In this document: piece after piece, positions 1 through 64,000 of the stretch
How the letters are laid out: the number at the start of each line of letters is the position of its first letter
Position numbering within the stretch: the first letter of the stretch is position 1
From: a virus
Length of the DNA: 64,000 nt
IMG/VR virus record: IMGVR_UViG_3300045988_087130
Location: 25,785 to 89,784 of that record
Reading direction: 5' to 3' (one strand)
The notes under the pieces: generated by a model
What the model was told of the DNA's origin: nothing
The model's input: only the letters and a program-made list of their open reading frames with translations
Database searches by the model: none
Made by a program: the position numbers and the translations under genes

Positions 1-804
1 ACAAAGTTCATTGGGTTCTTTAACAAGTGGCGCAAGGAGTTAGAATCATATGGATATATCAACTTCGCTAAGGTGGTAAATGCAGCCGACTGCGGTGTTC
101 CTCAGAACAGAAAACGTGTCTTCATGCTCTCTATACGAAATGATGGTGATAAGATAGATTATCATTTTCCGAGAAAGACAAAGCTGGAGAAACACTTGGT
201 AGATGTCTTGGAGGAAAATGTTGAAGAGAAGTTCTATCTTGGTGATGATCTGTTAACAGATGAGTGGGGGTATCTGATGTTTAAAGGAAAGAAGATATTT
301 GAAAGCGGTGTTTGCGCAAGAGAACCTATAAGTGCAGCGTTAAGAACACGTTCCAATGGTAAATGGATAAAAGGTGAAAGGCATGAGCAAAAGGTAGAAT
401 TAGGAAAGAATGTGGCTAATGCTATAACATCGGTGAGTAAGGACTCCTTGGTTGTATTGGGATTTTCGAGAGGAAGGCGAGGCGAAGTAGTGAACTATCA
501 CGAAAAGAAGGTCTCTAACACCATTCATACGTCAAGTGGAAGTGGTGGTAATATGGATGAATTTGTGCTAAACAAAACAAGGTTGCGCATTAGGCGTTTG
601 ACTCCGAGAGAACTCTTCCGTTTGATGGACGTTGACGAAGAATACATAGACCGGATGCTTGAAAGTGGCGTATCGAAGTCAAGTCTTCAAAAAGCTGCTG
701 GAAACTCTATAGTTGTAGCGTGCATGGAAATGATTTTTGAGGAACTTTGGTTTCCCGATAATAATGTTAAGATTGCTGATGATGGTCAGCTGTGTCTATT
801 TTAA
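1..804 (+). CDS. DNA (cytosine-5)-methyltransferase, C-terminal part (5' end lies outside window)
   Basis: Frame is open to the window edge; C5-MTase motif VIII PQNRKRVF and motif X GNSIVV; track start at 73 is a GTG inside a longer frame. Confidence 0.8.
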   Translation, partial: TKFIGFFNKWRKELESYGYINFAKVVNAADCGVPQNRKRVFMLSIRNDGDKIDYHFPRKTKLEKHLVDVLEENVEEKFYLGDDLLTDEWGYLMFKGKKIFESGVCAREPISAALRTRSNGKWIKGERHEQKVELGKNVANAITSVSKDSLVVLGFSRGRRGEVVNYHEKKVSNTIHTSSGSGGNMDEFVLNKTRLRIRRLTPRELFRLMDVDEEYIDRMLESGVSKSSLQKAAGNSIVVACMEMIFEELWFPDNNVKIADDGQLCLF

Positions 805-816
805 AGTTTTGACGAA

Positions 817-1086
817 ATGATGTTTTTGAATAATAAAGAGAAAAAGAAGAAAGTAAATGCTATCTCATACGAGATAGATGAGTTTATCTGGGGAAGAAAG
901 GATTTTGTTACCGATTGTCCCTATGGTGAGAAAGGAAGATATACCAATGCCGTTAATAAGGTCGGTGATTTGGGTTGCAACACTTGCGAATGGCAAGTAA
1001 GACACAACCCAAGAGCGCAAGTTGTGATGTGCTCACATCCAAAGGAGGAGAAGAGCGAGGTTAAGAAACTTTTTAAGGATTTATGA
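817..1086 (+). CDS. hypothetical small Cys-rich protein
   Basis: 89-aa ORF; CPYGEKG...CNTCEW...CSHP cysteine spacing suggests metal binding. Confidence 0.4.
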   Translation: MMFLNNKEKKKKVNAISYEIDEFIWGRKDFVTDCPYGEKGRYTNAVNKVGDLGCNTCEWQVRHNPRAQVVMCSHPKEEKSEVKKLFKDL

Positions 1087-1481
1087 TTATGGATAAGGAA
1101 AAATTAAAGAAAGATTACGAGAATGCTTGCAATGCTTACTTGGAGGCATTTTGTGAGAAGCATGAATTTTACGGATTGGATAATCCGGAGACATATTGGA
1201 TTGATACAGGTGGAATAGCCAATTGCGGTGATTTAACTTTCGATATGGCTACTATTGTAACTGATATTGACAAGGAAGCTCCCGAAGAAGAGTTGTTGAA
1301 GTGGTACGATTATACTATTGAAGCTAGTGAGTTCAATTTGCCTATTCCAAACTTCGATCATTGGCTTATAGGGTGTCCAAGAACACCCAAAAAATGGTTT
1401 GAAGACATGCGAGCAAAGCGCAAGGAGATTGATGATTTATTGAAGGAGGAAAATGAAAGATTGAAAAATGGAAAAGAGTAA
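1083..1481 (+). CDS. hypothetical protein
   Basis: 132-aa ORF, 4-nt overlap with upstream gene, co-directional. Confidence 0.45.
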   Translation: MIMDKEKLKKDYENACNAYLEAFCEKHEFYGLDNPETYWIDTGGIANCGDLTFDMATIVTDIDKEAPEEELLKWYDYTIEASEFNLPIPNFDHWLIGCPRTPKKWFEDMRAKRKEIDDLLKEENERLKNGKE

Positions 1482-1746
1482 CCTTTTTAATTATCTACAG
1501 AGGCTCTTCGATGAGGGTCTCTGTATAAACACTACCGAACTTGAATTCGGTACACTTGAAGTAACGGCAGAGAATCGAAGCCAAGGCAAGCAAATCACAT
1601 TCTTTGCAAAGGGCATGGAGGATGCAAAGCAGAAAGCTGCGGAATGGCAGGCTGGTCAAATACTCTTGAATTGCGAAGATTTCGAGGAGATTGTTATGTT
1701 CTTGGCTCAAAGAAAGAAACTTAAAAAGGAAATGTCAAATGGATAA
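1468..1746 (+). CDS. hypothetical protein
   Basis: 92-aa ORF, co-directional tight packing. Confidence 0.4.
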   Translation: MEKSNLFNYLQRLFDEGLCINTTELEFGTLEVTAENRSQGKQITFFAKGMEDAKQKAAEWQAGQILLNCEDFEEIVMFLAQRKKLKKEMSNG

Positions 1747-2044
1747 GAATTTTAGAAGTTGTTTTTGTTGCGTCCATTTTTTGGAAATACAAAATACAAG
1801 TACAGGAAATATTTTGAAATGCAAGAAAGGTAGCACTACGAAAGTACAAGGGAAGAGACTGACAGAAATTGCTGCAAGATGCAAAAACTACAAAGCGTGA
1901 GGCACACGTTAAAGAACATAGTAAGATGAAACTAAAGTTAAAGGTAATAGACAACAGGGGTATTTGAAAGAGAACGAAATGTGAAAAACTGCAAAACAAA
2001 TAGTAGATTCTATATAGTAAGATTAAAATATATTAATATAGATA

Positions 2045-2156
2045 ATAAACACATTAAATTATTTGCATATTACAATAATTCTTTGTATCTTTGCATCGTA
2101 ATTAAGAAACAAATGTTATTAATTAAAATGGTGAGACACACCACAAAAACTGTAAG
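2045..2156 (+). repeat. promoter-leader cassette, copy A of an intergenic repeat family
   Basis: About 85-90% identical to 7663-7780, 28648-28770, 51505-51630 and partly 35910-35975; carries TTTG(2062)/TAtcTTTG(2086) promoter and GGTGAGACACACC..AAAAACTGT leader 17 nt before ATG 2159. Confidence 0.7.
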
Positions 2157-2158
2157 AC

Positions 2159-2494
2159 ATGATGATTACATCAAATGATTGCTACAAGATTTTTCCAAGT
2201 ATCGAAAAGTTCTTCGAGAAGACCGAAAACAATTCGGTTGAAGAGTTGATTGATAATTTGCACCATGCTTTAGAGCGCAATGGTAATGCTCTTTGTGCAG
2301 ATGCAGTTTTTGACAAGGACAATAAAAAGTCTTTTTCCGTTTGGGTTTGCGGTAAGCATGGTAAGACAATGGATGAGCGAAATGACTTGCATACTTTGGA
2401 TGAAGTTAAACAAGCAGCTATCGAGCTTTCTACTAAGTTTGACTTGAACGATTATACAACGAACAAAATTCGTTATAAGAGTATCTGGGCTTAG
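2159..2494 (+). CDS. hypothetical protein
   Basis: 111-aa ORF directly downstream of cassette promoter. Confidence 0.45.
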   Translation: MMITSNDCYKIFPSIEKFFEKTENNSVEELIDNLHHALERNGNALCADAVFDKDNKKSFSVWVCGKHGKTMDERNDLHTLDEVKQAAIELSTKFDLNDYTTNKIRYKSIWA

Positions 2495-2600
2495 TGCCCA
2501 TACTCTTCAGGAGAAGTTAAATCGGTATTTTGGCGAAGAGGTTTGCCTCCTCGCCAATCTAATAAGGGAAAGGTGAGGCACACCTCAAAAACTGGTGGTA

Positions 2601-2909
2601 ATGACAAAGAAAGAAATTTTAAAAAAATGGCTTGAAGAACCAAAAGTGAGATATGGTAGCAATTCAAATTTCACTTTGGGATATGGTGATGGATGGGATT
2701 GGTGTAAAGATACCCTACGACCAGCTATTACGAAGAATGCGATGTTCCTTAGATTCTTAGAACATGGCTTCCGTGAGATAGAAGAGTTTTTGAAATCAAA
2801 AACCGGAAAGCCGAGCGAAGAGGATTGTTCCTTGTATTCTGTTGGATATAAGGATGGAGTCAAGGATGCCATAATTGCAATTAAGAATAGATTTGAAAAA
2901 TTAAAATAG
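2601..2909 (+). CDS. hypothetical protein
   Basis: ORF 2595-2909; first ATG at 2601; preceded by GGTGAGGCACACC..AAAAACTGG motif. Confidence 0.45.
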   Translation: MTKKEILKKWLEEPKVRYGSNSNFTLGYGDGWDWCKDTLRPAITKNAMFLRFLEHGFREIEEFLKSKTGKPSEEDCSLYSVGYKDGVKDAIIAIKNRFEKLK

Positions 2910-2917
2910 GAGGTTAA

Positions 2918-3208
2918 ATGGATTTAGGAAAGGCGATTAAGACAATTAGGGTAAGCAAAGGCTTGACCCAACGACAACTGAGTAAGGCTATCGGTTGTAG
3001 CGAGACAAACATGTTGTTTATGGAGACCGGAAGAACGTTTCCACGCAAGAGTAAGATTGATGCAATATGCAAGGTATTGGAGATTCCGATGTCTTATTTG
3101 TTGATGTTTGCTATTACACAGGATGATATTCCGGAAGATAAGCAGAGTTTGTACACAAGCATCGTTGAACCGATGCGAAATGAATTTATTAGGGAGTTAC
3201 TGCGATGA
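2918..3208 (+). CDS. XRE-family helix-turn-helix DNA-binding protein
   Basis: N-terminal LTQRQLSKAIGCSETNMLFMETG matches HTH_3 (Cro/CI-type) pattern. Confidence 0.6.
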   Translation: MDLGKAIKTIRVSKGLTQRQLSKAIGCSETNMLFMETGRTFPRKSKIDAICKVLEIPMSYLLMFAITQDDIPEDKQSLYTSIVEPMRNEFIRELLR

Positions 3209-3435
3209 AAAGATACTTTTATTTTTCCGCAAGATTCATTAAGAATGGACGTATGGCGTATTCCGCCGGAATATTAGAATCAGATGATGGGTATTTTGAT
3301 TTTGTTAAGGCCACAAAGGATATTGCACAAGAAGAAGGGGTTGATGTAAAAAAGGTTATCATAGTTTTTTGGACAGAGACCAATTCTATTATGATGGATA
3401 AGTTTAAAGCTTTAAAAGAAGAGGAAAATTGGTAG
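3205..3435 (+). CDS. hypothetical protein
   Basis: 76-aa ORF, ATGA overlap with upstream gene. Confidence 0.4.
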   Translation: MKRYFYFSARFIKNGRMAYSAGILESDDGYFDFVKATKDIAQEEGVDVKKVIIVFWTETNSIMMDKFKALKEEENW

Positions 3436-3617
3436 AATTTTACTTTGAAGGAAATATCATTTGGAAAAATTACGATTTCCATTTTATGCCTTGTGTAGGG
3501 GATAAAGTCGTGATTAACAATCTTACATACAAGATTAAGTCTCGTGTGTTCAAGTGCCAAGGAAAGACAGTTAAAGTTGTTTTAAAAAAGGTTGATAATG
3601 AAAATACGAATAGTTAA
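3429..3617 (+). CDS. hypothetical protein
   Basis: 62-aa ORF. Confidence 0.3.
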   Translation: MVEFYFEGNIIWKNYDFHFMPCVGDKVVINNLTYKIKSRVFKCQGKTVKVVLKKVDNENTNS

Positions 3618-3939
3618 ACATGTTTGTGCCGATGGAGTAGGAAGAGGTATCTTGGAATACCGCAACCATTGGTGGGAGAAATGGAGACCATTGCATCAGG
3701 AAGGCAAGTTGGCTTATGTAGCATATATGGGGGCGAATCCATATAAGTCTTTACAAGAAGAGTGCTTTGATATGCTCGAATTAAATGAAGAGCAGAGAAA
3801 GGTACGTGAACAGATGTTCCGCTACATCTTAGATGCAGAAGAGATATATGTTGGTGCAAGAATTGGTAGCGAGTATCATATCGGCTATGATGCTGAAAAT
3901 GATGAGAGTATGGAGACACTTAGAAATTTGGAGGAATAG
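3592..3939 (+). CDS. hypothetical protein
   Basis: 115-aa ORF. Confidence 0.4.
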   Translation: MIMKIRIVKHVCADGVGRGILEYRNHWWEKWRPLHQEGKLAYVAYMGANPYKSLQEECFDMLELNEEQRKVREQMFRYILDAEEIYVGARIGSEYHIGYDAENDESMETLRNLEE

Positions 3940-3941
3940 TT

Positions 3942-4238
3942 ATGCTCGGAAAGATTTTTTCGGTTATGACCGATATTATATATCGAAGAGAGGAAAGTTT
4001 GAATCTCTTTGAAGGAAAGAAGAAACTTGATAAGGTGGTGTCTGGTCGGGTAATCAGAGAACAAATCAAGTTGTTTGGTTTTACCGTCAGGACAAAGTAT
4101 TTTTATCAGATTTGCTGCCCACAAGTCAATATGAATGATACCCACGAGGTTTGCATATTGAATAAGGTCGAGGATTTGGTAAGAACAGAGTGCTATAACA
4201 AGGTCGTTGAATATTCAAACAGAAAACATCATGTCTAG
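3942..4238 (+). CDS. hypothetical protein
   Basis: 98-aa ORF. Confidence 0.4.
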   Translation: MLGKIFSVMTDIIYRREESLNLFEGKKKLDKVVSGRVIREQIKLFGFTVRTKYFYQICCPQVNMNDTHEVCILNKVEDLVRTECYNKVVEYSNRKHHV

Positions 4239-5055
4239 TGTTAATTGTTTCAGAAGAGTTCTGTTAGATGTCGGTGGCAAGAAGACAATAATCAGTGTTC
4301 CGCATGAAATGTCCGAAACCGAAGTAAATAAGGTTATGGTTGTTACCAGAGCCTATCTACAGCAGTATGTCTATGTCGAAATGATATTGGCAGAGTGTTT
4401 CATTCAGAAAATCGAAAAGAGTATTCTGAAGAAGAAATGCGTTAGGTTTGAAGTTAAGAAGAAGTGGGTGGACTGCAAGAAGAACCTTCGCAAGGTGGTT
4501 AAGTATTATGACGCTTATGTTCCTAATGCAGATTTCAATAACGAATTCGCAATGACGTTTTATGACAAGATTAGTGGAGACTTGTATAAGTTGCGAGATA
4601 AGATTGCGGTGAGGTTACAGAACTTAGGAATTGGTGAAAAATCGGGAGTCTATGCGAATGCAATCATCCTTTATAATCTCACCAACCTTTGTCTGGGAAC
4701 TTATGAGAATATCATCCGTAAGCTGTTTGAAGAATTGCACGTTAACTTAATGCAAGCGTTCAAGGATTTTGCCCCAATACTTGCTTTTGAGAACTCCTAT
4801 GACTTCATGGCGTTAGTGATGGATAAGGATTTCGAGAGACTGGCAGACCATTTGATGACCAAAGAAATTCTTTCTTATTTCGACAAGGTGAGAAAAGGTG
4901 TCTTTGACGAACAGACATTGAATAAGGCTGCTATCAATGCAACGGAAGACTTGAAAGACGATGAGAAGGATTTGCAGCGGACTTATATAGGAATTAATGA
5001 TTTTATGAAGAGTGACTTTCCTTTGGAGAGAACAACATCAAAGAAAGCAAGCTGA
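4231..5055 (+). CDS. hypothetical protein
   Basis: Track ORF 4207-5055 starts at TTG; first ATG at 4231 overlaps upstream stop by 8 nt. Confidence 0.45.
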   Translation: MSSVNCFRRVLLDVGGKKTIISVPHEMSETEVNKVMVVTRAYLQQYVYVEMILAECFIQKIEKSILKKKCVRFEVKKKWVDCKKNLRKVVKYYDAYVPNADFNNEFAMTFYDKISGDLYKLRDKIAVRLQNLGIGEKSGVYANAIILYNLTNLCLGTYENIIRKLFEELHVNLMQAFKDFAPILAFENSYDFMALVMDKDFERLADHLMTKEILSYFDKVRKGVFDEQTLNKAAINATEDLKDDEKDLQRTYIGINDFMKSDFPLERTTSKKAS

Positions 5056-5312
5056 TGAGAATAGAACCTAGTGAGTTCTTGCCGATAGGTAACGAATTTC
5101 AGAAAATCTTCGGTGTAAGCTTTGGAAAGTTTATAGATATGCGGTTTCTTTTGGCAAGAAAAGAACTGGTCTTCAACTTGCTTAAGTTCACGGATTGGCT
5201 TGAAGTGCGTTATCCGGATGAGTGTTTCATTGATGGAGTGAGTTACAATGCAGTTGTCGAGCGAAAGTTTGGCAAGCGAGGGGTTAAACTGATAAAAAAG
5301 TTATTAGGATGA
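5055..5312 (+). CDS. hypothetical protein
   Basis: 85-aa ORF. Confidence 0.4.
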   Translation: MRIEPSEFLPIGNEFQKIFGVSFGKFIDMRFLLARKELVFNLLKFTDWLEVRYPDECFIDGVSYNAVVERKFGKRGVKLIKKLLG

Positions 5313-6034
5313 AATATATGGGCAGCAAAGCGAGAATCGTGCATGAGATATTGCCGATTATGCAGGACAAGGAACATGATACGTTTGTAGATGCTTTCTG
5401 TGGTGGCTGTAGTGTTATTGAGAACGTTCCGGACACGTATCGCAGGATTGCCAACGATAAGAATAAGTATCTTATCGAAATGTGGAAGCATCTTCAGAAT
5501 GGAGGATTTGTCTTCAGTCATATTAGCAAGGAGACGTATGACAAGGCACGAGATTGCTATCACGGAAAGAATAATTTCTTTACGGAAGCTGGTGTAGGAC
5601 TAGTCGGCTTCATGGCAAGCTTTAATGGTCGCTTCTTTGATGGTGGCTATAGCGGACATAATGTTGTCGGCAAGAACGGAAAGGCAAGAGATTACATAAG
5701 GGAGCAGATTGAAAACACTATGCGTGATGTGCCTCTCATTAAAGGTGTTGAGTTCTATAGCGGCAGTTATGATGAACTTGTGATACCGGAGAGGAGTATA
5801 GTGTATTGCGATATACCTTACAAAGCTACGAAAAAGTACGATGTATCAAAGAACTTCGATTATGAAAGTTTCTATATTTGGTGCATGGAAATGGCTAGAA
5901 GAGGTCATAAGGTCTTTATCAGCGAGTACCAGATGCCACAAGAGTTCAGATGTGTTTGGGAAAAGGAAGTAACAAACTCTCTTAACCCGAATATCACAAA
6001 GAGACCAGTCGAAAGGTTGTTTACTATTGATTAG
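5309..6034 (+). CDS. Dam-like (D12-class) DNA N6-adenine methyltransferase
   Basis: N-terminal MKYMGSKARI and FCGGCSV (SAM motif I), downstream catalytic DIPY (DPPY-type) in the alpha-class order. Confidence 0.75.
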   Translation: MKYMGSKARIVHEILPIMQDKEHDTFVDAFCGGCSVIENVPDTYRRIANDKNKYLIEMWKHLQNGGFVFSHISKETYDKARDCYHGKNNFFTEAGVGLVGFMASFNGRFFDGGYSGHNVVGKNGKARDYIREQIENTMRDVPLIKGVEFYSGSYDELVIPERSIVYCDIPYKATKKYDVSKNFDYESFYIWCMEMARRGHKVFISEYQMPQEFRCVWEKEVTNSLNPNITKRPVERLFTID

Positions 6035-6043
6035 AAAGAAGAA

Positions 6044-6202
6044 ATGAAAGAAACTTATTGCTTGGAGGATACGCTTTACAATACAAAGCGTTACTTCACT
6101 ATAGAGAATGGAGTGGTATCAGGAACAGAACTTGCACAGGAAGACTTTAACGTATTTCTTGATCTTGCAAGTCGGCTTGGCTATAAGGTAGTGAAATTAT
6201 GA
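6044..6202 (+). CDS. hypothetical small protein
   Basis: 52-aa ORF found by hand, not in track (<60 aa). Confidence 0.25.
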   Translation: MKETYCLEDTLYNTKRYFTIENGVVSGTELAQEDFNVFLDLASRLGYKVVKL

Positions 6203-6360
6203 CAAGGCGAGTAAACAAGGATTGTCCGTTCACGGCAGAAGAATTGGATGAGTTAAGAGCTGCCTTGTATAATGTGAATACATCTTTTCACTGCTGTAAT
6301 GCAACTCCGGTAGATTGGGCGGCAGGATGGCAGCGGAACGATATAAGAAAGATAAGGTAG
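6199..6360 (+). CDS. hypothetical small Cys-containing protein
   Basis: 53-aa ORF found by hand; ATGA overlap with preceding small ORF. Confidence 0.25.
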   Translation: MTRRVNKDCPFTAEELDELRAALYNVNTSFHCCNATPVDWAAGWQRNDIRKIR

Positions 6361-6810
6361 GAAAGCCATAATCTACCAAATACCCACGTCTCAAAGCCGT
6401 GCGATGTCCAGCGTGGGGGCGGGATTGTAAACTTAGGAGTCGCACGGCTTTATTTGGAAGTTTCCATAACTACAAATAGCCTATCGCTAATGGTTGTTCC
6501 CTTGGGCAAGGAGATAGTTAATACCGCATCGTAAGATGTGAACACTTAAAATTTGCCGACAACCATTGGCAAAAGCCCATCAGTCAGCGACAGAACCCCT
6601 TGGGCAAGGTGGGAATGGTGCACAGTCTTCAAATTCGCATCTGTCGCTGACAAACGGATGAGTGGCATTGGCAACTGAAAGCAATGCGACCCTCGCAAAC
6701 TTGGAGCGGATTTTCTGATTAAACATTCCGTGTACTGAGTCACTGGGGAGGATTTGGCACCAACAAGGGTTTAAATCCCTTGTCATCCACTAATTTTAAA
6801 AGGTTAAATT
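6361..6810. other. ORF-free GC-rich structured element (candidate structured ncRNA or replication origin)
   Basis: No convincing ORF on either strand; perfect inverted repeats AAAGCCGTGCGA/TCGCACGGCTTT and GTCAGCGACAG/CTGTCGCTGAC; direct repeat CCCTTGGGCAAGG x2; GC content above flanks. Confidence 0.3.
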
Positions 6811-7038
6811 ATGAATGAGTATTGTGAGAATTTGATTTCAAATGGAGTTCCTAGCTGGATAGTAGAGGAGGCTTATAAATTTACAATTGAGCCTTTGAAA
6901 TCAACAGAAGGCTTGGTAGGAATTGATAAGGAAAATAGTGAGCTATATAGAAATGTCATTATCGCAGCCTATATTGAGGGTGCTAGTGCTACATTGGTAA
7001 AAGTGCAAAAATATTATGGCGGTGAGGAACATAGTTAG
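6811..7038 (+). CDS. hypothetical protein
   Basis: 75-aa ORF. Confidence 0.4.
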   Translation: MNEYCENLISNGVPSWIVEEAYKFTIEPLKSTEGLVGIDKENSELYRNVIIAAYIEGASATLVKVQKYYGGEEHS

Positions 7039-7255
7039 ACAATGGAACGAGGCAACTGAAGGATATTCGTACCGCTTCAAAGGTGGAGATATTTTCCTCC
7101 GGTTGGTTAAGGCTAATGGTAGTTATGAATTGCGTAACCCTATAGGTTATGGTGTTCAAGTAGTCATATGCAAAGACTTGGATGAAGCAGATGCAAAAGC
7201 CAAGGAAGTGCTAGAAGCGTTTTTTGAAGACAAAGTTAACATAAAAGTTATTTGA
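7016..7255 (+). CDS. hypothetical protein
   Basis: 79-aa ORF overlapping upstream gene by 23 nt; start uncertain. Confidence 0.35.
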   Translation: MAVRNIVRQWNEATEGYSYRFKGGDIFLRLVKANGSYELRNPIGYGVQVVICKDLDEADAKAKEVLEAFFEDKVNIKVI

Positions 7256-7527
7256 TTATGGACTTAGAATTATTGATAGATAAGATAGACTTGAGTCAAG
7301 GTGCAAGGCAGATAGCCAAGCAAGCCTTGGAGTTGGGAATAAAATGCCAAAAGGATAGTGCTTGGCATCCGGTAGAAGAATTACCTGAGCACAACAGACG
7401 CATTGTCGGTCTGACCAAGGTTCGCAAGCGTTTCAAGCATCTGAATTTCTTAGGCGAGGAATGGTGGAAGAAGTTCACGAAGTCAAACGCCATCTATAAA
7501 TGGGCTTATGTTGACGATCTAGTTTGA
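7252..7527 (+). CDS. hypothetical protein
   Basis: 91-aa ORF. Confidence 0.4.
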   Translation: MIMDLELLIDKIDLSQGARQIAKQALELGIKCQKDSAWHPVEELPEHNRRIVGLTKVRKRFKHLNFLGEEWWKKFTKSNAIYKWAYVDDLV

Positions 7528-7572
7528 TAGTAATCGTAGAAATCCATAATGCTATTTTGTTTTAAATGTTTG

Positions 7573-7613
7573 CCCCATCACTATATATAATAATGTAGTG
7601 GTGGGGATTTTTG
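7573..7613 (+). terminator. rho-independent terminator
   Basis: Hairpin CCCCATCACTA-loop-TAGTGGTGGGG followed by ATTTTTGTG. Confidence 0.6.
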
Positions 7614-7662
7614 TGTTAACGTCAGCAAATTACCCGTCTGTATTGTTATAGTATGTCAAATA

Positions 7663-7780
7663 ATAAAAGAAACACATTAAATAACTTGCATATTTCGATA
7701 ATTCTTTGTATCTTTGCATCGTAGTTAAGAAACAAATGTTATTAATTAAAATGGTGAGACACACCATAAAAACTGTAAGT
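7663..7780 (+). repeat. promoter-leader cassette, copy B
   Basis: Near-identical to copies A/C/D; -7 TAtcTTTG at 7709; GGTGAGACACACC at 7753. Confidence 0.7.
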
Positions 7781-7785
7781 TAGAT

Positions 7786-7938
7786 ATGAAACAATCAAAG
7801 TATTATATTGATTACGTAAAGGACGGCATGTACTTTATCTTGGTTCGTAGAAGAGACGAAGCTATCCTCTTTTCGAATAGCTGCTTGACAATGTTATCAA
7901 CGAGGCAAAGACTCGCAACATCAAAGGTTGTGATTGTG
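7786..7938 (+). CDS. hypothetical small protein
   Basis: 50-aa ORF found by hand directly after cassette leader. Confidence 0.2.
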
Positions 7939-7964
7939 TGATTCTTTAACTTTGAGGATTAGTT

Positions 7965-8285
7965 ATGAAAAATAATTCTATCTCATTCAGCGAGTTGGCT
8001 AATTTCAACGATAGCAACTCTTGTGTTATGGTTGCCTTGATTATTAATGATGAAGGCGAAGTTGACGAAATCAATGAATATCTTGCTAATGTGCTTGGAT
8101 TTTCCAAGGGTAAGAAAATCATAGGCTATCATCATATTGATGGCAATGACAATGGACGCAGTGACTATCTCTTTGAGTTTGACCATCCGGAGATTGCTTT
8201 CAATCCTATTGCTAGGTTAAAGTTTCCTGATTTGAAATGGACTAGTGATTTTGTAGATAATTTTGAACTTGATTATTTAATATAA
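7965..8285 (+). CDS. hypothetical protein
   Basis: 106-aa ORF. Confidence 0.45.
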   Translation: MKNNSISFSELANFNDSNSCVMVALIINDEGEVDEINEYLANVLGFSKGKKIIGYHHIDGNDNGRSDYLFEFDHPEIAFNPIARLKFPDLKWTSDFVDNFELDYLI

Positions 8286-8292
8286 AGTAGAT

Positions 8293-8553
8293 ATGGAAAA
8301 GAATAATGCTTATGTAGAGGTGTTGGCAAAGATTGCTAGCCTCATGGGTAGAACAAAGGAGTCTATTCAGATGTCGTCTTCAAATACTCATACGAGTATT
8401 ACGATGTTTACCGAAAACAATAGTAAGATAATTGGAAATTGGTATTTTGATGCTTCCGATAGCAAGGAGTTGATGAATGCCTCGTTCAATGGTCTTAAGA
8501 CTTTGGTTGAGTCTCTTGAGCACAATAAAAGCAATGACGGACAGGCAGCGTAA
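8293..8553 (+). CDS. hypothetical protein
   Basis: 86-aa ORF. Confidence 0.4.
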   Translation: MEKNNAYVEVLAKIASLMGRTKESIQMSSSNTHTSITMFTENNSKIIGNWYFDASDSKELMNASFNGLKTLVESLEHNKSNDGQAA

Positions 8554-8782
8554 GTACATTGAAAGTCTTATCAAGAAAGTGTTTCGTAATGCAGATTCGC
8601 AGAGCGAAATACTTTCCAGATTGGATAGGGTTGAGATTTCAAGCCATCAAGCTTCAGTAATGATACATGCGTTGAAGCTAGAGTGCAACATCGGTCGTTC
8701 CGTTCTGGCATATATGTTAATGGCGAACAATCTAAATCCAAAAATGGATGAGTTCTTTAGTATATTAGGTTACGATGAATGA
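8477..8782 (+). CDS. hypothetical protein (start uncertain, possibly ATG 8534)
   Basis: 101-aa ORF overlapping upstream gene. Confidence 0.35.
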   Translation: MPRSMVLRLWLSLLSTIKAMTDRQRKYIESLIKKVFRNADSQSEILSRLDRVEISSHQASVMIHALKLECNIGRSVLAYMLMANNLNPKMDEFFSILGYDE

Positions 8783-8811
8783 CGGATTCGTCAAGAAGAA
8801 AAGAAGTTGAT

Positions 8812-9087
8812 ATGAAAAAGGTATTTATGATAATTGCCGTTGCCGCTATCTTGGTAGGTTGCAAAGGTAAGGGTACAAGAGTCCAAATCTCGGATTCTGT
8901 TGACAAATTCAAGGTTGAGAAGTTGTTTGTCGCGGATAGTATAACAGTATACAGGTTCTATGACCAAGGAAATGCTATCTATTTCACTAACCGGAAAGGT
9001 AGGGTAGATGCAATACATTCCAAGTACAATCCGGTTACTCGTACATACAATGACGAGGTTAACGAAACTTTATGTGAAGGAGACTGA
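8812..9087 (+). CDS. putative lipoprotein
   Basis: From ATG 8812: MKKVFMIIAVAAILVGC, a signal peptide with LVGC lipobox. Confidence 0.5.
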   Translation: MKKVFMIIAVAAILVGCKGKGTRVQISDSVDKFKVEKLFVADSITVYRFYDQGNAIYFTNRKGRVDAIHSKYNPVTRTYNDEVNETLCEGD

Positions 9088-9090
9088 AAA

Positions 9091-9324
9091 ATGGAAAAGA
9101 GATTAACTAAGGAAGAGTTCCTGAAGGATTTATGGCATCCATACAACAAAGAACCAAGAAATCGTTCTAATATTCTATACTTGAATGCTGATGAAAATAT
9201 TTACGGCAAACAATACACTAAAGAAGACTACAAAGAGGGATGGAGGGATTTTGTATGTTTCTATAGTGTATGGAAATGGGCTTACCAAGATGATTTACTT
9301 CCAAAGGAAGGAGGTGAACAATGA
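9091..9324 (+). CDS. hypothetical protein
   Basis: 77-aa ORF. Confidence 0.4.
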   Translation: MEKRLTKEEFLKDLWHPYNKEPRNRSNILYLNADENIYGKQYTKEDYKEGWRDFVCFYSVWKWAYQDDLLPKEGGEQ

Positions 9325-9509
9325 CTAAATGGTACTCTGCAAAAGAAACTCCAAACTACGAAGAGTGGATTCTTACAGAATGGTATGATAGAGACGATGG
9401 AGGTCTTAAGTACGAAGCTGATTATCTTTACTGTTTTGTTTATTGGAAAGATTATGTAAAGAGAAACAACATCACAAAGTGGTGCTATATTAAAGATATA
9501 AAAGACTAG
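9321..9509 (+). CDS. hypothetical protein
   Basis: 62-aa ORF. Confidence 0.35.
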   Translation: MTKWYSAKETPNYEEWILTEWYDRDDGGLKYEADYLYCFVYWKDYVKRNNITKWCYIKDIKD

Positions 9510-9513
9510 GTGT

Positions 9514-9693
9514 ATGGAAGAATTTGAAATTGGAGAAAAAATTACTCTTGAAATACAAGAAGTAAAAGATATTAGTTGTCCAAGTTGCTTCTTTTGGGAT
9601 GAAGAAATTGGATGTACTAAATCTTGGGTGCAATGCTTTGCTGATAGACGTTCTGATGGTAAGAATGTAATCTTTAAAGAAGTAAAGGAGTAG
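9514..9693 (+). CDS. hypothetical small Cys protein, paralog of 54555-54740
   Basis: 59 aa, found by hand; shares C-terminal ...SDGKNVIFKEVKE with 54555-54740. Confidence 0.4.
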   Translation: MEEFEIGEKITLEIQEVKDISCPSCFFWDEEIGCTKSWVQCFADRRSDGKNVIFKEVKE

Positions 9694-9695
9694 CT

Positions 9696-9929
9696 ATGAG
9701 TAGAAATTTAATGAGAATGGCATTGATAATGGCTGCTACGGCAGCTTATTCACAAGATGATATTTTCGGGTACTCAAGCCATAGACTTGACGCACCAAGC
9801 GGCAATATTCCTTCCGTCAAGCAGAAGTGTCAGCCAAAGGCGCAGCATGAGTTCACCATTAAGGGTGTTAAGATTATGGCAGCTTCAAAGAAAGATGCCA
9901 TCAAAAAGTTTAATCATCGTAAAAAGTAA
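9696..9929 (+). CDS. hypothetical secreted protein
   Basis: N-terminal MRMALIMAATAAYSQ looks like a signal peptide. Confidence 0.4.
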   Translation: MSRNLMRMALIMAATAAYSQDDIFGYSSHRLDAPSGNIPSVKQKCQPKAQHEFTIKGVKIMAASKKDAIKKFNHRKK

Positions 9930-9935
9930 AGAGAT

Positions 9936-10490
9936 ATGTTATACGAAGCAAAGCAAGGAAGCAAGGCTTACGAGTTTATCAAGAACACTCTTGAAGCCGA
10001 AGAGAAAGAATACAAAGCTTACATGGAAAGAGTAAAACAAGCAATAGGCTTTGATTTTGAGAAGTATCAAGGTTATCAGCCTAACCGTAGCCTGCTGCGA
10101 GAGTATCAGATTACCGCCATTTGGATTCTTGCAGAGAAATACGAAGAACTCGATAAGAAAGTTTGGAGAAAAGTAGATTCTATGCGAATGGAAGATGGCT
10201 ATTATATAGCTGTTGCACCTAACAAGCGATGTAAGCAAGGCAAGGAAATAGCTACTGCGCTTACTTCTTATAAGGCTACAGTTAACCATTTTCAGGTAAT
10301 AAGAGAATTGGGCGTAGCAGTACCTGAAAGTAGAAGTTTCTCCATCACGCAACTTCTTCGTCATGGTGATTATATCTTTGTTTATTTGGATGATAGCATC
10401 CGAGCTGAAAAGAAAAATTCCGATTTGAAGGAAATTGCAATGGGTGAATACTGGGATATTGTCAATAGTAACTCAGAAATGGAGGTGTAG
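9936..10490 (+). CDS. hypothetical protein
   Basis: 184-aa ORF. Confidence 0.45.
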   Translation: MLYEAKQGSKAYEFIKNTLEAEEKEYKAYMERVKQAIGFDFEKYQGYQPNRSLLREYQITAIWILAEKYEELDKKVWRKVDSMRMEDGYYIAVAPNKRCKQGKEIATALTSYKATVNHFQVIRELGVAVPESRSFSITQLLRHGDYIFVYLDDSIRAEKKNSDLKEIAMGEYWDIVNSNSEMEV

Positions 10491-10492
10491 GT

Positions 10493-10609
10493 ATGGGCAA
10501 ATATAGCTTGGATATAACATCAAAGAATAAGCCATTTATGAACATAGAAGTTGAAGACGATAGAGTTCTTCTCGGTGCTTACGAAGGTGGGAAGATAGCA
10601 AGAAGGTAG
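10493..10609 (+). pseudogene. truncated copy of gene 54911-55135
   Basis: 38 codons MGKYSLDITSKNKPFMNIEVEDDRVLLGAYEGGKIARR then stop; full 74-aa paralog at 54911. Confidence 0.4.
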
Positions 10610-10648
10610 TGAAAGACCCTAACGCTTTTCGATGGGAGGAGTAAGAAA

Positions 10649-10945
10649 ATGGATGAGAATTTCTTGAATGTGCTCTATATCGAGCACACAGACAAAATAG
10701 GCGTTTTAAAGGATGATAAGGACGAAAGGGTATCAATTATCCTTGGGACGGACAAAACGCTTGTAGAACGCAAAAGAGAGGGCAAAATGTATCTTCTTGT
10801 ACCTTTGGCAAAGTACCACACATTTGTCTGCAAGGGTAATAGTATTGATGTGGATGGTGAGCATATCAAGAGTGAAATCTTCTTCCGTAAGGACGGTGCG
10901 CAGTGGATTGAGATTGACAAAGAAACGTTATCTAAGGTAGCGTAA
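10649..10945 (+). CDS. hypothetical protein (intact paralog of frameshifted 25470-25768)
   Basis: 98-aa ORF; MDENFLNVLYIEHTDKIGVL... aligns with the 25470 copy. Confidence 0.45.
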   Translation: MDENFLNVLYIEHTDKIGVLKDDKDERVSIILGTDKTLVERKREGKMYLLVPLAKYHTFVCKGNSIDVDGEHIKSEIFFRKDGAQWIEIDKETLSKVA

Positions 10946-10975
10946 TATATTATATAGGTTACTTGGCAGCGAGTC

Positions 10976-11000
10976 GTGAGCGGGACACGACAGAAATATA
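10976..11000 (+). promoter_or_regulatory. variant copy of GGTGAG..CACAC element inside a hairpin, followed by a T-run
   Basis: GTGAGCGGGACAC inside stem TTGGCAGC...GCTGCCAA, then TTTTTTGTTT just before the antirepressor ATG. Confidence 0.3.
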
Positions 11001-11060
11001 AACTCCCACTGGTATGCTGCCAATAACCTTTTTTGTTTAACAATATAAATTAGTTTTAAA

Positions 11061-12041
11061 ATGACAGGATTCAAAAGTGAAAATGTCGAATTGGAGGCTT
11101 TGCCAGTAGCCTCATCAGTTTTAAACAACTTCAAAGAAGGAGGTGTTAGAGTTGTAGAAATTATTGAGCATGATGGCAAGCAAGCCGTGAACGCAAGGGA
11201 ACTACACCAAAAGTTGGGAAACAAGAGGCAATTTGCCGATTGGATTAAGCAGCGAATTGAGCAGTATGGATTTGTTGAAAATCAAGACTATGAGGTTTTT
11301 CACAAAATTGTGAAAAACTCAAATGATGTTGAAAATCAAGACTTTTCTTCATCTGATAATTTTGCCAAACGAGAAAAGGGAGGCCGAAGTCGTGTAGAGT
11401 ATGCTCTTTCGCTAGACATGGCTAAGGAGCTGTGCATGGTTGAGAACAACGAGAAAGGCAGGATGATTCGCAAGTACTTCATTGAAGTTGAGAAGAAGGC
11501 TAGAACACAAAATCCATTTACTATTCCTCAGACTTATTCTGAAGCCTTGCTTCTTGCTGCAAACCAAGCAAAGCAAATCGAAAAGCAGCAATTGGCATTG
11601 GAGCAGAAGAAAATTGAGAATGACAAGCTGGTTGCAGATGGTAAGCGCAAGGACGCAACCATAGTACGTATGAAGCCTAAAGAGGTATTCACGGATGCGG
11701 TTGCAGGTAGCAAGGGCAATTGCCTAGTTGGTGAGGTTGCGAAGTTGATAACTCAAAATGGCTACAAGATTGGCGAAAAGCAATTTTTTGCTTGGTTGCG
11801 GGATAATGGCTACCTTGGAAAGAAAGGAGAGCGTTACAATATTCCTAACCAGCAGTATATGGGTAAGAATCCTTTCTTTTATATCAAGAGAGGTGTGCGT
11901 CAGGGTGATAATGGAGTGTTGCACACGACAAGTACAACAATGCTGACACCAAAGGGACAGATTTATTTTGTAAACAAGTTCCTTGGAAAAGGAGGTTTAC
12001 AAGGTGATTTGTTTGCGAATGGTGAGGCACACGATAAATAA
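11061..12041 (+). CDS. phage antirepressor (AntA-like N-terminus, KilAC C-terminal domain)
   Basis: AVNARELHQKLGNKRQFADWIKQRIEQYGFVENQDYEV fits the AntA/AntB pattern; C-terminal GSKGNCLVGEVAKLITQNGYKIGEKQFFAWLRDNGYL fits KilAC/ANT. Confidence 0.7.
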   Translation: MTGFKSENVELEALPVASSVLNNFKEGGVRVVEIIEHDGKQAVNARELHQKLGNKRQFADWIKQRIEQYGFVENQDYEVFHKIVKNSNDVENQDFSSSDNFAKREKGGRSRVEYALSLDMAKELCMVENNEKGRMIRKYFIEVEKKARTQNPFTIPQTYSEALLLAANQAKQIEKQQLALEQKKIENDKLVADGKRKDATIVRMKPKEVFTDAVAGSKGNCLVGEVAKLITQNGYKIGEKQFFAWLRDNGYLGKKGERYNIPNQQYMGKNPFFYIKRGVRQGDNGVLHTTSTTMLTPKGQIYFVNKFLGKGGLQGDLFANGEAHDK

Positions 12042-12046
12042 ACTGT
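12021..12046 (+). promoter_or_regulatory. GGTGAGGCACAC..AAACTGTATTG element overlapping the antirepressor stop
   Basis: Exact motif; encodes C-terminal GEAHDK. Confidence 0.4.
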
Positions 12047-12104
12047 ATTGTTAATAGGTGGGGATGTGGTTTAGGCTACACCTCCACAACAAAAATAAAT
12101 ATAG

Positions 12105-12395
12105 ATGGCAGATATTAATAAATTATCAAGAAGAGGCGGCAAAATATACGTATTAATCACTTCATACCAACATGGATTGGGTGAAGCAGTGGAGGTTGAC
12201 GCAGAAGTCTTCTCTACCATAGATAAGGCAAGAAAAGCGATAAGACACAAAGGGATGAACACTTTGGAGAATTACAAGCGAGTTTTGAATTGCGATGATT
12301 ATCTATGCAATATCTCAGATTCTTTCTTCCATATCTCAGACAGCGAAGGAGAAACGTGGGATAATTTCGACATCGTAGAACAAGAATTAAAATAA
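12105..12395 (+). CDS. hypothetical protein
   Basis: 96-aa ORF. Confidence 0.4.
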   Translation: MADINKLSRRGGKIYVLITSYQHGLGEAVEVDAEVFSTIDKARKAIRHKGMNTLENYKRVLNCDDYLCNISDSFFHISDSEGETWDNFDIVEQELK

Positions 12396-12402
12396 TAAAG
12401 CT

Positions 12403-12651
12403 ATGAAGATTGATGTTGTTAAAAATATTTTAGAAGATGCGAAGGAGTGTGGTTGCCTTGTGACGATTACACTTGCAAATGGACAGATATCTCATGTAAA
12501 CTTCAGTAAGCATATAAAGAAGTTTACTATAACAGATGATGTTATCTTAGATGAGGATGGGCATCTTGTGACAATAATTGATACGGATGGAAGTTGTGAC
12601 TACATTGATAGCGATTCCATCATTCGTATATTTAGTAAAGAAGGTTTATAA
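12403..12651 (+). CDS. hypothetical protein
   Basis: 82-aa ORF. Confidence 0.4.
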   Translation: MKIDVVKNILEDAKECGCLVTITLANGQISHVNFSKHIKKFTITDDVILDEDGHLVTIIDTDGSCDYIDSDSIIRIFSKEGL

Positions 12652-12923
12652 CAATTTATTAGATAAGAATATGGATGTAAATAACGCAGGTCAGCACGAT
12701 GGATGTGCTAAAACCGGATTGGGACAGAATTAGAAAGAAAAGGCGGAAGAGGATTTAACCTCTTACCGTCTTAAGTACAGAAGAAACATACTTGATGGTT
12801 ATTTATCTGAATACATCAAGCAAAAGTGTGTTGAAATATCAGAGAATGCAAATTATTTCAAGATTATTTTTAGAAAAGATGAAAATAAATTAGAGTTTTC
12901 TTGCATTTCTCGAAGGTTTTTAT

Positions 12924-12931
12924 TACCTTTG
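12924..12931 (+). promoter_or_regulatory. -7 element TAccTTTG of a sigma-A-type promoter
   Basis: TAccTTTG 29 nt upstream of ATG 12960. Confidence 0.4.
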
Positions 12932-12959
12932 CGAATGTAAACAACAAAACAATGAGCTT

Positions 12960-13364
12960 ATGAAAGTATTATCAATTCGCCAGCCGTATGCTTGGTTAAT
13001 CTCTATCGGCTGCAAGACCATTGAAAACAGAACCTGGAATAGAAAGTTCCGTGGTCGCTTCCTTATTCATGCTAGCCAAGCCAAACCCGAAAAACTTGAC
13101 GGATGGCAGGAGAGCGCAATGAAGAAATATTGCCAAGAGCATGGTATTGTTATTCCGGACTTCAAAGACTTGCCAACGTCAGCCATTATCGGCAGCGTAG
13201 AGTTGGATGATATTCAATTCCATGAGGCTTATCCGGATGCGTTTGCTGAAGATTTTCAGTATCACTGGTTCTTGAAGAATGCTAAATTGTTCGATGAGCC
13301 GATTAGAAACGTCAAAGGCAAGTTGTTCCTCTGGGATTATGAGTACAATGAAACCGAAAAGTAA
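12960..13364 (+). CDS. ASCH-domain protein
   Basis: N-terminal LSIRQPYAWLISIGCKTIENR matches the ASCH signature. Confidence 0.55.
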   Translation: MKVLSIRQPYAWLISIGCKTIENRTWNRKFRGRFLIHASQAKPEKLDGWQESAMKKYCQEHGIVIPDFKDLPTSAIIGSVELDDIQFHEAYPDAFAEDFQYHWFLKNAKLFDEPIRNVKGKLFLWDYEYNETEK

Positions 13365-13479
13365 AATAACAATACTTCTGTAATAAAAATACAAGTCGTT
13401 GAATGTTAGCATAAAAGTGCTTGTGGGTCTAAGAGGTAAATAAGAAAATAATATAAACATATTGTAAAATATTGAAGTT

Positions 13480-14196
13480 ATGAAGAAGAAATTAATAATT
13501 GCCATCATCGCAGCTATCGTTGTGCTAGGTGGCGGCATTGGTGGATGTGTGTACCATTTCAACCAAGTTAAGGATGAAAAAATGGCTAATTACAAGAAGG
13601 CGTTGTCTGATTATCGCTTCAATAGTAATAGATTGATATATTCTTTGGATTTCATAGCAACGGATTTTATTATCAATTGGAATTCTGCTATAATGAATAA
13701 AAAGGCTATGAACGCAAAGAATGAAATTGTTCCTTGCTCTGATTTTGAAGATGCCGTTTCTTCTCGATATGCCTTCTATGATAAGTATGGTGCATATAAG
13801 ATTTTGGATAGTGTATATGTCTCATTAGGAAAGCATTTGGAAAAGATGCGTGTAAATTCTAATGAAGATCAGCAAAAAATCGTGGAAAGCTGCAATAAGG
13901 AATACAAGGAGTTGAATAATGCTATTGTTTTTGTAAAAAAGCCTTATGGCGCATTGGTGCAATATTCAAAACAGAAAGGAGACTTGTTCTTTAAACTTTA
14001 TGCTTTTGATAGCGAATTGGCTAAAGTTTCCCCATTGGAAGAAGATAAGGGCGATGAGAGAACAAAAGTAATGAATATGGAATTATACGGAACGCATTTG
14101 TTTGTAACGGCTGACTTTGACAAAGAACCGCAAAAGGCAAAAAAGCAAAGTTATACGTTTAGTAACATTTCAACAAATTGGGTTTATTTGAAATGA
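13480..14196 (+). CDS. membrane-anchored hypothetical protein
   Basis: N-terminal hydrophobic helix KKLIIAIIAAIVVLGGGIGGCVY; 238 aa. Confidence 0.45.
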   Translation: MKKKLIIAIIAAIVVLGGGIGGCVYHFNQVKDEKMANYKKALSDYRFNSNRLIYSLDFIATDFIINWNSAIMNKKAMNAKNEIVPCSDFEDAVSSRYAFYDKYGAYKILDSVYVSLGKHLEKMRVNSNEDQQKIVESCNKEYKELNNAIVFVKKPYGALVQYSKQKGDLFFKLYAFDSELAKVSPLEEDKGDERTKVMNMELYGTHLFVTADFDKEPQKAKKQSYTFSNISTNWVYLK

Positions 14197-14280
14197 TATA
14201 TATATATATAAGGTGTAATTTTAAAATTAAGTTTCTAAAAGAAAATAAAGCTTAAAATAATAAAGAAATACACTAAATAA

Positions 14281-14312
14281 TTTGCGTGTTTCAGAATTTA
14301 TGCTTACCTTTG
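14281..14312 (+). promoter_or_regulatory. sigma-A-type promoter (TTTG-N20-TAccTTTG)
   Basis: TTTG 14281, TAccTTTG 14305; about 200-nt structured leader to ATG 14516. Confidence 0.45.
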
Positions 14313-14515
14313 CAAACGAAATCAGAAATGGTTCAACCGTGAAGTCGTGAGCATGGTTACTGGGATAAGAAGAAATTTAGAAGTCTTCGGACTTTTCTAT
14401 ACTTTTAGCCTCGTTCGCTACTCACGACAATAAGCGGACGGGGCTTTTGTTTTGCCCCAAAGGTAAGAGGCATACCTGTAAAACTGCCGTGTTTAATTAA
14501 TAATTATGTAGAGTA

Positions 14516-15118
14516 ATGAAAACGATTTCATTGAAATTGGTAGGCACTAAGCCTTTGATGGTTCACAATCCAAGAGTGGTTGACCCATTCGACAAGTACA
14601 AGAAACTTTTGCAGCCATTGACTAGCAAGAAGACAAAGACGGATGATGATTTATTGGAAATCTGCCGTTTGCAGTTCCTTGCCTCCTTGTATTATCGCAA
14701 TGGTGAGTACGTATTGCCACAATCTCACGTTGAGGGAAGTTTCCAAGCTGCTGCAAAAGAGCGTAAGTTGGGTAAGAAGTTTGAACGTTCCTTTGGTCTT
14801 TATGGTGATGGTGTGTTGCAATTCAAGGACAACAAGAAGACTCCTGAAGAACTTTTTGAGGTTGGGCGCACGAAAGAGGGATATTTTGACCCTAGTACAT
14901 CTTATGTAGATACGAGAGCTTGTGGCATCAAAGGCTCAATCAAAGTACCAGCGACAAGAGCCATCTTTCACGAATGGGAGACCGAGGTTACTTGTTGGTT
15001 TGACGAGACTCAGCTTAACGAGGATGAGGTTTTGCAAGTGGCAGAAGTCGCTGGTCTTCGTTATCACGTTGGTACTTACAGAAAATTGTATGGTGCTTTT
15101 AAAGTAGAAAGAAAATAA
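14516..15118 (+). CDS. hypothetical protein (possible tail assembly component, upstream of tape measure)
   Basis: 200-aa ORF; position only. Confidence 0.4.
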   Translation: MKTISLKLVGTKPLMVHNPRVVDPFDKYKKLLQPLTSKKTKTDDDLLEICRLQFLASLYYRNGEYVLPQSHVEGSFQAAAKERKLGKKFERSFGLYGDGVLQFKDNKKTPEELFEVGRTKEGYFDPSTSYVDTRACGIKGSIKVPATRAIFHEWETEVTCWFDETQLNEDEVLQVAEVAGLRYHVGTYRKLYGAFKVERK

Positions 15119-15230
15119 AATAGTAATTTGTATGATTTGGTGCGGAGAAGTCGGGTGAAGTCGAGTCATGTAAAGAGCGGTGAAGTTTAGTGAAGTGCGG
15201 TGTAGTGTAGTAAGGTATAGTTTAGAAGAA
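15119..15230. repeat. GT-rich degenerate direct-repeat island (GTGAAGT / GTGTAGT / GGTATAGT units)
   Basis: GGTGAAGTCGAGTC, GGTGAAGTTTAGTGAAGTGCGGTGTAGTGTAGTAAGGTATAGTTTAG; no plus-strand ORF. Confidence 0.45.
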
Positions 15231-15273
15231 CACAATGATGGTCATAGGTGAGGTTCGACTCCTCACCATTGTG
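15231..15273 (+). other. tRNA-like minihelix 1 (acceptor stem + T-arm only)
   Basis: CACAAT-GATGGTCATA-GGTGAGG-TTCGACT-CCTCACC-ATTGTG: 6-bp acceptor-like stem enclosing a 7-bp stem with canonical T-loop TTCGACT. Confidence 0.35.
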
Positions 15274-15363
15274 CAAAATATGTGGGGTACGGTACGGTAT
15301 GGTTCTGTCAGGTGGAGTCGAGTATGGTTTAGTACGGTATGGTGAGGTTTGGTAGAGACGAAC

Positions 15364-15406
15364 TCCCTACATGGTGGTTATCTAAGGTTCGATTCCTTGG
15401 TAGGGA
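15364..15406 (+). other. tRNA-like minihelix 2 (acceptor stem + T-arm only)
   Basis: TCCCTAC-ATGGTGGTTATC-TAAGG-TTCGATT-CCTTG-GTAGGGA: 7-bp acceptor-like stem plus T-arm with loop TTCGATT. Confidence 0.35.
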
Positions 15407-15427
15407 GCAATATTAAAAAATGAGGAT

Positions 15428-15907
15428 ATGAAAGAAGATACGAAAAATGTTTTTGATGGTTTTGATGTTTTTGATGGTCTGGAGGAAGAAATTCTTTCTA
15501 CATTTAAAGATGGTCAATTGATTTCGCATGAATGGTTGAAATTAAAGTTTGGTATTACCCCTTTATGTTGGGATGATTACAAGGATATTCAGAAGTTATT
15601 CCAAGCTAAGGATAAGCAGCAGTTTTATTATATGACCTTGGTAGATAAATTGCGTTGGGATATGTTGAAGCGAAAGAAATGCTATCTTAAAAATGTCTAT
15701 AGTTATGGCTATATGATTGTTTCAAAGGAAGAACAGGCTGAATATGGATTCACTCAAACTATGAAGGAAATCAAGGAGTCTTTGCGCAAAGGTGCTTTGA
15801 TAATAGGGAATGTGAGACCTTTGCCAATGTTTGCTGTATCATCCTATAATGATATTAAAAGCCGTTTCAGCACAATAAAAAGCGTGTTATCTTCGTTAAA
15901 GTTATAG
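15428..15907 (+). CDS. hypothetical protein
   Basis: 159-aa ORF immediately before the terminator and tape measure. Confidence 0.45.
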   Translation: MKEDTKNVFDGFDVFDGLEEEILSTFKDGQLISHEWLKLKFGITPLCWDDYKDIQKLFQAKDKQQFYYMTLVDKLRWDMLKRKKCYLKNVYSYGYMIVSKEEQAEYGFTQTMKEIKESLRKGALIIGNVRPLPMFAVSSYNDIKSRFSTIKSVLSSLKL

Positions 15908-15958
15908 GCTGTCGTGATTTGATGGTCTTTATATATAGAAGAAAATAAGTAAGAAATG

Positions 15959-15991
15959 AGCCTTCTGCATGTGAATGTGGAAGGCTTTTTT
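15959..15991 (+). terminator. rho-independent terminator
   Basis: AGCCTTC-loop-GAAGGCT followed by TTTTTT. Confidence 0.5.
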
Positions 15992-16099
15992 GTGTCTATA
16001 CCTTAATCTTTGCACTTAAATCTTTAGTGAAATTGCACGCCCTTATTCTTTCGTTATTCCTTTGATTATTAGCTAATTTTGCCAATAAAATTATAAAAT

Positions 16100-19000
16100 A
16101 TGGCAGAATTAAGATTCGATGTCAAAGCGAATTTCGAGCAGGTTACGAAACTTCGTTCCGAGTGTGAAAAATTGAGGGCTGAGTTGTTGAAGACCAATAA
16201 GTCAACCGACCCAGCTATTGTTGCGGATTTGACGGAAAAATATGCAGATGCAAGTAATCGCTTAAAGGACTTGACACAAGCTGCTTCAAGAGCCGCTTAC
16301 GTGATGTCTTCCGAGTTTAATAAAAGGATGCAGTCAGCATCAAAAGAAGTTTATAGCTATGAACTTCAAATGCAAGCAACAAAAGACCGTATAGAGAAAA
16401 TCCAACAGCAAATCACGAACAAGAGATTAACTCTTGGAGTAACTACGGATAAGTCATCCATAGATTCTTTACAGAAGAATATTGACTATTTGAAAGGTTC
16501 TTTGGCAGGACAAACTGCGCAATTAAAGAACCTAGAAGGAGGTGCTGTCGGTGCTCGTCAGACCTTGGAGAACATGCGGAATGAGTATGTTTTGTATGCA
16601 GGTTCAGCAAATCCGGCAAAAGATGCCACAAATATGTTGACCGATAGCATGAACCAAATGATAGAACGCATGAAGTCTGCTCCTACTGCCGGAGAGGGTA
16701 TGTCTAGCTTGTTTCAAAGGGTAACTGGTGATGCTCACATGCTTTCGGCTGCTTTGCTTGGCGGTTTAGGATTTGAACAACTGGCAAGTAGTATTTTCAA
16801 TACTCGCTCTCAATTCCAACAACTGGAAATATCTTTCAATACCATGCTTGGTAGTGCGGATAAGTCAAAGCAGTTAATGGATGAATTAATCGCTACAGCC
16901 GCAAAAACGCCTTTCGATATGTCCAGCATTACGAGTGGCGCAAAACAACTTTTGGCTTATGGTACGGAAGCGAAAGACGTAAATAAAACTCTAGTCCAGC
17001 TTGGCGATATTGCTTCGGGATTGAATATTCCGCTTGGAGACCTCGTTTACCTTTACGGAACGACCCTCGCACAAGGAAAAGTCTTTACAATGGACTTGCG
17101 TCAGTTCATGGGAAGAGGTGTTCCTTTGGCAGAAGAGTTGGGTAAAATCTTGCACCAAAACACAACGGAGGTTCAAGAGTCTGTTTCCAAGGGTAAGGTG
17201 ACATCAGACATCTTCAAGGAAGCCATCGCTAACATGACGCAAGCTGGCAGTCGCTTCGGAGGCCTGATGGAACAACAATCAAAGACCTTGGAGGGTCAGT
17301 GGAGTAACATTGGCGACTCCATCCAGCAAGCGTTCAACGAAATCGGCAAAAAATCCGAGGGCGTGTTCTCTAGTGGATTGTCAATTATTTCTGCTATGGT
17401 CGAGAATTGGCAGGAAGTCATTAAAGTAATTGGCGTTGCGGTCGTTGCCGTTGGCAGTTATCGTGCATCATTAATGGCGGCTGCTTCTATCCGTAAGGCA
17501 GAAGAGGCTCAGCAAGCCGATGATATGATGAAGGGGATTGATGCTGAAATCAAGCGTTTGCAAGACTTAGAAAACTCAAACTACAAGTCATTGGGTAAGG
17601 ATAAAAAGCAAGAACGAGTAAATAAACAACAAGACTTGGCAAGTGTTGTTGGAGATACCACTGTGTCCGATGATTTTGTAAAGGCAAGATTAGATGCAGC
17701 AGAGCAAGAGGGCATTATTACGGCACAAATGCGTTCCCAATTAGAGATGAAACGTGAACTCTTGCAGGCTCAGCAACAAGCAACAGCACAAAGCCAGATA
17801 GAACTTGACGAAGAAAAGAGGAAGACCGAGGAACTGCGTCAACAAAAAATAGAGTCTCTTAAAGATGATTTGAAGACTACTACAGAGAAAATATCAAATC
17901 TTGATGATAGGGATGTAGAGTTGGCTAGACAATATACAGCAGCCTTGAATGATTTGCAAGATGCCCAAGATGCCTTTGCTGAGGCTCAAAAATTAGTTGA
18001 GGAAACCGCTGATGGTGCAAACTTAGCTTTTGACGCAGAGGGTAATGCCGTGAATGCACTAGAAGCAAAGGAACGTTTGGCCACCGCTGCGAAGAAAGTG
18101 AATACTGCTCAAACAAATGTTTCGACAATTGCAAGTCAGCAAAGAGGAACTGCGCTTATTCGTGAGCAATTACAAGAGAGACAAGCAACACTACAAACGA
18201 AGTTGAATTCTGTTAGTCAAGCTACCAATACGACTACGAAAAAGGCTAGTACTTTAGCTACGGCTGCTTCAACGGTAAAAAATGCCATCCATACTGCAAG
18301 TGTTAAAATAATGACAACTGCTGAATTAATGCTTAGTAATGCTGTAAAATCCACAACTATGGCCTTAAAGGGAATGTGGGCTGCTATGCTTGCAAATCCG
18401 ATTACTGGTATTATAACATTGGTAACAACGCTTGCTAGTGCCGTTGCAATGTTCGGAGGTGAAGAGGAAGATATTTCTATTGACACAAAGCATTTTGGAG
18501 ATTCTGCTGAAAACACAAGGGCGAAAGTTGATGGCTTGCTTAACGTAATGAGGTCTTCTAAGGAAGGAACTGATGCTTACAACAAAGCTAAAGAAGAACT
18601 TATCCAAACATACGAGCAGTTCGGGATTAAGTGTGATGCCGAAAAGGACAATTTAACAACACTAAAAGGAAAGCATGATGAATTTGTTGCAACCTTACAA
18701 TTGGAGAATGCTGAAAGAGAAAAGGCTAATGCTTTAATGTCTGCCACTTCCCAATATACAGAAGCAAGAAACAAAGAAGATGACAATTTTAGCAAAGACT
18801 TATCCGGTCATTGGTATCAAGGTGGGCAACATGTAGATAAGGAAGATATAACATCAATACAAATGATGTATAATTCCATAGCAACAGATGAGGTTTTAGA
18901 TAGGCTGGCTAAGTTGAAGCAAAGAGTAGATGATAGCACATTGTCTTACAAGGAGCATATAGATGCTTTTAATATTTACACAAATGCAGTTAAAAAGACA

Positions 19001-22000
19001 TTTGCGCCTATTGATTCGTTCTTAGAAAAACAACATTACAATATCGCAACTATAGAGAATACTGACCATTCGATATTGGAGCATACGAGTAATCTTTCAA
19101 AATTAAAGATAAGTTATAAAAACGCAGAGGATGCGATAATGAAGGCGGCTGCTGAAAATGTAGATTGGAATAATACACAGGCTAGGTCACAATGGGTAGC
19201 TCAGCAAAATAAACAAAGCATAGATGCCTTAACTTCCTCAACAGACCAGCTTATTTCTATATGGAATCAGGAATATGGATTAAATTTGAAAATCCATTAT
19301 GATGATACAGAAATTCCAAGTTGGATGAAATCTTTAACGGATAAGCAGTTGCAATCTTTGATTAATAGACGTAAGGCAGATTTAAATAGGCAAGAGCAAT
19401 ACCGAACTAATCATAAAGGAAGTAAATTGCTGACAAAGCAAGGAAATCAGCTAAGAGACGAAAATGCCAATAGGCTTGATGTCGCTATGGCTGGTTCTAT
19501 TCTGAAAGATAGAGAGGCGAAAAGAAAAGCCGATGCAAATAAGCCGAAGGAAACGACAAAGAAAGCTACACCTAAGAAAACAGGTGCAACGGATGACCCA
19601 CAAGCAAGAGCGTATGAACGCAAGAAGGCTGAGGAAGACTATTCCAAGTCTATTTCATCCTATTCGGAGAAAGCCAGTGATGAGTTGTCAAAGCGAAGAA
19701 CGGAATTGATTAAGAATGAGACCGAAAAGGAGATTGCTCAAATTAATATGTCTTCAGACAAGGAGAAAAAGGCTATAGAGGATTCGATTGACAAACTCGT
19801 TGAGGCTAAGAAGAAGAAAGACCAGATCGTTTGGGTAAATTCGGGAAAAGGTCGTAAAGCCAACATGTGGAAACAGGGTAAGTCCGATGCGGAATACCGC
19901 AAAGAGGTATTGGGCACACAAATGGTTGACGACAAGGGTAATCATCTTGGGAAGACCATTGGGCAGAACTCAGAAGACCAAATTGCCTTGATTGAGAAAC
20001 AGAGGCAATTAAAGCTGAAGGAAATCCAGCAAGCAGAGATTAAGGACATGTTGGATTTCATGAAGCAATACGGCAGCTTAGAACAACAACGTTATGCTAT
20101 TCTGAAAGAATACACGGACAAGATAGACCTTGCTAGAGAGAAAGGTGATACTTTTGGCGCAGCGAGTGCGGAAATGGAGATGAACGACCAGTTGAAGAAG
20201 TTGAATTTTACGGATTTCAAAGATTCAATCAATTGGGATGTTGTCTTTCAGGATATGAACCGATTGAGTATTCCTTATCTTGAAGACCTTCGCAAGAAGA
20301 TGAAGGAGTTGCTTGGTTCGGGTACGTTGGAAATTGATGATATGAAAACCGTATCTGACCAAATCTACAAGATTGATGATGCGATTTCCGAGCAGAAGGA
20401 TAGATGGGGATTGGTTAATGATGCAGTCCGTGAACATCGTAGGCTTATTGATGAGGCGAAGGATGCGCAAGACCGATTGGCACAAGCTAGAAAGGTGGAG
20501 TTTGATGTCAAGGCTGACAACATGAGCCAAAGGAGAAAAATCCAAGGTGTGTTTGCGGAAAGTGGGATTAATATAGATACCAGTAATATTACTTCTGCCA
20601 ATAAGGACAAACTAATGGGTTCTACCAAGAATCTCAGTGTAAGCCAAACGGAGAAGTTACGTAAGCTTTTTGATGATTTGGCGGTTTCAGAGGTTAAGGT
20701 TGGAAAGGCAACAAAGGAAGTCGGAAAGGCGCAGGAAGAAGCCAAGGTAAAGCAGGATGCCGCAAAGAAGAGCTTGCACGATACTATCGAGGAATGGGCT
20801 GAGGGTTTGAGTAAAATCCAAGAGAAATTGAAAGACCTTCCTGGGTTAGTCGATGCTTTGGGTCTCGGAAACACAGGCTTTGGTAAAGCTGTGAATAACG
20901 GAATGGATGCATTGAACAGTGGAACACAAGCCTTTTCTGATTTTGCAAGCGGAAACTACATAGGTGCGGCTATGAATGGAATAAAAACCATTGGCTCGTT
21001 GGGCAAGATGTTCGGTATTGGTGGAGGTAATGGTGCAGAAGTTGCGAAGAAAACAGAAGAGCTGACCGAGAGCAATGATAGATTAATGTATTCCATTGAT
21101 AAGTTAAAAGAGTCTATTGACAAATCTTCCGGTTATACAGCCGTTAGCAACTATAATGCAGCTTACGATGCTCAAAAGCAGGTTAATACCCAAACGATGG
21201 ATATTCTCAAAACACAGATGGGGTATCATGGGGCACACCATTCAAATGCTTCTTATTGGAATCTTTCTGCACAAGATTATGCGGCAATCAATAAGACTTT
21301 GGCTGAGCAAAGTAAGATAAGGGGTGGTTATACTAATTCTTCGATAAACAAGGTCAATTCCTTGGAGGATATATACAAGCTCACTCCAGAGCAGATGGCT
21401 GACATTCGTACACATAATGCGGATGTATGGAAGAACATGACAGACCAAGGCAAGTATGATAAGACGGAATATTGGGAGCAATATACAGAACTGGCGGGAA
21501 AACTAGAGGAGTTGACGGAGCAAATCAATGAGAATTTGACTCAAACAACCTTTGATTCGATGAAGAGTGACTTCATAAACAATCTTATGGATATGAGCAA
21601 GTCTGCAAAGGATTTTTCTAATGACTTCACTACAATGCTCAACCAGTCGATGCTTAACTTCGCTTTGGGAGACCTTATGAATAAAAAGCTTAAGCCTCTT
21701 TATGATAGCTGGGCAAACAAGATGAAGGAGAATGGAGGAAGGCAGCTCACGCCAACCGAATTGAATAATCTTAAAGAAGAGTATGATAAGATAGTTCAAG
21801 AGGGTTTGGCTATTCGTGATAATATTGCTGATATTACGGGTTACAAGCAATCTTACGAGCAGTCCGCTTCTTCCGGTTCTTTTGAATCAATGAGCCAAGA
21901 TACAGGAGAAGAGTTGAATGGTCGTTTCACAGCGGTACAAATTGCTACAGAGGGAACGTATGAGGAAACAAAGCTCATAAATACCAAGTTGGATGCTATT

Positions 22001-22228
22001 GCGGCTCGTGATGGTGGCACAGAGGGTAGCTTACTAACAGCTAGCGTGAATACTATTATGGGTAATGTGGGTAACATTTGGTTAGCCGTTGATGAGGATA
22101 GGACTATCCTTGCACAAAGCTTGATGTACTTGCAGTCGATTGATGAGCGACAAGAGCGATGGCATAAGCCTATGCTGCAAGCATTCAATGATATTCACGA
22201 ATTAAAAGACAAGATGAGCAGATTGTAA
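16100..22228 (+). CDS. tail tape measure protein
   Basis: 2042-aa ORF, long coiled-coil-prone Q/E/K/A-rich stretches, by far the largest gene; the internal minus-strand ORFs are spurious. Confidence 0.75.
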   Translation: MAELRFDVKANFEQVTKLRSECEKLRAELLKTNKSTDPAIVADLTEKYADASNRLKDLTQAASRAAYVMSSEFNKRMQSASKEVYSYELQMQATKDRIEKIQQQITNKRLTLGVTTDKSSIDSLQKNIDYLKGSLAGQTAQLKNLEGGAVGARQTLENMRNEYVLYAGSANPAKDATNMLTDSMNQMIERMKSAPTAGEGMSSLFQRVTGDAHMLSAALLGGLGFEQLASSIFNTRSQFQQLEISFNTMLGSADKSKQLMDELIATAAKTPFDMSSITSGAKQLLAYGTEAKDVNKTLVQLGDIASGLNIPLGDLVYLYGTTLAQGKVFTMDLRQFMGRGVPLAEELGKILHQNTTEVQESVSKGKVTSDIFKEAIANMTQAGSRFGGLMEQQSKTLEGQWSNIGDSIQQAFNEIGKKSEGVFSSGLSIISAMVENWQEVIKVIGVAVVAVGSYRASLMAAASIRKAEEAQQADDMMKGIDAEIKRLQDLENSNYKSLGKDKKQERVNKQQDLASVVGDTTVSDDFVKARLDAAEQEGIITAQMRSQLEMKRELLQAQQQATAQSQIELDEEKRKTEELRQQKIESLKDDLKTTTEKISNLDDRDVELARQYTAALNDLQDAQDAFAEAQKLVEETADGANLAFDAEGNAVNALEAKERLATAAKKVNTAQTNVSTIASQQRGTALIREQLQERQATLQTKLNSVSQATNTTTKKASTLATAASTVKNAIHTASVKIMTTAELMLSNAVKSTTMALKGMWAAMLANPITGIITLVTTLASAVAMFGGEEEDISIDTKHFGDSAENTRAKVDGLLNVMRSSKEGTDAYNKAKEELIQTYEQFGIKCDAEKDNLTTLKGKHDEFVATLQLENAEREKANALMSATSQYTEARNKEDDNFSKDLSGHWYQGGQHVDKEDITSIQMMYNSIATDEVLDRLAKLKQRVDDSTLSYKEHIDAFNIYTNAVKKTFAPIDSFLEKQHYNIATIENTDHSILEHTSNLSKLKISYKNAEDAIMKAAAENVDWNNTQARSQWVAQQNKQSIDALTSSTDQLISIWNQEYGLNLKIHYDDTEIPSWMKSLTDKQLQSLINRRKADLNRQEQYRTNHKGSKLLTKQGNQLRDENANRLDVAMAGSILKDREAKRKADANKPKETTKKATPKKTGATDDPQARAYERKKAEEDYSKSISSYSEKASDELSKRRTELIKNETEKEIAQINMSSDKEKKAIEDSIDKLVEAKKKKDQIVWVNSGKGRKANMWKQGKSDAEYRKEVLGTQMVDDKGNHLGKTIGQNSEDQIALIEKQRQLKLKEIQQAEIKDMLDFMKQYGSLEQQRYAILKEYTDKIDLAREKGDTFGAASAEMEMNDQLKKLNFTDFKDSINWDVVFQDMNRLSIPYLEDLRKKMKELLGSGTLEIDDMKTVSDQIYKIDDAISEQKDRWGLVNDAVREHRRLIDEAKDAQDRLAQARKVEFDVKADNMSQRRKIQGVFAESGINIDTSNITSANKDKLMGSTKNLSVSQTEKLRKLFDDLAVSEVKVGKATKEVGKAQEEAKVKQDAAKKSLHDTIEEWAEGLSKIQEKLKDLPGLVDALGLGNTGFGKAVNNGMDALNSGTQAFSDFASGNYIGAAMNGIKTIGSLGKMFGIGGGNGAEVAKKTEELTESNDRLMYSIDKLKESIDKSSGYTAVSNYNAAYDAQKQVNTQTMDILKTQMGYHGAHHSNASYWNLSAQDYAAINKTLAEQSKIRGGYTNSSINKVNSLEDIYKLTPEQMADIRTHNADVWKNMTDQGKYDKTEYWEQYTELAGKLEELTEQINENLTQTTFDSMKSDFINNLMDMSKSAKDFSNDFTTMLNQSMLNFALGDLMNKKLKPLYDSWANKMKENGGRQLTPTELNNLKEEYDKIVQEGLAIRDNIADITGYKQSYEQSASSGSFESMSQDTGEELNGRFTAVQIATEGTYEETKLINTKLDAIAARDGGTEGSLLTASVNTIMGNVGNIWLAVDEDRTILAQSLMYLQSIDERQERWHKPMLQAFNDIHELKDKMSRL

Positions 22229-22300
22229 AAGCTATAAAGGGTGTCATATTACGTGATACCCTTTATATCCTTAAATAAATATAAAAGTTTAATATGAATA

Positions 22301-22331
22301 TTTGATTATTAAACTAAATGTTGTATATTTG
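22301..22331 (+). promoter_or_regulatory. sigma-A-type promoter (TTTG-N19-TAtaTTTG)
   Basis: TTTG 22301, TAtaTTTG 22324; 25 nt before ATG 22356. Confidence 0.4.
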
Positions 22332-22355
22332 CAAGCGTAATTAAACTTTTATATT

Positions 22356-23408
22356 ATGAACAGAATAAAGGAAATTTTACAAGAGATAGGAATGTCTCAA
22401 AAAACGTTGGCTGAAAAGATAGGCATGACGGAGGTCGGTGTTAGCAAGATTGTTAATGGCACTTCAACAAAGGAGACCATGAAGAAAATAGCCAATATCC
22501 TAGGTGTTAAGGTCGAAGACCTGTACTATAAAGATAATATGGTTAAATATCGTGGAGAACTTGACTTGAATGGCACCAAGATACCTTGTTATGTTTTGGG
22601 CAACGGAACTAGGGTAATATCTGGTCGTGGAATGCAAGAAGCATTAAAGATGGTAGATACGGAAGATGGTAAGCAAACTGCCGGGACCAGATTAGTGAGA
22701 TATTTAAATCAAAAATCTCTTAACCCTTTTATTTCCAAATACATAGAAATGGACCACTTGTCACCTTTGGTGTGTAACGATAATGGAAAGGTTCTTCATG
22801 GTTATAAGGCAACCGCTTTGGCGGACATCTGTGATGCTTTTTTGGAGGCACGCAAGAACATTCCGTTATCACCTAGACAAGAGATTATAGCCGAGCAATG
22901 CGAAATCCTCATGCGTGCATTCGCTAGGGTTGGTATCATCGCATTGGTAGATGAGGCAACAGGCTTTGATAAGGAAAAGAGCGAGGTTAAGGACAAGCTG
23001 CAAACGTTCTTTAATCAATTCCTCTTAGAGGAGGCTGCGAAGTGGGTTAAGGTGTTCCCCGACCAATTCTTTATGGACATATACAAGATGAGGGGCTGGA
23101 CGTGGCATGAGTCGAGGAATATGCCTGGTGTTATGGGCAATTGGATAAGAGATATTGTCTATGAGCGCATAGCGCCAATTATGGAGGAACTTGACAAGAG
23201 AAATCCAAAGAATGAGCATGGAAACCGTACAAAGAGATTTCATCAGTTCATTAACCAAGAGAAGGGAATACCAAAACTGAAGGAGTATCTCTCTTCCATT
23301 CATGCTTTGGTTGTGGTGTCAGATTATGATTGGGCAAAGTTTATGGATAATCTGAACAAAGTATATCCTAGAACCGACATTGAGTTGTTCTTGGCTTTCG
23401 ATGCATAA
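22356..23408 (+). CDS. XRE-family HTH protein with a large C-terminal domain
   Basis: N-terminal MSQKTLAEKIGMTEVGVSKIVNG HTH; 350 aa; C-terminal domain not recognised. Confidence 0.55.
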   Translation: MNRIKEILQEIGMSQKTLAEKIGMTEVGVSKIVNGTSTKETMKKIANILGVKVEDLYYKDNMVKYRGELDLNGTKIPCYVLGNGTRVISGRGMQEALKMVDTEDGKQTAGTRLVRYLNQKSLNPFISKYIEMDHLSPLVCNDNGKVLHGYKATALADICDAFLEARKNIPLSPRQEIIAEQCEILMRAFARVGIIALVDEATGFDKEKSEVKDKLQTFFNQFLLEEAAKWVKVFPDQFFMDIYKMRGWTWHESRNMPGVMGNWIRDIVYERIAPIMEELDKRNPKNEHGNRTKRFHQFINQEKGIPKLKEYLSSIHALVVVSDYDWAKFMDNLNKVYPRTDIELFLAFDA

Positions 23409-23414
23409 AACAAA

Positions 23415-23450
23415 GAAGAGGAACGTATGATGCGTTCCTCTTTCTTTTTA
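23415..23450. terminator. bidirectional rho-independent terminator between convergent genes
   Basis: AAGAGGAACG-TATGAT-GCGTTCCTCTT flanked by A-run upstream and TTTCTTTTTA downstream. Confidence 0.6.
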
Positions 23451-23921
23451 TAGTTTCTTTTCTTCCAGTAATTCGTCAACTCTCGCTTGAAATGCCAGCT
23501 CTGTCTCTGAAAGGCTGTAGCCAGAGTAGGAATAGCTTGTCCCGATGATGTGGCCATCAAACCTTCCAGTATTGTCATCCTTTGTGAAAGTGCCTTTGTA
23601 ACCCTTGTATTGGAATACTATTTCCTTATTATCCTCCTGCTTGTCCTTGTCGTAAGACTTAGCTATCTTAATCAGGTAACAGAAGCCGAACATGAATAGG
23701 CAAGAGATAAAGGAAGAGATTGAGAATCCAACCATTGCCCATCCTATCGCCTTCGTCTCCTGCTCTCCAAAGAAGCCCATCATCAAGCCGATGGCAAACA
23801 ATAATATAGTTAACCATAGTGCTACTGTACTAATTAACGAGAGAACACGGAATACCGCTGTACCTCTCAAATTGAAAAAATCATTCATAGCCGTAAAAGT
23901 TTTAATTATTAATACTTGCAA
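23448..23921 (-). CDS. small membrane protein (possible superinfection-exclusion-type function)
   Basis: Minus-strand 157-aa ORF with two hydrophobic helices; sits directly downstream of the minus-strand repressor. Confidence 0.45.
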   Translation of the reverse strand: MQVLIIKTFTAMNDFFNLRGTAVFRVLSLISTVALWLTILLFAIGLMMGFFGEQETKAIGWAMVGFSISSFISCLFMFGFCYLIKIAKSYDKDKQEDNKEIVFQYKGYKGTFTKDDNTGRFDGHIIGTSYSYSGYSLSETELAFQARVDELLEEKKL

Positions 23922-23936
23922 GGAATGTTCCTTACG

Positions 23937-24239
23937 TTACTTAACACTTTCCAACTTGTCCAGCACGTCCCTAGCCTCAGCAATGGACGATGCGGAATAC
24001 AACTCACCACCTTGTTTTATTAGGGCGATGAAATCACCCATAGCATCTACTTTGTTCTGCTTATCAAACAATTCTGCTACAGGACAGCCTATAGCGTTTG
24101 CTATTTTTTCGATAGTTGATATACGCAAGTCGTTTTTCTCGCTAAGTAAACGAGAAACCGAAACTCTATTCATACCCATCCGGTCTGCTAAGTCTTGTTG
24201 CGTTACACCATATTTATTAAGAACATCTTTAAATCTCAT
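23937..24239 (-). CDS. CI-like XRE-family repressor
   Basis: Minus strand; N-terminal GVTQQDLADRMGMNRVSVSRLLSEKN HTH; divergent from the rightward genes across an operator-rich intergenic region. Confidence 0.65.
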   Translation of the reverse strand: MRFKDVLNKYGVTQQDLADRMGMNRVSVSRLLSEKNDLRISTIEKIANAIGCPVAELFDKQNKVDAMGDFIALIKQGGELYSASSIAEARDVLDKLESVK

Positions 24240-24440
24240 AATATGTAATACGTTACATTGATATTTTCTTGCAAAGATAAGAATAATATTTGAAATGTAG
24301 CATATATACGTAAAAGTATTAACGAAGTTTAAAGAATAGTACGTTACAAATGAATATCTGTTAATTAACCTAAATACGTTACACTTTCTTTCTAAAATAT
24401 TTTGTAGTGTAACGTAAATATGTTACCTTTGCATTGTGAT
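24240..24440. promoter_or_regulatory. divergent promoter/operator region (ACGTTACA operator repeats)
   Basis: ATACGTTACA 24248, GTACGTTACAAA 24339, ATACGTTACAC 24374, inverted GTGTAACGTAAATA 24407; rightward TTTG 24401/TAccTTTG 24424; leftward -7 CAAAgaTA 24272. Confidence 0.55.
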
Positions 24441-24522
24441 TAAAAAACAAAGGTCACAATAACATTATTAATTTAGCTGAGGTTGCACCTCCGAGTCGGC
24501 ACTCGTAAAACGGTATAGCAAT

Positions 24523-24705
24523 ATGACTACTTCAATGCTAAGAAGAAACTTGATTCAGAAGTTCGTTATGATAGAGTTCGTAAGCAACAGGATAAACACC
24601 CAAAAGGACGTTGATAGAATGTTGAATATGATAACAATAAAGCTCAATATGAACAACGATGAGGCTAAGAGCTTCTTGCGTGAGAGCATCGGACTTGCAA
24701 AGTAA
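24523..24705 (+). CDS. hypothetical protein (first rightward gene of the switch)
   Basis: 60-aa ORF after an 80-nt hairpin-rich leader. Confidence 0.35.
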   Translation: MTTSMLRRNLIQKFVMIEFVSNRINTQKDVDRMLNMITIKLNMNNDEAKSFLRESIGLAK

Positions 24706-24739
24706 GTAATTTAAGTTTAATGTTTAAAATTGAAAGATT

Positions 24740-25075
24740 ATGGCTACTACATTTAAGAATATGATGAGAGAAGTGATGAATATGGCACACAGAGCCTTTC
24801 AGCTTAAAGGTGCTTATATGAGTTGGGCAGAATGCTTGAAGCAAGCTTGGCAGGTTATCAAGCTGAAGGCTCGCATGAAGAAGCAGGTCGTTGAGTTCTA
24901 CTTTCAGAAAATGAATGGTGAGATTCGTCAGGCTTTCGGCACTTTGATGGAGAGTCATATTGACTACACTCCAAACGGCAAGGGTTACGCTTGCAAGGAC
25001 TGCACAAAGTATTGGGATGAAGTCAAGGGAGAGTGGAGACAATTCAAGAACTACAACTTGATTAGAGTTGCTTAA
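24740..25075 (+). CDS. hypothetical protein
   Basis: 111-aa ORF. Confidence 0.45.
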   Translation: MATTFKNMMREVMNMAHRAFQLKGAYMSWAECLKQAWQVIKLKARMKKQVVEFYFQKMNGEIRQAFGTLMESHIDYTPNGKGYACKDCTKYWDEVKGEWRQFKNYNLIRVA

Positions 25076-25108
25076 CAAGGTTATTAACGATTTAAAAAGA
25101 AACTAGAT

Positions 25109-25408
25109 ATGAGCGCAAAGATTATCGTGATGCAAGGCAACATGGTTGCAACCATCGAAGAGACGAACAAGGACACATTTCTCAAGCGTGGAGAGTATAA
25201 AGAGACCGATCTGGACAGACATAAGCGTGAGGTCGATTTCTTGATTACAAGCATCGCTAACCGCTACGAAGTGACATTCAATCACAAGGTAGAGCTGAAG
25301 GAAAGCCGAAGCATCAAGAAAAGCGAATATTTCGATAACATTTACTACGTTACCGAGAATGCATTGAAAAAGCTGAAAAAGCAATACTCATACGAGTGTG
25401 ATTTGTAA
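25109..25408 (+). CDS. hypothetical protein
   Basis: 99-aa ORF. Confidence 0.45.
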   Translation: MSAKIIVMQGNMVATIEETNKDTFLKRGEYKETDLDRHKREVDFLITSIANRYEVTFNHKVELKESRSIKKSEYFDNIYYVTENALKKLKKQYSYECDL

Positions 25409-25416
25409 TAGATTTC

Positions 25417-25439
25417 GTGAGGCACACACTAAACTGCAC
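25417..25439 (+). promoter_or_regulatory. GTGAGGCACACAC..AAACTGCAC element
   Basis: Exact motif 30 nt upstream of ATG 25470. Confidence 0.4.
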
Positions 25440-25469
25440 CGGACTTTGGACATTAAATATTTAAGAGAT

Positions 25470-25768
25470 ATGGATAAGAATTTGATGAATGCTCTTTACG
25501 TTGAGCATGATGGCAAGATTGGCGTTTTAAGCTCAGATGAGCACAAGGTGGTATCACAGGTTATCGGTACGGATTTGACGCTTGTGTACGACAAGAAAGA
25601 GAGTAATACGTACCTTTTATACCATTGACCCAAGCCCACAAGTTCGAGTGCAAGGGTAGCCACATCATTGTGGATGGCAAGCGGTTCGATTCGGACATCT
25701 TTTTTAGAAAGAATGGTTGCCAATGGATTCAGATGCAATCAAAAGAAATGCTATCAATGGTAGCGTAA
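25470..25768 (+). pseudogene. frameshifted paralog of 10649-10945
   Basis: Reads MDKNLMNALYVEHDGKIGVL... in-frame to 25628 (TYLLYH*), then continues in the -1 frame as ...IPLTQAHKFECKGSHIIVDGKRF...; the shift sits at T4 run 25615-18, and one extra T restores the full-length protein. Confidence 0.5.
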
Positions 25769-25778
25769 CAATATATAA

Positions 25779-25805
25779 GGTGAGGCACACCCGAACAACT
25801 GCACA
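25779..25805 (+). promoter_or_regulatory. GGTGAGGCACACC..AACAACTGCAC element
   Basis: Exact motif 10 nt after the 25768 stop. Confidence 0.4.
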
Positions 25806-25955
25806 TTATCTTTGATGTTTAACAATTAAATTCCGTGAATAATGGAAAGAAGAAGTAATGTGCAGCAATGTGCCACGATAGCTGGTCGTGCTGACGAGGA
25901 CAGAAGTCCTCCAAAGCAAAACAAACGTTAATGTTTTAAATTAAACGCTAAAGCG

Positions 25956-25987
25956 TTTGCAAGTTAAAGAAAATAGCATTAACTTTG
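25956..25987 (+). promoter_or_regulatory. sigma-A-type promoter (TTTG-N20-TAacTTTG)
   Basis: TTTG 25956, TAacTTTG 25980; begins a roughly 300-nt structured leader. Confidence 0.4.
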
Positions 25988-26289
25988 CAGCCGAAATAAC
26001 AAGGTTGTGAAGTAAGGCGCACGACTGACTGATATTTGAATAATTTTACAAAATAAATATTTTCATTTGCTCCAAGCGTGGAGCATCGTCATTCCGTTCA
26101 TCGCCTTACATAAGTGGACGGTTGACACAAGCCCTGTCCGCACTCGTGACTTTAGCGGATGGGGCTTTTCGTTTCCACCACAGCCAAATGTAATTATTAA
26201 CAATTTAAATTTGGAGTTACTATGACAGAAAATGTAAACCGAATGATGGGGAATCCGCCAGTGTTCCCATCGGGTATTGTGAAACTGGT

Positions 26290-27060
26290 ATGACAGGTGA
26301 TGGAGAAGAAAGAATCACCTCGTTGGAAATTGCTGAAATGGCAAACAAACGACATTCCGATGTTATGCGCTCTATCCGAAATATGGAGAAAGCATGGCTT
26401 CAAGTTAACGGACGCAATTTTGCGCTCGTTGATTATCAAGACCAAAAAGGAGAACATAGACCATGTTATTCTCTTACAAAGAAAGAAAGCCTTTATATTG
26501 CTACCAAGTTTGATGATGTAATGCGTGCAAAGCTCATCAATCGTTGGGAGGAGTTGGAAATTAAGCATCGTGAGCAGGTGCAATCCGAGCAAATGAAGCC
26601 TCAGCAAAGTTTCTTGCAAGACAAGTTGACGGTTGCCAATTGGGTAATGGACTCGTTGCGATATAGTGATGCCGCACGATTGCAGTTGGTGAGTCAGATA
26701 GCAGAACCTTATGGTGTTCCGGTTCCCGATTACGTCCACGCTCCGAATGGTGCTTCGCACGCAGTCAGTGAATTATTGAAAGAACGTGGTGTTGAGTTAT
26801 CAGCCATCAAGTTCAATAAGCTGGCATTGGCTGCTGGCTTATTGGAAGAGAAGACCCGAAAGGGTACGCACGGCAAGGTTCACAAGTACTATTCCGTCAC
26901 AGAGAAAGGATTGGAGTATGCTTTGAATGACATCTACAAGGATGTGCCTGGACAAACCATTCCAAAGTGGTATGACAACAAGTTTGGGGAGGTGTTGGAA
27001 ATCATCGGTTACAAGCCATCTAGTCAAGGAGATATGTTTGCAAGCGGTGAGACACACTAG
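26290..27060 (+). CDS. Rha-family phage regulatory protein
   Basis: N-terminal ITSLEIAEMANKRHSDVMRSIRNM fits the Phage_pRha signature; C-terminus ...QGDMFASGETH parallels that of 11061-12041; a 23-codon uORF (26222-26293) overlaps the start. Confidence 0.65.
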   Translation: MTGDGEERITSLEIAEMANKRHSDVMRSIRNMEKAWLQVNGRNFALVDYQDQKGEHRPCYSLTKKESLYIATKFDDVMRAKLINRWEELEIKHREQVQSEQMKPQQSFLQDKLTVANWVMDSLRYSDAARLQLVSQIAEPYGVPVPDYVHAPNGASHAVSELLKERGVELSAIKFNKLALAAGLLEEKTRKGTHGKVHKYYSVTEKGLEYALNDIYKDVPGQTIPKWYDNKFGEVLEIIGYKPSSQGDMFASGETH

Positions 27061-27070
27061 AACAACTGTA
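27046..27070 (+). promoter_or_regulatory. GGTGAGACACAC..AACAACTGT element overlapping the Rha stop codon
   Basis: Exact motif; encodes C-terminal GETH. Confidence 0.4.
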
Positions 27071-27188
27071 GTAATATTGATATATAATCGAGAAGGAGGG
27101 GAATGCGTGATGCACTCTCCTCTTTTTTTATGGTGAAAGTTTTTGTTTTTCACAATATAGATAAGTGTTGTTAAACTGAGTGCTAATT

Positions 27189-27220
27189 TTTGGTAGAGTG
27201 GAATATAATAGTTATCTTTG
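27189..27220 (+). promoter_or_regulatory. sigma-A-type promoter (TTTG-N20-TAtcTTTG)
   Basis: TTTG 27189, TAtcTTTG 27213. Confidence 0.45.
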
Positions 27221-27247
27221 TGGTCGAATTTCAAAACTTATAAGGAC

Positions 27248-28144
27248 ATGAAGATATTAGAACCGAGATATGAAATCCTATCCCAAGGTGAGGGCATGGA
27301 TGGAGTTTATAAACAGATAGAGTTGTGCGGTCGCACATGTTATGCGTCAAGTATGAAGATAGATAAAGACAGCGCAAAGCCTTTCGTTGAGCGTATGGTA
27401 AGCAGCAATCATCTTGCCATGTGTGAGCATGGAACAATTTATCTCCATATTGCTTACGATAATGACTTCTTTGTTCCGGAGTCTCTACTGGTCAAACACT
27501 ATCGTGAGAACAAGTATTCCAAGGTGATGCAGATAGGTAACGATTACTATATTACGACCAACTACAGAGTTATAGTAGAGAATGAATGGTTTGATGATTT
27601 GGACTATATCTGCGAGCCTATGGAATGGCATGAGAAGCGAATAACCGTCCGCTTTACAACTCAGATAGCGGTAAGTAGAGAGGCTAACAGACATCGTGTA
27701 GATTCCATAGCGGAACAAAGCACTCGATATTGCAACTATAGCAAGGATAAGTTCGGAGGCGAGATTGCTATCAACAAGCCAAAGTGGGTTAGCGATGATG
27801 ATGCGGTTAATCCATTGTCTTTTGATGGTGGAACATTTGTTGACCTATCAAAGAACATCGGTAGTTATGAGCATTGGAGTCCAGTAGAAAAATGGTGGTT
27901 TGCCAATAGAGTATGCGAAATGATGTATTTGTCTTTGGTCAAGGATGATGGTCTTAAGCCACAGGATGCGAGAACGATACTTCCTCTTGATACCAACACG
28001 GAGTTGATTCATACAGCATTCGTGAGTGATTGGCTTCATTTCTTCGATTTGCGATCAAAAGGAACTACCGGAAAGCCTCATCCAGATATTGAGGTCTTGG
28101 CAACCCCATTGATGAATGAGTTCAAGGAACGAGGTTTGATTTAA
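27248..28144 (+). CDS. thyX: flavin-dependent thymidylate synthase
   Basis: ThyX signature REANRHRVDSIAEQSTRY (RHRx7-8S...RY); first ATG at 27248 (track start 27218 is TTG). Confidence 0.8.
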   Translation: MKILEPRYEILSQGEGMDGVYKQIELCGRTCYASSMKIDKDSAKPFVERMVSSNHLAMCEHGTIYLHIAYDNDFFVPESLLVKHYRENKYSKVMQIGNDYYITTNYRVIVENEWFDDLDYICEPMEWHEKRITVRFTTQIAVSREANRHRVDSIAEQSTRYCNYSKDKFGGEIAINKPKWVSDDDAVNPLSFDGGTFVDLSKNIGSYEHWSPVEKWWFANRVCEMMYLSLVKDDGLKPQDARTILPLDTNTELIHTAFVSDWLHFFDLRSKGTTGKPHPDIEVLATPLMNEFKERGLI

Positions 28145-28150
28145 TCGCTT

Positions 28151-28621
28151 ATGAAGAAGAAAGCCAAGCAAATAGCCAATGTGATGAGCAATGACTCTTT
28201 GGAGGTTGTTGCTCAGATGATTGTTGATGAGGCTAAAGGTGTGCGCTATGAAGTGTATGCTGATGGCTCTAGTAAGAACAACAAGTGTGGTTGCGGTTGG
28301 CTTGTGCTTCATAAGGGAGCGATTATCAAAAGTGGGAAATATACATTTATCACAGCCAAAGTGAACGATTCGGTGAGAGCCGAAATAAGGGCGGTCATTC
28401 AAGCATTGGGTGATTGCCCTCTTTTGTGTTCTGTTGATGTATATGTGGATTGCCAAGTGGCTATAGAGAGAATACAGGCTTGCAAGTTAGGAGACTTACA
28501 GCCTATATATAATAAGGTAGCGAAAGGCAAGGTGATAAGATACCATTGGGTTAAGGCTCATAGAGGTAATATGTATAATGAAATGGTGGATTCTTTGGCT
28601 TTTTCTGCTACAGAAAGTTAA
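28151..28621 (+). CDS. rnhA: ribonuclease H (RNase HI-like)
   Basis: YADGSS...GCGWL, AEIRAVIQAL, VDCQVAIERI, WVKAHRGNMYNEMVDSLA match the RNase HI catalytic layout. Confidence 0.75.
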   Translation: MKKKAKQIANVMSNDSLEVVAQMIVDEAKGVRYEVYADGSSKNNKCGCGWLVLHKGAIIKSGKYTFITAKVNDSVRAEIRAVIQALGDCPLLCSVDVYVDCQVAIERIQACKLGDLQPIYNKVAKGKVIRYHWVKAHRGNMYNEMVDSLAFSATES

Positions 28622-28647
28622 TTTTGCGCCTACATATATAATAAGCG

Positions 28648-28770
28648 TTAAAATGCAAAAGAAATACATTAAATAATTTGCATATTTCGATAATTCTTTG
28701 TATCTTTGCATCGTAATTAAGAAACAAGGTTACTAATTAAAAAGGTGAGACACACCGTAAAAACTGTGAT
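28648..28770 (+). repeat. promoter-leader cassette, copy C
   Basis: Near-identical to copies A/B/D; TAtcTTTG 28701; GGTGAGACACACC 28744; ATG 28776. Confidence 0.7.
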
Positions 28771-28775
28771 TCGTT

Positions 28776-28997
28776 ATGAATACTAGATTGAGTAAGAAAG
28801 AAACAATGGTTTATGGCAATATCGAAGTGATGGCTGATGTAATTGGTGGTAACAAGTACTTTACATTTGCTGAGTTGTATGATTTCGATTTGGATAATAC
28901 CAAGGATGAGTTGAAAGAAATCTTAAACTCTTTGACAGAGAAAGGTTACTTGAAGAGTTTTCACGATTTCTACGAAACTTATCGAGTTTTAAAGTAA
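28776..28997 (+). CDS. hypothetical protein
   Basis: 73-aa ORF driven by cassette C. Confidence 0.4.
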   Translation: MNTRLSKKETMVYGNIEVMADVIGGNKYFTFAELYDFDLDNTKDELKEILNSLTEKGYLKSFHDFYETYRVLK

Positions 28998-29044
28998 GAA
29001 TAACAAAGGGGATATGAAATCCCCTTACAATATAAATTTAGAGC

Positions 29045-29069
29045 GTGAGACACACGTAAAACTGTATTG
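29045..29069 (+). promoter_or_regulatory. GTGAGACACAC..AAAACTGTATTG element
   Basis: Exact motif; the AAACTGTATTG tail is identical to the copy at 12036. Confidence 0.4.
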
Positions 29070-29163
29070 AAACAATGAAAAAGGTATTCACAATTGAGAA
29101 TGCGTTAGCGTTTTTATTTGCTCTTGAAATAGTATCATTAATTTATTTTCTTGGATAGGGCTT

Positions 29164-29382
29164 ATGCAGATTAAGTTTGGTAAGATAAAGTTTACTGCGG
29201 CTAAGTCCGAAAAAGGATGCCGCTTTGATGCTTGCTACAAAGGGGAGCATGTGGTTTTTGAGAGTGAAGATATGTCTTTGTATGATGATGTTTTTTCTGA
29301 TAATAACAGAAGAGCAAAGGCTGCAAAGAGAGTGATTTACGAGAATATTAAGCACAAGTATTATGAGACCCATAGAGATTAG
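29164..29382 (+). CDS. hypothetical protein
   Basis: 72-aa ORF. Confidence 0.35.
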   Translation: MQIKFGKIKFTAAKSEKGCRFDACYKGEHVVFESEDMSLYDDVFSDNNRRAKAAKRVIYENIKHKYYETHRD

Positions 29383-29791
29383 CGATTTCAACGCTGCCGA
29401 TGAATTTGTCGTTGAGGCAATGATGCAAGATGGCAAATTCAAGGTTATCGGCAAGGTTATTATTGATAATAATCTTCTGAATGATGATGATTTGGAAACT
29501 ATCTGGGATTATGCCAACTGGGAGACGAACGGCTATGAAAAGATGGTTGTCTCTAACGGAGTGTACAAAGGCTTGAAAGCATTTAGCGATGGGCGTTTGT
29601 TCTATGTAATTACTGATGATGAGGTTGGAGTGGTAAATGACAATATCATGGTACGTAAGCATTATGATGTCAACAATGGCTATTATATTAAGTCATCAAG
29701 GTTGCACAAGGAACAATCCAGGGACTTATGGTGCTTTGGTAGCCGTGAGACTATTGAGAACGAATATAGGTCAAATAAAAAACTGTTTTAA
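29363..29791 (+). CDS. hypothetical protein
   Basis: 142-aa ORF. Confidence 0.4.
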   Translation: MRPIEISDFNAADEFVVEAMMQDGKFKVIGKVIIDNNLLNDDDLETIWDYANWETNGYEKMVVSNGVYKGLKAFSDGRLFYVITDDEVGVVNDNIMVRKHYDVNNGYYIKSSRLHKEQSRDLWCFGSRETIENEYRSNKKLF

Positions 29792-31026
29792 ATTGAGTAG
29801 TATGATTTCATACAAGTACAAGTTATACCGGACGAAGAAGACGAGGCATTTGGATAAGATGCTCCGAGAGGCTTGCTATGTTTGGAATCATGCGCTTGCC
29901 TTGCAGAAGAGATACTATAAGTTGTATCACAAGTATATTCCTAGATTTATGATGCATCATCATTTTGCTAAACGATATAAGCCAATTTTGCTTAACAGCC
30001 ATACCGTTAGGGAAATCTTGGATAGATTAGATGTAGCTTACAAGCGTTTCTTTAAGCATGATGCAAAGCGTCCACCTAAGTTCAAAAAGATGGTTGAATT
30101 TAGTTCGTTCGTTTTCAAAGATAATGGTTATTCCCTTAGTGGAAACGAGTTTGTGATAAACAAGATAAAGAAGTCCTTCAAGTTCTCTCTGAGCCGTCCT
30201 TACGATGGCAAGGTTAAGAGGGTATCAGTCAAGCGCAACAAGCTGGGCGAGTACTTCATTATCCTTTGCTTGGACAAGCAAGCCGAGCCTTACGGAAAGT
30301 CACACGATGGTGCATCCGTGGGCATCGACTTTGGATTGAAGAAGTACATGACTTTGAGCGATGGTCGTGAGATTGATAATCCTCAGTTCCTTAAAGCTGA
30401 CTTGCAGGAGCTTAGGCGCAGGTCTCGCAACCTCTCGAAGTGCAAGAAGGGCAGCAACAACCGCAAGCGCAAGAAGATGGAATTGGAGCGATTGTATCGG
30501 GATATTGTGAACAAACGTTCCGATTTCCAGTGGAAGCTGGCTCACGAACTTTGCAAGCGTTACGACTTGATTTGCTTGGAGGACTTGAACTTGGAGGTAA
30601 TGGCAAAGCGTTGGGGACGCAAGATGTCTGACTTGGCACATAGCGATTTCGTTGTGAAGTTGGAGCACGTAGCGAAGAAGTATGGCGTTAAGGTTCATAA
30701 GATAGACCGCTTCTTCCCATCGAGCCGCCTTTGCACTTGTGGTTATAAGAACGATAAGCTGTCATTGGGTGATAGGATTTGGACTTGCCCTAGTTGTGGT
30801 GCTGTTCATCCTAGAGACCTCTTCGCAGCTGAGAATATACTTCGGCAGGGCATTGCCGAATTGGGGAGTGGTAGTAAGTCACCCAAGCACTCGCAAGGGC
30901 GCAGCCACGTTAACAACCCAACAATCCCTTGTAAATAGCAATGGAGTGTGCCATGTATGCAATAGACTTAGCTCAACGCAAGCAACTTGAAGGATAAAAA
31001 CAAAATACAAAATTAAGAATAAGCAT
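29780..31026 (+). mobile_element. putative IS1341-like element (TnpB only); ends not defined
   Basis: Single tnpB with an 88-bp 3' flank before the next gene; compositional island. Confidence 0.4.
29802..30938 (+). CDS. tnpB: IS200/IS605-family TnpB (OrfB, IS1341-type), no TnpA partner
   Basis: N-terminal YKYKLYRTKKTRHLDKMLREACYVWNHALAL (OrfB_IS605 N-terminus) and C-terminal zinc ribbon CTCGYKNDKLSLGDRIWTCPSCGAVHPRD; GC-richer than its surroundings. Confidence 0.8.
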   Translation: MISYKYKLYRTKKTRHLDKMLREACYVWNHALALQKRYYKLYHKYIPRFMMHHHFAKRYKPILLNSHTVREILDRLDVAYKRFFKHDAKRPPKFKKMVEFSSFVFKDNGYSLSGNEFVINKIKKSFKFSLSRPYDGKVKRVSVKRNKLGEYFIILCLDKQAEPYGKSHDGASVGIDFGLKKYMTLSDGREIDNPQFLKADLQELRRRSRNLSKCKKGSNNRKRKKMELERLYRDIVNKRSDFQWKLAHELCKRYDLICLEDLNLEVMAKRWGRKMSDLAHSDFVVKLEHVAKKYGVKVHKIDRFFPSSRLCTCGYKNDKLSLGDRIWTCPSCGAVHPRDLFAAENILRQGIAELGSGSKSPKHSQGRSHVNNPTIPCK

Positions 31027-31377
31027 ATGGAAGAATTAAGAGGTGTTTACACATTACCCGTCTTGTATAATGAACAAAGTGGTAGAAATGTAGGTGTATC
31101 TGTAAGAAGAGAACTTGGAGTAGTTGTTGCAATCGACAATGAAGATGAGTTTAAGGGTGTTTTTTCAAAGGATGGTGAGGTGGATGTATTCAAGCAGTTA
31201 CTATCACAAGAAGTGTATCGTTACTATACAGAACACAATGCATTCCCTATTGAGCCTTTGATTTCTTACAAGATGGATGGCGATATTATCTTTGACTATG
31301 TTGAAGTAACTATCGGAAAGATGTACGGCGGTTATGTATATATCGTGCATTACAACTTTGCAAGCACGGCATCATAA
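31027..31377 (+). CDS. hypothetical protein
   Basis: 116-aa ORF. Confidence 0.4.
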   Translation: MEELRGVYTLPVLYNEQSGRNVGVSVRRELGVVVAIDNEDEFKGVFSKDGEVDVFKQLLSQEVYRYYTEHNAFPIEPLISYKMDGDIIFDYVEVTIGKMYGGYVYIVHYNFASTAS

Positions 31378-31392
31378 TAAATAAGATAGACT

Positions 31393-31524
31393 ATGACGGT
31401 AGTAGATAGAATTAGAATTACGGCTCAGATTGCAGTATTGAAGGAGATTGCTCTTGACTATAAGGGAAAGACAATAGATAACATCATCCAACAGCTAGAA
31501 GCAAGATTGAGTGTACCGAAATAA
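31393..31524 (+). CDS. hypothetical small protein, paralog of 56564-56704
   Basis: 43 aa found by hand; ...DYKGKTIDNIIQQLEARL closely matches ...DYQGKTIDNIIQQMEARL. Confidence 0.3.
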   Translation: MTVVDRIRITAQIAVLKEIALDYKGKTIDNIIQQLEARLSVPK

Positions 31525-31550
31525 GTTCAAATTTCAATAGTTGGAAGATT

Positions 31551-31907
31551 ATGAGTGGTGGACGTTTTGATTATGCCCAGTATAGGATTGCTGACATATA
31601 CACAAAGATAGAAGATTATGTTGATGGTCATCCATTGGATGAGGAAGATGAAAGATGTTTCCTCGAAGACCGATGGTTGGAGGAGGATGAAGACAAGTAT
31701 GTTAGAAAGCATCATCATACGATGCCTAATAGATATGGCTTATCTAAAGAGACTATCAAGGAATTCAAAAAGGGTATTGAACTTCTGAAGAAAGCTCAGG
31801 TTTATGCCCAAAGAATTGATTGGCTTCTTTCCGGTGATGATGGAGAAGATAATTTCCATCTACGTTTGAAAGAGGATTTGGCAAATTTAAAAAGTAAAAA
31901 AGGGTAG
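31551..31907 (+). CDS. hypothetical protein
   Basis: 118-aa ORF. Confidence 0.4.
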   Translation: MSGGRFDYAQYRIADIYTKIEDYVDGHPLDEEDERCFLEDRWLEEDEDKYVRKHHHTMPNRYGLSKETIKEFKKGIELLKKAQVYAQRIDWLLSGDDGEDNFHLRLKEDLANLKSKKG

Positions 31908-31910
31908 ATT

Positions 31911-32405
31911 ATGAGTTGGAATTATCGTTTAGATACACCTATGATGCAATTAGCTGAAGAGGTGAATAAGAAATATGATACCGATGCTGGTAAGATGCTT
32001 CTTTGCACTTATCTCTTTATGGTATCAAGTGAAGAGGTCAAGGACAAGCAAGCTTTCTTTGATTGGGTAGAAGAATTGAGTAAGTCTAGCAAGTGTGATG
32101 CGGTAAGGGAGTACGTGAAAATCAAGGACAAAGCCGATTGGCTGCATGGTGGATTCTGTAAGCCGATTTACCGCCACTACAAGGGCAATTTCTATGAGTA
32201 TCTTGGAGAGGTTACTGATAGCGAGACTTCTGAAGCTAAGGTTGCGTATCAAGCAGTGTGCGGACAACATGAAGTTTGGGTGCGACCAAAGGAAATGTTC
32301 TTTGGTAATGTTGAGGTAGATGGTAAGTCTGTTTCTAGATTTGAGAAAATAGATTTAAAGGACTTAGAGAAAAAAGCAGAGATTAATGGACAGAGAAAAG
32401 ATTAA
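31911..32405 (+). CDS. DUF1653-like domain protein
   Basis: C-terminal IYRHYKGNFYEYLGEVTDSETSEAKVAYQAVCGQHEVWVRPKEMF resembles the DUF1653 YRHYKGG..Y core. Confidence 0.45.
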   Translation: MSWNYRLDTPMMQLAEEVNKKYDTDAGKMLLCTYLFMVSSEEVKDKQAFFDWVEELSKSSKCDAVREYVKIKDKADWLHGGFCKPIYRHYKGNFYEYLGEVTDSETSEAKVAYQAVCGQHEVWVRPKEMFFGNVEVDGKSVSRFEKIDLKDLEKKAEINGQRKD

Positions 32406-32547
32406 GAGCTTGTTAGGTCAAGCAATCTTGCGAGTTAATGAAGTCGTACCGGATTTCGAAGACTTGGATAAGGTTCTTCCTTTGCTTAGACAGGCGATTG
32501 ATGAATTAGATAAGTCAGAATCGGGTTCAGTTTAGAAAGGGTGAAAA

Positions 32548-33075
32548 ATGGCAAATAGGCAGACGATAAAACCAAAGGTAGTTCCATTTGAGATAGCCAA
32601 ACTTCTGAAGGAGGTTGGCTACGATGAGAAGATAGCCGAATTTTGGGCTTATGCTAGTCCTTGGACAGCAAAGGGTGGCATTCGTAAGGGTGGAAAATAT
32701 AATGAGCATTACGGCAGTTATATCGCTTATTCAAATTCCGAGTGGGAGAAATCCAATATTGAGTTTTCTGCTGCCTTAAAGTTGAATAGTAAGCATCCGG
32801 CAATATCCGCTCCGAACTATGATATGGTGTTAGATTGGCTTTTAGAGCATTTCGGTTACTATATTTGTGTTGCAAATATTTCGAAAGGTAAGTTCTGTTG
32901 GCAAACTACATCATGGTGTGTAGAGGAAGGCTTGTGTCATACGGATGGTAAGGAATATTCCAGTAGATACGAGGCAATGGATGCCGCTTTCAAGAGTATC
33001 TTAAAGGCACGTTTGAAGTATGAAAATGATGAGAAACTGCAAACGTTTCTCAAAAGAATTAAAATGGAAAATTAA
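32548..33075 (+). CDS. hypothetical protein
   Basis: 175-aa ORF. Confidence 0.4.
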   Translation: MANRQTIKPKVVPFEIAKLLKEVGYDEKIAEFWAYASPWTAKGGIRKGGKYNEHYGSYIAYSNSEWEKSNIEFSAALKLNSKHPAISAPNYDMVLDWLLEHFGYYICVANISKGKFCWQTTSWCVEEGLCHTDGKEYSSRYEAMDAAFKSILKARLKYENDEKLQTFLKRIKMEN

Positions 33076-33076
33076 G

Positions 33077-34294
33077 ATGAACAAACAGAAAATGATAGAG
33101 TGGATAGCCACTTGTGATACTGGTATCTCTTCTAAAACCATGTGGAGTGCATTGATGGGGGTAAAGCGAAAGAAAGATTTGAATATTCCTAAAGACAATA
33201 GTGACTTCCGTAGATGCTATGACATGGTAGAATACGGACACGTAACCTTGGATGAGCTACAGGTTGTAAAGAAGCAATATCCTTGGTTTGCTCCTGTTGT
33301 TGACAATTGGAAGGAATTGTCTCTTTTGTTTGAAGAAGAGCTGGACAAACGCTTGTATATGCGTATTCGTCAGCTATGTGAAGAGTCAGACATTATCCGG
33401 TATGAGAAAAGGGGAGAACTTTATTATGAGAGGAATTTTTGGTATAATATCACAATAATCAAATTAAGAATGAAGAAAATTATCTTAATGTTTTGTATTG
33501 CGATACTCGGCATGAGTGCGCTTACAAGTTGTCATTCGGTTTCTCCTGATGCAGACGAAGAAGCCGTAATCGTAAAGAAGCCTTGGTTTATTGGGCATGG
33601 AGGTGTTGAACAGCAAGCAGTGCAGACTGGTCTCACTTGGTGCTGGTGGTCAACGAGTGGTTATTACTTCAAGATTGTTCCAGTCCGTCACGAGATTACC
33701 TTAGATGATTTGTTTAGTGACGATAACACGCCACTTGACTTCCATACTGTAATCATTACTCAGATTGAGCAAGGCAAGTCCCCAATTCTTTTGCAGAATT
33801 ATGGTGAGAAATGGTTTGATACTAATCTCAACAATTATTTCTGCAATCTGGTTCGAGACCATATTTCTCAGCATTCCCCATTTGACTTGATGTCGAATCG
33901 GCAAGTGCTTAATCAGATTGACACCAAGATACGCAAGCAGATGCAGGACTATGTGAACGCTCTATCAAAGAAAAAGCAGATGCCTATCATCATAAAGGAG
34001 GTTATCATTGGTAAAGCTACACCAAACAAGGAACAGCTTAATGAAATGAACCGCACGGCAAAGGTCGTGCAAGCCAAGCAGACACAAGAACGTGAATATG
34101 AAGTGCAGATAGCAAGAGAAAAGGCTGAGCGACAAAAGGCAAAGGCAGATAAGGCATATATGGAAGAAATGAATCTTTCCGCTGGTCAGTTTATCAACCT
34201 TAAGTGGATTGAGACAGTAGCAAATAAGCAAGGAGCAAATATTGATGTTATGGTTGGCCCTGCGGAAAGCATGTGGAATATAAGACGCAATTAA
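33077..34294 (+). CDS. membrane-anchored SPFH/band-7-like domain protein (possibly two fused genes)
   Basis: Continuous frame; internal MKKIILMFCIAILGMSALTSC lipoprotein-type signal at about 33469; the downstream region resembles an SPFH domain followed by a coiled coil. Confidence 0.4.
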   Translation: MNKQKMIEWIATCDTGISSKTMWSALMGVKRKKDLNIPKDNSDFRRCYDMVEYGHVTLDELQVVKKQYPWFAPVVDNWKELSLLFEEELDKRLYMRIRQLCEESDIIRYEKRGELYYERNFWYNITIIKLRMKKIILMFCIAILGMSALTSCHSVSPDADEEAVIVKKPWFIGHGGVEQQAVQTGLTWCWWSTSGYYFKIVPVRHEITLDDLFSDDNTPLDFHTVIITQIEQGKSPILLQNYGEKWFDTNLNNYFCNLVRDHISQHSPFDLMSNRQVLNQIDTKIRKQMQDYVNALSKKKQMPIIIKEVIIGKATPNKEQLNEMNRTAKVVQAKQTQEREYEVQIAREKAERQKAKADKAYMEEMNLSAGQFINLKWIETVANKQGANIDVMVGPAESMWNIRRN

Positions 34295-34320
34295 TTAATT
34301 TTCAAATCGAGTAAACAAGA

Positions 34321-34671
34321 ATGAACAAAGACAAATTAAAGGTCAGCTTTGAGATTGACCGTTACAAGGTGATTGGTATGCTTTCACGTAATTGTGAGAA
34401 TGCTGAAGAGTACAACGAGATTATGGAAATCCTTGAAGGCAAGAATGAGTTTGTGCGTGATGCGAATGGTAACGAGGAGCTTGCAAGCCGCATTTGCAAT
34501 TATGCTTTGGACTCTATCTTGGTAGAGAATCCAGACTTGACTCTTCGTAAGCGTTTGGATAAGGAACAGAAAGACGAGGATGTTCCTGATTCCAATGTCA
34601 TCGAAATCAAAGGTGATGACGCAAAAAAACTTGTAGAAACCCTCTGTGGTATTCTTCGCAAGGATAAATGA
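34321..34671 (+). CDS. hypothetical protein
   Basis: 116-aa ORF. Confidence 0.4.
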   Translation: MNKDKLKVSFEIDRYKVIGMLSRNCENAEEYNEIMEILEGKNEFVRDANGNEELASRICNYALDSILVENPDLTLRKRLDKEQKDEDVPDSNVIEIKGDDAKKLVETLCGILRKDK

Positions 34672-34711
34672 TGTAAAAATCATCAAAAGAGTTTAAATAA
34701 ACACTAAAACA

Positions 34712-34743
34712 TTTGCAAGTGTGAAATAAAATGCTTATCTTTG
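34712..34743 (+). promoter_or_regulatory. sigma-A-type promoter of the tRNA operon (TTTG-N20-TAtcTTTG)
   Basis: TTTG 34712, TAtcTTTG 34736; about 140-nt leader before tRNA-Glu. Confidence 0.45.
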
Positions 34744-34888
34744 CATCGTGTTTGAAACAGATGGCCTTCAATGAGGTTTCTTCTACCATAATAAGTCAAG
34801 ACTTAGGAGTTTACGGCATGGTTTCCAGGTTATCCTGCCCAGCTAGACTATAACAAGGCAACTCTAATTAGGGTGAGAATCCCTAGAT

Positions 34889-34961
34889 GCTGCATTAGAC
34901 AAGTGGTTAAGTCGCCAGTTTTTCACGCTGGTATTCAAAGGTTCGAATCCTTTATGCAGTA
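34889..34961 (+). tRNA. tRNA-Glu (anticodon TTC)
   Basis: Hand-folded: acceptor GCTGCAT/ATGCAGT, anticodon stem CCAGT/GCTGG with loop TTTTCAC, T-arm AAAGG-TTCGAAT-CCTTT. Confidence 0.6.
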
Positions 34962-34967
34962 CAAATT

Positions 34968-35038
34968 TGCCCTATGGTGTAATGGCAACACTACAGGTTT
35001 TGGTTCTGTCATTAGTGGTTCGAATCCGCTTGGGGCAA
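34968..35038 (+). tRNA. tRNA-Gln (anticodon TTG)
   Basis: Acceptor TGCCCTA/TGGGGCA, anticodon stem ACAGG/TCTGT with loop TTTTGGT, T-loop TTCGAAT. Confidence 0.55.
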
Positions 35039-35069
35039 CAAGGTGATATTTGATATGTATTCCACAAAT

Positions 35070-35154
35070 GGTGCAATATTCAAGCGGCTAAAGAAGACTG
35101 ACTGTAAATCAGTTCCCATTGCGGGTTCGGTGAGTTCGAATCTCTCTTGCACCA
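35070..35154 (+). tRNA. tRNA-Tyr (anticodon GTA), type II with long variable arm
   Basis: Acceptor GGTGCAA/TTGCACC; D-loop AGCGGCTAAA; anticodon loop CTGTAAA; variable arm CCC-ATTGC-GGG; T-loop TTCGAAT; 85 nt. Confidence 0.65.
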
Positions 35155-35178
35155 CAAGAGTAACTTTGTCAGATTACG

Positions 35179-35250
35179 GGGAATGTAGCTCAGAAGTAGA
35201 GCACTTGGTTCGTAACCAAGGGGGCATTGGTGCAACTCCAATCATTCCTT
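35179..35250 (+). tRNA. tRNA-Thr (anticodon CGT)
   Basis: Acceptor GGGAATG/CATTCCT, D-arm GCTC-AGAAGTA-GAGC, anticodon stem CTTGG/CCAAG with loop TTCGTAA; unusual T-loop TGCAACT. Confidence 0.5.
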
Positions 35251-35253
35251 TAC

Positions 35254-35325
35254 GCTTTCGTAGCTCAGTGGCAGAGCATAGGATTTTTAATCCTAGGGTC
35301 GAAGGTTCGAATCCTTCCGTTGGCA
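35254..35325 (+). tRNA. tRNA-Lys (anticodon TTT)
   Basis: D-arm TAGCTCAGTGGCAGAGC, anticodon stem TAGGA/TCCTA with loop TTTTTAA, T-arm GAAGG-TTCGAAT-CCTTC; acceptor stem has two internal mismatches, so ends are uncertain. Confidence 0.5.
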
Positions 35326-35498
35326 CAATGATACACAAGAAGAGAGCCGTGATGTTTGTTCTGTTGGAATCTCGGACATCTGTCAACGGATAACGTAGGA
35401 AGCAGATGGGGCGAATAAAGTTGTGAATAAGCTTATGAACTAGGGAAGCAAGCGGAATGGCCTCTTTTTTGTGCTTCATTTGATGGTTTAACGAAAAA

Positions 35499-35777
35499 TT
35501 GAAGAATATGAAAAGTCCGTTAAGAATGGCAGTCGCTTTAGAAAAGAACAACAAGGTATATCCAAAAGATGTACGGAAGTTCTTGATGGGATTGTACGCC
35601 ACGCTGCATTTGACAGATAACGCAACGGCTAAAGATATGGAAAAGCTGGTATATTATGCTTTTCGGAACGGTTACCTGCTAGGTGTCAAGTCTGAAGGAG
35701 GTGATGACCAAAAAGCGTATGACCGACTGCCGGATTTGGGAGTAGAAGAAGATATTGGTGATGATTCAAGAAGATAG
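35499..35777 (+). CDS. hypothetical protein
   Basis: 92-aa ORF after the tRNA cluster. Confidence 0.35.
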   Translation: MKNMKSPLRMAVALEKNNKVYPKDVRKFLMGLYATLHLTDNATAKDMEKLVYYAFRNGYLLGVKSEGGDDQKAYDRLPDLGVEEDIGDDSRR

Positions 35778-35813
35778 TTGATAAAATTTGGTAATTAGTT
35801 AGTAAAGTTTTTT

Positions 35814-35846
35814 AGGCTTTGGTGTGTGAACATCGAAGCCTTTTTA
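35814..35846 (+). terminator. rho-independent terminator
   Basis: AGGCTT-TGGTGTGTGAACATCG-AAGCCT followed by TTTT. Confidence 0.55.
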
Positions 35847-35909
35847 TATATAATAAGGTAAAATAAAAGCTGAAATGTTAACAAGACCCATATATCAGTT
35901 ACGAAAGGT

Positions 35910-35975
35910 TAAAATACAAAAGAAAAACATTAAATAACTTGCATATTTCAAAACTTATTCGTATCTTTGCATCGT
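35910..35975 (+). repeat. promoter cassette, partial copy E
   Basis: AAAATACAAAAGAAAAACATTAAATAACTTGCATATTTC..TAtcTTTGCATCG shared with copies A-D; the leader is diverged. Confidence 0.55.
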
Positions 35976-36025
35976 CAATCAAGATAAGTTGGTTGATTTG
36001 CCGAGTGACAAGTTTCACTCAATAA

Positions 36026-36068
36026 GGTGAGAGCGACACCAAGGGGTAAGACCCGAAACAACTAGCAC
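36026..36068 (+). promoter_or_regulatory. variant GGTGAGAGCGACACC...AAACAACTAGCAC element
   Basis: Motif variant with an inserted GCG, 9 nt upstream of ATG 36077. Confidence 0.35.
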
Positions 36069-36076
36069 AATTGATT

Positions 36077-37006
36077 ATGTCTAAGCAGACTGGTTTTTCA
36101 TTCGCAAGTTCAAAGAAGTCATTAATCGAGACTATTGACGAAATCAAGAAGTCAAAGATGCCTCGCAACGAAAAGATTGTTGCATTGAAGGCTTGCGGTC
36201 TTCGTGAGAAAGAAATCTCCGATATGTTGAAGGTTTGTGTACCAAGCGGTTCAACTTCAACGAGATTCGTTTATACATTCGGTGTTGAGATTGAATGTGT
36301 TCATGCCGAGCGCAATGCCTTGATAGAGGCGGGTCGTCAGAATGGTGTTGATATTCATTCTGAGGGCTATAACCACACCGACAACAAGAGTTATTTCAAG
36401 ATTGTTAGTGATTCTTCAGTTGGTGGTGATGTTGACCCTAACGAGGTTGTAAGTCCGGTATTGAATGGCAATACAAATGGTATGGCAACTTTGAAGAAGG
36501 CTATCAAGTCTTTGGATGCCGTAGGTGCAAGAGTAAATTCTACTTGTGGCCTTCACGTTCATATCGGTGCAGCAAAGTTGACAGGTGAGCAATATGTTAA
36601 CGTCTTCAAGAATTATCAGAAGCTTGAAAGATTGATTGATAGCTTCATGGCTCCTTCAAGAAGAGGCAATTGCCGTTGGGCAGCCAGCTTGCTTGACAAA
36701 GATTTCTCTAATTGCCGTGGCAATTACGATATTAGACGTAATGTATTTCATGGAGACAGATATTACAAGGTCAATGCAGAGAGTTTTGCACGTCACAAGA
36801 CTATCGAGTTTCGCCAGCATCAAGGTTCAACTAATTACAAGAAGATTGAAATGTGGGTTAAGTTCTGCGCAAAGCTTGTCGGTTGGTCTCGTAACAATGT
36901 CTTCACTAGTGAGGTTATGAACATCGAAGATATACCTTTCTTGAATAAAGAAGAAAAGGCTTTCTTCCAGAGCCGTAAGGATGCATTTGCAGCCAATAAC
37001 GACTAA
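36077..37006 (+). CDS. putative amidoligase (Amidoligase_2 family, glutamine-synthetase-like fold)
   Basis: FGVEIEC (E-x-E metal site) and CGLHVHIGA motifs typical of the phage Amidoligase_2 family; first ATG at 36077. Confidence 0.55.
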   Translation: MSKQTGFSFASSKKSLIETIDEIKKSKMPRNEKIVALKACGLREKEISDMLKVCVPSGSTSTRFVYTFGVEIECVHAERNALIEAGRQNGVDIHSEGYNHTDNKSYFKIVSDSSVGGDVDPNEVVSPVLNGNTNGMATLKKAIKSLDAVGARVNSTCGLHVHIGAAKLTGEQYVNVFKNYQKLERLIDSFMAPSRRGNCRWAASLLDKDFSNCRGNYDIRRNVFHGDRYYKVNAESFARHKTIEFRQHQGSTNYKKIEMWVKFCAKLVGWSRNNVFTSEVMNIEDIPFLNKEEKAFFQSRKDAFAANND

Positions 37007-37080
37007 TTGATGTAGTCCTAGGGTAAAACCCCTAGGACACAAAAATCAAGTATTACTAAGAAAAAAGAAAGGGTAAAGAT

Positions 37081-37614
37081 ATGTGTGTTATTATTGTATG
37101 TCCGAAAGGTACTACTTTGCCATCCGTTGATGAGCTGAAGGCAGCGTATATGAGAAATCCCGATGGTTGCGGATTTGTGAGTGAGTCTGACCATTATAAG
37201 AGCTTGCATTTCTCTACATTTATACGTAGATTGATGAAGCGAGATATAAATGAGAATGTAATCATACATTTTAGATTTGCTACTCATGGTTCTGTCTGTG
37301 TCAAGAATTGTCATCCGTTCTACAAGGCTGGTTATTGGTTCGCCCATAATGGAGTGCTCCCGATCTGCTCCGAGCATGATAAAACGGATAGTCAGATTTG
37401 CTTTGAACGTTTCATTTATCCTACTATCAAGAAATATGGTTGGGGTTCTGATGAACATATGAAAGAAATGAATAAATGGACAGCTCATGGTTCTAAGTTT
37501 GCAATGTTGCATAATGGTGAGATTTTGAAGTCCGGTAAATTCATAGAGCGTGATGGACGGTTCTATTCTAATTTGAATCATTTGGGTTATATGAGAAATG
37601 TCATAAACTTTTAG
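37081..37614 (+). CDS. class-II (Ntn) glutamine amidotransferase domain protein
   Basis: N-terminal MC (Cys2 nucleophile) and HFRFATHGSVCVKNCHPF matching the GlmS-type H.R.AT.G....N.HPF motif. Confidence 0.55.
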   Translation: MCVIIVCPKGTTLPSVDELKAAYMRNPDGCGFVSESDHYKSLHFSTFIRRLMKRDINENVIIHFRFATHGSVCVKNCHPFYKAGYWFAHNGVLPICSEHDKTDSQICFERFIYPTIKKYGWGSDEHMKEMNKWTAHGSKFAMLHNGEILKSGKFIERDGRFYSNLNHLGYMRNVINF

Positions 37615-37839
37615 ATATTTTAATGTTTAGGTTCTTTTTAATTCGACAAGCGTCAGATGTCCGTGAGGATATTTGGCGTTTTTTTTTGTTATATAAGGCG
37701 TTTTATTTTGTGTTGCAATTAATTATTCATTTTTGTGATAAAATAGCCTTAAATCGCTTATAAATACCCTTATTACTCACTTTTAACCAAAAGTGAGATA
37801 CCTGCAAACGCTTTAATGCATTAATTGCTTTTTTCGTAT

Positions 37840-37847
37840 TATCTTTG
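37840..37847 (+). promoter_or_regulatory. -7 element TAtcTTTG of a sigma-A-type promoter
   Basis: TAtcTTTG 29 nt upstream of ATG 37876. Confidence 0.4.
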
Positions 37848-37875
37848 CACTAGTTTTAACAAATATATCGAAAGA

Positions 37876-38733
37876 ATGAAAGATAAAATTTTCCAGTTAC
37901 TAAAACAAGAGTATAAGTCTCTTGGGTTAGGTGATGAAGTTCTTCAGGCACATGCTGAAATGCTTGACAAGATGGGGCTTGTTACTGATGACAACATCGA
38001 GACAGTGGTTGCTAGTCAAAAGAGTTTTTTGGAGTCCTTGCAAAAGGACAATGACCGCAGAGTTACCGATGCCAAGAAAAAGTTCGAGGAGGCACAGAAG
38101 GCTAAAGAAGATGCTGAACGCAAGGCTGCTGAAGAAGAAGCTAAGAAGAAAGCTGACGAAGAAGCCAAGAAAGCCGCTGAAGAAGCCGAAAAGAAACGTT
38201 TGGAGGAATTGGCAAAGAAAAACGAAATGCCGGACTATCTCAAAAAGTACTTTGAAGAGCAGACAGCAGAGAAGAAAGCTTCTGAGGAAGCAAGAACCAA
38301 GGAACGTGAAGAGTTTAAGAAACTCGTTGAGACCTTGACTCAGAAAAATACAGACCAAGCCAAGGCTTACAACGAACAGATGGAGGAGCAAAGCAAGACC
38401 ATTAAGGAATTGCAAGAAACAATCCAAAAGCAAGCTGATGAGGCTAAGGCTAAGGAAGAGGCTGCTGCAAAGGCAAAGGCAAAGGCAGACCACGATGCGA
38501 AGATTTTATCGAAGGCTAAGAAGTTGGGCATTCCCGATAGTCGTATTGACGAGGGTTTCAATCTGAGCGATGATGCTACAGATGAAGCTATCGATACATA
38601 CCTCTCAAAGGTAGCGAACAACTACAAGGCGTTGCAACAACCACAATTCGGGGGCAGCTATCGTGCAAGCGAAGGTGAGCCAACAAAGGAGGAAGTTGAC
38701 AATGTAGCCGCATCATTAGTTCAGTCACTTTAA
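37876..38733 (+). CDS. putative head scaffolding protein
   Basis: E/K/A-rich coiled-coil protein directly upstream of the capsid-like genes; internal ORFs 37927-38493(-) and 37931-38338(+) are low-complexity artefacts. Confidence 0.5.
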   Translation: MKDKIFQLLKQEYKSLGLGDEVLQAHAEMLDKMGLVTDDNIETVVASQKSFLESLQKDNDRRVTDAKKKFEEAQKAKEDAERKAAEEEAKKKADEEAKKAAEEAEKKRLEELAKKNEMPDYLKKYFEEQTAEKKASEEARTKEREEFKKLVETLTQKNTDQAKAYNEQMEEQSKTIKELQETIQKQADEAKAKEEAAAKAKAKADHDAKILSKAKKLGIPDSRIDEGFNLSDDATDEAIDTYLSKVANNYKALQQPQFGGSYRASEGEPTKEEVDNVAASLVQSL

Positions 38734-38745
38734 AAATTGAAAAAC

Positions 38746-39198
38746 ATGAATCAGGAATTGAAGACTACGAAAAAGCAAATTGTCTTTGGTGAGGATTCCG
38801 TCATTATCCAGAAATGGGAAGGCGACATCAAGGGCGGTCGTGCTTTGGATTGGACAGGTGTAAACGATGAAGTTCTTTACGCAGGTCGTGTTATCGTGAC
38901 AGATGATAAGGGAACTTACAAGCCATTGCCTATCGAAGCAGGCAATTATAAGGCTTTGGGTACAGCCAGTGACCCATTGGAGCATTACAAGTATGCAGGT
39001 GTTCTCTATCGTTCCATTCTGAACGGTGAGCCAGCGGCAATTATGACTGCTGGACAAGTAAACAAGGTAGCAGCTAAGGCTGCGAATGGTGCAGACTATC
39101 CGGATGCGTTCCTTACAGCTATGCCAAAGATTGCTTTGGTTAGCGATGAGGATGCTAACAAGTTCGATGAGTCTGATGCAACTATGGATAAAGACTAA
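38746..39198 (+). CDS. hypothetical head protein
   Basis: ORF 38737-39198 with ATG at 38746; sits between the scaffold and the capsid candidate. Confidence 0.4.
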   Translation: MNQELKTTKKQIVFGEDSVIIQKWEGDIKGGRALDWTGVNDEVLYAGRVIVTDDKGTYKPLPIEAGNYKALGTASDPLEHYKYAGVLYRSILNGEPAAIMTAGQVNKVAAKAANGADYPDAFLTAMPKIALVSDEDANKFDESDATMDKD

Positions 39199-39215
39199 AA
39201 GAAGGAGGATAACAG

Positions 39216-40304
39216 ATGGGAAAATCACTTTATTTTCAGTTGGTCAATAAATACTTCCCACAACTTGTTGCAAGTGTAGTAGAGAAGTTGAACGGCAAGA
39301 ATCAGACCACATTGACCTATATGTACCGAGACCACTTGACTAACACATATAGTCAGGACGGACGATGGGCATCAATTACTGCGGAATATACACGAGTTGC
39401 TGCTGACGTTGTATCAATGGATGCAGAACTCCCATTGAAGAGCCGTGATAAGGTTTCAACCGCTGAGGGGCAAATCCCAAAGGTTGGTATGAAGCTTTAC
39501 ATGACAGAGAAGCAGCTTAAGGATTTGGATAACATGATTGCGCAACGTTTGCCTCAACCACAGATTTTGCGTAACTTGTTTGCAGACCTTCCTCGTTGTA
39601 TTCAGGCGGTTTACGAGCGTATTGAAGATATGTTCCTCAGTGAGCTGTCAACAGGTGTAGCTTTGGCAACTCGTTCCGGTGGTACTGGTGTCCGAGTTGA
39701 TGTAGGTTTTGCCGAGAAAAATAAGTTTGGTCACGGTGCTAAGGCTTGGGATGCAGAGGACGCAACCCCACTTGATGATATTCAATTGGTTTACGACAAG
39801 GCGATGGAAGACCAAAACACCATCACTACTTGTTACCTTGATGATTACACAATCAAATTGCTTGGCAAGAACAAGCAGGTTCGTGCTCAGTTTGCCTTCA
39901 ATCAAGGCATTGCAATTAATAGTAATAGCAATATTCCTATTTTGAGCTTTGAGCAGATTGCGTCTATCTTTAGAAATAAGTGGCAGACCAACTTGGTACG
40001 TGTAGCCCGTACAATCAAGACCGAGCTTAATGGCAAGAAGGGAACACACAATCCTTGGGCTAAGGGTCACATGACCTTTACATGCTATGATAACCTTGGT
40101 GATTTGTTCTGGACTAACGTAGCCGAAGCTACAAGACCAGTTGCAGGTGTTACTTATCAGTCAGCCGATGAGTATATCTTGGCTAGCCGTTATTCTACTA
40201 ACGACCCACTCCGTGAGTTCACTAGCTCACAAGCAATGGTTGTTCCTATCTTGAATAACGTTGATGCCATCTACTCTTTGGACTCAACACAAGCAGTAGG
40301 TTAG
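39216..40304 (+). CDS. putative major capsid protein
   Basis: 362-aa ORF following the scaffold; assigned by size and position only. Confidence 0.4.
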   Translation: MGKSLYFQLVNKYFPQLVASVVEKLNGKNQTTLTYMYRDHLTNTYSQDGRWASITAEYTRVAADVVSMDAELPLKSRDKVSTAEGQIPKVGMKLYMTEKQLKDLDNMIAQRLPQPQILRNLFADLPRCIQAVYERIEDMFLSELSTGVALATRSGGTGVRVDVGFAEKNKFGHGAKAWDAEDATPLDDIQLVYDKAMEDQNTITTCYLDDYTIKLLGKNKQVRAQFAFNQGIAINSNSNIPILSFEQIASIFRNKWQTNLVRVARTIKTELNGKKGTHNPWAKGHMTFTCYDNLGDLFWTNVAEATRPVAGVTYQSADEYILASRYSTNDPLREFTSSQAMVVPILNNVDAIYSLDSTQAVG

Positions 40305-40308
40305 GCTT

Positions 40309-40767
40309 ATGAGAGGTGAGGTAATTAGTCCGTTCCGTGATAAGTTCCATTTTAACACCATCTATGAAGTTGGTGCAATCTTGGACTTTGACGAAGAACG
40401 TATGAACTCCCTTATCGAGCGTAAGCTTTGCAAGATGTTGGAGGTGCAGGATGATAATCATTCTGCATCTCCAGAAGACGATAAGGAAATTAAAGATACT
40501 CCTAAAAAGGAAGTCTTGAATGATGGGAAGGTAAATCCTGTAAAGGAAGAAGAAAAGAAATCAGAAGAGACACCCAAGAAGGAAGTCTTGAAGGAGAAGA
40601 AGGAGAGTAAGCCTAAAAAGGAGAAAAACAGCAAAAAGGATGCTGCCGAGTCAACCGAAGAGACTTCTGAAAAGGAGAATGTAGAAAATGAACTTGACGA
40701 AAAAGCAAAGAGCGAGCAGGAGGCTGCAAAGAAAATCGCTGAGGCTATGAGTCAGGCTCAGAAATAA
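40309..40767 (+). CDS. hypothetical Lys/Glu-rich protein
   Basis: 152 aa with KKEVL...KKE repeats. Confidence 0.4.
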   Translation: MRGEVISPFRDKFHFNTIYEVGAILDFDEERMNSLIERKLCKMLEVQDDNHSASPEDDKEIKDTPKKEVLNDGKVNPVKEEEKKSEETPKKEVLKEKKESKPKKEKNSKKDAAESTEETSEKENVENELDEKAKSEQEAAKKIAEAMSQAQK

Positions 40768-40776
40768 TGATGTCAC

Positions 40777-41112
40777 ATGAAGATAAGAGAATACATTTCG
40801 CAGAAGTTGCGTGCTTGGAATATTACCGATGCCCAATTGGAAGATATTTCGTCAGGTATAGACCTTGACGAAGAATATACGTCTGATAATTCGCAGGTTG
40901 TAGGCAAGGCGATGATTTCCGTAATCGAGGAACTTATGCTTGCTCCATATATGAGCAATGTGAATGAAAATGGATTCTCTGTCTCTTGGGACTACTCTAG
41001 GATAGGACAATACTATATGTGGCTTTGCCGAAAATATGGTGTTGCTCCGGATAATGAAGTGGTGGCAGCTTTAGGGCTTTCCACTATCACGGATAAGTCT
41101 GATATTTGGTAA
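40777..41112 (+). CDS. hypothetical structural protein
   Basis: 111-aa ORF. Confidence 0.4.
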   Translation: MKIREYISQKLRAWNITDAQLEDISSGIDLDEEYTSDNSQVVGKAMISVIEELMLAPYMSNVNENGFSVSWDYSRIGQYYMWLCRKYGVAPDNEVVAALGLSTITDKSDIW

Positions 41113-41123
41113 ATGTCTAGGTT

Positions 41124-41438
41124 ATGTTATATTCCCCTCATATATTAAAGAAGAAGTTCGTGAATAAGGTTGTCAACAAGTACAACGAGGTCATTAGCTC
41201 TTCTGAGGAATGGAAAGAAATGGGGCGTTGTCGATGCGATGACAACTCTACCGAGCATTTCACTACCGATAATGGTAGCATATATACACCGAAATATCAC
41301 ATTGTTTGTGACAAGTGCCAGATTTCCGAAGGTGATGAAGTCAAGGTCTATTCCAATGATGGAAGCTACCGAGGAGGTGGAAAGGTCTATAATGCCCCTA
41401 AGTGCAATTATCTTGGTTATATGAGTATCTATGTCTGA
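41124..41438 (+). CDS. hypothetical protein
   Basis: 104-aa ORF. Confidence 0.4.
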   Translation: MLYSPHILKKKFVNKVVNKYNEVISSSEEWKEMGRCRCDDNSTEHFTTDNGSIYTPKYHIVCDKCQISEGDEVKVYSNDGSYRGGGKVYNAPKCNYLGYMSIYV

Positions 41439-41721
41439 TGTTATAAAGGATGAGCTAGACGCTTTCTTTGCGCAGGGAGAAAGGGAAGTTGATGAGTTTC
41501 TTGACAGGTTAGGTAAAACAGCCGTTGAGCTTGATAAGACTAACGGAAACTACCGAAACCGCACAGGTAATCTCAGAAGGTCTAACTATAGTAAAGTACA
41601 TGACCACACCTTGACCCTTGGCAACAAAGCGGAATATGCGTCAGATGTTTCCTCTAGGGGATATGATGTTATAGATTCGGGTATTCAGTATATCAAGAAA
41701 GAAATCGAGGATATGCGATGA
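41431..41721 (+). CDS. hypothetical protein
   Basis: 96-aa ORF with 8-nt overlap. Confidence 0.4.
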   Translation: MSDVIKDELDAFFAQGEREVDEFLDRLGKTAVELDKTNGNYRNRTGNLRRSNYSKVHDHTLTLGNKAEYASDVSSRGYDVIDSGIQYIKKEIEDMR

Positions 41722-42146
41722 TAACAGAAATAGATGCTGGTCATGTAATCTATGATGACTTGGAGCTTATGGGAATGGAACGAAGACTGAAAGGACATCT
41801 GAAAAAGGGTGGACTTGATGGGGAAGAACCTATGGTCGGTGAGAAGATTCCCGATGATGGCATGATAGTCATCATCCCTAAGCGTATGAGTGCAGACAAG
41901 ACATATTTCAATGATTGTACTATAGAGGTAAATATATTGCTCAAAGATATAGAGGGCGAGGCTAATCCTCAGTTGAACGAGCTTTTAAAGAAGGCTATTG
42001 AAATCCTGTCCGACAATGAAGTCGGAAAAGCAGAGGATGTATGGTATCGTTATTCTATCCGATCCCACGGCATAGAGCAAGAGAGTAGGTTTAGTTGCCA
42101 TTACGCAAACATTACTATTGATTTTGAAACATTAAACGTAAGATAA
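41718..42146 (+). CDS. hypothetical protein
   Basis: 142-aa ORF with ATGA overlap. Confidence 0.4.
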   Translation: MITEIDAGHVIYDDLELMGMERRLKGHLKKGGLDGEEPMVGEKIPDDGMIVIIPKRMSADKTYFNDCTIEVNILLKDIEGEANPQLNELLKKAIEILSDNEVGKAEDVWYRYSIRSHGIEQESRFSCHYANITIDFETLNVR

Positions 42147-42147
42147 G

Positions 42148-42705
42148 ATGAAACCATTTATTGGAATCAAGAGAATTTGGTATGGTGCTCCTCTTACCGA
42201 GGCAAATACACCTGCTAAGTTGGCTACATGGTTGAAAACCGCTACAGAGGTCTTGAACAGCCATGAGGGAACATGGGGATATTCTCAGGATGACCCTAGT
42301 GTTACCGAGTACAAGAACGAGCTGAACGGACAGGTTTACTATCGTGACAAGACCGATGAGGGTGCTAAGACTATTACATTCTCTATTGGTGTCTTCTCAT
42401 GGAAGAACAAGGTTGACCTTCAAGGTGGTAAGATGTACGATTCAACCGGAGCAGCGACTACAACGGAGGCGAACGCAGTAGGTTGGTCTTCTAGTCAAGA
42501 TTTGGAAAACATCAACAAGTGTATTGTTGCTCAGACCAAGACAGGAAACTACATCGTTTTCTCAAATGCGGCTATCGTAGCCAAGGGAGACCAGCAGGAC
42601 AAGAATATCACTTTGGGTATTTCTGCCGTTGCCATGGAAAGTGAGACCGATGGTGTGGCTGGCGAGTACCAATGGGAAGGTTCTGCAGTTGTGGAACAGG
42701 AATAA
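42148..42705 (+). CDS. hypothetical structural protein (possible major tail protein)
   Basis: 185 aa; last gene before a strong terminator; position only. Confidence 0.35.
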   Translation: MKPFIGIKRIWYGAPLTEANTPAKLATWLKTATEVLNSHEGTWGYSQDDPSVTEYKNELNGQVYYRDKTDEGAKTITFSIGVFSWKNKVDLQGGKMYDSTGAATTTEANAVGWSSSQDLENINKCIVAQTKTGNYIVFSNAAIVAKGDQQDKNITLGISAVAMESETDGVAGEYQWEGSAVVEQE

Positions 42706-42725
42706 GGTATAAACGACAAATGATA

Positions 42726-42760
42726 GAGGGGGATGGTATTACTGCCGTTCCCTTTTTTTA
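42726..42760 (+). terminator. rho-independent terminator
   Basis: GGGGGATGG-TATTACT-GCCGTTCCC (with wobble pairs) followed by TTTTTTT. Confidence 0.5.
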
Positions 42761-42771
42761 TATTAAGAACT

Positions 42772-43155
42772 ATGAGTAAGGCAAGTAAATTAGTTGCGGA
42801 TGCTATTCTTGGGAAGGATTCCGTAACAACAATGGTGAATGGAAAGACTTATTGTATTTCACCGCCAACTATTATAAAATTGGTAAAGGCGGCTAAATAC
42901 CTTGACCGTTTTGAGGAAGGCAAATCGCCAGGGGAAATCTTATGGATGATGAAAGATTTAGGTGACGCTTGCAAGGCATTATCTGTGTTTATACAAGGCG
43001 ATGAATCCATTAGTGATGAATTATCTAAAGGAACACTAGAAGATGTTGTCAATGGCTTGCAAATGGCTTATTCTCTAATTTCAATAAAGGATTTTCAGAA
43101 GCTATCAATTTTGGCGAAGAGTGCGGCAAGGATGATAGCAAAACCACGACCATAG
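42772..43155 (+). CDS. hypothetical protein
   Basis: Track ORF 42733 starts inside the terminator; first ATG after it is at 42772. Confidence 0.35.
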   Translation: MSKASKLVADAILGKDSVTTMVNGKTYCISPPTIIKLVKAAKYLDRFEEGKSPGEILWMMKDLGDACKALSVFIQGDESISDELSKGTLEDVVNGLQMAYSLISIKDFQKLSILAKSAARMIAKPRP

Positions 43156-43387
43156 GAAACGATACACTCTTAGGCATGATTGCATCTTTTATGGATAGTC
43201 TGCATTTGTCGTACCAAGAGGTCGTGAGAGAAATACCTTATAGGAACTTGCTACTGATGGTAAAAGACAAGCAAAGAGTAGCATATGGTGATGTAATGTA
43301 TGAGGTAACGGAAGAAGAGTTTGGAATGAACTTCAAAAAAGGATAAGTTTAAAATTATGCAAATAAAACATTAAAAGCACTAAAACG

Positions 43388-43419
43388 TTTGCAAGTTAGA
43401 GAAATATTATTTATCTTTG
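43388..43419 (+). promoter_or_regulatory. sigma-A-type promoter (TTTG-N20-TAtcTTTG)
   Basis: TTTG 43388, TAtcTTTG 43412. Confidence 0.45.
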
Positions 43420-43477
43420 CAAGCGCAGAACAAAAAGGATAAATAGCGAATTAAGATATTGAATAAGATATTAGAGA

Positions 43478-43562
43478 CACGAAACCCGATGGACTATACC
43501 GAAAGGCAGTCCGAGTCACTATTCCTTTGACTTTGCAATCGGTAGTTTCGTGTTTTTGTGTT
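43478..43562 (+). promoter_or_regulatory. leader hairpin plus U-run (attenuator-like) before gene 43572
   Basis: ACACGAAAC...(60 nt containing GGACT-loop-AGTCC)...GTTTCGTGT followed by TTTTGTGTTT, 10 nt before the ATG. Confidence 0.35.
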
Positions 43563-43571
43563 TAAAATAAG

Positions 43572-43874
43572 ATGCAAGACGTAAGGTTAATATTCGAGAT
43601 ACTTGTTTCCATGTTGCTTTGCGTTTGTCTCATATTGCTTGCTGTAAGTAGATATAGGCAAAAGAAAAAGCGTGAAGAACCGGAGCGAAAGGAAATGGAC
43701 TTGATAGACTTCTTTTCTTTGGGAGGAGTTGCCTATTATTGGAACAAAGGTGGTAAGCAGCAGAAATGCTACACATACGAAGAATTTCTGAAAATCAAGG
43801 CTGACTACGTGGAGCTTTGGCTGAATCAGAATAGATATATTTTTAACTCTCAATTAGATAGCGATGATATATAA
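43572..43874 (+). CDS. small membrane protein
   Basis: N-terminal hydrophobic helix IFEILVSMLLCVCLILLAV. Confidence 0.4.
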   Translation: MQDVRLIFEILVSMLLCVCLILLAVSRYRQKKKREEPERKEMDLIDFFSLGGVAYYWNKGGKQQKCYTYEEFLKIKADYVELWLNQNRYIFNSQLDSDDI

Positions 43875-44094
43875 AGTATTAGTTTTGTTGCCGACAATAG
43901 TTGTATCAGATGGCATTGTTGGTATAGCTTGGCTAGGAAAAGTCTTTAGCTGGCGATATGGAAAGAACAAGAAAAAGAGCAAGAATGTGTCCTTAATGAT
44001 AGGATATAATACAGGAATGTCTCTTAAGTCGAAAATAGACGATAACGCTGCGGATGATTATTTAAGACGCATTGCCGAAGAAAACAGAATCTAA
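43864..44094 (+). CDS. small membrane protein
   Basis: N-terminal hydrophobic VLVLLPTIVVSDGIVGIAWL; 76 aa. Confidence 0.4.
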   Translation: MIYKVLVLLPTIVVSDGIVGIAWLGKVFSWRYGKNKKKSKNVSLMIGYNTGMSLKSKIDDNAADDYLRRIAEENRI

Positions 44095-44106
44095 ATTCAA
44101 GGGTTA

Positions 44107-44127
44107 GAAGCCCTTTTTACAACCATA
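44107..44127 (+). terminator. rho-independent terminator
   Basis: AAGGG-TTAGAA-GCCCTT followed by TTTT. Confidence 0.5.
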
Positions 44128-44265
44128 TTACTTGTGGTTATTTTTATACATCGGTTTTTATTAACGATTGTTTTTTATGGTAGATAAATGTATAAAAACG
44201 AGCACAAGTTCCCTTATAGATGGACTAAAAAAGATGCTAATTTCACAAAAGACAAAGGTAAGGTA

Positions 44266-45295
44266 ATGTCTTGCTTCTGTTGCGGAGGTGGCAGTTCCTT
44301 TGGTTATAAGTTAGCTGGCTACGATGTTGTAGCCTGTAACGAGATAGACCCAAAGGTTATGAAGATGTACTTGAAGAATCACGATGTCAAGTATTCTTTC
44401 AATTGTGATATTCGTGAGCTGATTGCCAATATCAATATAGGGGGGGCATATTATGAAAGAAGAGTTGCATAATCTGGATATATTGGATGCTAGTTTCCCA
44501 TGTTCGGTATTCAGTATTGCAGGTGACCGCCAAAAGGCTTGGGGAAAGGAAAAAGTATTCCGAGAAGGTCAGAAAGCACAAAGGCTTGACGATTTGGCTT
44601 TTTACTCAATCGCCCTCGCTCAAGAACTACAACCAAAGGTAGTGGTTTTTGAGAATGTCCAAGGTTTGTTGCAAGGTGAAGCTATCGAGTACGTGAAAGA
44701 GATTTACAGGCAGATGGATAATGCCGGATATATCTTGCAGCATTGGTTGCTTAATGCACGTAATATGGGTGTTCCTCAGAATCGACCTAGGGTGTTCTTT
44801 CTAGGATTACGCAAAGACCTTTGCAAGCCGTTTATGGTTCAGAAGGATTTGTTCGAGCGAGTGCCTAAGATAGATATGGACTTCAACGAGAAAGAAATTG
44901 TCTTGGATGAGTTTTCGGACTATAGTGGAAGACAGATTCCAAAAGGAGTGATGAAGTATTGGGAGCATAGAAACGAGAAAGACAATTCTATCGGTGATAT
45001 TGTCAAACGGATGGATAATCGTCTTTCTATGTTCAATAATATGTTTCTTAAAAAGGATAAAGTATGCAATACTATATCAGCAATGGAAGATAGGCTTGTG
45101 TATTTTGATAATCCAAGTTATATTTCAGCGCATGATACGATTTTAGCATCAACATTCCCGATGGATTATGACTTTAATGGCATGAAACCTTGGTTTGCTT
45201 GCGGAATGTGTGTTCCTCCAGTTATGATGGCTAATGTAGCTACGAGAATCTGGGATTGTTGGTTGTCAAAGATTAAAAAGGAGGAATGCGCATGA
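44266..45295 (+). CDS. DNA (cytosine-5)-methyltransferase interrupted by a frameshift at a G7 tract
   Basis: Motif I FCCGGGSS in ORF 44188-44472; motifs IV FPCSVFSIAG, VI ENVQGLL, VIII QNRPRVFF in ORF 44453-45295; the frames join if the G run 44440-44446 has 6 or 9 G. Confidence 0.7.
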
Positions 45296-46029
45296 TAACA
45301 GCAAGTATGAATTCGGGTGAGATGCGTAGGGTACGAAACTTAGATGAAGCTAGAATCTATGAGTTTCAGATGCGAAAAGCTAATGAGCTTAAACGTGAAA
45401 TGAGAAAGCAGAGTGTAAGACAGATAACCAAGACATACGAATTGGTTACACGGAATGCCGATTATTTCATCGTTGTAGGTGTAAAGCATGGAGGTGTCTT
45501 TGTCTCAGGTGTATTCATTTATCTGAAGGAAACTAACGAGTATATTCCTATGAGCAGAAATGAGGGGTATAGCGAGGATTGTTTTGCTATGAGCGTTCAT
45601 TTTCTGAAGAGATATGCAGAAAGGTATTTGAAAAAGGATTTGCCGATAGCAAAGATATTACAAAAGATATATACATCGTTTACAGGTGCGGTTCAGCTTT
45701 ATAGTGACGACAAGACAAAAAGGGTGGTGTTTGCTATTCCGGAAGGGCTTATACTCACAGAATACGAGCAAGAAAAGCGTATCATCCACTACAAAACCTT
45801 TGTAAGCATGGATATGCTAAAGAAGACACAAATGCAAAGTTACGAGAAGATTAGTGCATTTCTAATGGAATCATGTCAGCAAATAGCTATGGCAAGAGAA
45901 GCAGGAAATGACGAAAAGCTGGGCGTTGTGTACAGAAGGTTTTATGATGATATTGATTTGATAGATACAAAGGAGGCGCAAGCCATATATTCAAGTTTCT
46001 TCGAAAAAGGAGGTAACAATGAAAGATAA
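45286..46029 (+). CDS. hypothetical protein overlapping the C5-MTase stop (candidate restriction partner, unproven)
   Basis: 247-aa ORF starting 10 nt inside the MTase gene end; no recognisable motif. Confidence 0.4.
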   Translation: MRMITASMNSGEMRRVRNLDEARIYEFQMRKANELKREMRKQSVRQITKTYELVTRNADYFIVVGVKHGGVFVSGVFIYLKETNEYIPMSRNEGYSEDCFAMSVHFLKRYAERYLKKDLPIAKILQKIYTSFTGAVQLYSDDKTKRVVFAIPEGLILTEYEQEKRIIHYKTFVSMDMLKKTQMQSYEKISAFLMESCQQIAMAREAGNDEKLGVVYRRFYDDIDLIDTKEAQAIYSSFFEKGGNNER

Positions 46030-46522
46030 ATGTATAACAAGGTTTCTAGGTGATATTAAGCCTATAGAGAATTACGAAAGGTATTATGTTAGCAAGCTGG
46101 GACATGTCTTTACTATTGGGAGAACGTCTCAATTAAAGGAAATCGCACCTTGCAAGACACCAAAAGGTTATTTGAAGGTATGGCTTTACAAGAACGGAAA
46201 GCGAAAGATGTTCTATGTTCATCGTTTGGTAGCGCAGGCATTCTTGGAGAATCCAGATGCGTTGCCGATGGTGAATCATAAGGATTTCGACAAGACGAAT
46301 AACGATGTAGATAACTTGGAGTATTGTACCGCAAGATACAATGTGATTTATTCTGCTATAGCAAAGAAAACCTCTTCCGAATACTTGGGTGTGACTTGGA
46401 ATAAGAGTGTAAGAAAATGGCAAGCTCAGTACCAGGTAGGTAAGAAGAAAACTTATATCGGATGCTTTGGTACGCAAGAAGAGGCTCACGAAGCTTATGT
46501 TAACGCTATAAAAGAGATTTGA
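46019..46522 (+). CDS. HNH homing endonuclease (HNH_3) with AP2 DNA-binding domain
   Basis: VNHKDFDKTNNDVDNLEY (H-x-D...NN...NLE HNH_3 core) and YLGVTWNKSVRKWQAQYQVGKKKTYIGCFGTQEEAHEAY (AP2). Confidence 0.65.
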   Translation: MKDKCITRFLGDIKPIENYERYYVSKLGHVFTIGRTSQLKEIAPCKTPKGYLKVWLYKNGKRKMFYVHRLVAQAFLENPDALPMVNHKDFDKTNNDVDNLEYCTARYNVIYSAIAKKTSSEYLGVTWNKSVRKWQAQYQVGKKKTYIGCFGTQEEAHEAYVNAIKEI

Positions 46523-46523
46523 C

Positions 46524-47237
46524 ATGCTTAAATTTGATAGAATATACAATTCCGACTGTATAGAAGGAATGAAGCAAATAGGGAGTGGGGATGTCAATTT
46601 AATTGTTACTGACCCACCATATTGTATCTCCTATAAGACCGGATGGAGAGCAGACGACCATCGTTTTTCGAAGGAAATACTCAATGACGATAATGAGCAA
46701 TTGATTATTGATTATATGAGCGAATGCTACCGGATATTGAAGGATGATAGTGCCGCTTACGTCTTTTGTTCAGCTAAGACCTTGGACTTTTTTATGCAAC
46801 AAGCTAGGAACGCAGGGTTTACCATTAAGAATGTGCTCATTTGGCGAAAGAACAACCATACGGCTGGAGATTTAGAGGCGCAATATGGGCAATGTTACGA
46901 GCCAATCCTGTACTTGAATAAAGGCAGACGAACCATAAACGGAAAGCGTTTGGAGGACGTATGGGACTTTGATAGAGTTCCATCTGATAAATTGGTACAT
47001 CAGAATGAGAAACCAATTCCCTTGCTTATGCAATGCATCTTGAAATCATCGGACGAAGGAGATTTGGTATTTGATGGTTTTATGGGTTCAGCAAGTACTG
47101 CTCTGGCTTGTATGCGTACAAACAGGAATTTCCTTGGCTTTGAGTTAGACGGGGAATATTTCAAGGTAGCACAAAAAAGAATCAAAGAAGAAATGTTTAA
47201 TCAAAAAGATATGTTTGGATATGCTGGAGATAGATAA
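46524..47237 (+). CDS. beta-class N6-adenine/N4-cytosine DNA methyltransferase
   Basis: N-terminal catalytic TDPPY, C-terminal SAM site FDGFMGSASTALAC. Confidence 0.75.
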   Translation: MLKFDRIYNSDCIEGMKQIGSGDVNLIVTDPPYCISYKTGWRADDHRFSKEILNDDNEQLIIDYMSECYRILKDDSAAYVFCSAKTLDFFMQQARNAGFTIKNVLIWRKNNHTAGDLEAQYGQCYEPILYLNKGRRTINGKRLEDVWDFDRVPSDKLVHQNEKPIPLLMQCILKSSDEGDLVFDGFMGSASTALACMRTNRNFLGFELDGEYFKVAQKRIKEEMFNQKDMFGYAGDR

Positions 47238-47967
47238 GATTTATCAAGTTGATTGTCTGGATGGTATGAGCAAGATTGATGACAAGTCCGTCTCGCTTAT
47301 ACTCACAGACCCTCCATATGAAATTTCAAGGGATTCCAATTATGCAAAGTCCGCTCCTACTGGTAAAGATACTGATAGATTCCGCATATCTATCGACTTT
47401 GGAGACTGGGATAAACAGGAAGCATTTGATATAGGCTCTATGATAAAAGAATCCTACAGGTGCTTGAAAGATGGTGGATATATAGTTTGTTTCTATGATT
47501 TGTGGAAGATTGGGGTCGTAAAGGATGCGATGATTAATGTCGGATTTAAACAAATTAGATTTATAGAATGGATAAAAACAAATCCTGTTCCAATAAATAG
47601 TAAGACAAACTATCTCACAAACGCAAGAGAGGTCGCTGTGTGTGGGGTGAAAGGTAAAAATCCTATCTTTAAAAGCGAATATGACAATGGAGTATATAGC
47701 TTTCCAATCTGTCGTGATAAGGGGAGATTTCATCCTACCCAGAAGCCTGTTAGTCTTTTCAGAAGCATTATAAACAAGCATTCCTGCAAAGGAGATATTG
47801 TACTAGATTGCTGTATAGGTAGTGGAACTACGGCTATTGCGTGTATTCAAGAAAATCGTAATTTTATTGGTTTTGAAACTAATAGAGAGTTTTACGACAA
47901 AGCAAACGAGAGAATAGAAAATGAATTAATGATAAAGCAAGATAGTTTATTTAGTAATGAAAGTTAG
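47215..47967 (+). CDS. beta-class N6-adenine/N4-cytosine DNA methyltransferase
   Basis: TDPPY motif; C-terminal LDCCIGSGTTAIAC. Confidence 0.75.
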   Translation: MDMLEIDKIYQVDCLDGMSKIDDKSVSLILTDPPYEISRDSNYAKSAPTGKDTDRFRISIDFGDWDKQEAFDIGSMIKESYRCLKDGGYIVCFYDLWKIGVVKDAMINVGFKQIRFIEWIKTNPVPINSKTNYLTNAREVAVCGVKGKNPIFKSEYDNGVYSFPICRDKGRFHPTQKPVSLFRSIINKHSCKGDIVLDCCIGSGTTAIACIQENRNFIGFETNREFYDKANERIENELMIKQDSLFSNES

Positions 47968-48692
47968 TGGGTGATATGATGGAGCTAAATAGAATTTATC
48001 AAGGTGATTGCCGAAAGCTTCTAAAGCAGCTAGACGATGAATGTATAGACCTAGTATGCTCTGATGTTGCTTATCCGGTACAAGCTAGAGGTGGGCGCAG
48101 TAGTATGAGTGGATATTGGACGGATTCTCAAACTAGAAAAGGTAAGATATTCAAGAGTAATGACATAGATATTTCGGAGTATATCAACGAACTATATCGA
48201 GTACTAAAGGATAAGACTCATTGCTATCTTATGTGTAACGACTATAATCTGATGCACTTTCTAAATGAGATAGGACGGAGTGAGTTTCACTTCACAAAGT
48301 GTTTAATATGGGATAAATGCACTAAGGTGTGTGGAACGTATTATATGAACCAAAAAGAGTATATCATTATGCTTCGTAAGGGAGGTGGAAAGCCAATTAA
48401 TGAGTTTGGCACATCTGACATTCTGAGTGTTCCTATTCCAACCAACAAACGCAGGGATAAAGAAGGATTGATCAATCAGACCGAAAAACCAGTTAAGTTG
48501 ATGGAGATTCTAATCAGAAACTCAACAAATGTAGGTGATGTTGTTCTTGACCCATTTATGGGGAGTGGCACAACAGCAAGGGCTTGCGTTAATCTTGAAA
48601 GAAAGTATATAGGCTTCGAAATAGACCAGCGGCAAGTAGATTTTTCCAATAACGAATTAAAGAGCATGAGTAGGCAATTAAGTCTGTTTTAA
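47967..48692 (+). CDS. beta-class DNA methyltransferase homolog with atypical catalytic motif SDVAY
   Basis: Aligns with its neighbours (CSDVAY in place of TDPPY); C-terminal LDPFMGSGTTARAC is intact. Confidence 0.6.
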   Translation: MGDMMELNRIYQGDCRKLLKQLDDECIDLVCSDVAYPVQARGGRSSMSGYWTDSQTRKGKIFKSNDIDISEYINELYRVLKDKTHCYLMCNDYNLMHFLNEIGRSEFHFTKCLIWDKCTKVCGTYYMNQKEYIIMLRKGGGKPINEFGTSDILSVPIPTNKRRDKEGLINQTEKPVKLMEILIRNSTNVGDVVLDPFMGSGTTARACVNLERKYIGFEIDQRQVDFSNNELKSMSRQLSLF

Positions 48693-48696
48693 AACA

Positions 48697-48921
48697 ATGG
48701 ATATGAGTATGGTTATTCAATGTAACACAGTTGTAAGAAATGGGAATAAAGAGATAACGGATGCTCTTATAAAAGCCATTAAGGATGAAGCCTCGAAGCG
48801 TGGGTTGGTACGTGATGAATTGGTTGAATATTGCAACCAATTGTTAAGGAAAGGCGAAATCAAGGCTTGTATTAAGAATTTGTTTTATAATTTCAAACGT
48901 TATTTTTGGAGGTATTATTGA
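48697..48921 (+). CDS. hypothetical protein
   Basis: 74-aa ORF. Confidence 0.35.
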   Translation: MDMSMVIQCNTVVRNGNKEITDALIKAIKDEASKRGLVRDELVEYCNQLLRKGEIKACIKNLFYNFKRYFWRYY

Positions 48922-48922
48922 T

Positions 48923-49552
48923 ATGAGAAGAAGAAAGTTGAACAAGTCTCCAGTGTTAGGATTCTGCGGATTTGTTATCGGTTACGAGTGCAAGGAAAAG
49001 GGAATAAAGCTGATGGAGTGCGATAAGGCGCAAGCAGATGCAATCATAGTTCCTCATCACTTTTCACACAAGGTAACGAAGAATAGTTGCTTGAATCTTT
49101 TGGTATTGTATAAGGATAAGATAAGGGGTGCAATGCAAATAGGGTATGGAATCCGACCGCACATCAAGACTGAAAAGGGCGAAGTGTTGGATTACCATCA
49201 AGTGAGGGAATTTGACAGAATGTGGTTGTCTGATGATATGCCAAAGTTTAGTGAGACGATTTGCCTATCTCTTTTGCATAAGTATATTAGGGCAACACAT
49301 AAGGAAATCAAGTACCTTATATCTTATGCCGATACGTCCATAGGTAACAAGGGAACTATATATAAAGCAGCAAACTATGAGCATATTGATACCATTAAGG
49401 CAGATTTCTATGTGTTACCAAGTGGTGAGCGTGTGCATCCGGTTACTATGTGGCATCGGCACAAGACAAGAGCATGGGAGGTTCTAACGGAACTATACCC
49501 AGGAATAAAAAAGGCAGAAGGGTTTCAACTTAAATTTCTAAAGAAGTTATGA
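48923..49552 (+). CDS. hypothetical protein embedded in the methyltransferase array
   Basis: 209 aa; no recognised motif; sits between MTase paralogs. Confidence 0.4.
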   Translation: MRRRKLNKSPVLGFCGFVIGYECKEKGIKLMECDKAQADAIIVPHHFSHKVTKNSCLNLLVLYKDKIRGAMQIGYGIRPHIKTEKGEVLDYHQVREFDRMWLSDDMPKFSETICLSLLHKYIRATHKEIKYLISYADTSIGNKGTIYKAANYEHIDTIKADFYVLPSGERVHPVTMWHRHKTRAWEVLTELYPGIKKAEGFQLKFLKKL

Positions 49553-49764
49553 AGAAAAGAAATAAATATATTCCTTGTCATTTGCATCCAGATTCTGAGC
49601 ATTGGGTTAGAAAGGGGGACTCTTGGAAAGCAAAGATTGCTTACGAATCCGAGGAGGATGCTTGGGAGTTTCTGAACCAGCGATCCGAACTGAAGGCGAT
49701 TGGGTATGTGGCGTATCAATGTAAGACTTGCCATTTCTGGCACGTGGGGAGAAAACTATCGTGA
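49549..49764 (+). CDS. small zinc-ribbon-like protein
   Basis: CHLH...H and a C-terminal CKTCHFWH Cys/His pair. Confidence 0.35.
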   Translation: MKKRNKYIPCHLHPDSEHWVRKGDSWKAKIAYESEEDAWEFLNQRSELKAIGYVAYQCKTCHFWHVGRKLS

Positions 49765-49798
49765 AATGGTTTAACTGATAGAAATAGATTTATAGAAG

Positions 49799-50569
49799 AT
49801 GGAATTAAATAAGATATATAATGAGGATTGTCTAGTGGGAATGAAACAGATTCCGGACGCAAGTGTGGATTGTATTATCTGCGATTTGCCGTATGGTGCT
49901 CTCAATAAAAAGAGTGAGGGCGGTGGCTGGGATAGCATTATTCCGTTTGAACCATTGTGGAAGGAATATCTGCGCATAACCAAACCAAATGCAGCCATTA
50001 TTCTTTTCTGTCAAGGTATGTTTACCGCACAGCTTATGATGTCGCAGCCGAAACTCTGGAAATATAATCTTATTTGGAGCAAGCAGCGGGTAACAGGCTT
50101 TTTGAATGCCAACAAGATGCCTCTGCGCTCACATGAGGATATTGCAGTATTCTATCGGAAACAACCTATCTACAATCCTCAGATGGTAAAATGTGCGCCA
50201 CATCAAAGGAATCATCGAAGGGGCGATGGCTCTCATAGTTTGAAGCGAGGTTGTTATGGCGATCATAAAGAAGTGCCTACTATCATATCAGATGAGAAAT
50301 TCCCAAAGAGCATTATCTGCTTCGACAAAGAACATTCTGCCAACACCTTCCACCCCACTCAAAAGCCAGTCGCTCTTATTCAGTACCTCATCCGTACCTA
50401 CTCCAACGAGGGCGACACCATCTTAGACAACTGCATGGGCAGCGGTACTACCGCTATCGCAGCCATCCGTGAAAAGCGAAATTTCATCGGGTTCGAGTTA
50501 AATAAAGAATATTACGACAAGGCTTGTAAGCGCATTAAGTTAGAAATTATGCAACCCAGCCTATTCTAA
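49799..50569 (+). CDS. beta-class N6-adenine/N4-cytosine DNA methyltransferase
   Basis: CDLPY catalytic motif; C-terminal LDNCMGSGTTAIAA. Confidence 0.75.
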   Translation: MELNKIYNEDCLVGMKQIPDASVDCIICDLPYGALNKKSEGGGWDSIIPFEPLWKEYLRITKPNAAIILFCQGMFTAQLMMSQPKLWKYNLIWSKQRVTGFLNANKMPLRSHEDIAVFYRKQPIYNPQMVKCAPHQRNHRRGDGSHSLKRGCYGDHKEVPTIISDEKFPKSIICFDKEHSANTFHPTQKPVALIQYLIRTYSNEGDTILDNCMGSGTTAIAAIREKRNFIGFELNKEYYDKACKRIKLEIMQPSLF

Positions 50570-50588
50570 AATGTAAATAGTTGAGAAT

Positions 50589-50975
50589 ATGAAAAAAGAA
50601 GATAGACTTAAAATATATCGCAAATACGATGGGCATTGTGCTTATTGCGGCAAGAGTATAGAGTATAAGGATATGCAGGTTGACCATCTTGTTCCGAAGA
50701 ATCGAGGTTGTTACTCTCGGTGGAGCGACAAGGAGGGAAGGTTTGTCGTTTTTCATGGCGATGACTGTATGGAGAACTATATGCCATCTTGCAGGTCTTG
50801 TAATCTTCGTAAGCGTGATATGAGTTTGGAACAATTTCGCTCAGAGATTACTAGACAGGCTAAAGGATTGCTTAATGGTAAGGCTTCTTTCCAAGTAAAG
50901 ATGTCGCTCGCTTATGGCTTAATAGAAGAGCACTTTGATAAACAAATTGAGTTCTATTTTGAGAAATTTAAATAG
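50589..50975 (+). CDS. HNH endonuclease (paralog of 63110-63520)
   Basis: CAYCG...DHLVPKNRG...CRSCNLRKRD HNH zinc-finger core; about 60% identical to 63110-63520. Confidence 0.6.
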   Translation: MKKEDRLKIYRKYDGHCAYCGKSIEYKDMQVDHLVPKNRGCYSRWSDKEGRFVVFHGDDCMENYMPSCRSCNLRKRDMSLEQFRSEITRQAKGLLNGKASFQVKMSLAYGLIEEHFDKQIEFYFEKFK

Positions 50976-50983
50976 TTGAGGAT

Positions 50984-51391
50984 ATGAAGAAGAAAGGATA
51001 TTACGAATACGACCCTGTTATCTATCCAAGAAGGTTATGTGTCGCTATTGGAATGAACCAAGAGGATGCCAACAAGTGTTTTGAAGGTAGAAATGGCGAG
51101 GTTTTGAGGGTTGATTTCTCTAATTCTGACGCAGCAACCTACGATAACGTTAGAGAAAAGGCGAATAATAAGCTTTGTTCATTTGTTAATTTTGCAAGCA
51201 AGGATTCTATGAGGATGGGGACTTGTTGTCATGAAGCTTCTCACGTCTGCGATGCCATCGAGGATGCTATTGATATGAAGCACGGCGGCGAGCCTTCTGC
51301 CTACTTGATAGGTTGGATTGCATCTTGCATCAACAAGGCTCGTTTGGGTATTGGTGATTTCGTTGAAATTAAAGATAAGGAAGAAAAGTAG
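50984..51391 (+). CDS. hypothetical protein
   Basis: 135-aa ORF. Confidence 0.4.
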   Translation: MKKKGYYEYDPVIYPRRLCVAIGMNQEDANKCFEGRNGEVLRVDFSNSDAATYDNVREKANNKLCSFVNFASKDSMRMGTCCHEASHVCDAIEDAIDMKHGGEPSAYLIGWIASCINKARLGIGDFVEIKDKEEK

Positions 51392-51421
51392 CTCAAAGAC
51401 AAAATACCTTTGAGTGCTTTA

Positions 51422-51462
51422 CCCCATCACTATATATAATAATGTAGTAGTGGGGATTTTTG
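51422..51462 (+). terminator. rho-independent terminator (copy of 7573-7613)
   Basis: CCCCATCACTA-loop-TAGTAGTGGGG followed by ATTTTTGTG. Confidence 0.6.
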
Positions 51463-51504
51463 TGTTAACATCAGCAAATTATTTGCTCATATTATTATAG
51501 TGTG

Positions 51505-51630
51505 TTAAAAGATAAAAGAAATACATTAAATAACTTGCATATTTCGATAAATCTTTGTATCTTTGCATCGTAATTAAGAAACAAGGTTATTAATTAAAAA
51601 TGGTGAGACACACCATAAAAACTGTAATAA
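51505..51630 (+). repeat. promoter-leader cassette, copy D
   Basis: TAtcTTTG 51558; GGTGAGACACACC 51602; together with the terminator forms a roughly 210-bp repeat matching 7573-7780. Confidence 0.7.
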
Positions 51631-51634
51631 GAAA

Positions 51635-52009
51635 ATGAAAAAGTTTTTTGAAAACTTATCTGAAAAGATTAATGATGCGGCTTTTGAGGCGCAGCTTGAT
51701 GATTTCGCTTGCGAGTTTGATGCTATTGACAAACCTGCCGAAATCGTGGTGTCTGTTAAGAGTAGAAAGGTTATCCATTCAGATGGAAATATTTCTTCTT
51801 ATCCATATTATAATGTAGATAAGATTAATATCTATGATGAAGACGGAGAAGACGTTTCTTCAAAATATCCTTTGTTCTGCAAAAGAGTTAAGGATTGCGT
51901 GCCTTCTTATAAAGATGTTGAGAAAGACTTGATGGAGGCAAATATGAGCGATACCGAGCTTTATTTTGGCTCAGAAGCTAATTATTTGCGTTATAAGTAT
52001 GGTAACTAA
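51635..52009 (+). CDS. hypothetical protein
   Basis: 124-aa ORF driven by cassette D. Confidence 0.4.
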   Translation: MKKFFENLSEKINDAAFEAQLDDFACEFDAIDKPAEIVVSVKSRKVIHSDGNISSYPYYNVDKINIYDEDGEDVSSKYPLFCKRVKDCVPSYKDVEKDLMEANMSDTELYFGSEANYLRYKYGN

Positions 52010-52167
52010 ATTGTTTGGATATGGAGTACGAAAATAAGTTTGTAGGTCTTTCATCTGTAACGAGTCACGACCTTGAAATATTAAGGTATGAACTAGAGTA
52101 TGGATGGAAATTGGCTCTTATGCCAAATGATGTATGGTACAACTAATTACATTTAAGATTTCAAATT

Positions 52168-52407
52168 ATGGCATATTATAAAGTTAGTGTAGATGTATCG
52201 GATTTATTCGATGATATGCTCGTCCAAACACAGAAGAGTTTTCTTATTGACAAGTTTTGCTCTTTAGCAACAGACCAGCAGATAGAGGTAGTAAGCGAAA
52301 TGCTGGAGAACCTTAATGGCGATCAGACAGCTAAAGTTATTGAAGATGCTTTTGACAACTTGCATGAGCAAGCCCAGGAGCACGTAATTAACTATGTGAA
52401 AGGATAA
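52168..52407 (+). CDS. hypothetical protein
   Basis: 79-aa ORF. Confidence 0.4.
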   Translation: MAYYKVSVDVSDLFDDMLVQTQKSFLIDKFCSLATDQQIEVVSEMLENLNGDQTAKVIEDAFDNLHEQAQEHVINYVKG

Positions 52408-52411
52408 AGCT

Positions 52412-52603
52412 ATGATGTTTATAAAACGCAAGTGTTTGTTGACTCTTGAAGGAGGTTATCAGATTCAAGCCATCCTTACCATCCCTAAGCCGATAAAGCC
52501 CATCTTTCCAAAGGAAATGGAGCGTCAGTTTGTAAAGCAATTCAATGAATCGCAGCCAAATGCGGTTCACAAGGTTATTAAGTGTCACATAATGAGAAAT
52601 TAA
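52412..52603 (+). CDS. hypothetical protein
   Basis: 63-aa ORF. Confidence 0.3.
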   Translation: MMFIKRKCLLTLEGGYQIQAILTIPKPIKPIFPKEMERQFVKQFNESQPNAVHKVIKCHIMRN

Positions 52604-52776
52604 TGATATGGAAAAGAAAGAATATTCTGTTGTCGAATTTATTCAACATCTTAAAGATAAGCCATATATTAAGCTTTATAAAGCTGCTCGTTTAGCTGAA
52701 ATTAAGATAAGAAGAGAAATGAGAATATTATGGCGAGGAGTTTATGTAGATAGAGAATAGATGTATAAAGCATAAA

Positions 52777-53037
52777 ATGAAGGTTATGGTTACAGCAAAT
52801 TTTGAAATTGGAAATAAAGAGTTTGAGGTACGTTTCATACGAGAATCAGGTTATCCTCCAACAAAGAATGAACGTGGTTCTTCATTGGTTGAGTATGATG
52901 TAACGACATACAAAGATAATCAGCCAATGATGAAGAAGTTCAATCAAAAGAAACGTGTTTATTTCGACCTTGAAGGTAATGTTTACAAAAGTAAACAGAG
53001 TAATAAGGTATGGTTTAATCTTTATAAAGCAAGTTAA
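52777..53037 (+). CDS. hypothetical protein
   Basis: 86-aa ORF. Confidence 0.4.
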   Translation: MKVMVTANFEIGNKEFEVRFIRESGYPPTKNERGSSLVEYDVTTYKDNQPMMKKFNQKKRVYFDLEGNVYKSKQSNKVWFNLYKAS

Positions 53038-54047
53038 TGGTTATGGAAGAAAAAATTAATATAGCGGAAATCCTTAAGGATAAGCCGCAAGGAACTAAGT
53101 TATATGACTTGTTATATAATATAGATGTAGAGTTAGATACCATCAGTACTACTGATACAGAAACAGTAGCTTGGTGTACAAATGAGACTGATAATAATAC
53201 TACTTGCCATCGTGGTTATTCCGAATTTGGTACTGTAAGAGGAGGACTTAATGGCTTACAGATTCTCCTTCCTTCTAAGGAGATGCGTGACTGGGGCAAG
53301 TTCGCCTGGAAGAAAGGCGATGTATTGGTTTGCACAGATGGCAAAGCAGAGGTTATCTTTGAGAGATTTGATGATGACAATTACACTTCATTTGTCGGTA
53401 AGCACTATCTTGAGAGTTATGGTAAAGATGGCGATTTGCTAGATTATGAGCAGGAACATCTCTGTGATACGGCTAATTACACCAAAGAATCCGATGAGAC
53501 TGTTCAATGCTACATCAACACTATTGAGGAACGTTTGGGTGGCAAACTCAATCGTAAGACCCTTGAAGTAGAGAAGGCTCAGCCAGAGTTCAAGGATGGG
53601 GATATAGCTTTTGCTGATTTTGGTAATACACAAGCTGTATTTATAGTATCAGGCAAAACTGACTTATCAGAAGGTTATAACTCGTTTATTGCTTTAGATT
53701 TAAGAGGCTTAACTTTGGATATGGGATGTATGAGTTTCTTTAAGAAAGACCTTTGTAAACTTCGCCTTGCCACAGATGAAGAGAAGCAGCAACTCTTTGA
53801 TGCCCTCACCGAAGAAGGCAAGGCTTGGGATGCCGAGAAGAAAGAAGTTGTTGGCTTGAAGCCAAAGGTTGAGCTGAAACCATTTGACAAAGTGTTAGTC
53901 AAAGATAACCCTTATGGAAGTTGGGAGCCAGCTCTCTTTTGGAAGAAAGTAGATGCAATAGACCTTCATCCCTATATGGTTATAGGAGGTAAAAGGTATA
54001 GATTTTGCGAACCTTACGAAGGCAACGAGCACTTTTTGAACGACTAA
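53037..54047 (+). CDS. hypothetical protein with internal repeats
   Basis: 336 aa; recurring G-D-hydrophobic blocks (KKGDVLVCTDGKAEVIF / FKDGDIAFADFGNTQAVF / FDKVLVKDNPYGSW). Confidence 0.45.
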   Translation: MVMEEKINIAEILKDKPQGTKLYDLLYNIDVELDTISTTDTETVAWCTNETDNNTTCHRGYSEFGTVRGGLNGLQILLPSKEMRDWGKFAWKKGDVLVCTDGKAEVIFERFDDDNYTSFVGKHYLESYGKDGDLLDYEQEHLCDTANYTKESDETVQCYINTIEERLGGKLNRKTLEVEKAQPEFKDGDIAFADFGNTQAVFIVSGKTDLSEGYNSFIALDLRGLTLDMGCMSFFKKDLCKLRLATDEEKQQLFDALTEEGKAWDAEKKEVVGLKPKVELKPFDKVLVKDNPYGSWEPALFWKKVDAIDLHPYMVIGGKRYRFCEPYEGNEHFLND

Positions 54048-54065
54048 ACATGTGGAGGGTTAGGT

Positions 54066-54392
54066 ATGAAAGAGCTTAAAGATTTGGTTGCTGGTGATGA
54101 AGTACTAGTTACAGGTACATTTCACAGACGTATCGCCAAGGTTGATAAAGTGACAAAGACTCAAATTATTATTGATAACGCTAGATTCAGAAGAGATTCG
54201 GGCTGGCAATGCGGTAGTGATAGATGGAATGTTAGAATAATATCTGTTCCTACAGAAAAGGAAATATCAGATATTAAAGAAGAGAATTTTCGCAAGGAGC
54301 TCCTCTATGCTATCAGTTCTTTTGATTTCAAACGCTTATCAACAGATGAGTTAAAACAAGTGTACAATATTGTAAAAGGCAAAGAAAAATGA
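54066..54392 (+). CDS. hypothetical protein
   Basis: 108-aa ORF. Confidence 0.4.
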   Translation: MKELKDLVAGDEVLVTGTFHRRIAKVDKVTKTQIIIDNARFRRDSGWQCGSDRWNVRIISVPTEKEISDIKEENFRKELLYAISSFDFKRLSTDELKQVYNIVKGKEK

Positions 54393-54554
54393 AAAAGAAT
54401 AAATACTCATTAAAGATAAGTCGTAGTTTCTTTGGTGAAACTACCCTTGATGGTTATCCTATAGATATATATTCGAATGACGAATTGAAGATTCTGAAGA
54501 ACCTGCTAACAAAGGTTTTGGGTGAAGTAAATGAATATATAAAAGACTAGGCGT

Positions 54555-54740
54555 ATGAAAGAGCTTAAAGTTGGAGAAAGAGTAACCATTACTCTTGAAG
54601 CTGTTGAACATGACACTTGTGAAGGATGCTTCTTTAAAGGAGTGGCTGGCTATTGTGGCGCAGCTCCACTTGGATTGAAGTGTCTTCCTAAATATCGTTC
54701 AGACAAAAAGAATGTAATCTTTAAAGAAGTAAAGGAGTAA
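54555..54740 (+). CDS. hypothetical small Cys protein (paralog of 9514-9693)
   Basis: 61 aa; C-terminal ...SDKKNVIFKEVKE. Confidence 0.4.
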   Translation: MKELKVGERVTITLEAVEHDTCEGCFFKGVAGYCGAAPLGLKCLPKYRSDKKNVIFKEVKE

Positions 54741-54746
54741 AAGTGT

Positions 54747-54908
54747 ATGTATTTTGAATATAGAATAGTCAAGATTGAGAAAGGTCTTTTTCTTATAGAG
54801 TATAAGACCGCTCCTTATGGAGTTTGGCATGAAGTAAAAAACAAACAGTTCAAGACTAAGCCAAAGGCAGAAGCTTGGGCTAGAAAGAACTTAGAAATGG
54901 AGGTGTAG
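54747..54908 (+). CDS. hypothetical small protein
   Basis: 53-aa ORF found by hand; C-terminal ...EMEV plus the junction repeats the end of 9936-10490. Confidence 0.25.
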   Translation: MYFEYRIVKIEKGLFLIEYKTAPYGVWHEVKNKQFKTKPKAEAWARKNLEMEV

Positions 54909-54910
54909 GT

Positions 54911-55135
54911 ATGAGCAAATATAGCTTGGATATAACGTCAAAGGATAAGCCCTTTATAAACATAGAAGTTGAAGACGATAGAGTTCTTCTCGGTGCTTAC
55001 GAAGGTGGGAAGATAGCAAGAAGATTGTTCTTTATCAACAAAGAACAGTTGGGACTTCTCATAGATGGTTTAAGGGCTGCAAACATCCTTATTCACAATG
55101 AGGTGGATTTAAGTCAGTTTATAATACATAAATAG
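54911..55135 (+). CDS. hypothetical protein (full-length copy of truncated 10493-10609)
   Basis: 74 aa MSKYSLDITSKDKPFINIEVEDDRVLLGAYEGGKIARR... Confidence 0.4.
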   Translation: MSKYSLDITSKDKPFINIEVEDDRVLLGAYEGGKIARRLFFINKEQLGLLIDGLRAANILIHNEVDLSQFIIHK

Positions 55136-55173
55136 CTGTTTAACCATCCCTTATGGGATAAAATATAAGTAAT

Positions 55174-55419
55174 ATGAATAAAAAAGTAAGTGAATTTGTG
55201 CGTAAGTATGTTGAGGAGCACTTGGATAAGAGTGACCCAAAACAAGAGTTTGAGGTGTTTGTAGTATGGCAGTGCTACATTCTTGGTAATGCGAAGTGGT
55301 TGTTATCAACAACGCTTCCAGATGGTATGTACTACGAGGTGACATACAACAAAGTCAAGAATGAGTTCTATCTCGATGCTTACAAGAAATTTGAGAATCG
55401 TTGCATTCCAAACAAGTAA
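55174..55419 (+). CDS. hypothetical protein
   Basis: 81-aa ORF. Confidence 0.4.
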   Translation: MNKKVSEFVRKYVEEHLDKSDPKQEFEVFVVWQCYILGNAKWLLSTTLPDGMYYEVTYNKVKNEFYLDAYKKFENRCIPNK

Positions 55420-55520
55420 CTAACCACCCTCTCCTGTAAAAGGGAGAGGGTGAAAAGAAGATAAAAGCGTTCTTTGACTTAGTGGATTACCGCAAATAAT
55501 AATTAAAATATAGAAATATA

Positions 55521-55552
55521 TTTGGCTATATGAAAATATTGTTTTACCTTTG
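55521..55552 (+). promoter_or_regulatory. sigma-A-type promoter (TTTG-N20-TAccTTTG)
   Basis: TTTG 55521, TAccTTTG 55545; the track ORF start 55550 lies inside the promoter, so ATG 55598 is taken as the start. Confidence 0.45.
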
Positions 55553-55597
55553 CACAATAAAAAATGGCATATATGGAATAATAAAAACAATCAACTT

Positions 55598-56128
55598 ATG
55601 AAGACGGACGCATTAGCTGTAGCCAATTACTTTATAGAATTGGCACAGAAAGAAGATAAGCCTATACATTTGTTAGGCTTGGTTAAACGTGTGTATATAG
55701 CGCACGGTTTTTCTCTTGCTTTGAATCATAGGGGATTGATAAATCCTAGATTTGACAAGGTTGAAGCATGGAAGTATGGTCCTGTTATACCATCTGTGTA
55801 TCATACATTCAAGCAACAACAACATACAGCAAATGAAATCAAGGATTTTGCTACAAATATGGTTTGGGACGAGAATAATTTCAAGCCAGATTGGGTTACT
55901 CCAAAGCTAGAAAATACAGAAGACAAAAAGGTTGTAGAGCTTGTGTGGAAAAGATACAAGAGTTTTAGTGATTCTGAATTAGTATCTCTAACACATAAAA
56001 AGGGTACTCCATGGTTTCTATGCTACATTGAGAATGAAAATGTGCCAATTCCAGACGAATTGACTACAGTTTATTACAAGCAATTAATTGAAAATATAGT
56101 TAATGCGCATGAAAGAAAATCTGTATGA
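55598..56128 (+). CDS. Panacea-domain (DUF4065/SocA-like) protein, putative antitoxin
   Basis: LGLVKRVYIAHGFSLALNHRGLINPRFDKVEAWKYGPVIPSVYHTFK fits the DUF4065 core (K..KLlYy..gw.La..g.pLF.e.feAW..GPV.p.vY). Confidence 0.6.
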   Translation: MKTDALAVANYFIELAQKEDKPIHLLGLVKRVYIAHGFSLALNHRGLINPRFDKVEAWKYGPVIPSVYHTFKQQQHTANEIKDFATNMVWDENNFKPDWVTPKLENTEDKKVVELVWKRYKSFSDSELVSLTHKKGTPWFLCYIENENVPIPDELTTVYYKQLIENIVNAHERKSV

Positions 56129-56480
56129 TATTCTGTCTGCTGATAACAAAAGCACAGAAAAGCTAGAGGAACTAAACACATCCATTGGCGGCAAACCTTT
56201 GGAAGAAACAATTGCATACCAACGTGCTGTAATAGACAAAATGCGTGAAGAAATAGAAGGTCTAAAGCAGGACAGAAAACAACGTAAGATATTTGGATAT
56301 TGCATATTTGGTTTTATGTGTGCTTATATGGCAGCTGCAATAGTTATTGTATTTTTCTGTGGCTTTGGTTTAATATACCTTTCAGATAAGGTTATATTAA
56401 CATTGATTGGCAGTACTCTTGTCGAAGTTATAGGAGTTTTCGCATTTGTAGCTAGATACCTATTCCATAAGAAAGATTAA
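56103..56480 (+). CDS. small two-helix membrane protein, putative toxin partner
   Basis: Starts 26 nt inside the upstream gene (ATG 56103 or 56109); C-terminal IFGYCIFGFMCAYMAAAIVIVFF and VILTLIGSTLVEVIGVFAFVA hydrophobic helices. Confidence 0.45.
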   Translation: MRMKENLYDILSADNKSTEKLEELNTSIGGKPLEETIAYQRAVIDKMREEIEGLKQDRKQRKIFGYCIFGFMCAYMAAAIVIVFFCGFGLIYLSDKVILTLIGSTLVEVIGVFAFVARYLFHKKD

Positions 56481-56505
56481 TAAAAATAATTTAGTATATT
56501 ACGTA

Positions 56506-56538
56506 AGCGGTAATCCACAAGTTGGGTTGCCGCTTTTT
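56506..56538 (+). terminator. rho-independent terminator
   Basis: AGCGGTAA-loop-TTGCCGCT followed by TTTTTGT. Confidence 0.5.
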
Positions 56539-56563
56539 GTATTCAACAATTTAAAAGAAGAAT

Positions 56564-56704
56564 ATGATAGACAGATTCAGACTTACATCACAGTTAGCCA
56601 TCCTTCAAGAGGTAGCTGCCGACTATCAAGGCAAGACAATAGATAATATCATTCAGCAGATGGAGGCAAGGTTGGATGAAGTAATTAAACAAGAAACAAT
56701 ATAG
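56564..56704 (+). CDS. hypothetical small protein (paralog of 31393-31524)
   Basis: 46-aa ORF found by hand. Confidence 0.3.
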   Translation: MIDRFRLTSQLAILQEVAADYQGKTIDNIIQQMEARLDEVIKQETI

Positions 56705-56708
56705 AAGT

Positions 56709-57014
56709 ATGGATAAGAAAGAGAAATCAATCAATAGTCATATTGATAAGGCTATAGGCTATTCAGATAAGGCTCATGACGAGTTGCAAATTGCTCTGAA
56801 TATAGCTTTGGAAGGAAAAGGGATTAGTAACGAGGAAAAGGAACTTCTAAGCGTTGGATTTGCAACAGGAACAGAAGAAGCCGTAGAGCGTGTTGCTGAT
56901 GGTAGTTGTAATGATGAACATATCAGTGCATGGGATAGCCCAATTAGAGACTGCCGAATATCTGAGGTATATCGCATGACAGGTGAGCAGATACGTGAAT
57001 ATTTTAATTTATAA
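56709..57014 (+). CDS. hypothetical protein
   Basis: 101-aa ORF. Confidence 0.4.
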   Translation: MDKKEKSINSHIDKAIGYSDKAHDELQIALNIALEGKGISNEEKELLSVGFATGTEEAVERVADGSCNDEHISAWDSPIRDCRISEVYRMTGEQIREYFNL

Positions 57015-57016
57015 CT

Positions 57017-57379
57017 ATGGATAAGAAGAAAGTTAAAGAGCTGATTGAGCAGATACAGAAGTATTGCGACCAAGCTTATAGCCCTAATTGGCAGTCAAAG
57101 TCATTTGAGGAGTTTGTTAAGTTAGGCAACATCTGTAGAGAAGCTATCAAGGAGCTATCCAAGTCAGACTGGGTATCTGTTGAGGATGGGTTGCCCGAGT
57201 ATGGCGAGAATGTTCTTGCTATATCAAAAGATGGGGATATGAATGTGTCTTACAGACGTAAGATTCCAAGAGATAAAATTAGTAGAGAGGTTATGGATGA
57301 TAACGGATTCATTCTAAACTTCAATTTGTGTTGTAGCACTATCACTCATTGGAAACCTATTGAAAAGTTGGAGGAATAA
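57017..57379 (+). CDS. hypothetical protein
   Basis: 120-aa ORF. Confidence 0.4.
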   Translation: MDKKKVKELIEQIQKYCDQAYSPNWQSKSFEEFVKLGNICREAIKELSKSDWVSVEDGLPEYGENVLAISKDGDMNVSYRRKIPRDKISREVMDDNGFILNFNLCCSTITHWKPIEKLEE

Positions 57380-57852
57380 ATCGCAAGTCTTGTGAGTTGT
57401 ATGAACCAAAGTAAAAAGGGGTAGTTGCCGCTACCCCGAAAAAGATTCATTCTGCTTATACTAAGAAAGAAAAGCAAGTCCCATTTTTGGGATAGATGCG
57501 CTTTCCGTTCCTAATGATGTACTTGCAGAAAACACGAACCTTGTTGTCATTTGGATTCTTTTCCATCAAAAGTCCCTCCATCGTTTATCCAGACTTCTCT
57601 ATCTGGGGGAATACTGCCCACTACAAAGCAGTACAAGAAAAAAGCCCCTAAGCGGCAACTAAGGGGCTTTGTAATCTCCTTGAACAGAGGAAGAACGGCG
57701 TGTAGTGTCGCCGATGGGGGACTATGATGTCCTAGAATCCGAGTGCAAAGGTAATCATTTATATGATTATATAAACAATAACAATGTTAATGTGTTTTAA
57801 ATATGTTCTAATTTAGACTACTCTAAAATAATATATAAATTTATAGTTAATT

Positions 57853-58260
57853 ATGGACAGAAATCAAGCTAAAGAATTTTATCCTATTCTGCAAGCTTTT
57901 GCAGAAGGAAGAGTGATTGAGTGTAGGACAAAACCGAGTGCCGTAAAAGGTACAAGTGTCCCGAATGAATGGACGGAAATGAAAGAGATTGAGTACTGGA
58001 ATAATACAGAGTATCGCATTAAGCCAGAGGTGAAGTTTCGCCCATTCAAGGATGCAGAAGAGTGCTGGAATGAAATGCTCAAACATGAACCATTTGGGTT
58101 TACGAAATTTAAAAATGCAAAAGGTGGATATTATATGGTTACGTTTATCGCAAGTGGTGTAATAGTTGGCATGAATAATACTCCATTTAGTTATGAAAAT
58201 ATGTTTGATGGTTATACATTTGCCGATGGAACTCCATTCGGTGTAAAAGTGGAGGAATAG
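57853..58260 (+). CDS. hypothetical protein
   Basis: 135-aa ORF after a 470-bp ORF-free region. Confidence 0.4.
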   Translation: MDRNQAKEFYPILQAFAEGRVIECRTKPSAVKGTSVPNEWTEMKEIEYWNNTEYRIKPEVKFRPFKDAEECWNEMLKHEPFGFTKFKNAKGGYYMVTFIASGVIVGMNNTPFSYENMFDGYTFADGTPFGVKVEE

Positions 58261-58262
58261 TT

Positions 58263-58475
58263 ATGGCAGCATGGTTAGCAGTTGATAAAAATGGTACAGA
58301 ATGTATCTATGCAGTAAAGAAACCTATTAGAGGTAAAGACAAGTGGGGTCCAGATTCATGGGACTATCGTTATGACTATGCTTTCTATGATTTCGTTGAA
58401 CTCCCCAAAGGCAGCATTAAGAAACTCATCGGAAGAGGGCTTACTTGGAGTGATGAACCAGTAGAATTAAAATAA
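58263..58475 (+). CDS. hypothetical protein
   Basis: 70-aa ORF. Confidence 0.4.
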   Translation: MAAWLAVDKNGTECIYAVKKPIRGKDKWGPDSWDYRYDYAFYDFVELPKGSIKKLIGRGLTWSDEPVELK

Positions 58476-58940
58476 AAAAGGAGGTGTCTCCAGTGAGCAC
58501 CTCCCCGAAAGAGTTAAAACGTAAGCTTACGATTTACTTGTTGATAAAGAAGTGGAATGGTTTACCATGAGCGTACTCAATAGTACCATCCTTTCTGCGA
58601 CGAGACCAACAGAAAACTTCAGTACCACTCTCTTTCTTTTGCAAATTAGAAAACATATGAGGCAACAACCTCCTTTCTGGCATTATACCCAAAAGCGGAA
58701 TTGCTTTGAGCACCTTGCATGGAGCCGCCATACAAAGAAAAACCCCAGCACTGGACTGGGGAAAATGTCTTTCGAGCGGAGGGCTAGGAGACTTTTATTG
58801 TTGGCGATTTCGCCAGGAGGCTGTTTACCTCGTTTCTAATTTGCGCTGCAAAGGTAGTGATTATTTTAATAACAATATCAATAACAAAGTTAATAAAGTA
58901 AAAACAACAGTCTATTTAGACTTTATATAAACATATAAAT

Positions 58941-59327
58941 ATGAAAGTAGAAAATATCAAGTTCAAGGCTAAGCGTCTTGATGGCAAAGGATGGGTTGAA
59001 GGTAGTCTAATCAGAAGTACTACTGGGATAAAGGAAAGAGCCTACATAGTAGATAACTTTAGCAGTATGAGCGATTATAGTGTTATTGGTGTTGACCCTT
59101 CTACTGTCTGTCAGTTCACAGGGCTGAAAGACTGTGAGGGCAAAGAGATTTGGGAAGGAGACATAGTGGAGCGTGTGATATATGACCTATGTAAGGGTTC
59201 TGCCAAGGTAAAAGCAGTAATCGAATATTTGGACGGAGCATTTGTAGCTATTACTGATGGAATACCTTATTCTTTATACTTTAAGTATATTAAGGTAGTT
59301 GGCAATAAATTCGGTAAGGAGGAGTAG
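58941..59327 (+). CDS. hypothetical protein
   Basis: 128-aa ORF. Confidence 0.4.
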   Translation: MKVENIKFKAKRLDGKGWVEGSLIRSTTGIKERAYIVDNFSSMSDYSVIGVDPSTVCQFTGLKDCEGKEIWEGDIVERVIYDLCKGSAKVKAVIEYLDGAFVAITDGIPYSLYFKYIKVVGNKFGKEE

Positions 59328-59330
59328 CGT

Positions 59331-59591
59331 ATGATAAAAACAATATTAGAAAAAGTATCTAAAAAGCTGAATGCTTTAGCTGCTAAGGTGTTTAAGAAAG
59401 AGACTTATCCGTATCCTCCTCTTTCAAGAAGAGAACGAAGAAAGTTTGAACGTGACAACAAAAAGGCTGAGAAGAATATAGCATTATGTCGTAGATGTAT
59501 GAAGGATGCTCCTAGTTGGTGGTGTCCAGGAGAACGTTGTTATTTCTTCCCTTACCGAAAACATGTATTATTTGGAGACAAAAATAAGTAG
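59331..59591 (+). CDS. hypothetical basic protein
   Basis: 86 aa; R/K-rich with CRRC..C..C cysteines. Confidence 0.4.
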   Translation: MIKTILEKVSKKLNALAAKVFKKETYPYPPLSRRERRKFERDNKKAEKNIALCRRCMKDAPSWWCPGERCYFFPYRKHVLFGDKNK

Positions 59592-59594
59592 CGT

Positions 59595-59897
59595 ATGGAA
59601 AAGAAGTTTGAAGAGATAGTTGCGGAAGGCAATATAGTTGTGATAGATGATTGTGGTTATTGGATTGTGTTATGCAAATGTTGGAAACCAGAATACCACA
59701 ATCTGTTCTGCTATCTTTATCTCAGTAAGAATAGTAAAAATTTGATGGTAGGTTCTCATTTTACAATGACAGAGGATAAAAAGAAATCTACTCGGTTGGC
59801 TACCAACGAGGAGCGTCTTATGCTTTTTGAAGAAATGTTCAAGTATGGCATTGCTCTCAATAAGCAAGAGCATCATCTGATAGGTAAGTTGTGGTAA
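59595..59897 (+). CDS. hypothetical protein
   Basis: 100-aa ORF. Confidence 0.4.
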   Translation: MEKKFEEIVAEGNIVVIDDCGYWIVLCKCWKPEYHNLFCYLYLSKNSKNLMVGSHFTMTEDKKKSTRLATNEERLMLFEEMFKYGIALNKQEHHLIGKLW

Positions 59898-59916
59898 TTG
59901 AAAGATAAAATAGCGT

Positions 59917-60219
59917 ATGAAGATTAGATTGGCAAAGAAAATAATGAAGCATAAATGTACTTTCCTCGATTTAGAAGAGAAGTACAAAAAGAAAGGGTAT
60001 AATGTCAAGTGGTTGCTTGCAATGGCATCTTACGATAAAAGAAAGAGGTGTCGGAATGCCTTACCATTCGACCACCGCATCACAAAGGCGATAAACCTTA
60101 GCGCAAAGTGCAAAGCAAGGGATATTCTTCACGATATAGAGAAGAACGGTTGCCGAACTCCTTTTAACCAAAAGAATGTAGAATCTTGCAGACGTAAGGT
60201 TGAAGGTTATAAAGTTTAA
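59917..60219 (+). CDS. hypothetical protein
   Basis: 100-aa ORF. Confidence 0.4.
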   Translation: MKIRLAKKIMKHKCTFLDLEEKYKKKGYNVKWLLAMASYDKRKRCRNALPFDHRITKAINLSAKCKARDILHDIEKNGCRTPFNQKNVESCRRKVEGYKV

Positions 60220-60239
60220 CAATTAAAAAGAAATGAGAT

Positions 60240-61442
60240 ATGAATGAGTTTACAAAGGTCTTTGCAAAGACAATAGAAGATGAAGCTATCAAGCAGATAG
60301 AAGTTCTATCCAATAGCGATGCTTACTCTGGTTGTGAAATAAGAATAATGCCAGATTGTCACGCAGGTAAAGGCTGTACTATTGGCACGGTGATAGAGCT
60401 GGACAAAAGAGTAGTTCCTAACACCGTAGGAGTAGATATAGGTTGCGGAATGAAAGTCGTTAGACTTGGTAAAGTTAATATTAATCTACAGAAATTTGAC
60501 GAAGCAGTCAATACGTTGATTCCGTCTGGTTTTAATATCAACGAAGAAGCTTCTGCATACATACATGGATTAGTTGACGGCAATATGTTTGGTAAATTTC
60601 GTTCTTGGGATAGTATTAATGGGATGGATATAGTATATCGTTCTGTTGGTTCTCTTGGCGGTGGCAATCACTTTATTGAGTTAGATGCAAATGAAGAAGG
60701 AGAGAAGTTTCTTGTGATACATACAGGAAGTAGAAACCTTGGTGTTAGGGTATGCAACTATTACCAAAAACTTGCCTACGAGTATTGTCGTAAGAAAATA
60801 GCAGATAAGTCTGAGGTTATTGCCAAGTTGAAAAGCGAAGGAAGAGAAAAGGAAATACAGAGTGCTATAAAGTTGTTAGGTACTAGAGATATTAGCAAGG
60901 AACTTTCTTACTTGGAGGGCGATTTGCTTGATGATTACTTAAATGATATGCGTATAGTTCAGAAGTATGCCGAGCATAATAGAAGAATTATAGCTAACAG
61001 ACTCGTCAATGCTCTAGGTGTGGATATTGACCCAAATTCAGACAAGCATTCTTTTACAACTATTCACAACTATATAGATACAGACAAGGGCATATTGCGA
61101 AAAGGAGCTATCAGTGCAAAGAAAGACGAGATTGTCATTATTCCTATGAATATGCGTGACGGTTCTCTTATCTGTAAAGGTAAAGGAAACAAGGAATGGT
61201 TATGCTCAGCCCCACATGGCGCAGGTAGATTAATGTCTCGTACACAGGCAAAGAAAGAGTTATCTATGGATTCTTACAAGAATGAAATGAATGGTATCTA
61301 TTCCACATCAGTTTGTGAAGAAACCATTGATGAAGCACCTATGGCATACAAACCAACCGAAGAGATTGTTGAGCTAATAAAACCTACGGTTGATGTGATA
61401 GATGTTATTAAACCAATTTACAACTTTAAAGCAAAATTATAA
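60240..61442 (+). CDS. rtcB: RtcB-family RNA ligase (short form)
   Basis: RtcB hallmarks MPDCHAGKG, VGVDIGCGM, GGGNHFIEL, HNYID, SAPHGAGR all present. Confidence 0.75.
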   Translation: MNEFTKVFAKTIEDEAIKQIEVLSNSDAYSGCEIRIMPDCHAGKGCTIGTVIELDKRVVPNTVGVDIGCGMKVVRLGKVNINLQKFDEAVNTLIPSGFNINEEASAYIHGLVDGNMFGKFRSWDSINGMDIVYRSVGSLGGGNHFIELDANEEGEKFLVIHTGSRNLGVRVCNYYQKLAYEYCRKKIADKSEVIAKLKSEGREKEIQSAIKLLGTRDISKELSYLEGDLLDDYLNDMRIVQKYAEHNRRIIANRLVNALGVDIDPNSDKHSFTTIHNYIDTDKGILRKGAISAKKDEIVIIPMNMRDGSLICKGKGNKEWLCSAPHGAGRLMSRTQAKKELSMDSYKNEMNGIYSTSVCEETIDEAPMAYKPTEEIVELIKPTVDVIDVIKPIYNFKAKL

Positions 61443-61645
61443 TGAGCAAGGAAACATTTGACTTCTCGGAGGCTCTGAGAAGAATGAAGGAAGGGAAGAA
61501 AGTGAGAAGGGTAATTTGGGAAGAATGTGGAGCTTATATCCATATTGTCTCTGAGACTATTGTGGCTGTATGCGATGGGCAATTCTTTCCTTGTGTTTTC
61601 AAAGATTCTGAGGATATACTTGCAACAGACTGGGAGGAGGTGTAA
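61442..61645 (+). CDS. hypothetical protein
   Basis: 67-aa ORF. Confidence 0.35.
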   Translation: MSKETFDFSEALRRMKEGKKVRRVIWEECGAYIHIVSETIVAVCDGQFFPCVFKDSEDILATDWEEV

Positions 61646-61647
61646 GG

Positions 61648-61713
61648 ATGAAAAAGAAAGTATTGACCCTCACCGTCAGCAAGCAGTGGTTCGACATGAT
61701 AGTAGTATTATGA
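61648..61713 (+). pseudogene. 21-codon 5' fragment duplicating the start of ASCH-like gene 62362
   Basis: MKKKVLTLTVSKQWFDMIVVL* against MKKILTLTVNKEWFSRILLGEK... at 62362; the HNH gene lies between them. Confidence 0.4.
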
Positions 61714-62360
61714 TAAAAGGAACAGAAGTAAATATCATACAAGGTGAAATTTGGAAGCCCATAAAAGGTTACGAAGGTTTATATTTTATTAGTAATCTTA
61801 GCAGGGTGAAAAGGATTACACCCAGAGGTAAGTTTAAGGAACGTTTATTGTACAAGAGACAAAATGATGCAGGTTATTGGTGCGTGTCACTTTGTAAGAA
61901 CGGAAAAGCAAAATGTAAGCGTGTACATAGATTGGTTGCTGAAGCGTTTATTCCTAATCCCGAGAATAAAACACAAGTTGGGCATAAAGACGAGACTCGG
62001 ACTAATGATTCTATCGAAAACTTAGAATGGGTAACTCCGAAAGAAAATTGCAATATGCCGTTACATAAACTGCGTATTGCTAACTCACAAACTGGGAAAA
62101 AGGATAGTTTGGAAACTAAACTAAAGAAACGCAATGCACAATTGGGAGAAAAAAGTCATTTATACGGCAAGAGGGGTAAAGATAATAGGTTTTCTAAACC
62201 CATATTGCAATACAATAAAAATGGCGAACTAATGAAGGAATACGAAAATGCTGAAGAAGCGTATAGAATTACGGGAATAGCAAGTTCGCATATCAGAGAA
62301 TGTTGCAACGGTTTAAGAAAAACCTCTGGTGGATATTGTTGGAAATTTAAAAATAAATAA
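61710..62360 (+). CDS. HNH homing endonuclease (NUMOD4 + HNH_3)
   Basis: IKGYEGLYFISNLSRVKRI (NUMOD4) and VGHKDETRTNDSIENLEWVTPKEN (HNH_3); the long track ORF 61527 begins upstream, but ATG 61710 follows the fragment stop. Confidence 0.65.
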   Translation: MIKGTEVNIIQGEIWKPIKGYEGLYFISNLSRVKRITPRGKFKERLLYKRQNDAGYWCVSLCKNGKAKCKRVHRLVAEAFIPNPENKTQVGHKDETRTNDSIENLEWVTPKENCNMPLHKLRIANSQTGKKDSLETKLKKRNAQLGEKSHLYGKRGKDNRFSKPILQYNKNGELMKEYENAEEAYRITGIASSHIRECCNGLRKTSGGYCWKFKNK

Positions 62361-62361
62361 A

Positions 62362-62733
62362 ATGAAGAAGATTTTAACACTTACAGTAAACAAAGAATGG
62401 TTTTCTCGTATTTTGCTGGGTGAAAAGACGGAAGAGTATCGTGAGATTAAGCCGTATTGGGTAGCACGATTGTTTCAAAACAATAGCAATATTGTTGATG
62501 TGCAATATTTAGCTTCAGGTTTAGTAGGGCGCACGGATTTGCTTAAAGGCTATATTGACGCACAGAGAATTGTGTTAAAACAATATACCCACGTCCTCTT
62601 CATCAATGGCTACCGCAAGGATAGCCCACGAATTGAGAAGGAGATTGAGAGTATTACCATCGGCAAGCCTAAGAAAGGCTTATGCCCCGACAAGTGGCTT
62701 GATACTGAGTTTTTTATCATTAAATTTAAGTGA
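62362..62733 (+). CDS. ASCH-like domain protein
   Basis: LTLTVNKEWFSRILLGEKTEEYREIKPYW resembles the ASCH N-terminal signature. Confidence 0.45.
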   Translation: MKKILTLTVNKEWFSRILLGEKTEEYREIKPYWVARLFQNNSNIVDVQYLASGLVGRTDLLKGYIDAQRIVLKQYTHVLFINGYRKDSPRIEKEIESITIGKPKKGLCPDKWLDTEFFIIKFK

Positions 62734-62734
62734 T

Positions 62735-63106
62735 ATGAAAGTAAAGAATTTACCAAAGAAGATTTACCTCAATATCTGTAGCAATAAAAAAGAGGTTGAT
62801 TTTAACGACTGTGATATTGTAACATATTGCACGAAAAAGATTGATGATACTGATTGCAATACAGAAAACGTTCCTTACGTGAATGCGGCATCATTATGGC
62901 ACGACCTAAAAGAAGAGAAGCCTCCATTAAGAAAGTGGGTGATGTTCCGATATAGTGGAGGTGGCGTAAATCCTACTGCTCTTTACTATGGAGCGATGAG
63001 TGATGACGTATGGCTTGTCACTAGAGGAGACGGAACACAGCGTATAGAAGTTCTGTACGAGTGTTACGATAAGATTGAGTGGTTTGATTTTGACGAACTG
63101 AAATAA
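62735..63106 (+). CDS. hypothetical protein
   Basis: Track ORF 62606-63106; ATG 62735 follows the upstream stop. Confidence 0.4.
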   Translation: MKVKNLPKKIYLNICSNKKEVDFNDCDIVTYCTKKIDDTDCNTENVPYVNAASLWHDLKEEKPPLRKWVMFRYSGGGVNPTALYYGAMSDDVWLVTRGDGTQRIEVLYECYDKIEWFDFDELK

Positions 63107-63109
63107 GTT

Positions 63110-63520
63110 ATGAAGAAGGAAGATAGAATCAAAGTTTGGGAGAAATACGACCATCATTGCGCATACTGTGGAAGAGAAATAAAACTCGAAGATATGCAAA
63201 TCGACCATTTCATTCCAAAGAATCGTGGAAACTATTCACGTTGGAGTGATAAAGAAGGTAAGTATATCGTTTCTCATGGTGAGGATAGTATGGAGAATTA
63301 TATGCCTTCTTGCCGAGCTTGTAACTTTCGAAAGCGAGATATGAGTATAGGTCAATTCCGTGAAGCTATCAAGGAACAGGCGAAAGGTTTGCTTAAAGGT
63401 GCTGCAAAGTTTCAGGTAAGCATGAGTATCGCTTATGGTCTGCTCAACCCTGCTTTTGACAAGCCTATAGTATTCTATTTTGAGAAGTTTAAAAAGAATG
63501 ATAAAAAGTACAACAAATGA
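63110..63520 (+). CDS. HNH endonuclease (paralog of 50589-50975)
   Basis: CAYCG...DHFIPKNRG...CRACNFRKRD HNH core. Confidence 0.6.
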   Translation: MKKEDRIKVWEKYDHHCAYCGREIKLEDMQIDHFIPKNRGNYSRWSDKEGKYIVSHGEDSMENYMPSCRACNFRKRDMSIGQFREAIKEQAKGLLKGAAKFQVSMSIAYGLLNPAFDKPIVFYFEKFKKNDKKYNK

Positions 63521-63888
63521 AAGAATATAAATATACAAATAAAGAGGAAAGACCCATTCCAAAATATAAGAATGGTGATATTGCTTGGTATATAGATAGT
63601 TGGTTTGAACATCCGCAACGCTGTATAGTAAAGGGGTGTTGCAAAGTATCTTGGTTTGAAGGGAATAAATTTAATTCTTCGGGTTGGTGGATAGATTATA
63701 GATACAAACCCGACCATTGTAAACGAACCGTACAGCATACAATTAGAGAAGAAGAGCTTTTTGATACCGAGCAAGAGGCTTTAATTGCATTGTTCGAGGA
63801 GTTTAAAGATAAAGTAAAAACAAAAATAGACTTCTTTAGCAAAGAGGCAAAAAGACTAGGCATAAAACAGCAGTTGTTATTACAATAA
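63517..63888 (+). CDS. hypothetical protein
   Basis: 123-aa ORF. Confidence 0.4.
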   Translation: MKEYKYTNKEERPIPKYKNGDIAWYIDSWFEHPQRCIVKGCCKVSWFEGNKFNSSGWWIDYRYKPDHCKRTVQHTIREEELFDTEQEALIALFEEFKDKVKTKIDFFSKEAKRLGIKQQLLLQ

Positions 63889-63893
63889 TAAGA

Positions 63894-63923
63894 AAGGGTA
63901 GGGCAAAAGCTCTACCCCTTTTG
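63894..63923 (+). terminator. rho-independent terminator
   Basis: AAGGGTAGG-GCAAAAGCT-CTACCCCTT followed by TTGC; bulged stem. Confidence 0.45.
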
Positions 63924-64000
63924 CTAAAAAACTATTTTTTAGCCCCATCCATCGACCAGTCTTGGTATGACAAGGCAATGCGTTGGGTTGACCCTGACTG

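Follow-up and report, generated by a model that had tools for sequence, protein, structure and literature searches.

A VIPR locus of a tailed Bacteroidales phage with guide RNAs predicted to end in tRNA-like minihelices

VIPR (Viral Interference Programmable Repeat), first reported in 2026, is a CRISPR-like weapon that phages direct against rival phages and a possible ancestor of CRISPR effectors (bioRxiv 10.64898/2026.04.26.720920 and 10.64898/2026.04.26.720927). As described in the text of these preprints, a vrRNA consists of YNNGG-type repeats followed by an invariable structured 3′ tail, with NNNGG, YNNNG and NNNNG mentioned as variants, and the endings named there are pseudoknot tails and hammerheads interspersed within arrays. 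The type II exemplar comes from Escherichia phage SUSP1 (PDB 36pp), for which silencing is reported to be abolished by motif perturbations that include a GGY-to-AGY substitution. The maturation of vrRNAs is barely addressed in the same accounts (10.64898/2026.04.26.720920, 10.64898/2026.04.26.720927).

Here we describe a locus at positions 14516–15907 of a 64-kb stretch of viral DNA (hereafter the window) that, judged from its sequence, is a VIPR system of a tailed Bacteroidales phage. VIPR itself is already known; what appears to be newly seen is the vrRNA ending, a tRNA-like tail that goes unmentioned in the text and legends of both preprints, whose figures might depict one unnamed. The reading that we favor, at a probability of roughly 60%, joins four parts: that this is a VIPR locus, that its vrRNAs carry tRNA-like tails, that its guides are directed against rival tape measures and that the tails act as boundary markers for host enzymes.

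Layout of the locus and identity of Vipr

The gene order is vipr, vrRNA1, vrRNA2 and a candidate vap gene, all on the plus strand, with the tape-measure gene directly downstream. The vipr gene (14516–15118) encodes a 200-aa RAMP/Cas7-like subunit that, by homology, would polymerize along the vrRNA. Its identity is established directly by a match to PDB entry 36pp, "SUSP1 Vipr protein", both for a profile of 23 homologs (E=9.7e-43, full length) and for the single sequence (E=8.3e-21, residues 1–198). The AF2 model (pLDDT 90.7) resembles Csm3, Cmr4 and Cas7 subunits, so that the product has the small size (~20 kDa), the RAMP fold and the homology to SUSP1 Vipr that characterize VIPR. The ORF is a member of phrog_4652, and remote homologs with 24–29% identity adjoin pentamer arrays in unrelated phage contigs. 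A guess that the 200-aa ORF encodes a tail tube protein, made from its position before the tape-measure gene, is ruled out by the 36pp match and the Cas7/Csm3 fold and is also contradicted by homologs found outside tail modules.

The GT-rich island that follows (15119–15427) is the VIPR guide-RNA array, and the two minihelices within it are the conserved 3′ ends of both vrRNAs. As the earlier note on this DNA had stated, the island is free of plus-strand ORFs; none of at least 40 aa is present. The GTGAAGT and GTGTAGT direct repeats listed in that note are present but were under-described, being in fact two strictly phased pentamer arrays that each abut one minihelix. Their role was missed altogether: as vrRNA guide tracts, these GT-rich repeats carry the main function, and the upstream ORF is the Vipr effector. 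Both arrays keep a 5-nt period, with 16 of 19 GT dinucleotides in one phase in vrRNA1 and 15 of 15 in vrRNA2, and such phased arrays occur nowhere else on either strand of the 64-kb window.

The repeat tract of vrRNA1 (15136–15230, plus strand) comprises 19 pentamers of the form U-N-N-R-G. The NN positions of units 1–17 make up a noncontiguous guide, and the last units, UUUAG AAGAA, form a conserved junction. After the first tail and an 8-nt spacer (AAAAUAUG, 15275–15282, plus strand), the tract of vrRNA2 (15283–15362, plus strand) follows with 16 phase-locked pentamers; its guide dinucleotides are GG AC AC AU UC CA GG CG AU UU AC AU GA UU, and its last units, UAGAG ACGAA, again constitute the conserved junction. 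Unit number and NN positions are both hypervariable among relatives whose Vipr is 96% identical, so that the tandem pentanucleotides beside vipr combine a conserved trinucleotide with hypervariable NN in the manner typical of VIPR. The consensus, U-N-N-R-G, agrees with the YNNNG alternative mentioned in the preprint text. AGU occurs in it as often as GGU, which shows AGU naturally substituting for GGY in the repeat code.

Several other identities had been considered for the arrays, and all fell when the upstream ORF was recognized as Vipr. They were a binding site for a TRAP-like ring protein, G2N3 repeats forming G-quadruplexes, an SD-like or ribosome standby site, an iteron or pac site acting at the DNA level, a decayed microsatellite and an assembly origin of the potexvirus type, with 5 nt per subunit. 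The reasoning behind this last idea, "5 nt per protein subunit", proved correct. The pentamer-pattern scan also returned true microsatellites, in giant-virus bins and elsewhere, which we set aside as noise.

Downstream of the arrays, a 159-aa ORF (15428–15907, plus strand) is a candidate vap (vipr-accessory) gene by synteny. It belongs to phrog_5926, where no function is assigned, and a Pfam search gave no match; homologs adjoin vipr in the distant loci L150 (25% identity), L162 and L189. The AF2 model of the protein is unusable (pLDDT 50). We found no intrinsic terminator between vipr and this ORF, which places the vrRNAs within a polycistronic transcript; the first strong intrinsic-terminator-like hairpin 3′ of vipr lies at 15958–15987 on the plus strand. 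In relatives, one to at least four array-plus-tail modules stand in tandem at each locus.

Structure and distribution of the tails

Each tail resembles the top half of a tRNA followed by a single C, in vrRNA1 at 15231–15274 (ending in C15274) and in vrRNA2 at 15363–15408 (ending in C15408), both on the plus strand. In tail 1, a 7-bp acceptor-like stem and a 6-bp T stem form a 13-bp stack that ends in the T-loop UUCGACU, and a 10-nt linker, AUGGUCAUAG, carries a D-loop-like GG. Tail 2 reads CUCCCUA, a 12-nt linker (CAUGGUGGUUAU), CUAAGG UUCGAUU CCUUGG and UAGGGAG. In both, an acceptor stem is thus coaxial on a T stem closing a UUCRAnn T-loop. The earlier note had placed the two elements correctly, the first at 15231–15273 (CACAAT, 10 nt, GGTGAGG TTCGACT CCTCACC, ATTGTG) and the second at 15364–15406 (TCCCTAC, 12 nt, TAAGG TTCGATT CCTTG, GTAGGGA); the latter extends by one further C:G pair to 15363–15407.

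That this structure is conserved can be seen directly in 33 distinct tails, aligned as linker-excised, T-loop-anchored 34-mers (alignment A3), a full-tail MAFFT alignment (A2) having left the 5′ strands out of register. Across these tails, 97.4% of cells pair, versus 46–51% in slid registers, and changes on both sides occur at 12 of the 13 base pairs of the acceptor/T stack. The covariation score was reached by none of 500 shuffles. Most members have a stack of 13 bp, with 12 bp in L036_3626, L196_4098 and L216. A GG stands at linker positions 4–5 or 5–6 in all but one of the 33 tails (G11 and G12 are invariant in alignment A5) and probably docks on the T-loop to form a tRNA elbow, to judge from the sequences. 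This tRNA-type contact between GG and T-loop is the only tertiary contact possible in the tail, which pairs not as a pseudoknot but as a nested acceptor/T stack of 13 bp closed by a T-loop of 7 nt.

Trained solely on tails from other loci, a covariance model recognizes these two sites, and no others, across the 64-kb window: tail 2 at 37.9 bits (E=1.9e-8) and tail 1 at 33.3 bits (E=4.4e-7). The next-best match has an E value of 0.78, and the phage's five true tRNAs score at most 11.5 bits. The view that the two elements lie beyond chance, already put forward on first inspection, is borne out by this independent model. Folding against shuffled controls, which had been proposed as a check, gave single-sequence z-scores of only −1.8 and −2.0 and is for that reason a weak test; covariation decides the matter.

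Neither element is a tRNA gene. ARAGORN called neither as a tRNA and made no call anywhere in 15119–15427, no Rfam family matched at gathering or E-value thresholds, and the tRNA model RF00005 gave nothing even at E≤10. The cloverleaf with its anticodon and D arms is absent, and the family's linkers of 10–13 nt cannot accommodate two arms. Ribozyme families, hammerhead included, likewise produced no match in 15050–15480 even at E≤10. The five genuine tRNA genes of the phage have no encoded CCA, the discriminator being followed by CAA; the tails are followed by C and A/U-rich sequence, and the spacer after tail 1 begins with a "C-A-A" type trailer like that of the phage tRNA genes.

In 292 loci searched and in the window, every instance of the tail element forms the 3′ end of a pentamer array in a Vipr locus. 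Apart from two actinobacterial loci, in which it recurs, the element is restricted to a clade of Bacteroidales phages. Its position between vipr and the next gene is fixed even where Vipr is only 52–58% identical, and tandem copies have quite different stem sequences. The repeats are accordingly followed by an invariable structured 3′ tail, as in published VIPR, of a structure type unlike the pseudoknot described in the preprint text. In the L075 group, the array ends in an intrinsic terminator instead. VIPR clades therefore differ in their boundary device, with the pseudoknot and the hammerhead described in the preprint text and the intrinsic terminator and the tRNA-like element seen here.

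Guides and the tape-measure genes of gut phages

We searched for targets under the 1-nt-skip rule, in which the NN dinucleotides read the target as NNx NNx and every third base is skipped. Units 2–13 of vrRNA1 (24 of 24 guide bases) are matched exactly in 64 gut-phage contigs at the site KAERDRQKAEFDA, written in the NNx code. These matches always lie in frame in a phrog_9959 tape-measure ORF, and every NN is kept despite variation at the third positions of the codons. The 3′-proximal units 14–17 found no match in the targets. In SUSP1, as described in the preprint text, R-loop formation nevertheless starts at the 3′ end, a point that counts against the favored reading. For vrRNA2, 25–26 of 28 guide bases are matched in the tape-measure genes of relatives, at sites of the type GTTISQGRIFTMD, versus a maximum of 21–22 for permuted guides. 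The phage's own tape-measure gene holds a copy of this motif with five mismatches (23/28) at 17057–17097 on the plus strand. Exact-pattern scans of viral_contigs gave no match for the 3′ halves of both guides, and the 5′ half of vrRNA1 was matched.

The guides of related phages match, in turn, the start-codon site of the phage's own tape-measure gene (16097–16143, plus strand). There, vrRNA1 of three relatives matches at 30/32 (L003), 27/28 (L008) and 32/40 (L015), in frame and with the skip at the wobble position, with permuted-guide null maxima of 22–28. Relatives' guides thereby reach 94–96% at this tape-measure ATG. The 1-nt-skip targeting of VIPR, with the skip usually at codon wobble, is thus found here too. 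Both guides are aimed at tape-measure genes carried by competitors in the gut, and those of relatives at the start of this phage's own. With this locus, VIPR reaches abundant Bacteroidales phages of the human gut, and such reciprocal targeting among co-circulating phages amounts to a concrete map of gut inter-phage conflict.

Guide maturation and relation to known systems

By homology to SUSP1 VIPR, one Vipr subunit would bind each pentamer, and the NN dinucleotides would read dsDNA as NNx NNx, the skipped base usually being the codon wobble; by the same analogy, this Vipr–vrRNA pair would form an RNP and silence its targets. Processing would be needed, since no terminator lies between vipr and the 159-aa ORF and since relatives carry array and tail in one to at least four tandem modules. 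With no terminator between the vrRNAs, the tails may serve as boundary markers in the polycistronic transcript for the tRNA-maturation enzymes RNase P and RNase Z of the host, and they probably allow such enzymes to excise the guides. The cut by RNase Z, or by an enzyme equivalent to it, would fall after the base following the helix and that by RNase P possibly at the 5′ edge of the minihelix, which would release unit-length guides and separate them from downstream mRNA. This job would be the counterpart of that of hammerheads in other VIPR types and of Cas6 in CRISPR. The suggestion in the earlier note that the minihelices are mRNA-processing punctuation comes nearest of the three made there and survives in part: they stand at the boundaries of functional RNAs in a terminator-less transcript, with guide RNAs and not mRNAs being punctuated.

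The minihelices keep the features recognized by RNase P, RNase Z and the CCA-adding enzyme, and the C-A-A type trailer shared with the CCA-less tRNA genes of the phage is an indirect hint of such processing. Their quality as RNase P substrates is uncertain because the stack is mostly 13 bp as against the canonical 12 and because CCA is not encoded. Moreover, because cleavage by RNase P would sever the tail from its guide, a cap that is retained may describe the tail better than punctuation that is excised; a retained tail could also act as a nuclease-resistant 3′ cap, in addition to or in place of the boundary role. We propose, tentatively and at somewhat less than even odds, that the locus is a natural "tRNA-guide RNA array", present in a Bacteroidales-phage clade and, independently, in Actinobacteria, in which tRNA top-half mimics separate the guides, host RNase P and RNase Z mature them from a late structural operon and the minihelix, retained or released, may be CCA-tagged. 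If so, guide-RNA biogenesis in the RAMP lineage would have a third solution, one that depends on the host and uses neither a Cas6-like nuclease nor a ribozyme.

A rather less probable account, which we regard as unlikely, has the tail as a retained 3′ cap only, setting the register and end of the Vipr filament and blocking 3′ exonucleases, while boundaries come from other nucleases or from Vipr protection and RNase P plays no role. In SUSP1, the 3′ pseudoknot is described as staying on the mature vrRNA, where it is resolved at the filament end with DNA engagement beginning beside it. The junction UAGAGA(C/A)GAA just 5′ of the helix is conserved here like a protein-contact handle, and the stack, at 13 bp, is longer than the 12 bp gauged by tRNA enzymes. 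Such a cap, however, leaves the T-loop consensus UUCGAnn, the D-loop-like GG and the tRNA-type trailer unexplained unless tRNA-binding factors read the tail, and the quite different tails of other clades argue against a specific contact between Vipr and tail. The two accounts are not exclusive, as a 3′ cut by RNase Z followed by retention would satisfy both.

The remaining readings, which include the decoy and integration ideas of the earlier note, were rejected on covariation and context. It is very improbable that the minihelices act independently of the repeats to decoy or soak up host nucleases that target tRNAs or other defense proteins that bind them. Toxins directed at the tRNA acceptor end exist, and this phage carries its own tRNA cluster, as do many phages under tRNA-directed attack. 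Yet the elements have no anticodon arm and number only one to four per genome, their stems covary freely without mimicking a particular host tRNA, and they are always fused to a vrRNA 3′ end next to vipr, with none elsewhere in the 292 loci or the window. Still more remote, and scarcely credible, is the idea that they are attachment-site remnants of tRNA genes or degenerate "armless" tRNA genes. The T-arm with its canonical loop and the 3′ acceptor strand do resemble the part that attP sites retain, but here the 5′ acceptor strand is present as well and covaries with the 3′ strand across the 33 sequences. The fixed position beside vipr at 52–58% Vipr identity and the tandem copies, one to at least four per locus and with differing stems, also speak against this idea, as do the blank ARAGORN and Rfam tRNA searches (the latter to E≤10) and a 10–13-nt linker that precludes an anticodon arm.

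Taken as a VIPR locus with tRNA-like boundary markers, the system is closest to SUSP1 VIPR as presented in the preprint text. The two share homologous Vipr proteins, vrRNAs of tandem pentamers in which a conserved trinucleotide accompanies a hypervariable NN, an array beside vipr and a structured 3′ tail, as well as 1-nt-skip reading with the skip at codon wobble and targets in the structural genes (tape measure) of competing elements. They differ in the repeat (YNNGG in SUSP1, U-N-N-R-G with AGU as common as GGU here), in the number of units (9–16 versus 16–19) and in the tail, a pseudoknot there and an acceptor/T-arm minihelix here. The host also differs, Escherichia for SUSP1 versus Bacteroidales, and the present locus lies inside a tail-gene operon directly upstream of the tape measure. 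The hammerhead arrays of VIPR types I and V (fig. S19) likewise place a structured RNA between successive vrRNAs, presumably to define their ends. Hammerheads self-cleave; the tRNA-like element, for which Rfam gave no ribozyme match, lacks a catalytic core and would depend on host RNase P and RNase Z. Guide ends that mimic tRNA point to a testable maturation route through host tRNA enzymes, parallel to that of the hammerhead arrays.

The crRNPs of class 1 CRISPR systems resemble the putative Vipr filament in that a RAMP-fold subunit polymerizes along the guide, each copy covering a set number of nucleotides, and a constant handle caps the variable guide. Their period is 6 nt versus 5 nt here, where the guide information is noncontiguous, the system is phage-encoded and CRISPR array, Cas6 and adaptation genes are absent. 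In the tRNA-like domain of tmRNA and the 3′ elements of MALAT1 (mascRNA) and of the MHV68 tRNA-miRNA transcripts, tRNA-processing enzymes define the end of an attached functional RNA. The tails share with them the acceptor/T-arm stack and a reduced D-loop that forms an elbow (putative here) but are not homologous to them in sequence; tmRNA itself is aminoacylated and has some 300 nt between its two acceptor strands. The nearest parallel in design is man-made. In engineered polycistronic tRNA-gRNA arrays for CRISPR multiplexing, reportedly the work of Xie, Minkenberg and Yang in PNAS in 2015, tRNA structures stand between the guides, and endogenous RNase P and RNase Z are said to free unit-length guides from a single transcript. 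Those arrays use full tRNAs and Cas9 guides, whereas the present one is natural, with the top half of a tRNA, VIPR guides and putative cleavage. The tRNA-tailed vrRNAs would be the natural counterpart of such arrays and suggest designs for compact, multiplexed VIPR tools.

The VIPR locus and its pentamer arrays

VIPR (Viral Interference Programmable Repeat) systems are described in two preprints (10.64898/2026.04.26.720920 and 10.64898/2026.04.26.720927, bioRxiv, 2026), in whose text the RAMP/Cas7-like protein Vipr polymerises along a guide RNA, the vrRNA, of 9–16 YNNGG repeats. The NN dinucleotides of the vrRNA are hypervariable and recognise double-stranded DNA, passing over one nucleotide after each pair, most often the wobble base of a codon; the repeats lead into a structured 3′ tail that does not vary and that, in the SUSP1 clade, is a pseudoknot. 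In the window, a protein-family profile of the 200-aa product of 14516–15118 (+ strand) matches PDB 36pp, "SUSP1 Vipr protein", over its whole length with E=9.7e-43, the single sequence matches the same entry with E=8.3e-21, and its AF2 model (pLDDT 90.7) resembles Csm3/Cmr4/Cas7 RAMP subunits. From the profile match and the published architecture, we conclude, with a probability of about 95%, that 14516–15907 is a VIPR locus, comprising vipr, two vrRNAs (15136–15274 and 15283–15408, + strand) and a candidate accessory gene, a syntenic 159-aa ORF (15428–15907, + strand). The locus lies directly upstream of the tape-measure gene (16100–22228, + strand; PF20155 and phrog_9959). No terminator-like site separates vipr, the vrRNAs and the 159-aa ORF, and the first strong one is at 15958–15987. 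A few kilobases upstream of the locus are an AntA/KilAC antirepressor-type ORF (11061–12041) and an ASCH-domain ORF (12960–13364).

The stretch at 15119–15427 holds no + strand ORF of at least 40 aa, as the earlier note had stated, and re-reading the sequence recovers exactly the two 43-nt minihelices it had reported. Element 1 (15231–15273, + strand) reads CACAAT, 10 nt, GGTGAGG-TTCGACT-CCTCACC, ATTGTG; element 2 (15364–15406, + strand) reads TCCCTAC, 12 nt, TAAGG-TTCGATT-CCTTG, GTAGGGA, and one extra C:G pair extends it to 15363–15407. The GT-rich direct repeats of that description are also present, but rather than being loose they form two arrays that repeat strictly every 5 nt, with U-N-N-R-G as the unit; 16/19 GT dinucleotides of the first block and 15/15 of the second share one phase. 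Because each array runs directly into one minihelix, the island consists of two array-plus-minihelix modules. A scan of both strands found no comparable pentamer-phased stretch elsewhere in the window.

Homologs of the 200-aa protein occur in 39 IMG/VR human-gut phage contigs, and in each of them the stop codon is followed by modules of this kind, numbering one, two or at least four. In relatives with a 96% identical protein, pentamer number and N positions are wholly different, and what stays constant is the phase together with the RGU motif. The closest genomic relatives of the phage sit in Bacteroidales bins, which points to a Bacteroidales host. A search of the viral collection with nothing but the pentamer pattern gave 120 stretches. 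Many of these, on unrelated contigs, consist of (NNGGT)n or (NNAGT)n arrays in degenerate form that are intergenic and always on the coding strand, as many as 13 of them within 14.6 kb; the 200-aa protein has remote homologs (24–29% identity) next to such arrays. One GC-rich IMG/VR contig (L193, 2604–12922) carries two neighbouring vipr-like ORFs (6364–6693 and 6773–7348) together with 13 arrays, all on the same strand; the shortest array has 13 units and the longest 68, with lengths reaching ~400 nt.

The tRNA-like tail and its distribution

Each guide tract ends on its 3′ side in a minihelix, the tail, whose conserved fold imitates the top half of a tRNA. Across clades with 52–58% protein identity, stem sequences are quite different and the geometry is constant: an unbroken 13-bp stack of acceptor and T stems (which can be divided as 7+6), a UUCGAnn loop, a 10–13-nt linker and a C directly 3′ of the helix. 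We aligned 33 distinct tails from the window, its gut-phage family, Bacteroidales genome bins and two actinobacterial loci without gaps, excising the unpaired linker and anchoring on the T-loop (alignment A3). In the 13-bp stack, 97.4% of cells are paired, compared with 46–51% after shifting the 3′ partner by 1–3 columns; the tails were gathered with a pairing criterion, so this percentage is partly circular, whereas the variety of pair types per position is not. Both sides change in 12 of the 13 pairs (166 cells vs 41 in shuffles), and the covariation score of 1.06 (0.22 in shuffles) is reached by 0/500 shuffles. The linker carries GG at positions 4–5 or 5–6 in 32/33 tails, and this GG is invariant in a further tail alignment (A5), as would be expected for equivalents of D-loop G18–G19 docking on the T-loop.

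We built a covariance model from ten tails of other loci; in the window it recovers exactly the two tails (E=1.9e-8 and 4.4e-7; next match E=0.78), and genuine phage tRNAs score ≤11.5 bits under it. ARAGORN and Rfam report only five ordinary tRNAs in the window (34889–35326) and call neither minihelix, and a permissive Rfam scan of 15050–15480 gave no meaningful match. Single-sequence folding energies, which the earlier note had proposed to compare with shuffled controls, do not stand out (z = −1.8 and −2.0). We regard a conserved tRNA-like fold of the tails as nearly certain.

A protein search of genomes yielded 35 Vipr loci, and in this set the tail occurs in five Bacteroidales loci (L194–L197, L222) and, outside Bacteroidales, in two actinobacterial ones, of Piscicoccus (L216) and Haloechinothrix (L226); it is absent from a Prevotella locus (L198) and from the proteobacterial and other loci of this set. 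In 100 array-bearing viral stretches (L074–L173), the covariance model detects it only in the gut-phage family of the window. In Piscicoccus intestinalis NBRC 104926, vipr is preceded by the arrays and three tRNA-like tails (2599–2934), with a 12-bp stack and A, not C, after the helix. Vipr identity there is 31%, so this tail may have arisen independently. Locus L196 is labelled "Candidatus Bathyarchaeota archaeon"; its minihelix sequences and covariance-model scores equal those of the Bacteroidales bin L222 in the Vipr/vrRNA region, and it is probably a mis-binned contig, not an archaeal VIPR.

Guide targets in tape-measure genes

We applied the published rule, in which NN dinucleotides read DNA and every third base is skipped, to both guides. 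For vrRNA2, 25–26/28 guide bases match at one site in tape-measure genes of related phages (maximum for permuted guides, 21–22), and where the best targets mismatch, the difference is a synonymous-type codon switch that falls on bases the code does read, AGA vs CGN (Arg) and AGC vs TCN (Ser). The phage's own copy of the site (17057–17097) matches at 23/28 (82%), just above the >80% line for high-quality matches in the VIPR preprint text, so five mismatches seem to be all that keeps the phage from targeting itself.

For vrRNA1, a gapped 11-unit pattern with 22 specified bases, for which we estimate well under one chance match given the size of the collection, has exact matches in 64 gut-phage contigs, and units 2–13 scored in full give 24/24. 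Without exception the site lies in the reading frame of a ~1700-aa ORF, the phrog_9959 tape-measure protein (target peptide KAERDRQKAEFDA), whose C-terminal half is 57% identical to that of the window's tape-measure protein; across contigs the skipped third positions vary and every NN position is kept. The 3′-proximal units 14–17 do not match these targets, and the 530 kb fetched from the target phages contain no Vipr, array or 159-aa homolog.

Conversely, guides of relatives match the window at the tape-measure start codon (16097–16143; 30/32, 27/28 and 32/40), at 17699–17754 (31/38) and just upstream of the gene (29/36). All of these exceed their nulls, and those inside the ORF are in frame. 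The upstream match, of a vrRNA from locus L002 (16026–16078; null maximum 26), is non-coding, between the terminator at 15958–15987 and the tape-measure start, and is what would be seen if a guide were directed against a promoter or 5′ UTR. By these matches, tape-measure genes are reciprocal targets in the family, which fits the conflict between phages that the preprint text describes for SUSP1.

Tail function and comparison with described VIPR systems

The tails could recruit the host tRNA-maturation machinery, so that unit-length guides are released from a polycistronic transcript; the RNase Z cut would fall after the base following the tail helix, and RNase P may cut at the 5′ edge of the tail. 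Judging from sequence, we consider processing of vrRNAs by tRNA enzymes somewhat likelier than the contrary. The earlier note's proposal of processing punctuation was in part right; its suggestions of a decoy for tRNA-targeting nucleases or an attachment-site or integration remnant find no support. The main uncertainty is whether the tail, instead of being removed by RNase P, stays on and caps the 3′ end, as the pseudoknot tail does in the text on SUSP1. VIPR clades end the tract in differing devices (pseudoknot, hammerhead ribozyme, intrinsic terminator, tRNA mimic), which supports a boundary-defining role for the tail. Downstream of the tails is C followed by A/U-rich sequence. None of the phage's own tRNAs (34889–35326; Glu-UUC, Gln-UUG, Tyr-GUA, Thr-CGU, Lys-UUU) has an encoded CCA; Glu, Gln, Tyr and Lys end in discriminator A then C-A-A, which resembles the trailer after the vrRNA tails, and Thr differs (...TT then ACG).

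The terminator-ended arrays are of 15–16 AGU/GGU units on gut-phage contigs (L075, 8056–8190; also L081, L100, L107, L108, L111, L146, L157, L158, L161, L169, L175, L181, L187 and L190) and run directly into the hairpin GAGCCATCC-TTYG-GGGTGGCTC-T5. The motif TTGTTAATTGTGGTTAATATAAC, found before the tape-measure gene in relatives of the window, also follows this terminator. No Vipr homolog was found within the stretches fetched, and these arrays may be orphan vrRNAs with a terminator as tail.

The VIPR system is already known from the 2026 preprints, and the window locus is a new member. Their text gives the alternative repeat consensuses NNNGG, YNNNG and NNNNG, and names pseudoknot tails, staggered arrays, hammerhead-interspersed arrays and single-vrRNA loci (10.64898/2026.04.26.720920, 10.64898/2026.04.26.720927). 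Since other kinds of tail are named there and neither "tRNA" nor "RNase" occurs in the text or figure legends, the tRNA-like tail appears, by that text and those legends, to be an undescribed architectural variant. The arrays of L193 are far longer and denser than the 9–16 units described. As the SUSP1 model is presented in the text, the window locus differs in its repeat, U-N-N-R-G with AGU as common as GGU in place of YNNGG, and in its 16–19 units rather than 9–16. Unlike that model, it also sits inside a tail-gene operon, beside the gene whose alleles the guides of the family discriminate.

Follow-up and report, generated by a model that had tools for sequence, protein, structure and literature searches.

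The immunity region of phage lambda places cI across OR1-3 from cro and carries rexAB as cargo, and swaps of imm434 or imm21 give heteroimmune lambdoid phages. In the Salmonella phage P22 a second immunity region, immI (mnt/arc-ant), controls an antirepressor, and in CTX-phi RstR works alongside an SOS repressor. The controller (C) proteins of restriction–modification (R-M) systems bind adjacent dyads cooperatively and autoregulate. To our knowledge, regulation in Bacteroidota prophages is barely characterized. The literature searched on this subject addressed only S24-type 'complete CI-like' repressors, and no defined operators were found in it.

A complete CI-like repressor lies at the end of the LoVE prophage, which can be induced with mitomycin; among its early genes are an anti-repressor, a regulator located close to those for tape measure and capsid, and four methyltransferases (MTases) arrayed with RtcB and an endonuclease, a set also found in the DNA studied here (bioRxiv 10.64898/2026.06.25.734096).

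This DNA, a 64-kb stretch of a viral genome referred to below as the window, contains a region that an earlier note had described as a lambda-like switch with a CI-type repressor, and whose coordinates and sequences were as given there. On balance, the region probably represents a self-contained, exchangeable repressor–operator cassette, forming a second immunity-type region beside an invariant, SOS-type S24/integrase module located outside the window.

Organization of the region

The features, in window coordinates, are as follows; relatives are given below by their L numbers.

22356–23408, plus strand: HTH-P63C gene, about 0.5 kb from the switch
23415–23443, both directions: two-way intrinsic terminator; the scan gave hairpins of 13 pairs (plus) and 10 pairs (minus) with T tails
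23448–23921, minus strand: membrane protein of 157 aa, with hydrophobic stretches at about residues 21–53 and 58–87
23937–24239, minus strand: XRE-family repressor (HTH_3/HTH_26) of 100 aa, specificity type A
23940–24035, minus strand: coding region of its constant C-terminal domain (residues 69–100, DFIALIKQGGELYSASSIAEARDVLDKLESVK)
24036–24392: swappable specificity block of 357 bp, comprising HTH residues 1–68 and the leftward promoter, with the operators as far as the rightward -33
24249–24257, plus strand: candidate operator O1, strong half-site TACGTTACA, in the repressor leader, with the leftward -7 box on one side and the ATG on the other
24272–24279, minus strand: leftward -7 box CAAAGATA (TAtcTTTG on the minus strand) of the repressor promoter
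24297–24314: candidate operator O2, a degenerate fifth dyad, GTAGC-N8-GTAAA, with its centre some 40 bp upstream of where leftward transcription is inferred to start
24330–24348: candidate operator O3, with a strong right half TACGTTACA and a left half that is degenerate in the window
24365–24383: candidate operator O4, dyad TTAAC-ctaaatac-GTTACA
24401–24431, plus strand: rightward promoter PR, with -33 TTTG (24401–24404), N19 and -7 TACCTTTG (24424–24431)
24408–24426: candidate operator O5, dyad TGTAAC-gtaaatat-GTTAC, filling the PR spacer and overlapping the first -7 bases
24434–24522, plus strand: type-independent PR leader, with a 5' stem TTGTGA-N14-TCACAA and a AAGAAACAA-type loop
24523–24705, plus strand: 60-aa ORF that opens the PR operon in the window; L006, L010 and L092–96 lack it
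24740–25075, plus strand: WYL_2 protein (PF10902, formerly DUF2693) of 111 aa; Pfam E 1.3e-17
25109–25768, plus strand: three short ORFs (99, 76 and 47 aa) overlapping one another and completing the conserved portion of the cassette
25956–27060, plus strand: Rha-family gene (26290–27060; PHROGs label 'anti-repressor Ant') with its own promoter-like site (25956–25987)

Candidate operator sites

All four copies of ACGTTACA in the window (24250, 24341 and 24376 on the plus strand, 24408–24415 on the minus strand; shuffles expect 1.07) were located inside 166 nt, the chance of which is about 7e-8 for four random sites. This cluster is flanked on one side by the minus-strand 100-aa XRE/HTH_3 gene and on the other by the plus-strand Bacteroidota-type promoter. 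TACGTTAC was found six times in the window compared with 0.72 expected, a number reached in 0 of 100 shuffles. The sites are halves of 18-bp dyads, kTAAC-N8-GTTAC, and overall form pseudo-palindromes of 18–20 bp. Across 38 distinct sites, TAAC at positions 4–7 mirrors GTTA at positions 16–19, and both occurrences of TAAC-N8-GTTA in the window are inside the switch.

Individual positions recurred in the relatives. The O1 position was also filled in L003, L006, L010, L092 and L094–96, and O3 had equivalents of the form TTAAC-N8-GTTAC in L092 and L094. O2 is only a weak match in the window; its register was occupied by TAAC-N8-GTTAA in L006 and by a perfect TGTAACGTA in L003 and L093. The clustering, the dyads and the co-variation described below bear out, at the sequence level, the earlier proposal of divergent promoters with repeated operators, and an operator role of the repeats is very likely from the comparative data. 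A further copy at 23931–23940 (TACGTTAC at 23933–23940, plus strand), which had been counted as a fifth operator, was rejected: it overlaps the repressor stop codon and is present whatever the type. It is not type-specific, since it was also found in L006 and in the type-B relative L001, which has a different HTH type, and it is probably not an operator.

Promoters, terminator and leader RNA

A sigma-70 promoter scan was uninformative (four matches compared with 5.2 expected) and the Bacteroidota pattern TTTG-N18-21-TAnnTTTG, which occurred 16 times in the window compared with 2.0 expected, was therefore used. The PR scaffold was common to all specificity types, and in every one of them its spacer held the type's own motif; in the window the spacer is filled by O5, in agreement with the operator previously placed between the rightward -33 and -7. 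The leftward -7 noted at 24272 was conserved in all relatives, distant ones and all specificity types alike having CAAAG(A/T/G)TA. No canonical -33 was present at the right spacing from it, and the strict Bacteroidota pattern scan found no full leftward promoter.

The window contains many further promoters without operators, for example at 25956 and 27189, which serve the plus strand. Because of these, and because operators are absent elsewhere in the window, the direct regulon appears to be small. PR read-through could still conceivably control further genes, the operon being co-oriented with the early and structural genes that follow it.

The two-way hairpin at 23415–23443, which accounts for the bidirectional terminator reported earlier, closes both the leftward transcript of the repressor and membrane protein and the rightward HTH-P63C gene. 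Beyond its 5' stem the PR leader has two GC-rich hairpins (GAGGT/ACCTC and CGAGT/ACTCG); the leader was kept in types A–D, and a different hairpin replaced the first one in L010, L061 and L062. An Rfam search of 23300–25200 at a permissive threshold gave nothing above the gathering score.

The repressor

The minus-strand gene at 23937–24239 had correctly been called an HTH repressor: it matched HTH_3 (PF01381; E 1.6e-11, 44.5 bits, gathering cut-off 23) and HTH_26 (E 3.6e-11). In the AF2 model (mean pLDDT 80.6) a five-helix HTH domain (residues 3–58) is joined by a flexible linker to a beta-hairpin and helix (72–98). Neither the Pfam search nor the model revealed a Peptidase_S24 domain, and the protein ends after this 30-aa beta-hairpin/helix, so that the term CI-type does not hold in the strict sense. 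The C-terminal domain recurred almost unchanged behind five different HTH domains and behind one non-HTH N-terminus, and its DNA was 84–99 % identical up to 24035; it is presumed to be a dimerization and/or antirepressor-receiver module.

The best PDB matches, C.BclI and C.Esp1396I, aligned with the HTH only. NCBIfam returned only generic XRE matches below threshold, the best being NF041951 'phage_RstR' (24.5 bits, cut-off 80); HigA scored 22.7 bits (cut-off 47.7) and HipB 17.1 bits (cut-off 79). A scan of 185 579 species-representative GTDB genomes gave no close prophage copy and one distant Treponema match, which is weak negative evidence because the method finds near-exact peptide words only. 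The supplementary tables of bioRxiv 10.64898/2026.06.25.734096 held no usable entry for the 100-aa protein.

An exchangeable specificity block

When types B, C and D were compared with the window by blastn, the alignment broke exactly at 24035/24036 and restarted at 24393–24398. At least four other HTH types replaced the 357-bp block in phages that were otherwise 94–99 % identical, and the flanks of the block showed this same 94–99 % identity between phages of different types. For the five HTH types, each switch contained its own motif at 2–4.7 copies per approximately 235 nt (background 0.01–0.08), and the motifs of the other types were at or near 0, the highest off-diagonal values being 0.86 and 1.00.

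The co-variation could in part reflect physical linkage of the HTH and its operators. Site conservation in distant relatives speaks against linkage: four or five ACGTTAC sites were at unchanged positions beside repressors that were 51–59 % identical, with spacer DNA only about 70 % identical. ACGTTAC sites were retained even beside repressors in which a CxxC C-terminus replaced the usual domain. These comparisons suggest at least five candidate interchangeable versions of repressor/operator specificity on one promoter scaffold, in which specificity would be changed by a swap of HTH and operators whilst the C-terminal domain and promoter scaffold stay constant. The first genes of the PR operon (60-aa ORF and WYL_2) were 94–97 % identical across operator types; they vary independently of the operators, so that neither can be a type-matched Cro.

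Flanking genes

The two hydrophobic stretches of the 157-aa protein, seen by hydropathy, support its description as a two-helix membrane protein. It is 'cargo' sharing the repressor's leftward transcript, and the slot is variable, with other genes in L001, L002, L006, L010, L032 and L094. No Pfam or PADLOC family was assigned to it, and its one weak PHROG match was HicB-like, at the C-terminus. PADLOC likewise placed neither the membrane cargo genes nor WYL_2 nor the 60-aa ORF in any defence family.

WYL_2 was the first gene of the PR operon in all groups of relatives but one (it was absent in L002–L005), and lay divergent from the repressor in L006–L012, L092–L096, L032 and L067. A PDB sequence search with WYL_2 gave nothing meaningful, and Pfam, PHROG and NCBIfam searches detected no HTH in the first rightward genes. 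The cassette runs to about 26208, and homology over 23901–26208 recurred in other genomic contexts. In relatives the same operon ended in Rha, AntA/ANT or Rha plus ANT (L006, L010, L032 and L094); in the window the Rha gene is possibly reached by PR read-through in addition to its own promoter-like site.

Relatives, the S24 module and the phage lineage

Matching entries in the annotated phage collection were unannotated faecal contigs only. Relatives with a 96–99 % identical type-A repressor carried an S24 repressor, a p93–Rad52–helicase operon and an integrase. Their S24 CI-like repressor (376 aa, with a Peptidase_S24 match) is divergent from the Rad52/helicase operon and adjoins the tyrosine integrase, the pair being located 10–14 kb past the right end of the window in near-identical relatives. 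Between contigs of types A, B, D and E the S24 protein was 98–100 % identical, one type-A contig (95.7 %) excepted. Neither the S24 gene nor an integrase is in the window itself, the latter as noted before; the search beyond the window, via relatives, found integrases and marks the lineage as temperate. Judging from these close relatives, the genome of the present phage probably carries both genes. It is the S24 module of the relatives, not the XRE module, that matches the 'complete CI-like' repressor of LoVE (bioRxiv 10.64898/2026.06.25.734096). Type-A operators were not found in the S24/p93 intergenic region of the relatives. That region has TTGCAA-rich repeats of its own, which may simply be -7 boxes.

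The cassette also occurred at other genome positions and orientations, opposing the structural genes in L032, L053 and L062, and some contigs had two cassettes. In one relocated arrangement the PR operon consisted only of WYL_2, small ORFs and an AntA/KilAC antirepressor. In the smaller prophages L093–L096 and L002–L005 the homologous repressor adjoins a tyrosine integrase at the apparent prophage end, no other repressor was seen near it, and it may well be the master repressor there. L060 and L087 have the same switch architecture and no HTH-P63C.

The window encodes a 2042-aa tape-measure protein, four N6_N4 MTases, Mom, RtcB, an HNH endonuclease, AntA/ANT and Rha, and relatives comprised 64–73 kb contigs with the integrase and S24 gene. 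LoVEphage/'Quimbyviridae', temperate phages of Bacteroides and Phocaeicola, were recognized by a very large tape-measure gene, four MTases with RtcB and an endonuclease, antirepressors, a genome of about 68–75 kb, a tyrosine integrase and an S24 repressor at the prophage end. Published descriptions of these phages fit the gene content of the window and its relatives (PMC8008677, PMC8525569, bioRxiv 10.64898/2026.06.25.734096), and by gene content, rather than reference-genome alignment, the lineage looks LoVEphage/Quimbyviridae-like. A Mu-like transposable phage, considered on account of the Mom homologue, was rejected, as no transposase was seen after the switch.

Proposed mechanism and significance

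From the anatomy, clustering, dyad symmetry, conservation, co-variation and context observed in these sequences, we infer binding, dimerization, autoregulation, the extent of the operon and a link to the S24 module. The 100-aa XRE protein would probably dimerize through its beta-hairpin/helix C-terminal domain, and the dimer would bind the 18–20-bp kTAAC-N8-GTTAC pseudo-palindromes, of which TACGTTACA is the strong half. Occupancy of O5, in the -33/-7 spacer of PR, would block RNA polymerase, with O4 and O3, and weakly O2, adding cooperative occupancy, whilst O1 in the repressor's own leader would limit repressor synthesis (autorepression). The leftward transcript would carry the repressor and the variable membrane-protein gene, and PR would drive a short operon of the 60-aa ORF, WYL_2 and the small ORFs; this operon would end in a Rha- or AntA/KilAC-type antirepressor in the relatives, with Rha following behind its own promoter in the window.

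A larger, more doubtful picture, which we offer tentatively and as a whole, is a two-tier lysogeny circuit of S24 repressor and mobile cassette in the most prevalent inducible temperate gut phage lineage. An invariant, SOS-sensitive S24 repressor beside the integrase might form one tier, and the cassette, with at least five orthogonal HTH-plus-operator types, might set superinfection specificity; the constant 32-aa C-terminal domain might be the common receiver for an antirepressor; and WYL_2/DUF2693 (WYL superfamily), rather than a Cro, might be the counter-player, possibly acting on the structured leader RNA.

If the LoVEphage/Quimbyvirus assignment is true, few temperate phages are commoner than these in human gut viromes (PMC12629997, PMC8525569). 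The analysis provides base-level operator predictions for a second regulator of Bacteroidota prophages, and the part that diversifies between otherwise identical phages is this XRE regulator, not the S24 repressor, which bears on superinfection immunity and on prophage cross-talk in polylysogenic gut bacteria. The five repressor/operator pairs, which share one Bacteroides promoter scaffold and are candidates for orthogonality, are also possible genetic parts.

Alternative explanations

The 100-aa protein might instead be the master lysis–lysogeny switch, shutting the main early promoter, with a non-HTH substitute for Cro encoded downstream. The canonical layout of divergent promoters and multiple operators, the co-orientation of PR with nearly all downstream genes, the diversification into specificity types (the behaviour of immunity determinants) and the lone, integrase-linked homologue in L093–L096 and L002–L005 are all in its favour. 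We nevertheless consider it rather unlikely in this phage, given the separate S24 repressor by the integrase in relatives with a 96–99 % identical repressor, the attribution of LoVE mitomycin C induction to the S24 protein (bioRxiv 10.64898/2026.06.25.734096), the lack of a type-matched Cro, the many operator-less promoters serving the plus strand, and the cassettes that are duplicated on some contigs or placed elsewhere, against structural genes, in L032, L053 and L062. A role confined to the lytic cycle, in which an early Arc-like or Cro-like timer ends a burst of WYL_2 and antirepressor and is silent in the prophage, would suit a leftward promoter that lacks a canonical -33 and whose expression may therefore be conditional, and the genes induced early do include 'a transcriptional regulator' encoded close to tape measure and capsid (bioRxiv 10.64898/2026.06.25.734096). 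That regulator may equally be the HTH-P63C gene, however, and lysogens are reported to express CI-like repressors, like the hypothetical genes beside them, constitutively (bioRxiv 10.64898/2026.06.25.734096); variable membrane cargo and specificity types are typical of immunity genes expressed in the prophage, which makes the timer improbable.

Two further readings both seem very improbable. An addiction pair, with the XRE protein as autoregulating antitoxin, the membrane protein as toxin and the repeats as their own operator only, is compatible with the order of HTH gene and small membrane-protein gene and recalls the weak HigA/HipB-type and HicB-like similarities, but all family scores are far under the curated cut-offs, PADLOC gave no matches, and the gene that comes after the same repressor is an entirely different one in L001, L006, L010, L032 and L094. 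An operator inside the core of the opposite promoter, conserved in placement in all types, is likewise hard to reconcile with such a pair. The link between protein and sites rests on sequence comparison and another HTH gene (22356–23408) lies about 0.5 kb away, so the repeats might be bound by HTH-P63C, Rha or a host regulator, or have arisen in an AT-rich spacer by chance or for structural reasons. Against this, across five types the motif tracks the HTH of the repressor next to it, and across distant relatives the invariant recognition-helix region NRVSVSRLLSEKND, the architecture persists in L060 and L087 without HTH-P63C, and the clustering is far beyond chance.

Comparison with known systems

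The locus resembles the lambda immunity region in having a repressor divergent from an early promoter, several dyads of which one overlaps the core promoter, and an accessory gene on the repressor transcript, and, as with imm434 and imm21, repressor and operators are swapped as one block between near-identical phages. To this extent the earlier label of a lambda-like switch stands; it fails in that there is no Cro counterpart. Unlike lambda, the locus has no S24 autocleavage domain, no Cro sharing its operators and Bacteroidota -33/-7 promoters; only the HTH half is swapped whilst the C-terminal domain is constant, and the relatives have a separate S24 repressor. The LoVE 'complete CI-like' (HTH plus peptidase) repressors, probably of the same lineage, are likewise prophage repressors divergent from an early operon, but are conserved S24 proteins of 376 aa, whereas the present protein has 100 aa, no peptidase and a hypervariable HTH half.

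C.BclI, C.Esp1396I and C.AhdI are the closest solved structures for the HTH domain, which alone aligns (rmsd 1.6–2.1 A over 56–57 residues, 25–28 % identity). Unlike C proteins, the repressor has an extra C-terminal mini-domain, and a test for an R-M controller found the membrane protein and the WYL_2 operon as neighbours, with no endonuclease/methylase pair adjacent.

Much as in P22 immI, a small repressor is divergent from a short operon, which in relatives includes a gene of an antirepressor family (Rha, AntA/KilAC); the cassette would share its genome with a primary SOS-type repressor module, seen here in relatives, and can sit in or near the late-gene region. The differences are an XRE HTH here compared with the ribbon-helix-helix Mnt and Arc, WYL_2 rather than an Arc-like repressor first in the operon, and antirepressors that are predicted by family. 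With RstR/ig-2 of CTX-phi the locus shares a repressor of about 100–110 aa that has its HTH at the N-terminus, lacks a cleavage domain and lies divergent to its target promoter, here a predicted one, and a hypervariable block of repressor and operators of the kind that defines immunity types; it is not a member of the RstR family (24.5 compared with 80 bits), and the two systems have unrelated hosts, types of phage and sets of regulated genes. In function, by analogy, the cassette would resemble P22 immI (Mnt/ant) or CTX-phi RstR more closely than lambda cI/cro.

Organization of the repressor region

The region was laid out exactly as described in the earlier note, an observation that is confirmed here and considerably strengthened. 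The minus-strand gene proposed there as a repressor encodes a 100-aa HTH_3/HTH_26 protein, the supposed two-helix membrane protein downstream possesses two hydrophobic segments, and the bidirectional terminator corresponds to a hairpin that scored as a terminator on both strands. Nearly every other notable ORF lies on the plus strand. As also claimed, no integrase is encoded within the window, nor is a partition gene or an S24 protein.

Features of the switch region
23415-23443, both strands, terminator hairpin (terminator scan)
23448-23921, minus, ORF downstream of the repressor, two hydrophobic segments
23937-24239, minus, repressor, 100 aa, HTH_3/HTH_26
24249-24257, candidate operator O1, single strong half-site in the repressor leader
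24297-24314, candidate operator O2, weak dyad; relatives have good sites in the same register
24330-24348, candidate operator O3, left half degenerate in the window, good in relatives
24365-24383, candidate operator O4, carries TAAC-N8-GTTA
24408-24426, candidate operator O5, carries TAAC-N8-GTTA

An AlphaFold model of the repressor, built from a 23-sequence alignment (mean pLDDT 80.6), predicted a five-helix HTH (residues 3-58), a low-confidence linker, a β-hairpin (72-83) and a helix (86-98). The nearest solved structures were R-M controller proteins and other XRE proteins, with the HTH alone aligned; CTX-phi RstR was the best curated family, but far under the cut-off. An HTH_3 + P63C gene (22356-23408) with its own promoter (22301-22331) separates the tape-measure gene from the terminator; it is missing from loci L060 and L087, which otherwise have the same arrangement, and is therefore an insertion.

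Candidate operator repeats

All four copies of ACGTTACA in the 64-kb window fell at 24250-24415, compared with 1.07 expected per whole window from shuffles, and the chance of four random sites falling within 166 nt is about 7e-8. TACGTTAC occurred six times (0.72 expected; no shuffle contained six). When 38 distinct ACGTTAC sites, drawn from the window and from relatives, were aligned, TAAC emerged as another conserved block; it stands eight bases 5' of GTTAC and mirrors it. These mirrored blocks indicate that the predicted repeat unit is an 18-20-bp pseudo-palindrome, kTAAC-N8-GTTAC, with TACGTTACA as the strong half, which would be the target form expected for an HTH dimer. TAAC-N8-GTTA occurred only twice in the whole window, at O4 and O5. 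The four repeats of the earlier note stand; its fifth copy, at 23931, was rejected, as it overlaps the stop codon and recurs in a phage of another repressor type.

Promoters and leader

TTTG-N18-21-TAnnTTTG had 16 matches in the window where 2.0 were expected, and 13 lay on the plus strand; this excess is the mark of a Bacteroidota host and indicates many independent plus-strand promoters. The rightward promoter of the earlier note, TTTG-N19-TACCTTTG, is by this pattern a real promoter type. The leftward promoter has a conserved -7 box, and a pattern scan found no canonical -33 for it.

The promoter-like sites include near-identical families, namely TTTGCATATT(A/T)C(A/G)ATAATTCTTTGTATCTTTG (2062-2093 and 28677-28708, 26.6 kb apart) and TTTGCAAGT... 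(25956, 34712 and 43388), which suggests co-regulated promoter classes. Another such site (14146-14177, minus strand; cf. L001 324-365), containing GTTAC...AACGTA, lies near the end of a 238-aa membrane-protein ORF (13480-14196), a gene carried as cargo directly 3' of the repressor in relatives.

The leader of the rightward promoter, PR (24434-24522; also in loci L001, L010 and L060-L063), is conserved whatever the operator type. Its 5' stem, TTGTGA-N14-TCACAA, encloses a loop motif of the AAGAAACAA type, which distant relatives also have 3' of the -7 box, and is followed by two GC-rich hairpins. In L010, L061 and L062 another hairpin sequence takes the place of the first of these, with CGAGT-n-ACTCG-TAAAAC retained. 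No Rfam match was obtained for 24434-24522; the leader could be a cis-acting RNA (attenuator, put/nut-like element) or a shared-regulator site.

Linkage of repressor and operator types

The 248 repressor homologues came mostly from human-gut metagenomes. In IMG/VR contigs that are elsewhere 94-99 % identical to the window, the repressors share the last 32 residues but have no fewer than four further HTH domains (types B-E; the window is type A), each with its own repeated motif.

Repeated motifs of the HTH types
Type A (window), ACGTTAC
Type B, AAACTTA
Type C, ACGGAAA, as GTACGG-N6-CCGTAC
Type D, GGTAATAC / TAAAAGTA
Type E, AAACTTTT

Own-type motifs reached 2-4.7 copies per ~235 nt, compared with 0.01-0.08 in flanking DNA; those of other types were at or near 0, with 0.86 and 1.00 as the top off-diagonal values. 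Every type placed one copy of its own motif in the spacer of a common TTTG(G)-N19/20-TAnCTTTG promoter. The swapped block spans 24036 (codon 68) to ~24392, limits which indicate that the exchange unit, as read from the sequence, is the HTH domain with the leftward promoter and operators. The C-terminal domain, being constant across types, is the obvious candidate for dimerisation and common-antirepressor recognition.

This co-variation could be explained by physical linkage alone. Linkage would not, however, explain the persistence of the motif in diverged spacers beside a conserved recognition helix. Homologues 58 % identical (L002-L005), which belong to another phage whose tyrosine integrase lies 1.3-1.9 kb from the repressor, kept four to five ACGTTAC sites in the divergent region, where the surrounding DNA was ~70 % identical. 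In homologues ~51-55 % identical, a CxxC C-terminus replaces the usual domain and the NRVSVSRLLSEKND helix region is invariant; in L092 and L094-96 four perfect sites occupy unchanged relative positions (in L092 they are the sole copies in 8.3 kb), and L093 had two perfect sites plus degenerate ones. The module appears to work like a phage immunity repressor-operator unit.

In these other prophages (P0112-P0120; L092-L096) the type-A HTH is joined to a short C-terminal tail in which CxxC (CPxCG) occurs once; a pair of these tails could build an intermolecular zinc site as an alternative dimerisation device. In L095 a probable host aminotransferase gene comes after the adjacent integrase, possibly at the prophage boundary. 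An Amidoligase_2 + GATase_4 pair (36071-37614 in the window) lies immediately beside the repressor in L093 (4439-5915).

Cassette mobility and the PR operon

In five loci (L032, L053, L042, L062 and L063) the counterpart of window 23901-26208, the cassette of repressor gene, operators and PR operon, is inserted between positions equivalent to 13461 and 13478; here the repressor is co-directional with the tail genes, and its rightward operon points backwards. On this evidence the cassette is mobile and its operon short. The L032 operon comprises WYL_2 (PF10902), 99-aa, 123-aa and 66-aa ORFs and an AntA/KilAC antirepressor; those of L006, L010 and L094 end in Rha, AntA/ANT or Rha+ANT. The window's Rha gene (26290-27060) lies behind its own promoter-like site (25956) and ThyX has a separate one at 27189. 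The PR-operon genes did not co-vary with operator type, and therefore include no Cro-like protein sharing the operators. A lambda CI/Cro label fits only in part: the immunity-like repressor-operator module holds, but Cro does not, and a domain search found no Peptidase_S24 domain in the 100-aa repressor.

Some contigs carry two cassettes of different type. Single contigs _089887 (L053+L061), _104928 (L032+L067) and 3300029365_000009 (L042+L087) carry two types (A+D) or type A plus a remnant ('type F') at the post-tape-measure site, where a non-HTH N-terminus is joined to the constant C-terminal domain; these are either genuine double cassettes or chimeric assemblies. The type-D cassette of L067 adjoins a TnpB gene. 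The window has TnpB (OrfB_IS605 + Cas12f1-like TNB; 29637-30938) inside the phage early region, and in L061, L067 and L070 a homologue of this gene adjoins the cassettes of types D and C.

Phage context and a second repressor

By gene content the window probably comes from a LoVEphage/Quimbyvirus, described as temperate Bacteroides/Phocaeicola phage of 68-75 kb that integrate at tRNA-Asp (PMC8008677; PMC8525569; bioRxiv 10.64898/2026.06.25.734096). Matching genes encode a 2042-aa tape-measure protein, AntA/ANT, Rha, four N6_N4 methylases, other methylases, Mom, RtcB and an HNH endonuclease. The large anti-restriction set (73-804, 5309-6034, 44453-45295, 46524-48692, 48923-49552 and 49799-50569) comprises two C5 methylases, one D12 N6 methylase, the four N6_N4 methylases and the Mom-family protein; further on are a SocA/Panacea antitoxin-like gene (55550-56128), RtcB (60240-61442) and the HNH/NUMOD endonuclease (61527-62360).

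Past the window's right end, relatives carry a minus-strand operon (ResIII helicase, NinG, DUF4494, ..., Rad52, 93-aa protein), a divergent 376-aa Peptidase_S24 protein, a 422-aa tyrosine integrase and, last, genes for an HTH_3 protein and two PAPS reductases. Among these relatives are contigs with a type-A repressor that matches the window's at 96-99 % identity. Many IMG/VR contigs stop 180-250 nt past the S24 gene, probably at the prophage end (att site). The S24 protein was 98-100 % identical across type A, B, D and E contigs, except in one type-A contig (95.7 %); the S24 module is therefore constant and the XRE cassette variable. A second divergent switch is seen outside the window in close relatives (L201 7410-8803; L178 252-1920; L189), with the S24 gene facing the 93-aa ORF-Rad52-...-NinG-helicase operon across an intergenic region rich in TTGCAA-type repeats.

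Proposed circuit and comparison with known systems

Repressor dimers on O5 would occlude PR, with O4, O3 and O2 adding cooperative occupancy and O1 limiting the repressor's own synthesis. Positive autoregulation resembling that at lambda PRM is possible, because the centre of O2 lies ~40 bp upstream of the inferred leftward start. In the most economical circuit, the cassette would be a second immunity region gating the WYL_2/antirepressor operon, beside an SOS-sensitive S24 repressor. Interest in the system rests mainly on how prevalent the phage is, on its five clean specificity types and on the pairing of two repressors. The repressor is not a member of the cleavable CI/LexA, RstR or Mnt/Arc families; functionally, the closest systems are P22 immI and CTX-phi RstR/ig-2.

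What the first reader, a model, noticed from the sequence alone, without database searches (positions are those of the whole stretch)
34712..61442. Five-tRNA operon (Glu-Gln-Tyr-Thr-Lys) plus a compact RtcB RNA ligase: a likely anti-anticodon-nuclease toolkit
Seen in sequence: tRNAs hand-folded at 34889-35325 behind their own promoter, two with oddities (T-loop TGCAACT in tRNA-Thr; two U-U mismatches in the tRNA-Lys acceptor stem). A 400-aa RtcB with all catalytic motifs lies at 60240-61442. Established knowledge: RtcB reseals tRNA halves with 2',3'-cyclic phosphate and 5'-OH ends produced by anticodon nucleases (PrrC, RloC, colicin-like), and phage tRNAs can replace cleaved host tRNAs. Lys, Glu, Gln and Tyr are frequent nuclease targets. 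Inference: these genes jointly counter a host tRNA-cleaving defence.
Basis: partly seen in the sequence, partly recalled or inferred. Interest (0 to 1): 0.5.

Follow-up and report, generated by a model that had tools for sequence, protein, structure and literature searches.

The report
Gut phage tRNA operon plus RtcB ligase
A human-gut Bacteroidota phage really does carry five tRNA genes and an intact RtcB RNA-repair ligase, but they are two separate modules 25 kb apart, a known kind of phage equipment; the odd fourth tRNA, whose anticodon loop differs between closely related phages, is the part worth following up.

Summary
Observation confirmed. ARAGORN and Rfam both call five tRNAs at 34889-35325 (Glu-UUC, Gln-UUG, Tyr-GUA, Thr-CGU, Lys-UUU) behind a Bacteroidota-type promoter. 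ORF 60240-61442 is a full-length RtcB with every catalytic residue. Both reported oddities are real.

Interpretation partly supported. Phage tRNAs and RNA ligases as counters to tRNA-cleaving defences are an established idea. RtcB lies in a counter-defence-rich region: DNA methyltransferase array, Mom-like, Panacea antitoxin-like. Nothing links RtcB to the tRNAs. They are 25 kb apart with separate promoters. RtcB relatives in prophages have no tRNA within 10 kb, and Bacteroides phage BS-TP1 has no tRNA in its whole genome. RtcB's conserved partner is a small Tad2-like protein (78/80 relatives; also adjacent in BS-TP1). Lys and Glu are the phage's commonest residues, so plain supply also explains those tRNAs. 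At 400 aa, RtcB is the normal length for its clade.

New: the "tRNA-Thr" has a non-canonical elbow (A18/G55) and U73. Among 79 relatives sampled independently of the tRNAs, 84% carry an 8-nt anticodon loop, while the stems stay paired. CGU is the rarest allele and ACG the rarest Thr codon. The function of this tRNA is unresolved.

The parts
34712..34743 (+). Bacteroidota-type promoter (-33 TTTG, 20 nt, -7 TAtcTTTG) of the tRNA transcription unit
   Evidence: the motif occurs 16 times in the window against 2.0 expected; 0 of 100 shuffles reach 16. Sequence.
34744..34888 (+). 5' leader of about 145 nt, with no significant structure
   Evidence: folding z-score +0.97; moderately variable among relatives; no Rfam match.
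34889..34961 (+). tRNA-Glu (UUC)
   Evidence: 64.4 bits. Anticodon loop invariant in 109 relatives.
34968..35038 (+). tRNA-Gln (UUG), with U1:A72 and G at position 37
   Evidence: 53.3 bits..
35070..35154 (+). tRNA-Tyr (GUA), bacterial type with a long variable arm
   Evidence: 49.7 bits. Compensatory double changes in the anticodon stem among relatives.
35179..35250 (+). Slot X: non-canonical tRNA, here with a 7-nt loop and Thr anticodon CGU (35211-35213). D-loop has A18 G19, T-loop is UGCAACU (G55), pair 1:72 is G-U, discriminator is U73.
   Evidence: 64.2 bits. Anticodon-loop polymorphism in relatives. Cloverleaf 99.5% paired in 18 variants. No similar tRNA in 50,697 phage records outside this lineage.
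35254..35325 (+). tRNA-Lys (UUU) with fixed U4:U69 and U5:U68 mismatches in the acceptor stem
   Evidence: 66 bits. Identical in 100 of 109 relatives.
35326..35475 (+). Structured trailer RNA of about 150 nt, closed by a long helix and ending in a U run (35465-35470). Probably the terminator of the unit, possibly an unknown ncRNA.
   Evidence: z = -3.48, 0 of 200 shuffles fold as well; 98.2% of cells paired in 14 variants, three pairs with changes on both sides; no Rfam match.
55521..55552 (+). Nearest Bacteroidota-type promoter motif upstream of rtcB
   Evidence: No further + strand match between 55552 and 60240.
55550..56128 (+). Panacea (SocA-like antitoxin) domain protein, first gene after that promoter
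   Evidence: PF13274, 65.9 bits (cut-off 25.7).
60240..61442 (+). RtcB RNA ligase, 400 aa, all catalytic residues present
61442..61645 (+). Tad2-like (DUF2829) protein of 67 aa. Its start overlaps the rtcB stop (ATGA).
   Evidence: PF11195, 41.7 bits (cut-off 25); the only PDB matches are Tad2 proteins (E 0.003-0.2); at the same offset in 78 of 80 relatives; central cassette hypervariable.
61710..62360 (+). HNH/NUMOD homing endonuclease inserted after the RtcB/Tad2-like pair. The start at ATG 61710 is inferred; the longest ORF starts at GTG 61527.
   Evidence: NUMOD4, HNH_3, NUMOD1.. Absent from all 80 relatives.
44453..50569 (+). Context: array of DNA methyltransferases, an HNH endonuclease and a Mom-like DNA-modification gene (anti-restriction region lying between the two modules)

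Best explanation
The span holds two independent accessory modules of a human-gut Bacteroidota phage, probably of Segatella/Prevotella. Both most likely protect the cell's translation capacity during infection.

Module 1 is a self-contained tRNA transcription unit: its own promoter, a leader, five tRNAs and a structured U-tailed trailer. Glu, Gln, Tyr and Lys are ordinary elongator tRNAs kept by purifying selection. They supply decoders for heavily used residues, and they may stand in for host tRNAs that a defence nuclease destroys. The fourth gene is a structurally intact but non-canonical tRNA. Its anticodon loop is being reshaped within the phage population, so it is probably under a selective pressure other than plain decoding.

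Module 2 lies 25 kb downstream in a region full of counter-defence genes. It is a translationally coupled pair of RtcB and a Tad2-like protein. RtcB is a catalytically complete GTP/Mn-dependent ligase. It joins 2',3'-cyclic-phosphate or 3'-phosphate ends to 5'-OH ends. It therefore most likely reseals tRNAs and other RNAs cut by metal-independent RNases, such as anticodon nucleases, HEPN effectors and toxin RNases.

Shown here: the genes, their integrity, their conservation and their neighbours. Inferred: the substrates, any host nuclease, and any cooperation between the two modules.
For: - tRNA calls and structure.
- Promoter.
- The operon is present in 79 of 79 relatives that were chosen through the neighbouring amidoligase gene, not through the tRNAs.
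- Compensatory changes in tRNA-Tyr, and fixed U:U mismatches in tRNA-Lys.
- RtcB domain and catalytic residues.
- RtcB is conserved at a median 94% identity. The adjacent Tad2-like gene is at 51%, with conserved ends and at least five unrelated central cassettes.
- The RtcB/Tad2-like adjacency recurs in Bacteroides phage BS-TP1, whose RtcB is only 51% identical. It recurs weakly in a prophage.
- Surrounding counter-defence genes: five methyltransferases plus a Mom-like gene and a Panacea domain protein.
- RtcB homologues occur in 689 of 50,697 phage records.
- Literature: phage tRNAs neutralise PARIS, retron-Eco7 and VapC-type tRNases (PMC11464382, PMC11555353, PMC10264068). Phage RtcB has been proposed to religate cleaved tRNAs (PMC7824862).
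- Slot X: 66 of 79 relatives have 8-nt loops. Its anticodon loop is enriched for polymorphism (5 of 8 columns against 13 of 65 elsewhere, Fisher p = 0.019; against 2 of 21 in the Glu, Gln and Tyr loops, p = 0.008). Its stems stay 99.5% paired.
Against: - No tRNA-cleaving host system, host tRNA sequence or cleavage product could be examined.
- The only host clue is that the phage operon was binned into a Segatella copri MAG, and also into a Saccharibacteria MAG.
- The paper searches turned up no experimental test of a phage RtcB as a counter-defence.
- Lys (10.1%) and Glu (7.9%) are the phage's most used residues, so simple supply explains two of the five tRNAs.
- The Tad2-like protein is 67 aa against about 89 aa for solved Tad2 proteins. 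Only its N-terminal part and a short C-terminal motif align, not the central region, so sponge activity is not assured.
- Metal-dependent tRNases such as PARIS AriB cleave tRNA only with Mg2+ (PMC11464382). From general knowledge, such enzymes are expected to leave ends that RtcB cannot join.
Confidence: 0.5

Rival explanations
1. One reading: the five tRNAs and RtcB form one toolkit against the same host anticodon nuclease. The tRNAs replace cleaved species, and RtcB reseals the halves.
For: Both modules are stable in the lineage: the operon in 79 of 79 relatives, and at least 22 contigs carry both modules. Glu, Gln and Lys are the three xm5s2U34 tRNAs (PMC5400242), and Lys and Tyr are documented nuclease targets (PMC11464382, PMC11555353, PMC13096335). 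T4 sets a precedent for repair of cleaved tRNA-Lys (PMC10264068).
Against: The modules are 25 kb apart with separate promoters. No tRNA lies within 3-10 kb of RtcB (the flank examined at each locus) in the ten other loci. BS-TP1 has RtcB plus a Tad2-like gene but no tRNA in 111.7 kb. RtcB's conserved partner is the Tad2-like gene, not a tRNA.
Confidence: 0.2
2. Ordinary translational supply. The tRNAs only boost decoding of codons the phage uses heavily, and RtcB is general RNA housekeeping with no role in defence conflicts.
For: Lys is 100.8 and Glu 79.2 codons per 1000, the two highest. UUN anticodons read the A-ending codons favoured by a phage of 38-40% GC. The four canonical tRNAs are unremarkable; tRNA-Lys resembles tRNAs in 538 phage records.
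Against: Gln (34 per 1000) and Tyr (44 per 1000) are not in high demand. ACG, the only codon read by CGU, is the rarest Thr codon (17%) and is absent from the major head gene. Supply does not explain the 8-nt loops or the A18/G55 elbow of slot X. RtcB sits among counter-defence genes.
Confidence: 0.25
3. RtcB and the Tad2-like protein form a functional pair against signal-activated RNase effectors (type III CRISPR, CBASS or Thoeris-like systems). The small protein soaks up the nucleotide signal, and RtcB repairs the RNA already cut. The tRNA operon is unrelated.
For: The genes overlap (ATGA) and are adjacent in 78 of 80 relatives. They are also adjacent, in the opposite order, in the distant phage BS-TP1. 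The Tad2-like centre is swapped among at least five cassettes, which looks like an arms race. Tad2 proteins sequester TIR- and cGAS-made signals (10.1101/2023.11.15.567273). Cellular RtcB expression is controlled by a CARF-domain regulator that responds to damaged tRNAs (PMC7790460).
Against: Adjacency could simply reflect a shared accessory island. No Tad2-like gene lies next to RtcB in four Firmicutes phages or in L209 and L211. Ligand binding is untested. No paper in the library links DUF2829 with RtcB.
Confidence: 0.15
4. Slot X is a decaying tRNA pseudogene. Its oddities and polymorphism are neutral drift.
For: It lacks the G18/U55 pair and has U73 and a G1-U72 pair. The anticodon loop varies in length and sequence. 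A few rare alleles break a stem pair, or delete a stem base as in L223.
Against: The gene is present in 79 of 79 relatives. 99.5% of stem cells stay paired, and every common stem polymorphism preserves pairing. A18, G19, G55 and C56 are invariant. Variation is concentrated in the anticodon loop, not spread evenly. The same G55-type T-loop, with the same D-arm, occurs in unrelated tRNA arrays.
Confidence: 0.12

Closest known systems
Phage T4 Pnkp plus Rnl1 repair of PrrC-cleaved host tRNA-Lys
   Same: A phage-encoded RNA-repair activity proposed to reverse anticodon-nuclease damage. tRNA-Lys(UUU) is involved in both cases.
   Different: T4 uses end-healing (kinase-phosphatase) followed by an ATP-dependent ligase. 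Here a single RtcB would seal 2',3'-cyclic-phosphate and 5'-OH ends directly with GTP. No PrrC-like nuclease is known for this host. Neither a Pnkp nor an Rnl gene turned up among the window ORFs that were scanned.
Phage T5 tRNA-Lys against PARIS, and T5 tRNA-Tyr against retron-Eco7 (PMC11464382, PMC11555353)
   Same: Phage tRNA genes for Lys and Tyr that could replace depleted host species.
   Different: T5 resistance maps to anticodon stem-loop substitutions relative to the host. Here the host tRNAs are unknown, and the fixed peculiarity of tRNA-Lys lies in the acceptor stem (two U:U mismatches). PARIS AriB is metal-dependent, so RtcB would probably not repair its cuts.
RtcB of large tRNA-rich phages (jumbo phages, mycobacteriophages, Bastille-like Bacillus phages; PMC7824862)
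   Same: The same Pfam family, similar length (about 380-414 aa), carried as an accessory gene. 689 phage records have a homologue.
   Different: This protein is at most 51% identical to any in a cultured phage. It falls below every NCBIfam subfamily cut-off. It is paired with a Tad2-like gene.
E. coli rtcBA RNA-repair operon with the RtcR regulator (PMC7790460)
   Same: The same ligase chemistry is expected from conserved catalytic residues.
   Different: Neither RtcA nor RtcR turned up among the window ORFs that were scanned, and the gene is phage-borne.
Tad2 (SPO1 Gp34.65; DUF2829) Thoeris anti-defence sponge
   Same: The Pfam Tad2-like domain scores above the gathering threshold. The only PDB sequence matches are Tad2 proteins.
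   Different: 67 aa against about 89 aa. The central segment is replaced among relatives. Binding is untested.
Frameshift-suppressor tRNAs with 8-nt anticodon loops (SufB2, sufJ) and yeast mitochondrial tRNA-Thr1
   Same: Most relatives' slot-X alleles have an extra nucleotide in the anticodon loop next to a Thr (GGU) or Pro (UGG) anticodon.
   Different: Those are laboratory mutants or an organellar tRNA. Here the 8-nt loop is the majority natural allele in a phage population. The window's own allele has a normal 7-nt loop. No dependent frameshift site was found.

Membership tests
tRNA (Rfam RF00005) | Cloverleaf scoring above the family gathering score | tested here: met
   All five score 49.7-66 bits against 29. 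ARAGORN agrees.
tRNA (canonical elongator) | Elbow contacts G18-U55 and G19-C56 | tested here: not met
   This applies to slot X only: it has A18 and G55, with G19 and C56 kept. The other four tRNAs have GG in the D-loop and a UUCGAAU T-loop.
tRNA (canonical elongator) | Seven-nucleotide anticodon loop | tested here: met
   Met by all five tRNAs in the window. For slot X it is not met in 66 of 79 relatives, which have 8-nt loops.
Bacterial tRNA-Thr | ThrRS identity set: G35 and U36, plus acceptor pairs G1-C72 and C2-G71 (E. coli rules, recalled from memory) | tested here: inconclusive
   G35 and U36 are present. The acceptor has G1-U72 and G2-C71, and the discriminator is U73. The identity rules for the host are unknown. 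One allele in relatives carries UGC.
RtcB RNA ligase (PF01139) | Full-length domain match | tested here: met
   217 bits, profile positions 14-425 of 426. phrog_1075 'tRNA splicing ligase', 438 bits.
RtcB RNA ligase (PF01139) | Metal ligands (Asp, Cys, three His) and the guanylylated His | tested here: met
   D66, C69, H144, H161, H276 and H326 are invariant. They align to P. horikoshii D95, C98, H203, H234, H329 and H404. The Pho numbering was checked by counting for D95, C98, H203 and H234. H329 and H404 were assigned from the AHN and CHGAGR motifs plus memory.
RtcB RNA ligase (PF01139) | GTP/Mn2+-dependent joining of 3'-phosphate or 2',3'-cyclic-phosphate ends to 5'-OH ends | not testable with these tools
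   Needs a biochemical assay.
Release-factor-H-coupled RtcB (TIGR03073) and PRK09588 equivalog | Score above the curated cut-off; a prfH neighbour | tested here: not met
   113.5 bits against 271.8, and 140.8 against 407. No release-factor domain in the neighbours.
Tad2 / DUF2829 anti-Thoeris sponge | Pfam Tad2-like domain above the gathering score | tested here: met
   41.7 bits against 25, profile positions 2-73 of 73.
Tad2 / DUF2829 anti-Thoeris sponge | Sequestration of gcADPR or cyclic nucleotides | not testable with these tools
   The protein is shorter than solved Tad2 proteins, and the PDB matches are weak (E 0.003-0.2).
Phage anti-anticodon-nuclease system (T4 or T5 type) | A cognate host tRNA-cleaving defence, with cleavage during infection | not testable with these tools
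   The host is not identified beyond MAG binning. No expression or cleavage data are available.
Phage anti-anticodon-nuclease system (T4 or T5 type) | Phage tRNAs differ from host tRNAs at the nuclease recognition or cleavage site | not tested
   No host tRNA sequence was available. The single genome-collection scan returned only the phage operon itself.
Joint tRNA plus ligase toolkit | Genetic linkage or co-distribution of the ligase with the tRNA genes | tested here: not met
   25 kb apart with separate promoters. RtcB occurs without nearby tRNAs in ten other loci. It occurs without any tRNA in the complete BS-TP1 genome.

The most novel reading that the evidence does not exclude
Slot X (35179-35250) belongs to a class of phage tRNAs with a rebuilt elbow (A18/G55) whose anticodon loop is under diversifying selection in the human gut. 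Alleles switch between 7-nt Thr loops (UGU, CGU) and 8-nt loops (C/U/A-U-UGGU-AA, CUAUGCAA, AUUUGUAA) on an otherwise conserved cloverleaf. Such a tRNA could be a bait or competitive inhibitor for an anticodon-loop-directed defence nuclease. It could instead be a nuclease-proof decoder that tolerates an extra base. It could also be a natural quadruplet or +1-frameshift decoder. If the first or second reading holds, the tRNA operon would be a population-level record of a tRNA arms race. RtcB and its cassette-swapping Tad2-like neighbour would be a second such record.
Probability: 0.2. Interest if true: 0.8.

Novelty: new member of a known kind. Interest (0 to 1): 0.42.

Why it matters
Why phages carry tRNAs is a 50-year-old question, now being answered case by case in E. 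coli and mycobacteria. Nothing comparable is known for the dominant gut Bacteroidota.

This lineage is abundant in human gut metagenomes: the first-pass viral-collection scans alone matched 132 (RtcB), at least 120 (tRNA-Lys core) and 270 (amidoligase) stretches. It offers a small fixed tRNA set, and one member's anticodon loop is visibly polymorphic in nature. It also offers a conserved RtcB whose neighbour swaps cassettes.

If a cultivable host such as Segatella copri can be found, the system would allow direct tests of two questions. Are tRNA-cleaving defences active in gut Bacteroidota? Do phage RtcB ligases really act as counter-defence? The paper searches here turned up no experimental test of the second question.

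Tried and rejected
1. I looked for extra or degenerate tRNAs or known ncRNAs in the leader and trailer with a permissive Rfam search. Only chance-level hits appeared. The leader shows no structure signal.
2. I tested whether relatives with 8-nt slot-X alleles carry a gene that needs a +1 frameshift. Indels not divisible by three were compared between 7-nt and 8-nt genomes over roughly 28-44 kb and 52-64 kb of the window. No 8-nt-specific frameshift appeared, only paired indels in divergent stretches. The rest of the genome was not covered.
3. I tried to find host tRNAs or a host through an exact 34-nt tRNA-Lys core in 185,579 species genomes. Only two MAG bins matched, and both hold the phage operon itself. 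The host therefore stays tentative, and no host/phage tRNA comparison was possible.
4. I tried to place RtcB in a curated subfamily. It falls below all NCBIfam cut-offs.
5. I looked for RNA-repair partners (RtcA, archease, Pnkp, Rnl, CCA-adding enzyme, PrfH) among about 60 ORFs of the window, using Pfam and PHROGs. None was found. Some short ORFs were not scanned.
6. I tested whether the RtcB/Tad2-like adjacency is general. It is not seen in four Firmicutes phages.
7. A sigma-70 promoter scan found nothing useful at the operon; the Bacteroidota motif fits instead.
8. I rejected 'compact RtcB' as a distinguishing feature.
9. A rigorous presence/absence matrix of RtcB against the tRNA operon was not possible, because the collection scans return truncated lists.

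Full report
**What the window is.** All long ORFs lie on the + strand, and GC content is 35-44%. The region 34-42 kb is 95% identical to an unannotated 'Bacteriophage sp.' contig from human faeces, MT835576.1. Each of the first-pass viral-collection scans matched well over a hundred stretches from close relatives. PHROGs and Pfam give a tape-measure-like protein, a major head protein, anti-repressors and many methyltransferases. The Bacteroidota promoter motif TTTG-N18-21-TAnnTTTG occurs 16 times against 2.0 expected. The phage operon was binned into a Segatella copri MAG, and also into a Saccharibacteria MAG, so this host clue is weak.

**Checking the observation.** ARAGORN and Rfam agree on five tRNAs at 34889-35325, in the order Glu-UUC, Gln-UUG, Tyr-GUA, Thr-CGU, Lys-UUU. 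Both reported oddities are real.

- The fourth tRNA has the T-loop UGCAACU, so position 55 is G. By alignment to the Rfam consensus, its D-loop carries A18 G19 rather than G18 G19. Its 1:72 pair is G-U and its discriminator is U73.
- tRNA-Lys has U4:U69 and U5:U68 mismatches. These are unchanged in 100 of 109 relatives, although the acceptor stem was not part of the search pattern. They are therefore a fixed trait.

The ORF at 60240-61442 is a full-length RtcB (Pfam 217 bits). D66, C69, N143, H144, E147, H161, H276, H326, R330 and K371 are invariant in a 12-sequence alignment reaching down to 55% identity. They align with the metal-binding, GTP-binding and guanylylation residues of P. horikoshii RtcB. 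The word 'compact' is not warranted: the 120 best homologues are mostly 380-414 aa. RtcB homologues occur in 689 of 50,697 phage records.

**Anatomy of the tRNA unit.** The promoter is followed by a leader of about 145 nt without structure signal (z = +0.97), then the five tRNAs. After them comes a trailer of about 150 nt that folds much better than shuffled sequence (z = -3.48, 0 of 200 shuffles). The trailer keeps 98% of its predicted pairs in 14 variants, with three pairs changed on both sides (two of them in one helix), and it ends in a U run. No Rfam family matches the leader or the trailer. None of the tRNA genes encodes CCA.

I chose relatives through the neighbouring amidoligase gene, not through the tRNAs. 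In that sample 79 of 79 informative loci carry the same five-slot operon. tRNA-Tyr shows compensatory double substitutions in its anticodon stem. These are maintained, functional genes.

**The fourth slot.** In the unbiased sample of 79 relatives:

- 58 have an 8-nt anticodon loop that ARAGORN reads as 'UGGU'.
- 4 have UUUGGUAA.
- 4 have CUAUGCAA.
- 11 have a normal Thr-UGU loop.
- 2 have the window's Thr-CGU.

Two further 8-nt loops, AUUGGUAA and CAUGGUAA, appeared among the 121 loci selected through the tRNA-Lys core. A metagenome scan added AUUUGUAA, and one allele with a stem deletion that is then called tRNA-Pro (UGG). It also showed mosaic backbones, so loop length is not simply clade-bound.

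Across 18 distinct alleles, 99.5% of stem cells remain paired, and every common stem polymorphism preserves pairing. A18, G19, G55 and C56 never vary. Polymorphism is concentrated in the anticodon loop: 5 of 8 columns against 13 of 65 elsewhere (p = 0.019), and against 2 of 21 in the Glu, Gln and Tyr loops (p = 0.008).

The tRNA has no blastn relative in 50,697 phage records outside its own lineage, whereas tRNA-Lys matches tRNAs in 538 records. The same D-arm with a G55-type T-loop occurs in unrelated tRNA arrays, as a Phe-GAA in L231 and a Pro-CGG in L268. The elbow is therefore a recurring design rather than damage.

Codon demand does not explain the window's allele. ACG is the rarest Thr codon (17%) and is absent from the major head gene. 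I found no gene with an 8-nt-allele-specific +1 frameshift in the roughly 30 kb that the fetched loci cover. The function of slot X stays open. It looks like a structurally constrained tRNA whose anticodon loop is under unusual selection.

**Context of RtcB.** The nearest upstream promoter motif is at 55521-55552. It is followed at once by a Panacea (SocA-like antitoxin) domain protein. Further upstream lies an array of methyltransferases and a Mom-like gene.

The rtcB stop overlaps the start of a 67-aa Tad2-like (DUF2829) ORF (PF11195, 41.7 bits). Its only PDB sequence matches are Tad2 proteins. This pair occupies the same relative position in 78 of 80 relatives. RtcB is 94% identical on the median, and the small protein only 51%. 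The small protein keeps its first 23 residues and its last 10 or so, while the centre is exchanged among at least five unrelated cassettes.

In Bacteroides phage BS-TP1, the closest cultured carrier (RtcB 51% identical), a 239-aa protein with a Tad2-like domain (67 bits) lies immediately upstream of RtcB. In a prophage with a 73%-identical RtcB, the downstream small gene has a weak Tad2-like match. Four Firmicutes phages show no such neighbour. An HNH/NUMOD homing endonuclease follows the pair in this window only (0 of 80 relatives).

**Are the tRNAs and RtcB one toolkit?** Both are stable in the lineage, and at least 22 contigs carry both, about 25 kb apart. They are nevertheless separate transcription units.

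RtcB also travels without tRNAs. No tRNA lies within 3-10 kb of RtcB (the flank fetched for each) in ten loci from other phages and prophages. The complete 111.7-kb BS-TP1 genome has none at all. In two prophages RtcB sits at the prophage end, next to the integrase or to chromosomal genes, like a moron.

Lys and Glu are the two most used residues of the phage, so supply is a sufficient reason for two of the tRNAs.

The literature supports each half of the idea separately:

- Phage tRNAs neutralise PARIS, retron-Eco7 and VapC-type tRNases (PMC11464382, PMC11555353, PMC10264068).
- Septu cleaves tRNA-Tyr (PMC13096335).
- Glu, Gln and Lys share the xm5s2U34 modification (PMC5400242).
- Phage RtcB is proposed to religate tRNAs cut by metal-independent RNases (PMC7824862).

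My searches found no experimental demonstration for a phage RtcB. They also found no paper linking DUF2829 with RtcB, and none describing natural phage tRNAs with 8-nt anticodon loops.

The finding as submitted is a new member of a known kind and of moderate interest. Three by-products deserve follow-up more than the original claim does. The first is the polymorphic, non-canonical fourth tRNA. The second is the conserved RtcB/Tad2-like pair with a cassette-swapping partner. The third is the structured trailer RNA.

Noticed in passing
window 35179-35250; relatives L082-L206, L219-L268, L272-L351: The anticodon loop of the fourth tRNA is polymorphic among close relatives: 84% carry 8-nt loops (mostly CUUGGUAA), others carry UGU, CGU or CUAUGCAA. 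The cloverleaf and the A18/G55 elbow stay conserved throughout.
   Followed up: yes
window 35326-35475: A structured RNA of about 150 nt lies directly after tRNA-Lys (z = -3.5; 98% paired in 14 variants, with compensatory pairs). It ends in a U run and matches no Rfam family. It may be a terminator or an unknown ncRNA.
   Followed up: partly
window 61442-61645; L001-L080: The Tad2-like protein keeps its N-terminal 23 residues and its C-terminal DILATDWEEV, but its centre is swapped among at least five unrelated cassettes in relatives. The adjacent RtcB stays about 94% identical.
   Followed up: partly
L214 7134-9170 (Bacteroides phage BS-TP1, PQ571274.1 85269-87305): A crAss001_48 plus Tad2-like fusion protein lies immediately upstream of RtcB in a phage whose RtcB is only 51% identical. 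This suggests a recurrent RtcB/DUF2829 linkage in Bacteroidales phages. BS-TP1 has no tRNA genes.
   Followed up: partly
window 61710-62360: An HNH/NUMOD homing endonuclease is inserted between the Tad2-like gene and the next gene. It is absent from all 80 relatives. In a few relatives the Tad2-like ORF is fused to that next gene.
   Followed up: partly
window 44453-50569: A dense array of five DNA methyltransferase genes, an HNH endonuclease and a Mom-like DNA-modification gene. It is presumably an anti-restriction block.
   Followed up: no
window 55550-56128: A Panacea (SocA-like antitoxin) domain protein lies directly behind a Bacteroidota promoter motif. It is a possible phage-borne neutraliser of host toxin-antitoxin defences.
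   Followed up: no
window 36071-38733: A cluster of an amidoligase, a glutamine-amidotransferase-like gene and genes of unknown function lies between the tRNA operon and the major head gene (39216-40304).
   Followed up: no
window 29637-30938: A 433-aa transposase-family ORF (phrog_506) sits inside the phage genome.
   Followed up: no
window 34968-35038 and the tRNA 3' flanks: tRNA-Gln has G rather than A at position 37. Four of the five tRNAs are followed by CAA where CCA would be, and none encodes CCA.
   Followed up: no
L231 (SDBV01336206.1) and L268 (Ga0075163_10009172): Unrelated dense tRNA arrays (10 tRNAs in 1.3 kb; 28 in 13 kb) contain tRNAs with the same D-arm and a G55-type T-loop (Phe-GAA with TGCAATT; Pro-CGG with TGCGATT).
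   Followed up: no
L211, L212, L213: RtcB homologues of 61-73% identity sit at the very end of integrated prophages, next to the integrase or to chromosomal genes, after a gene-free gap of about 880 nt.
   Followed up: no
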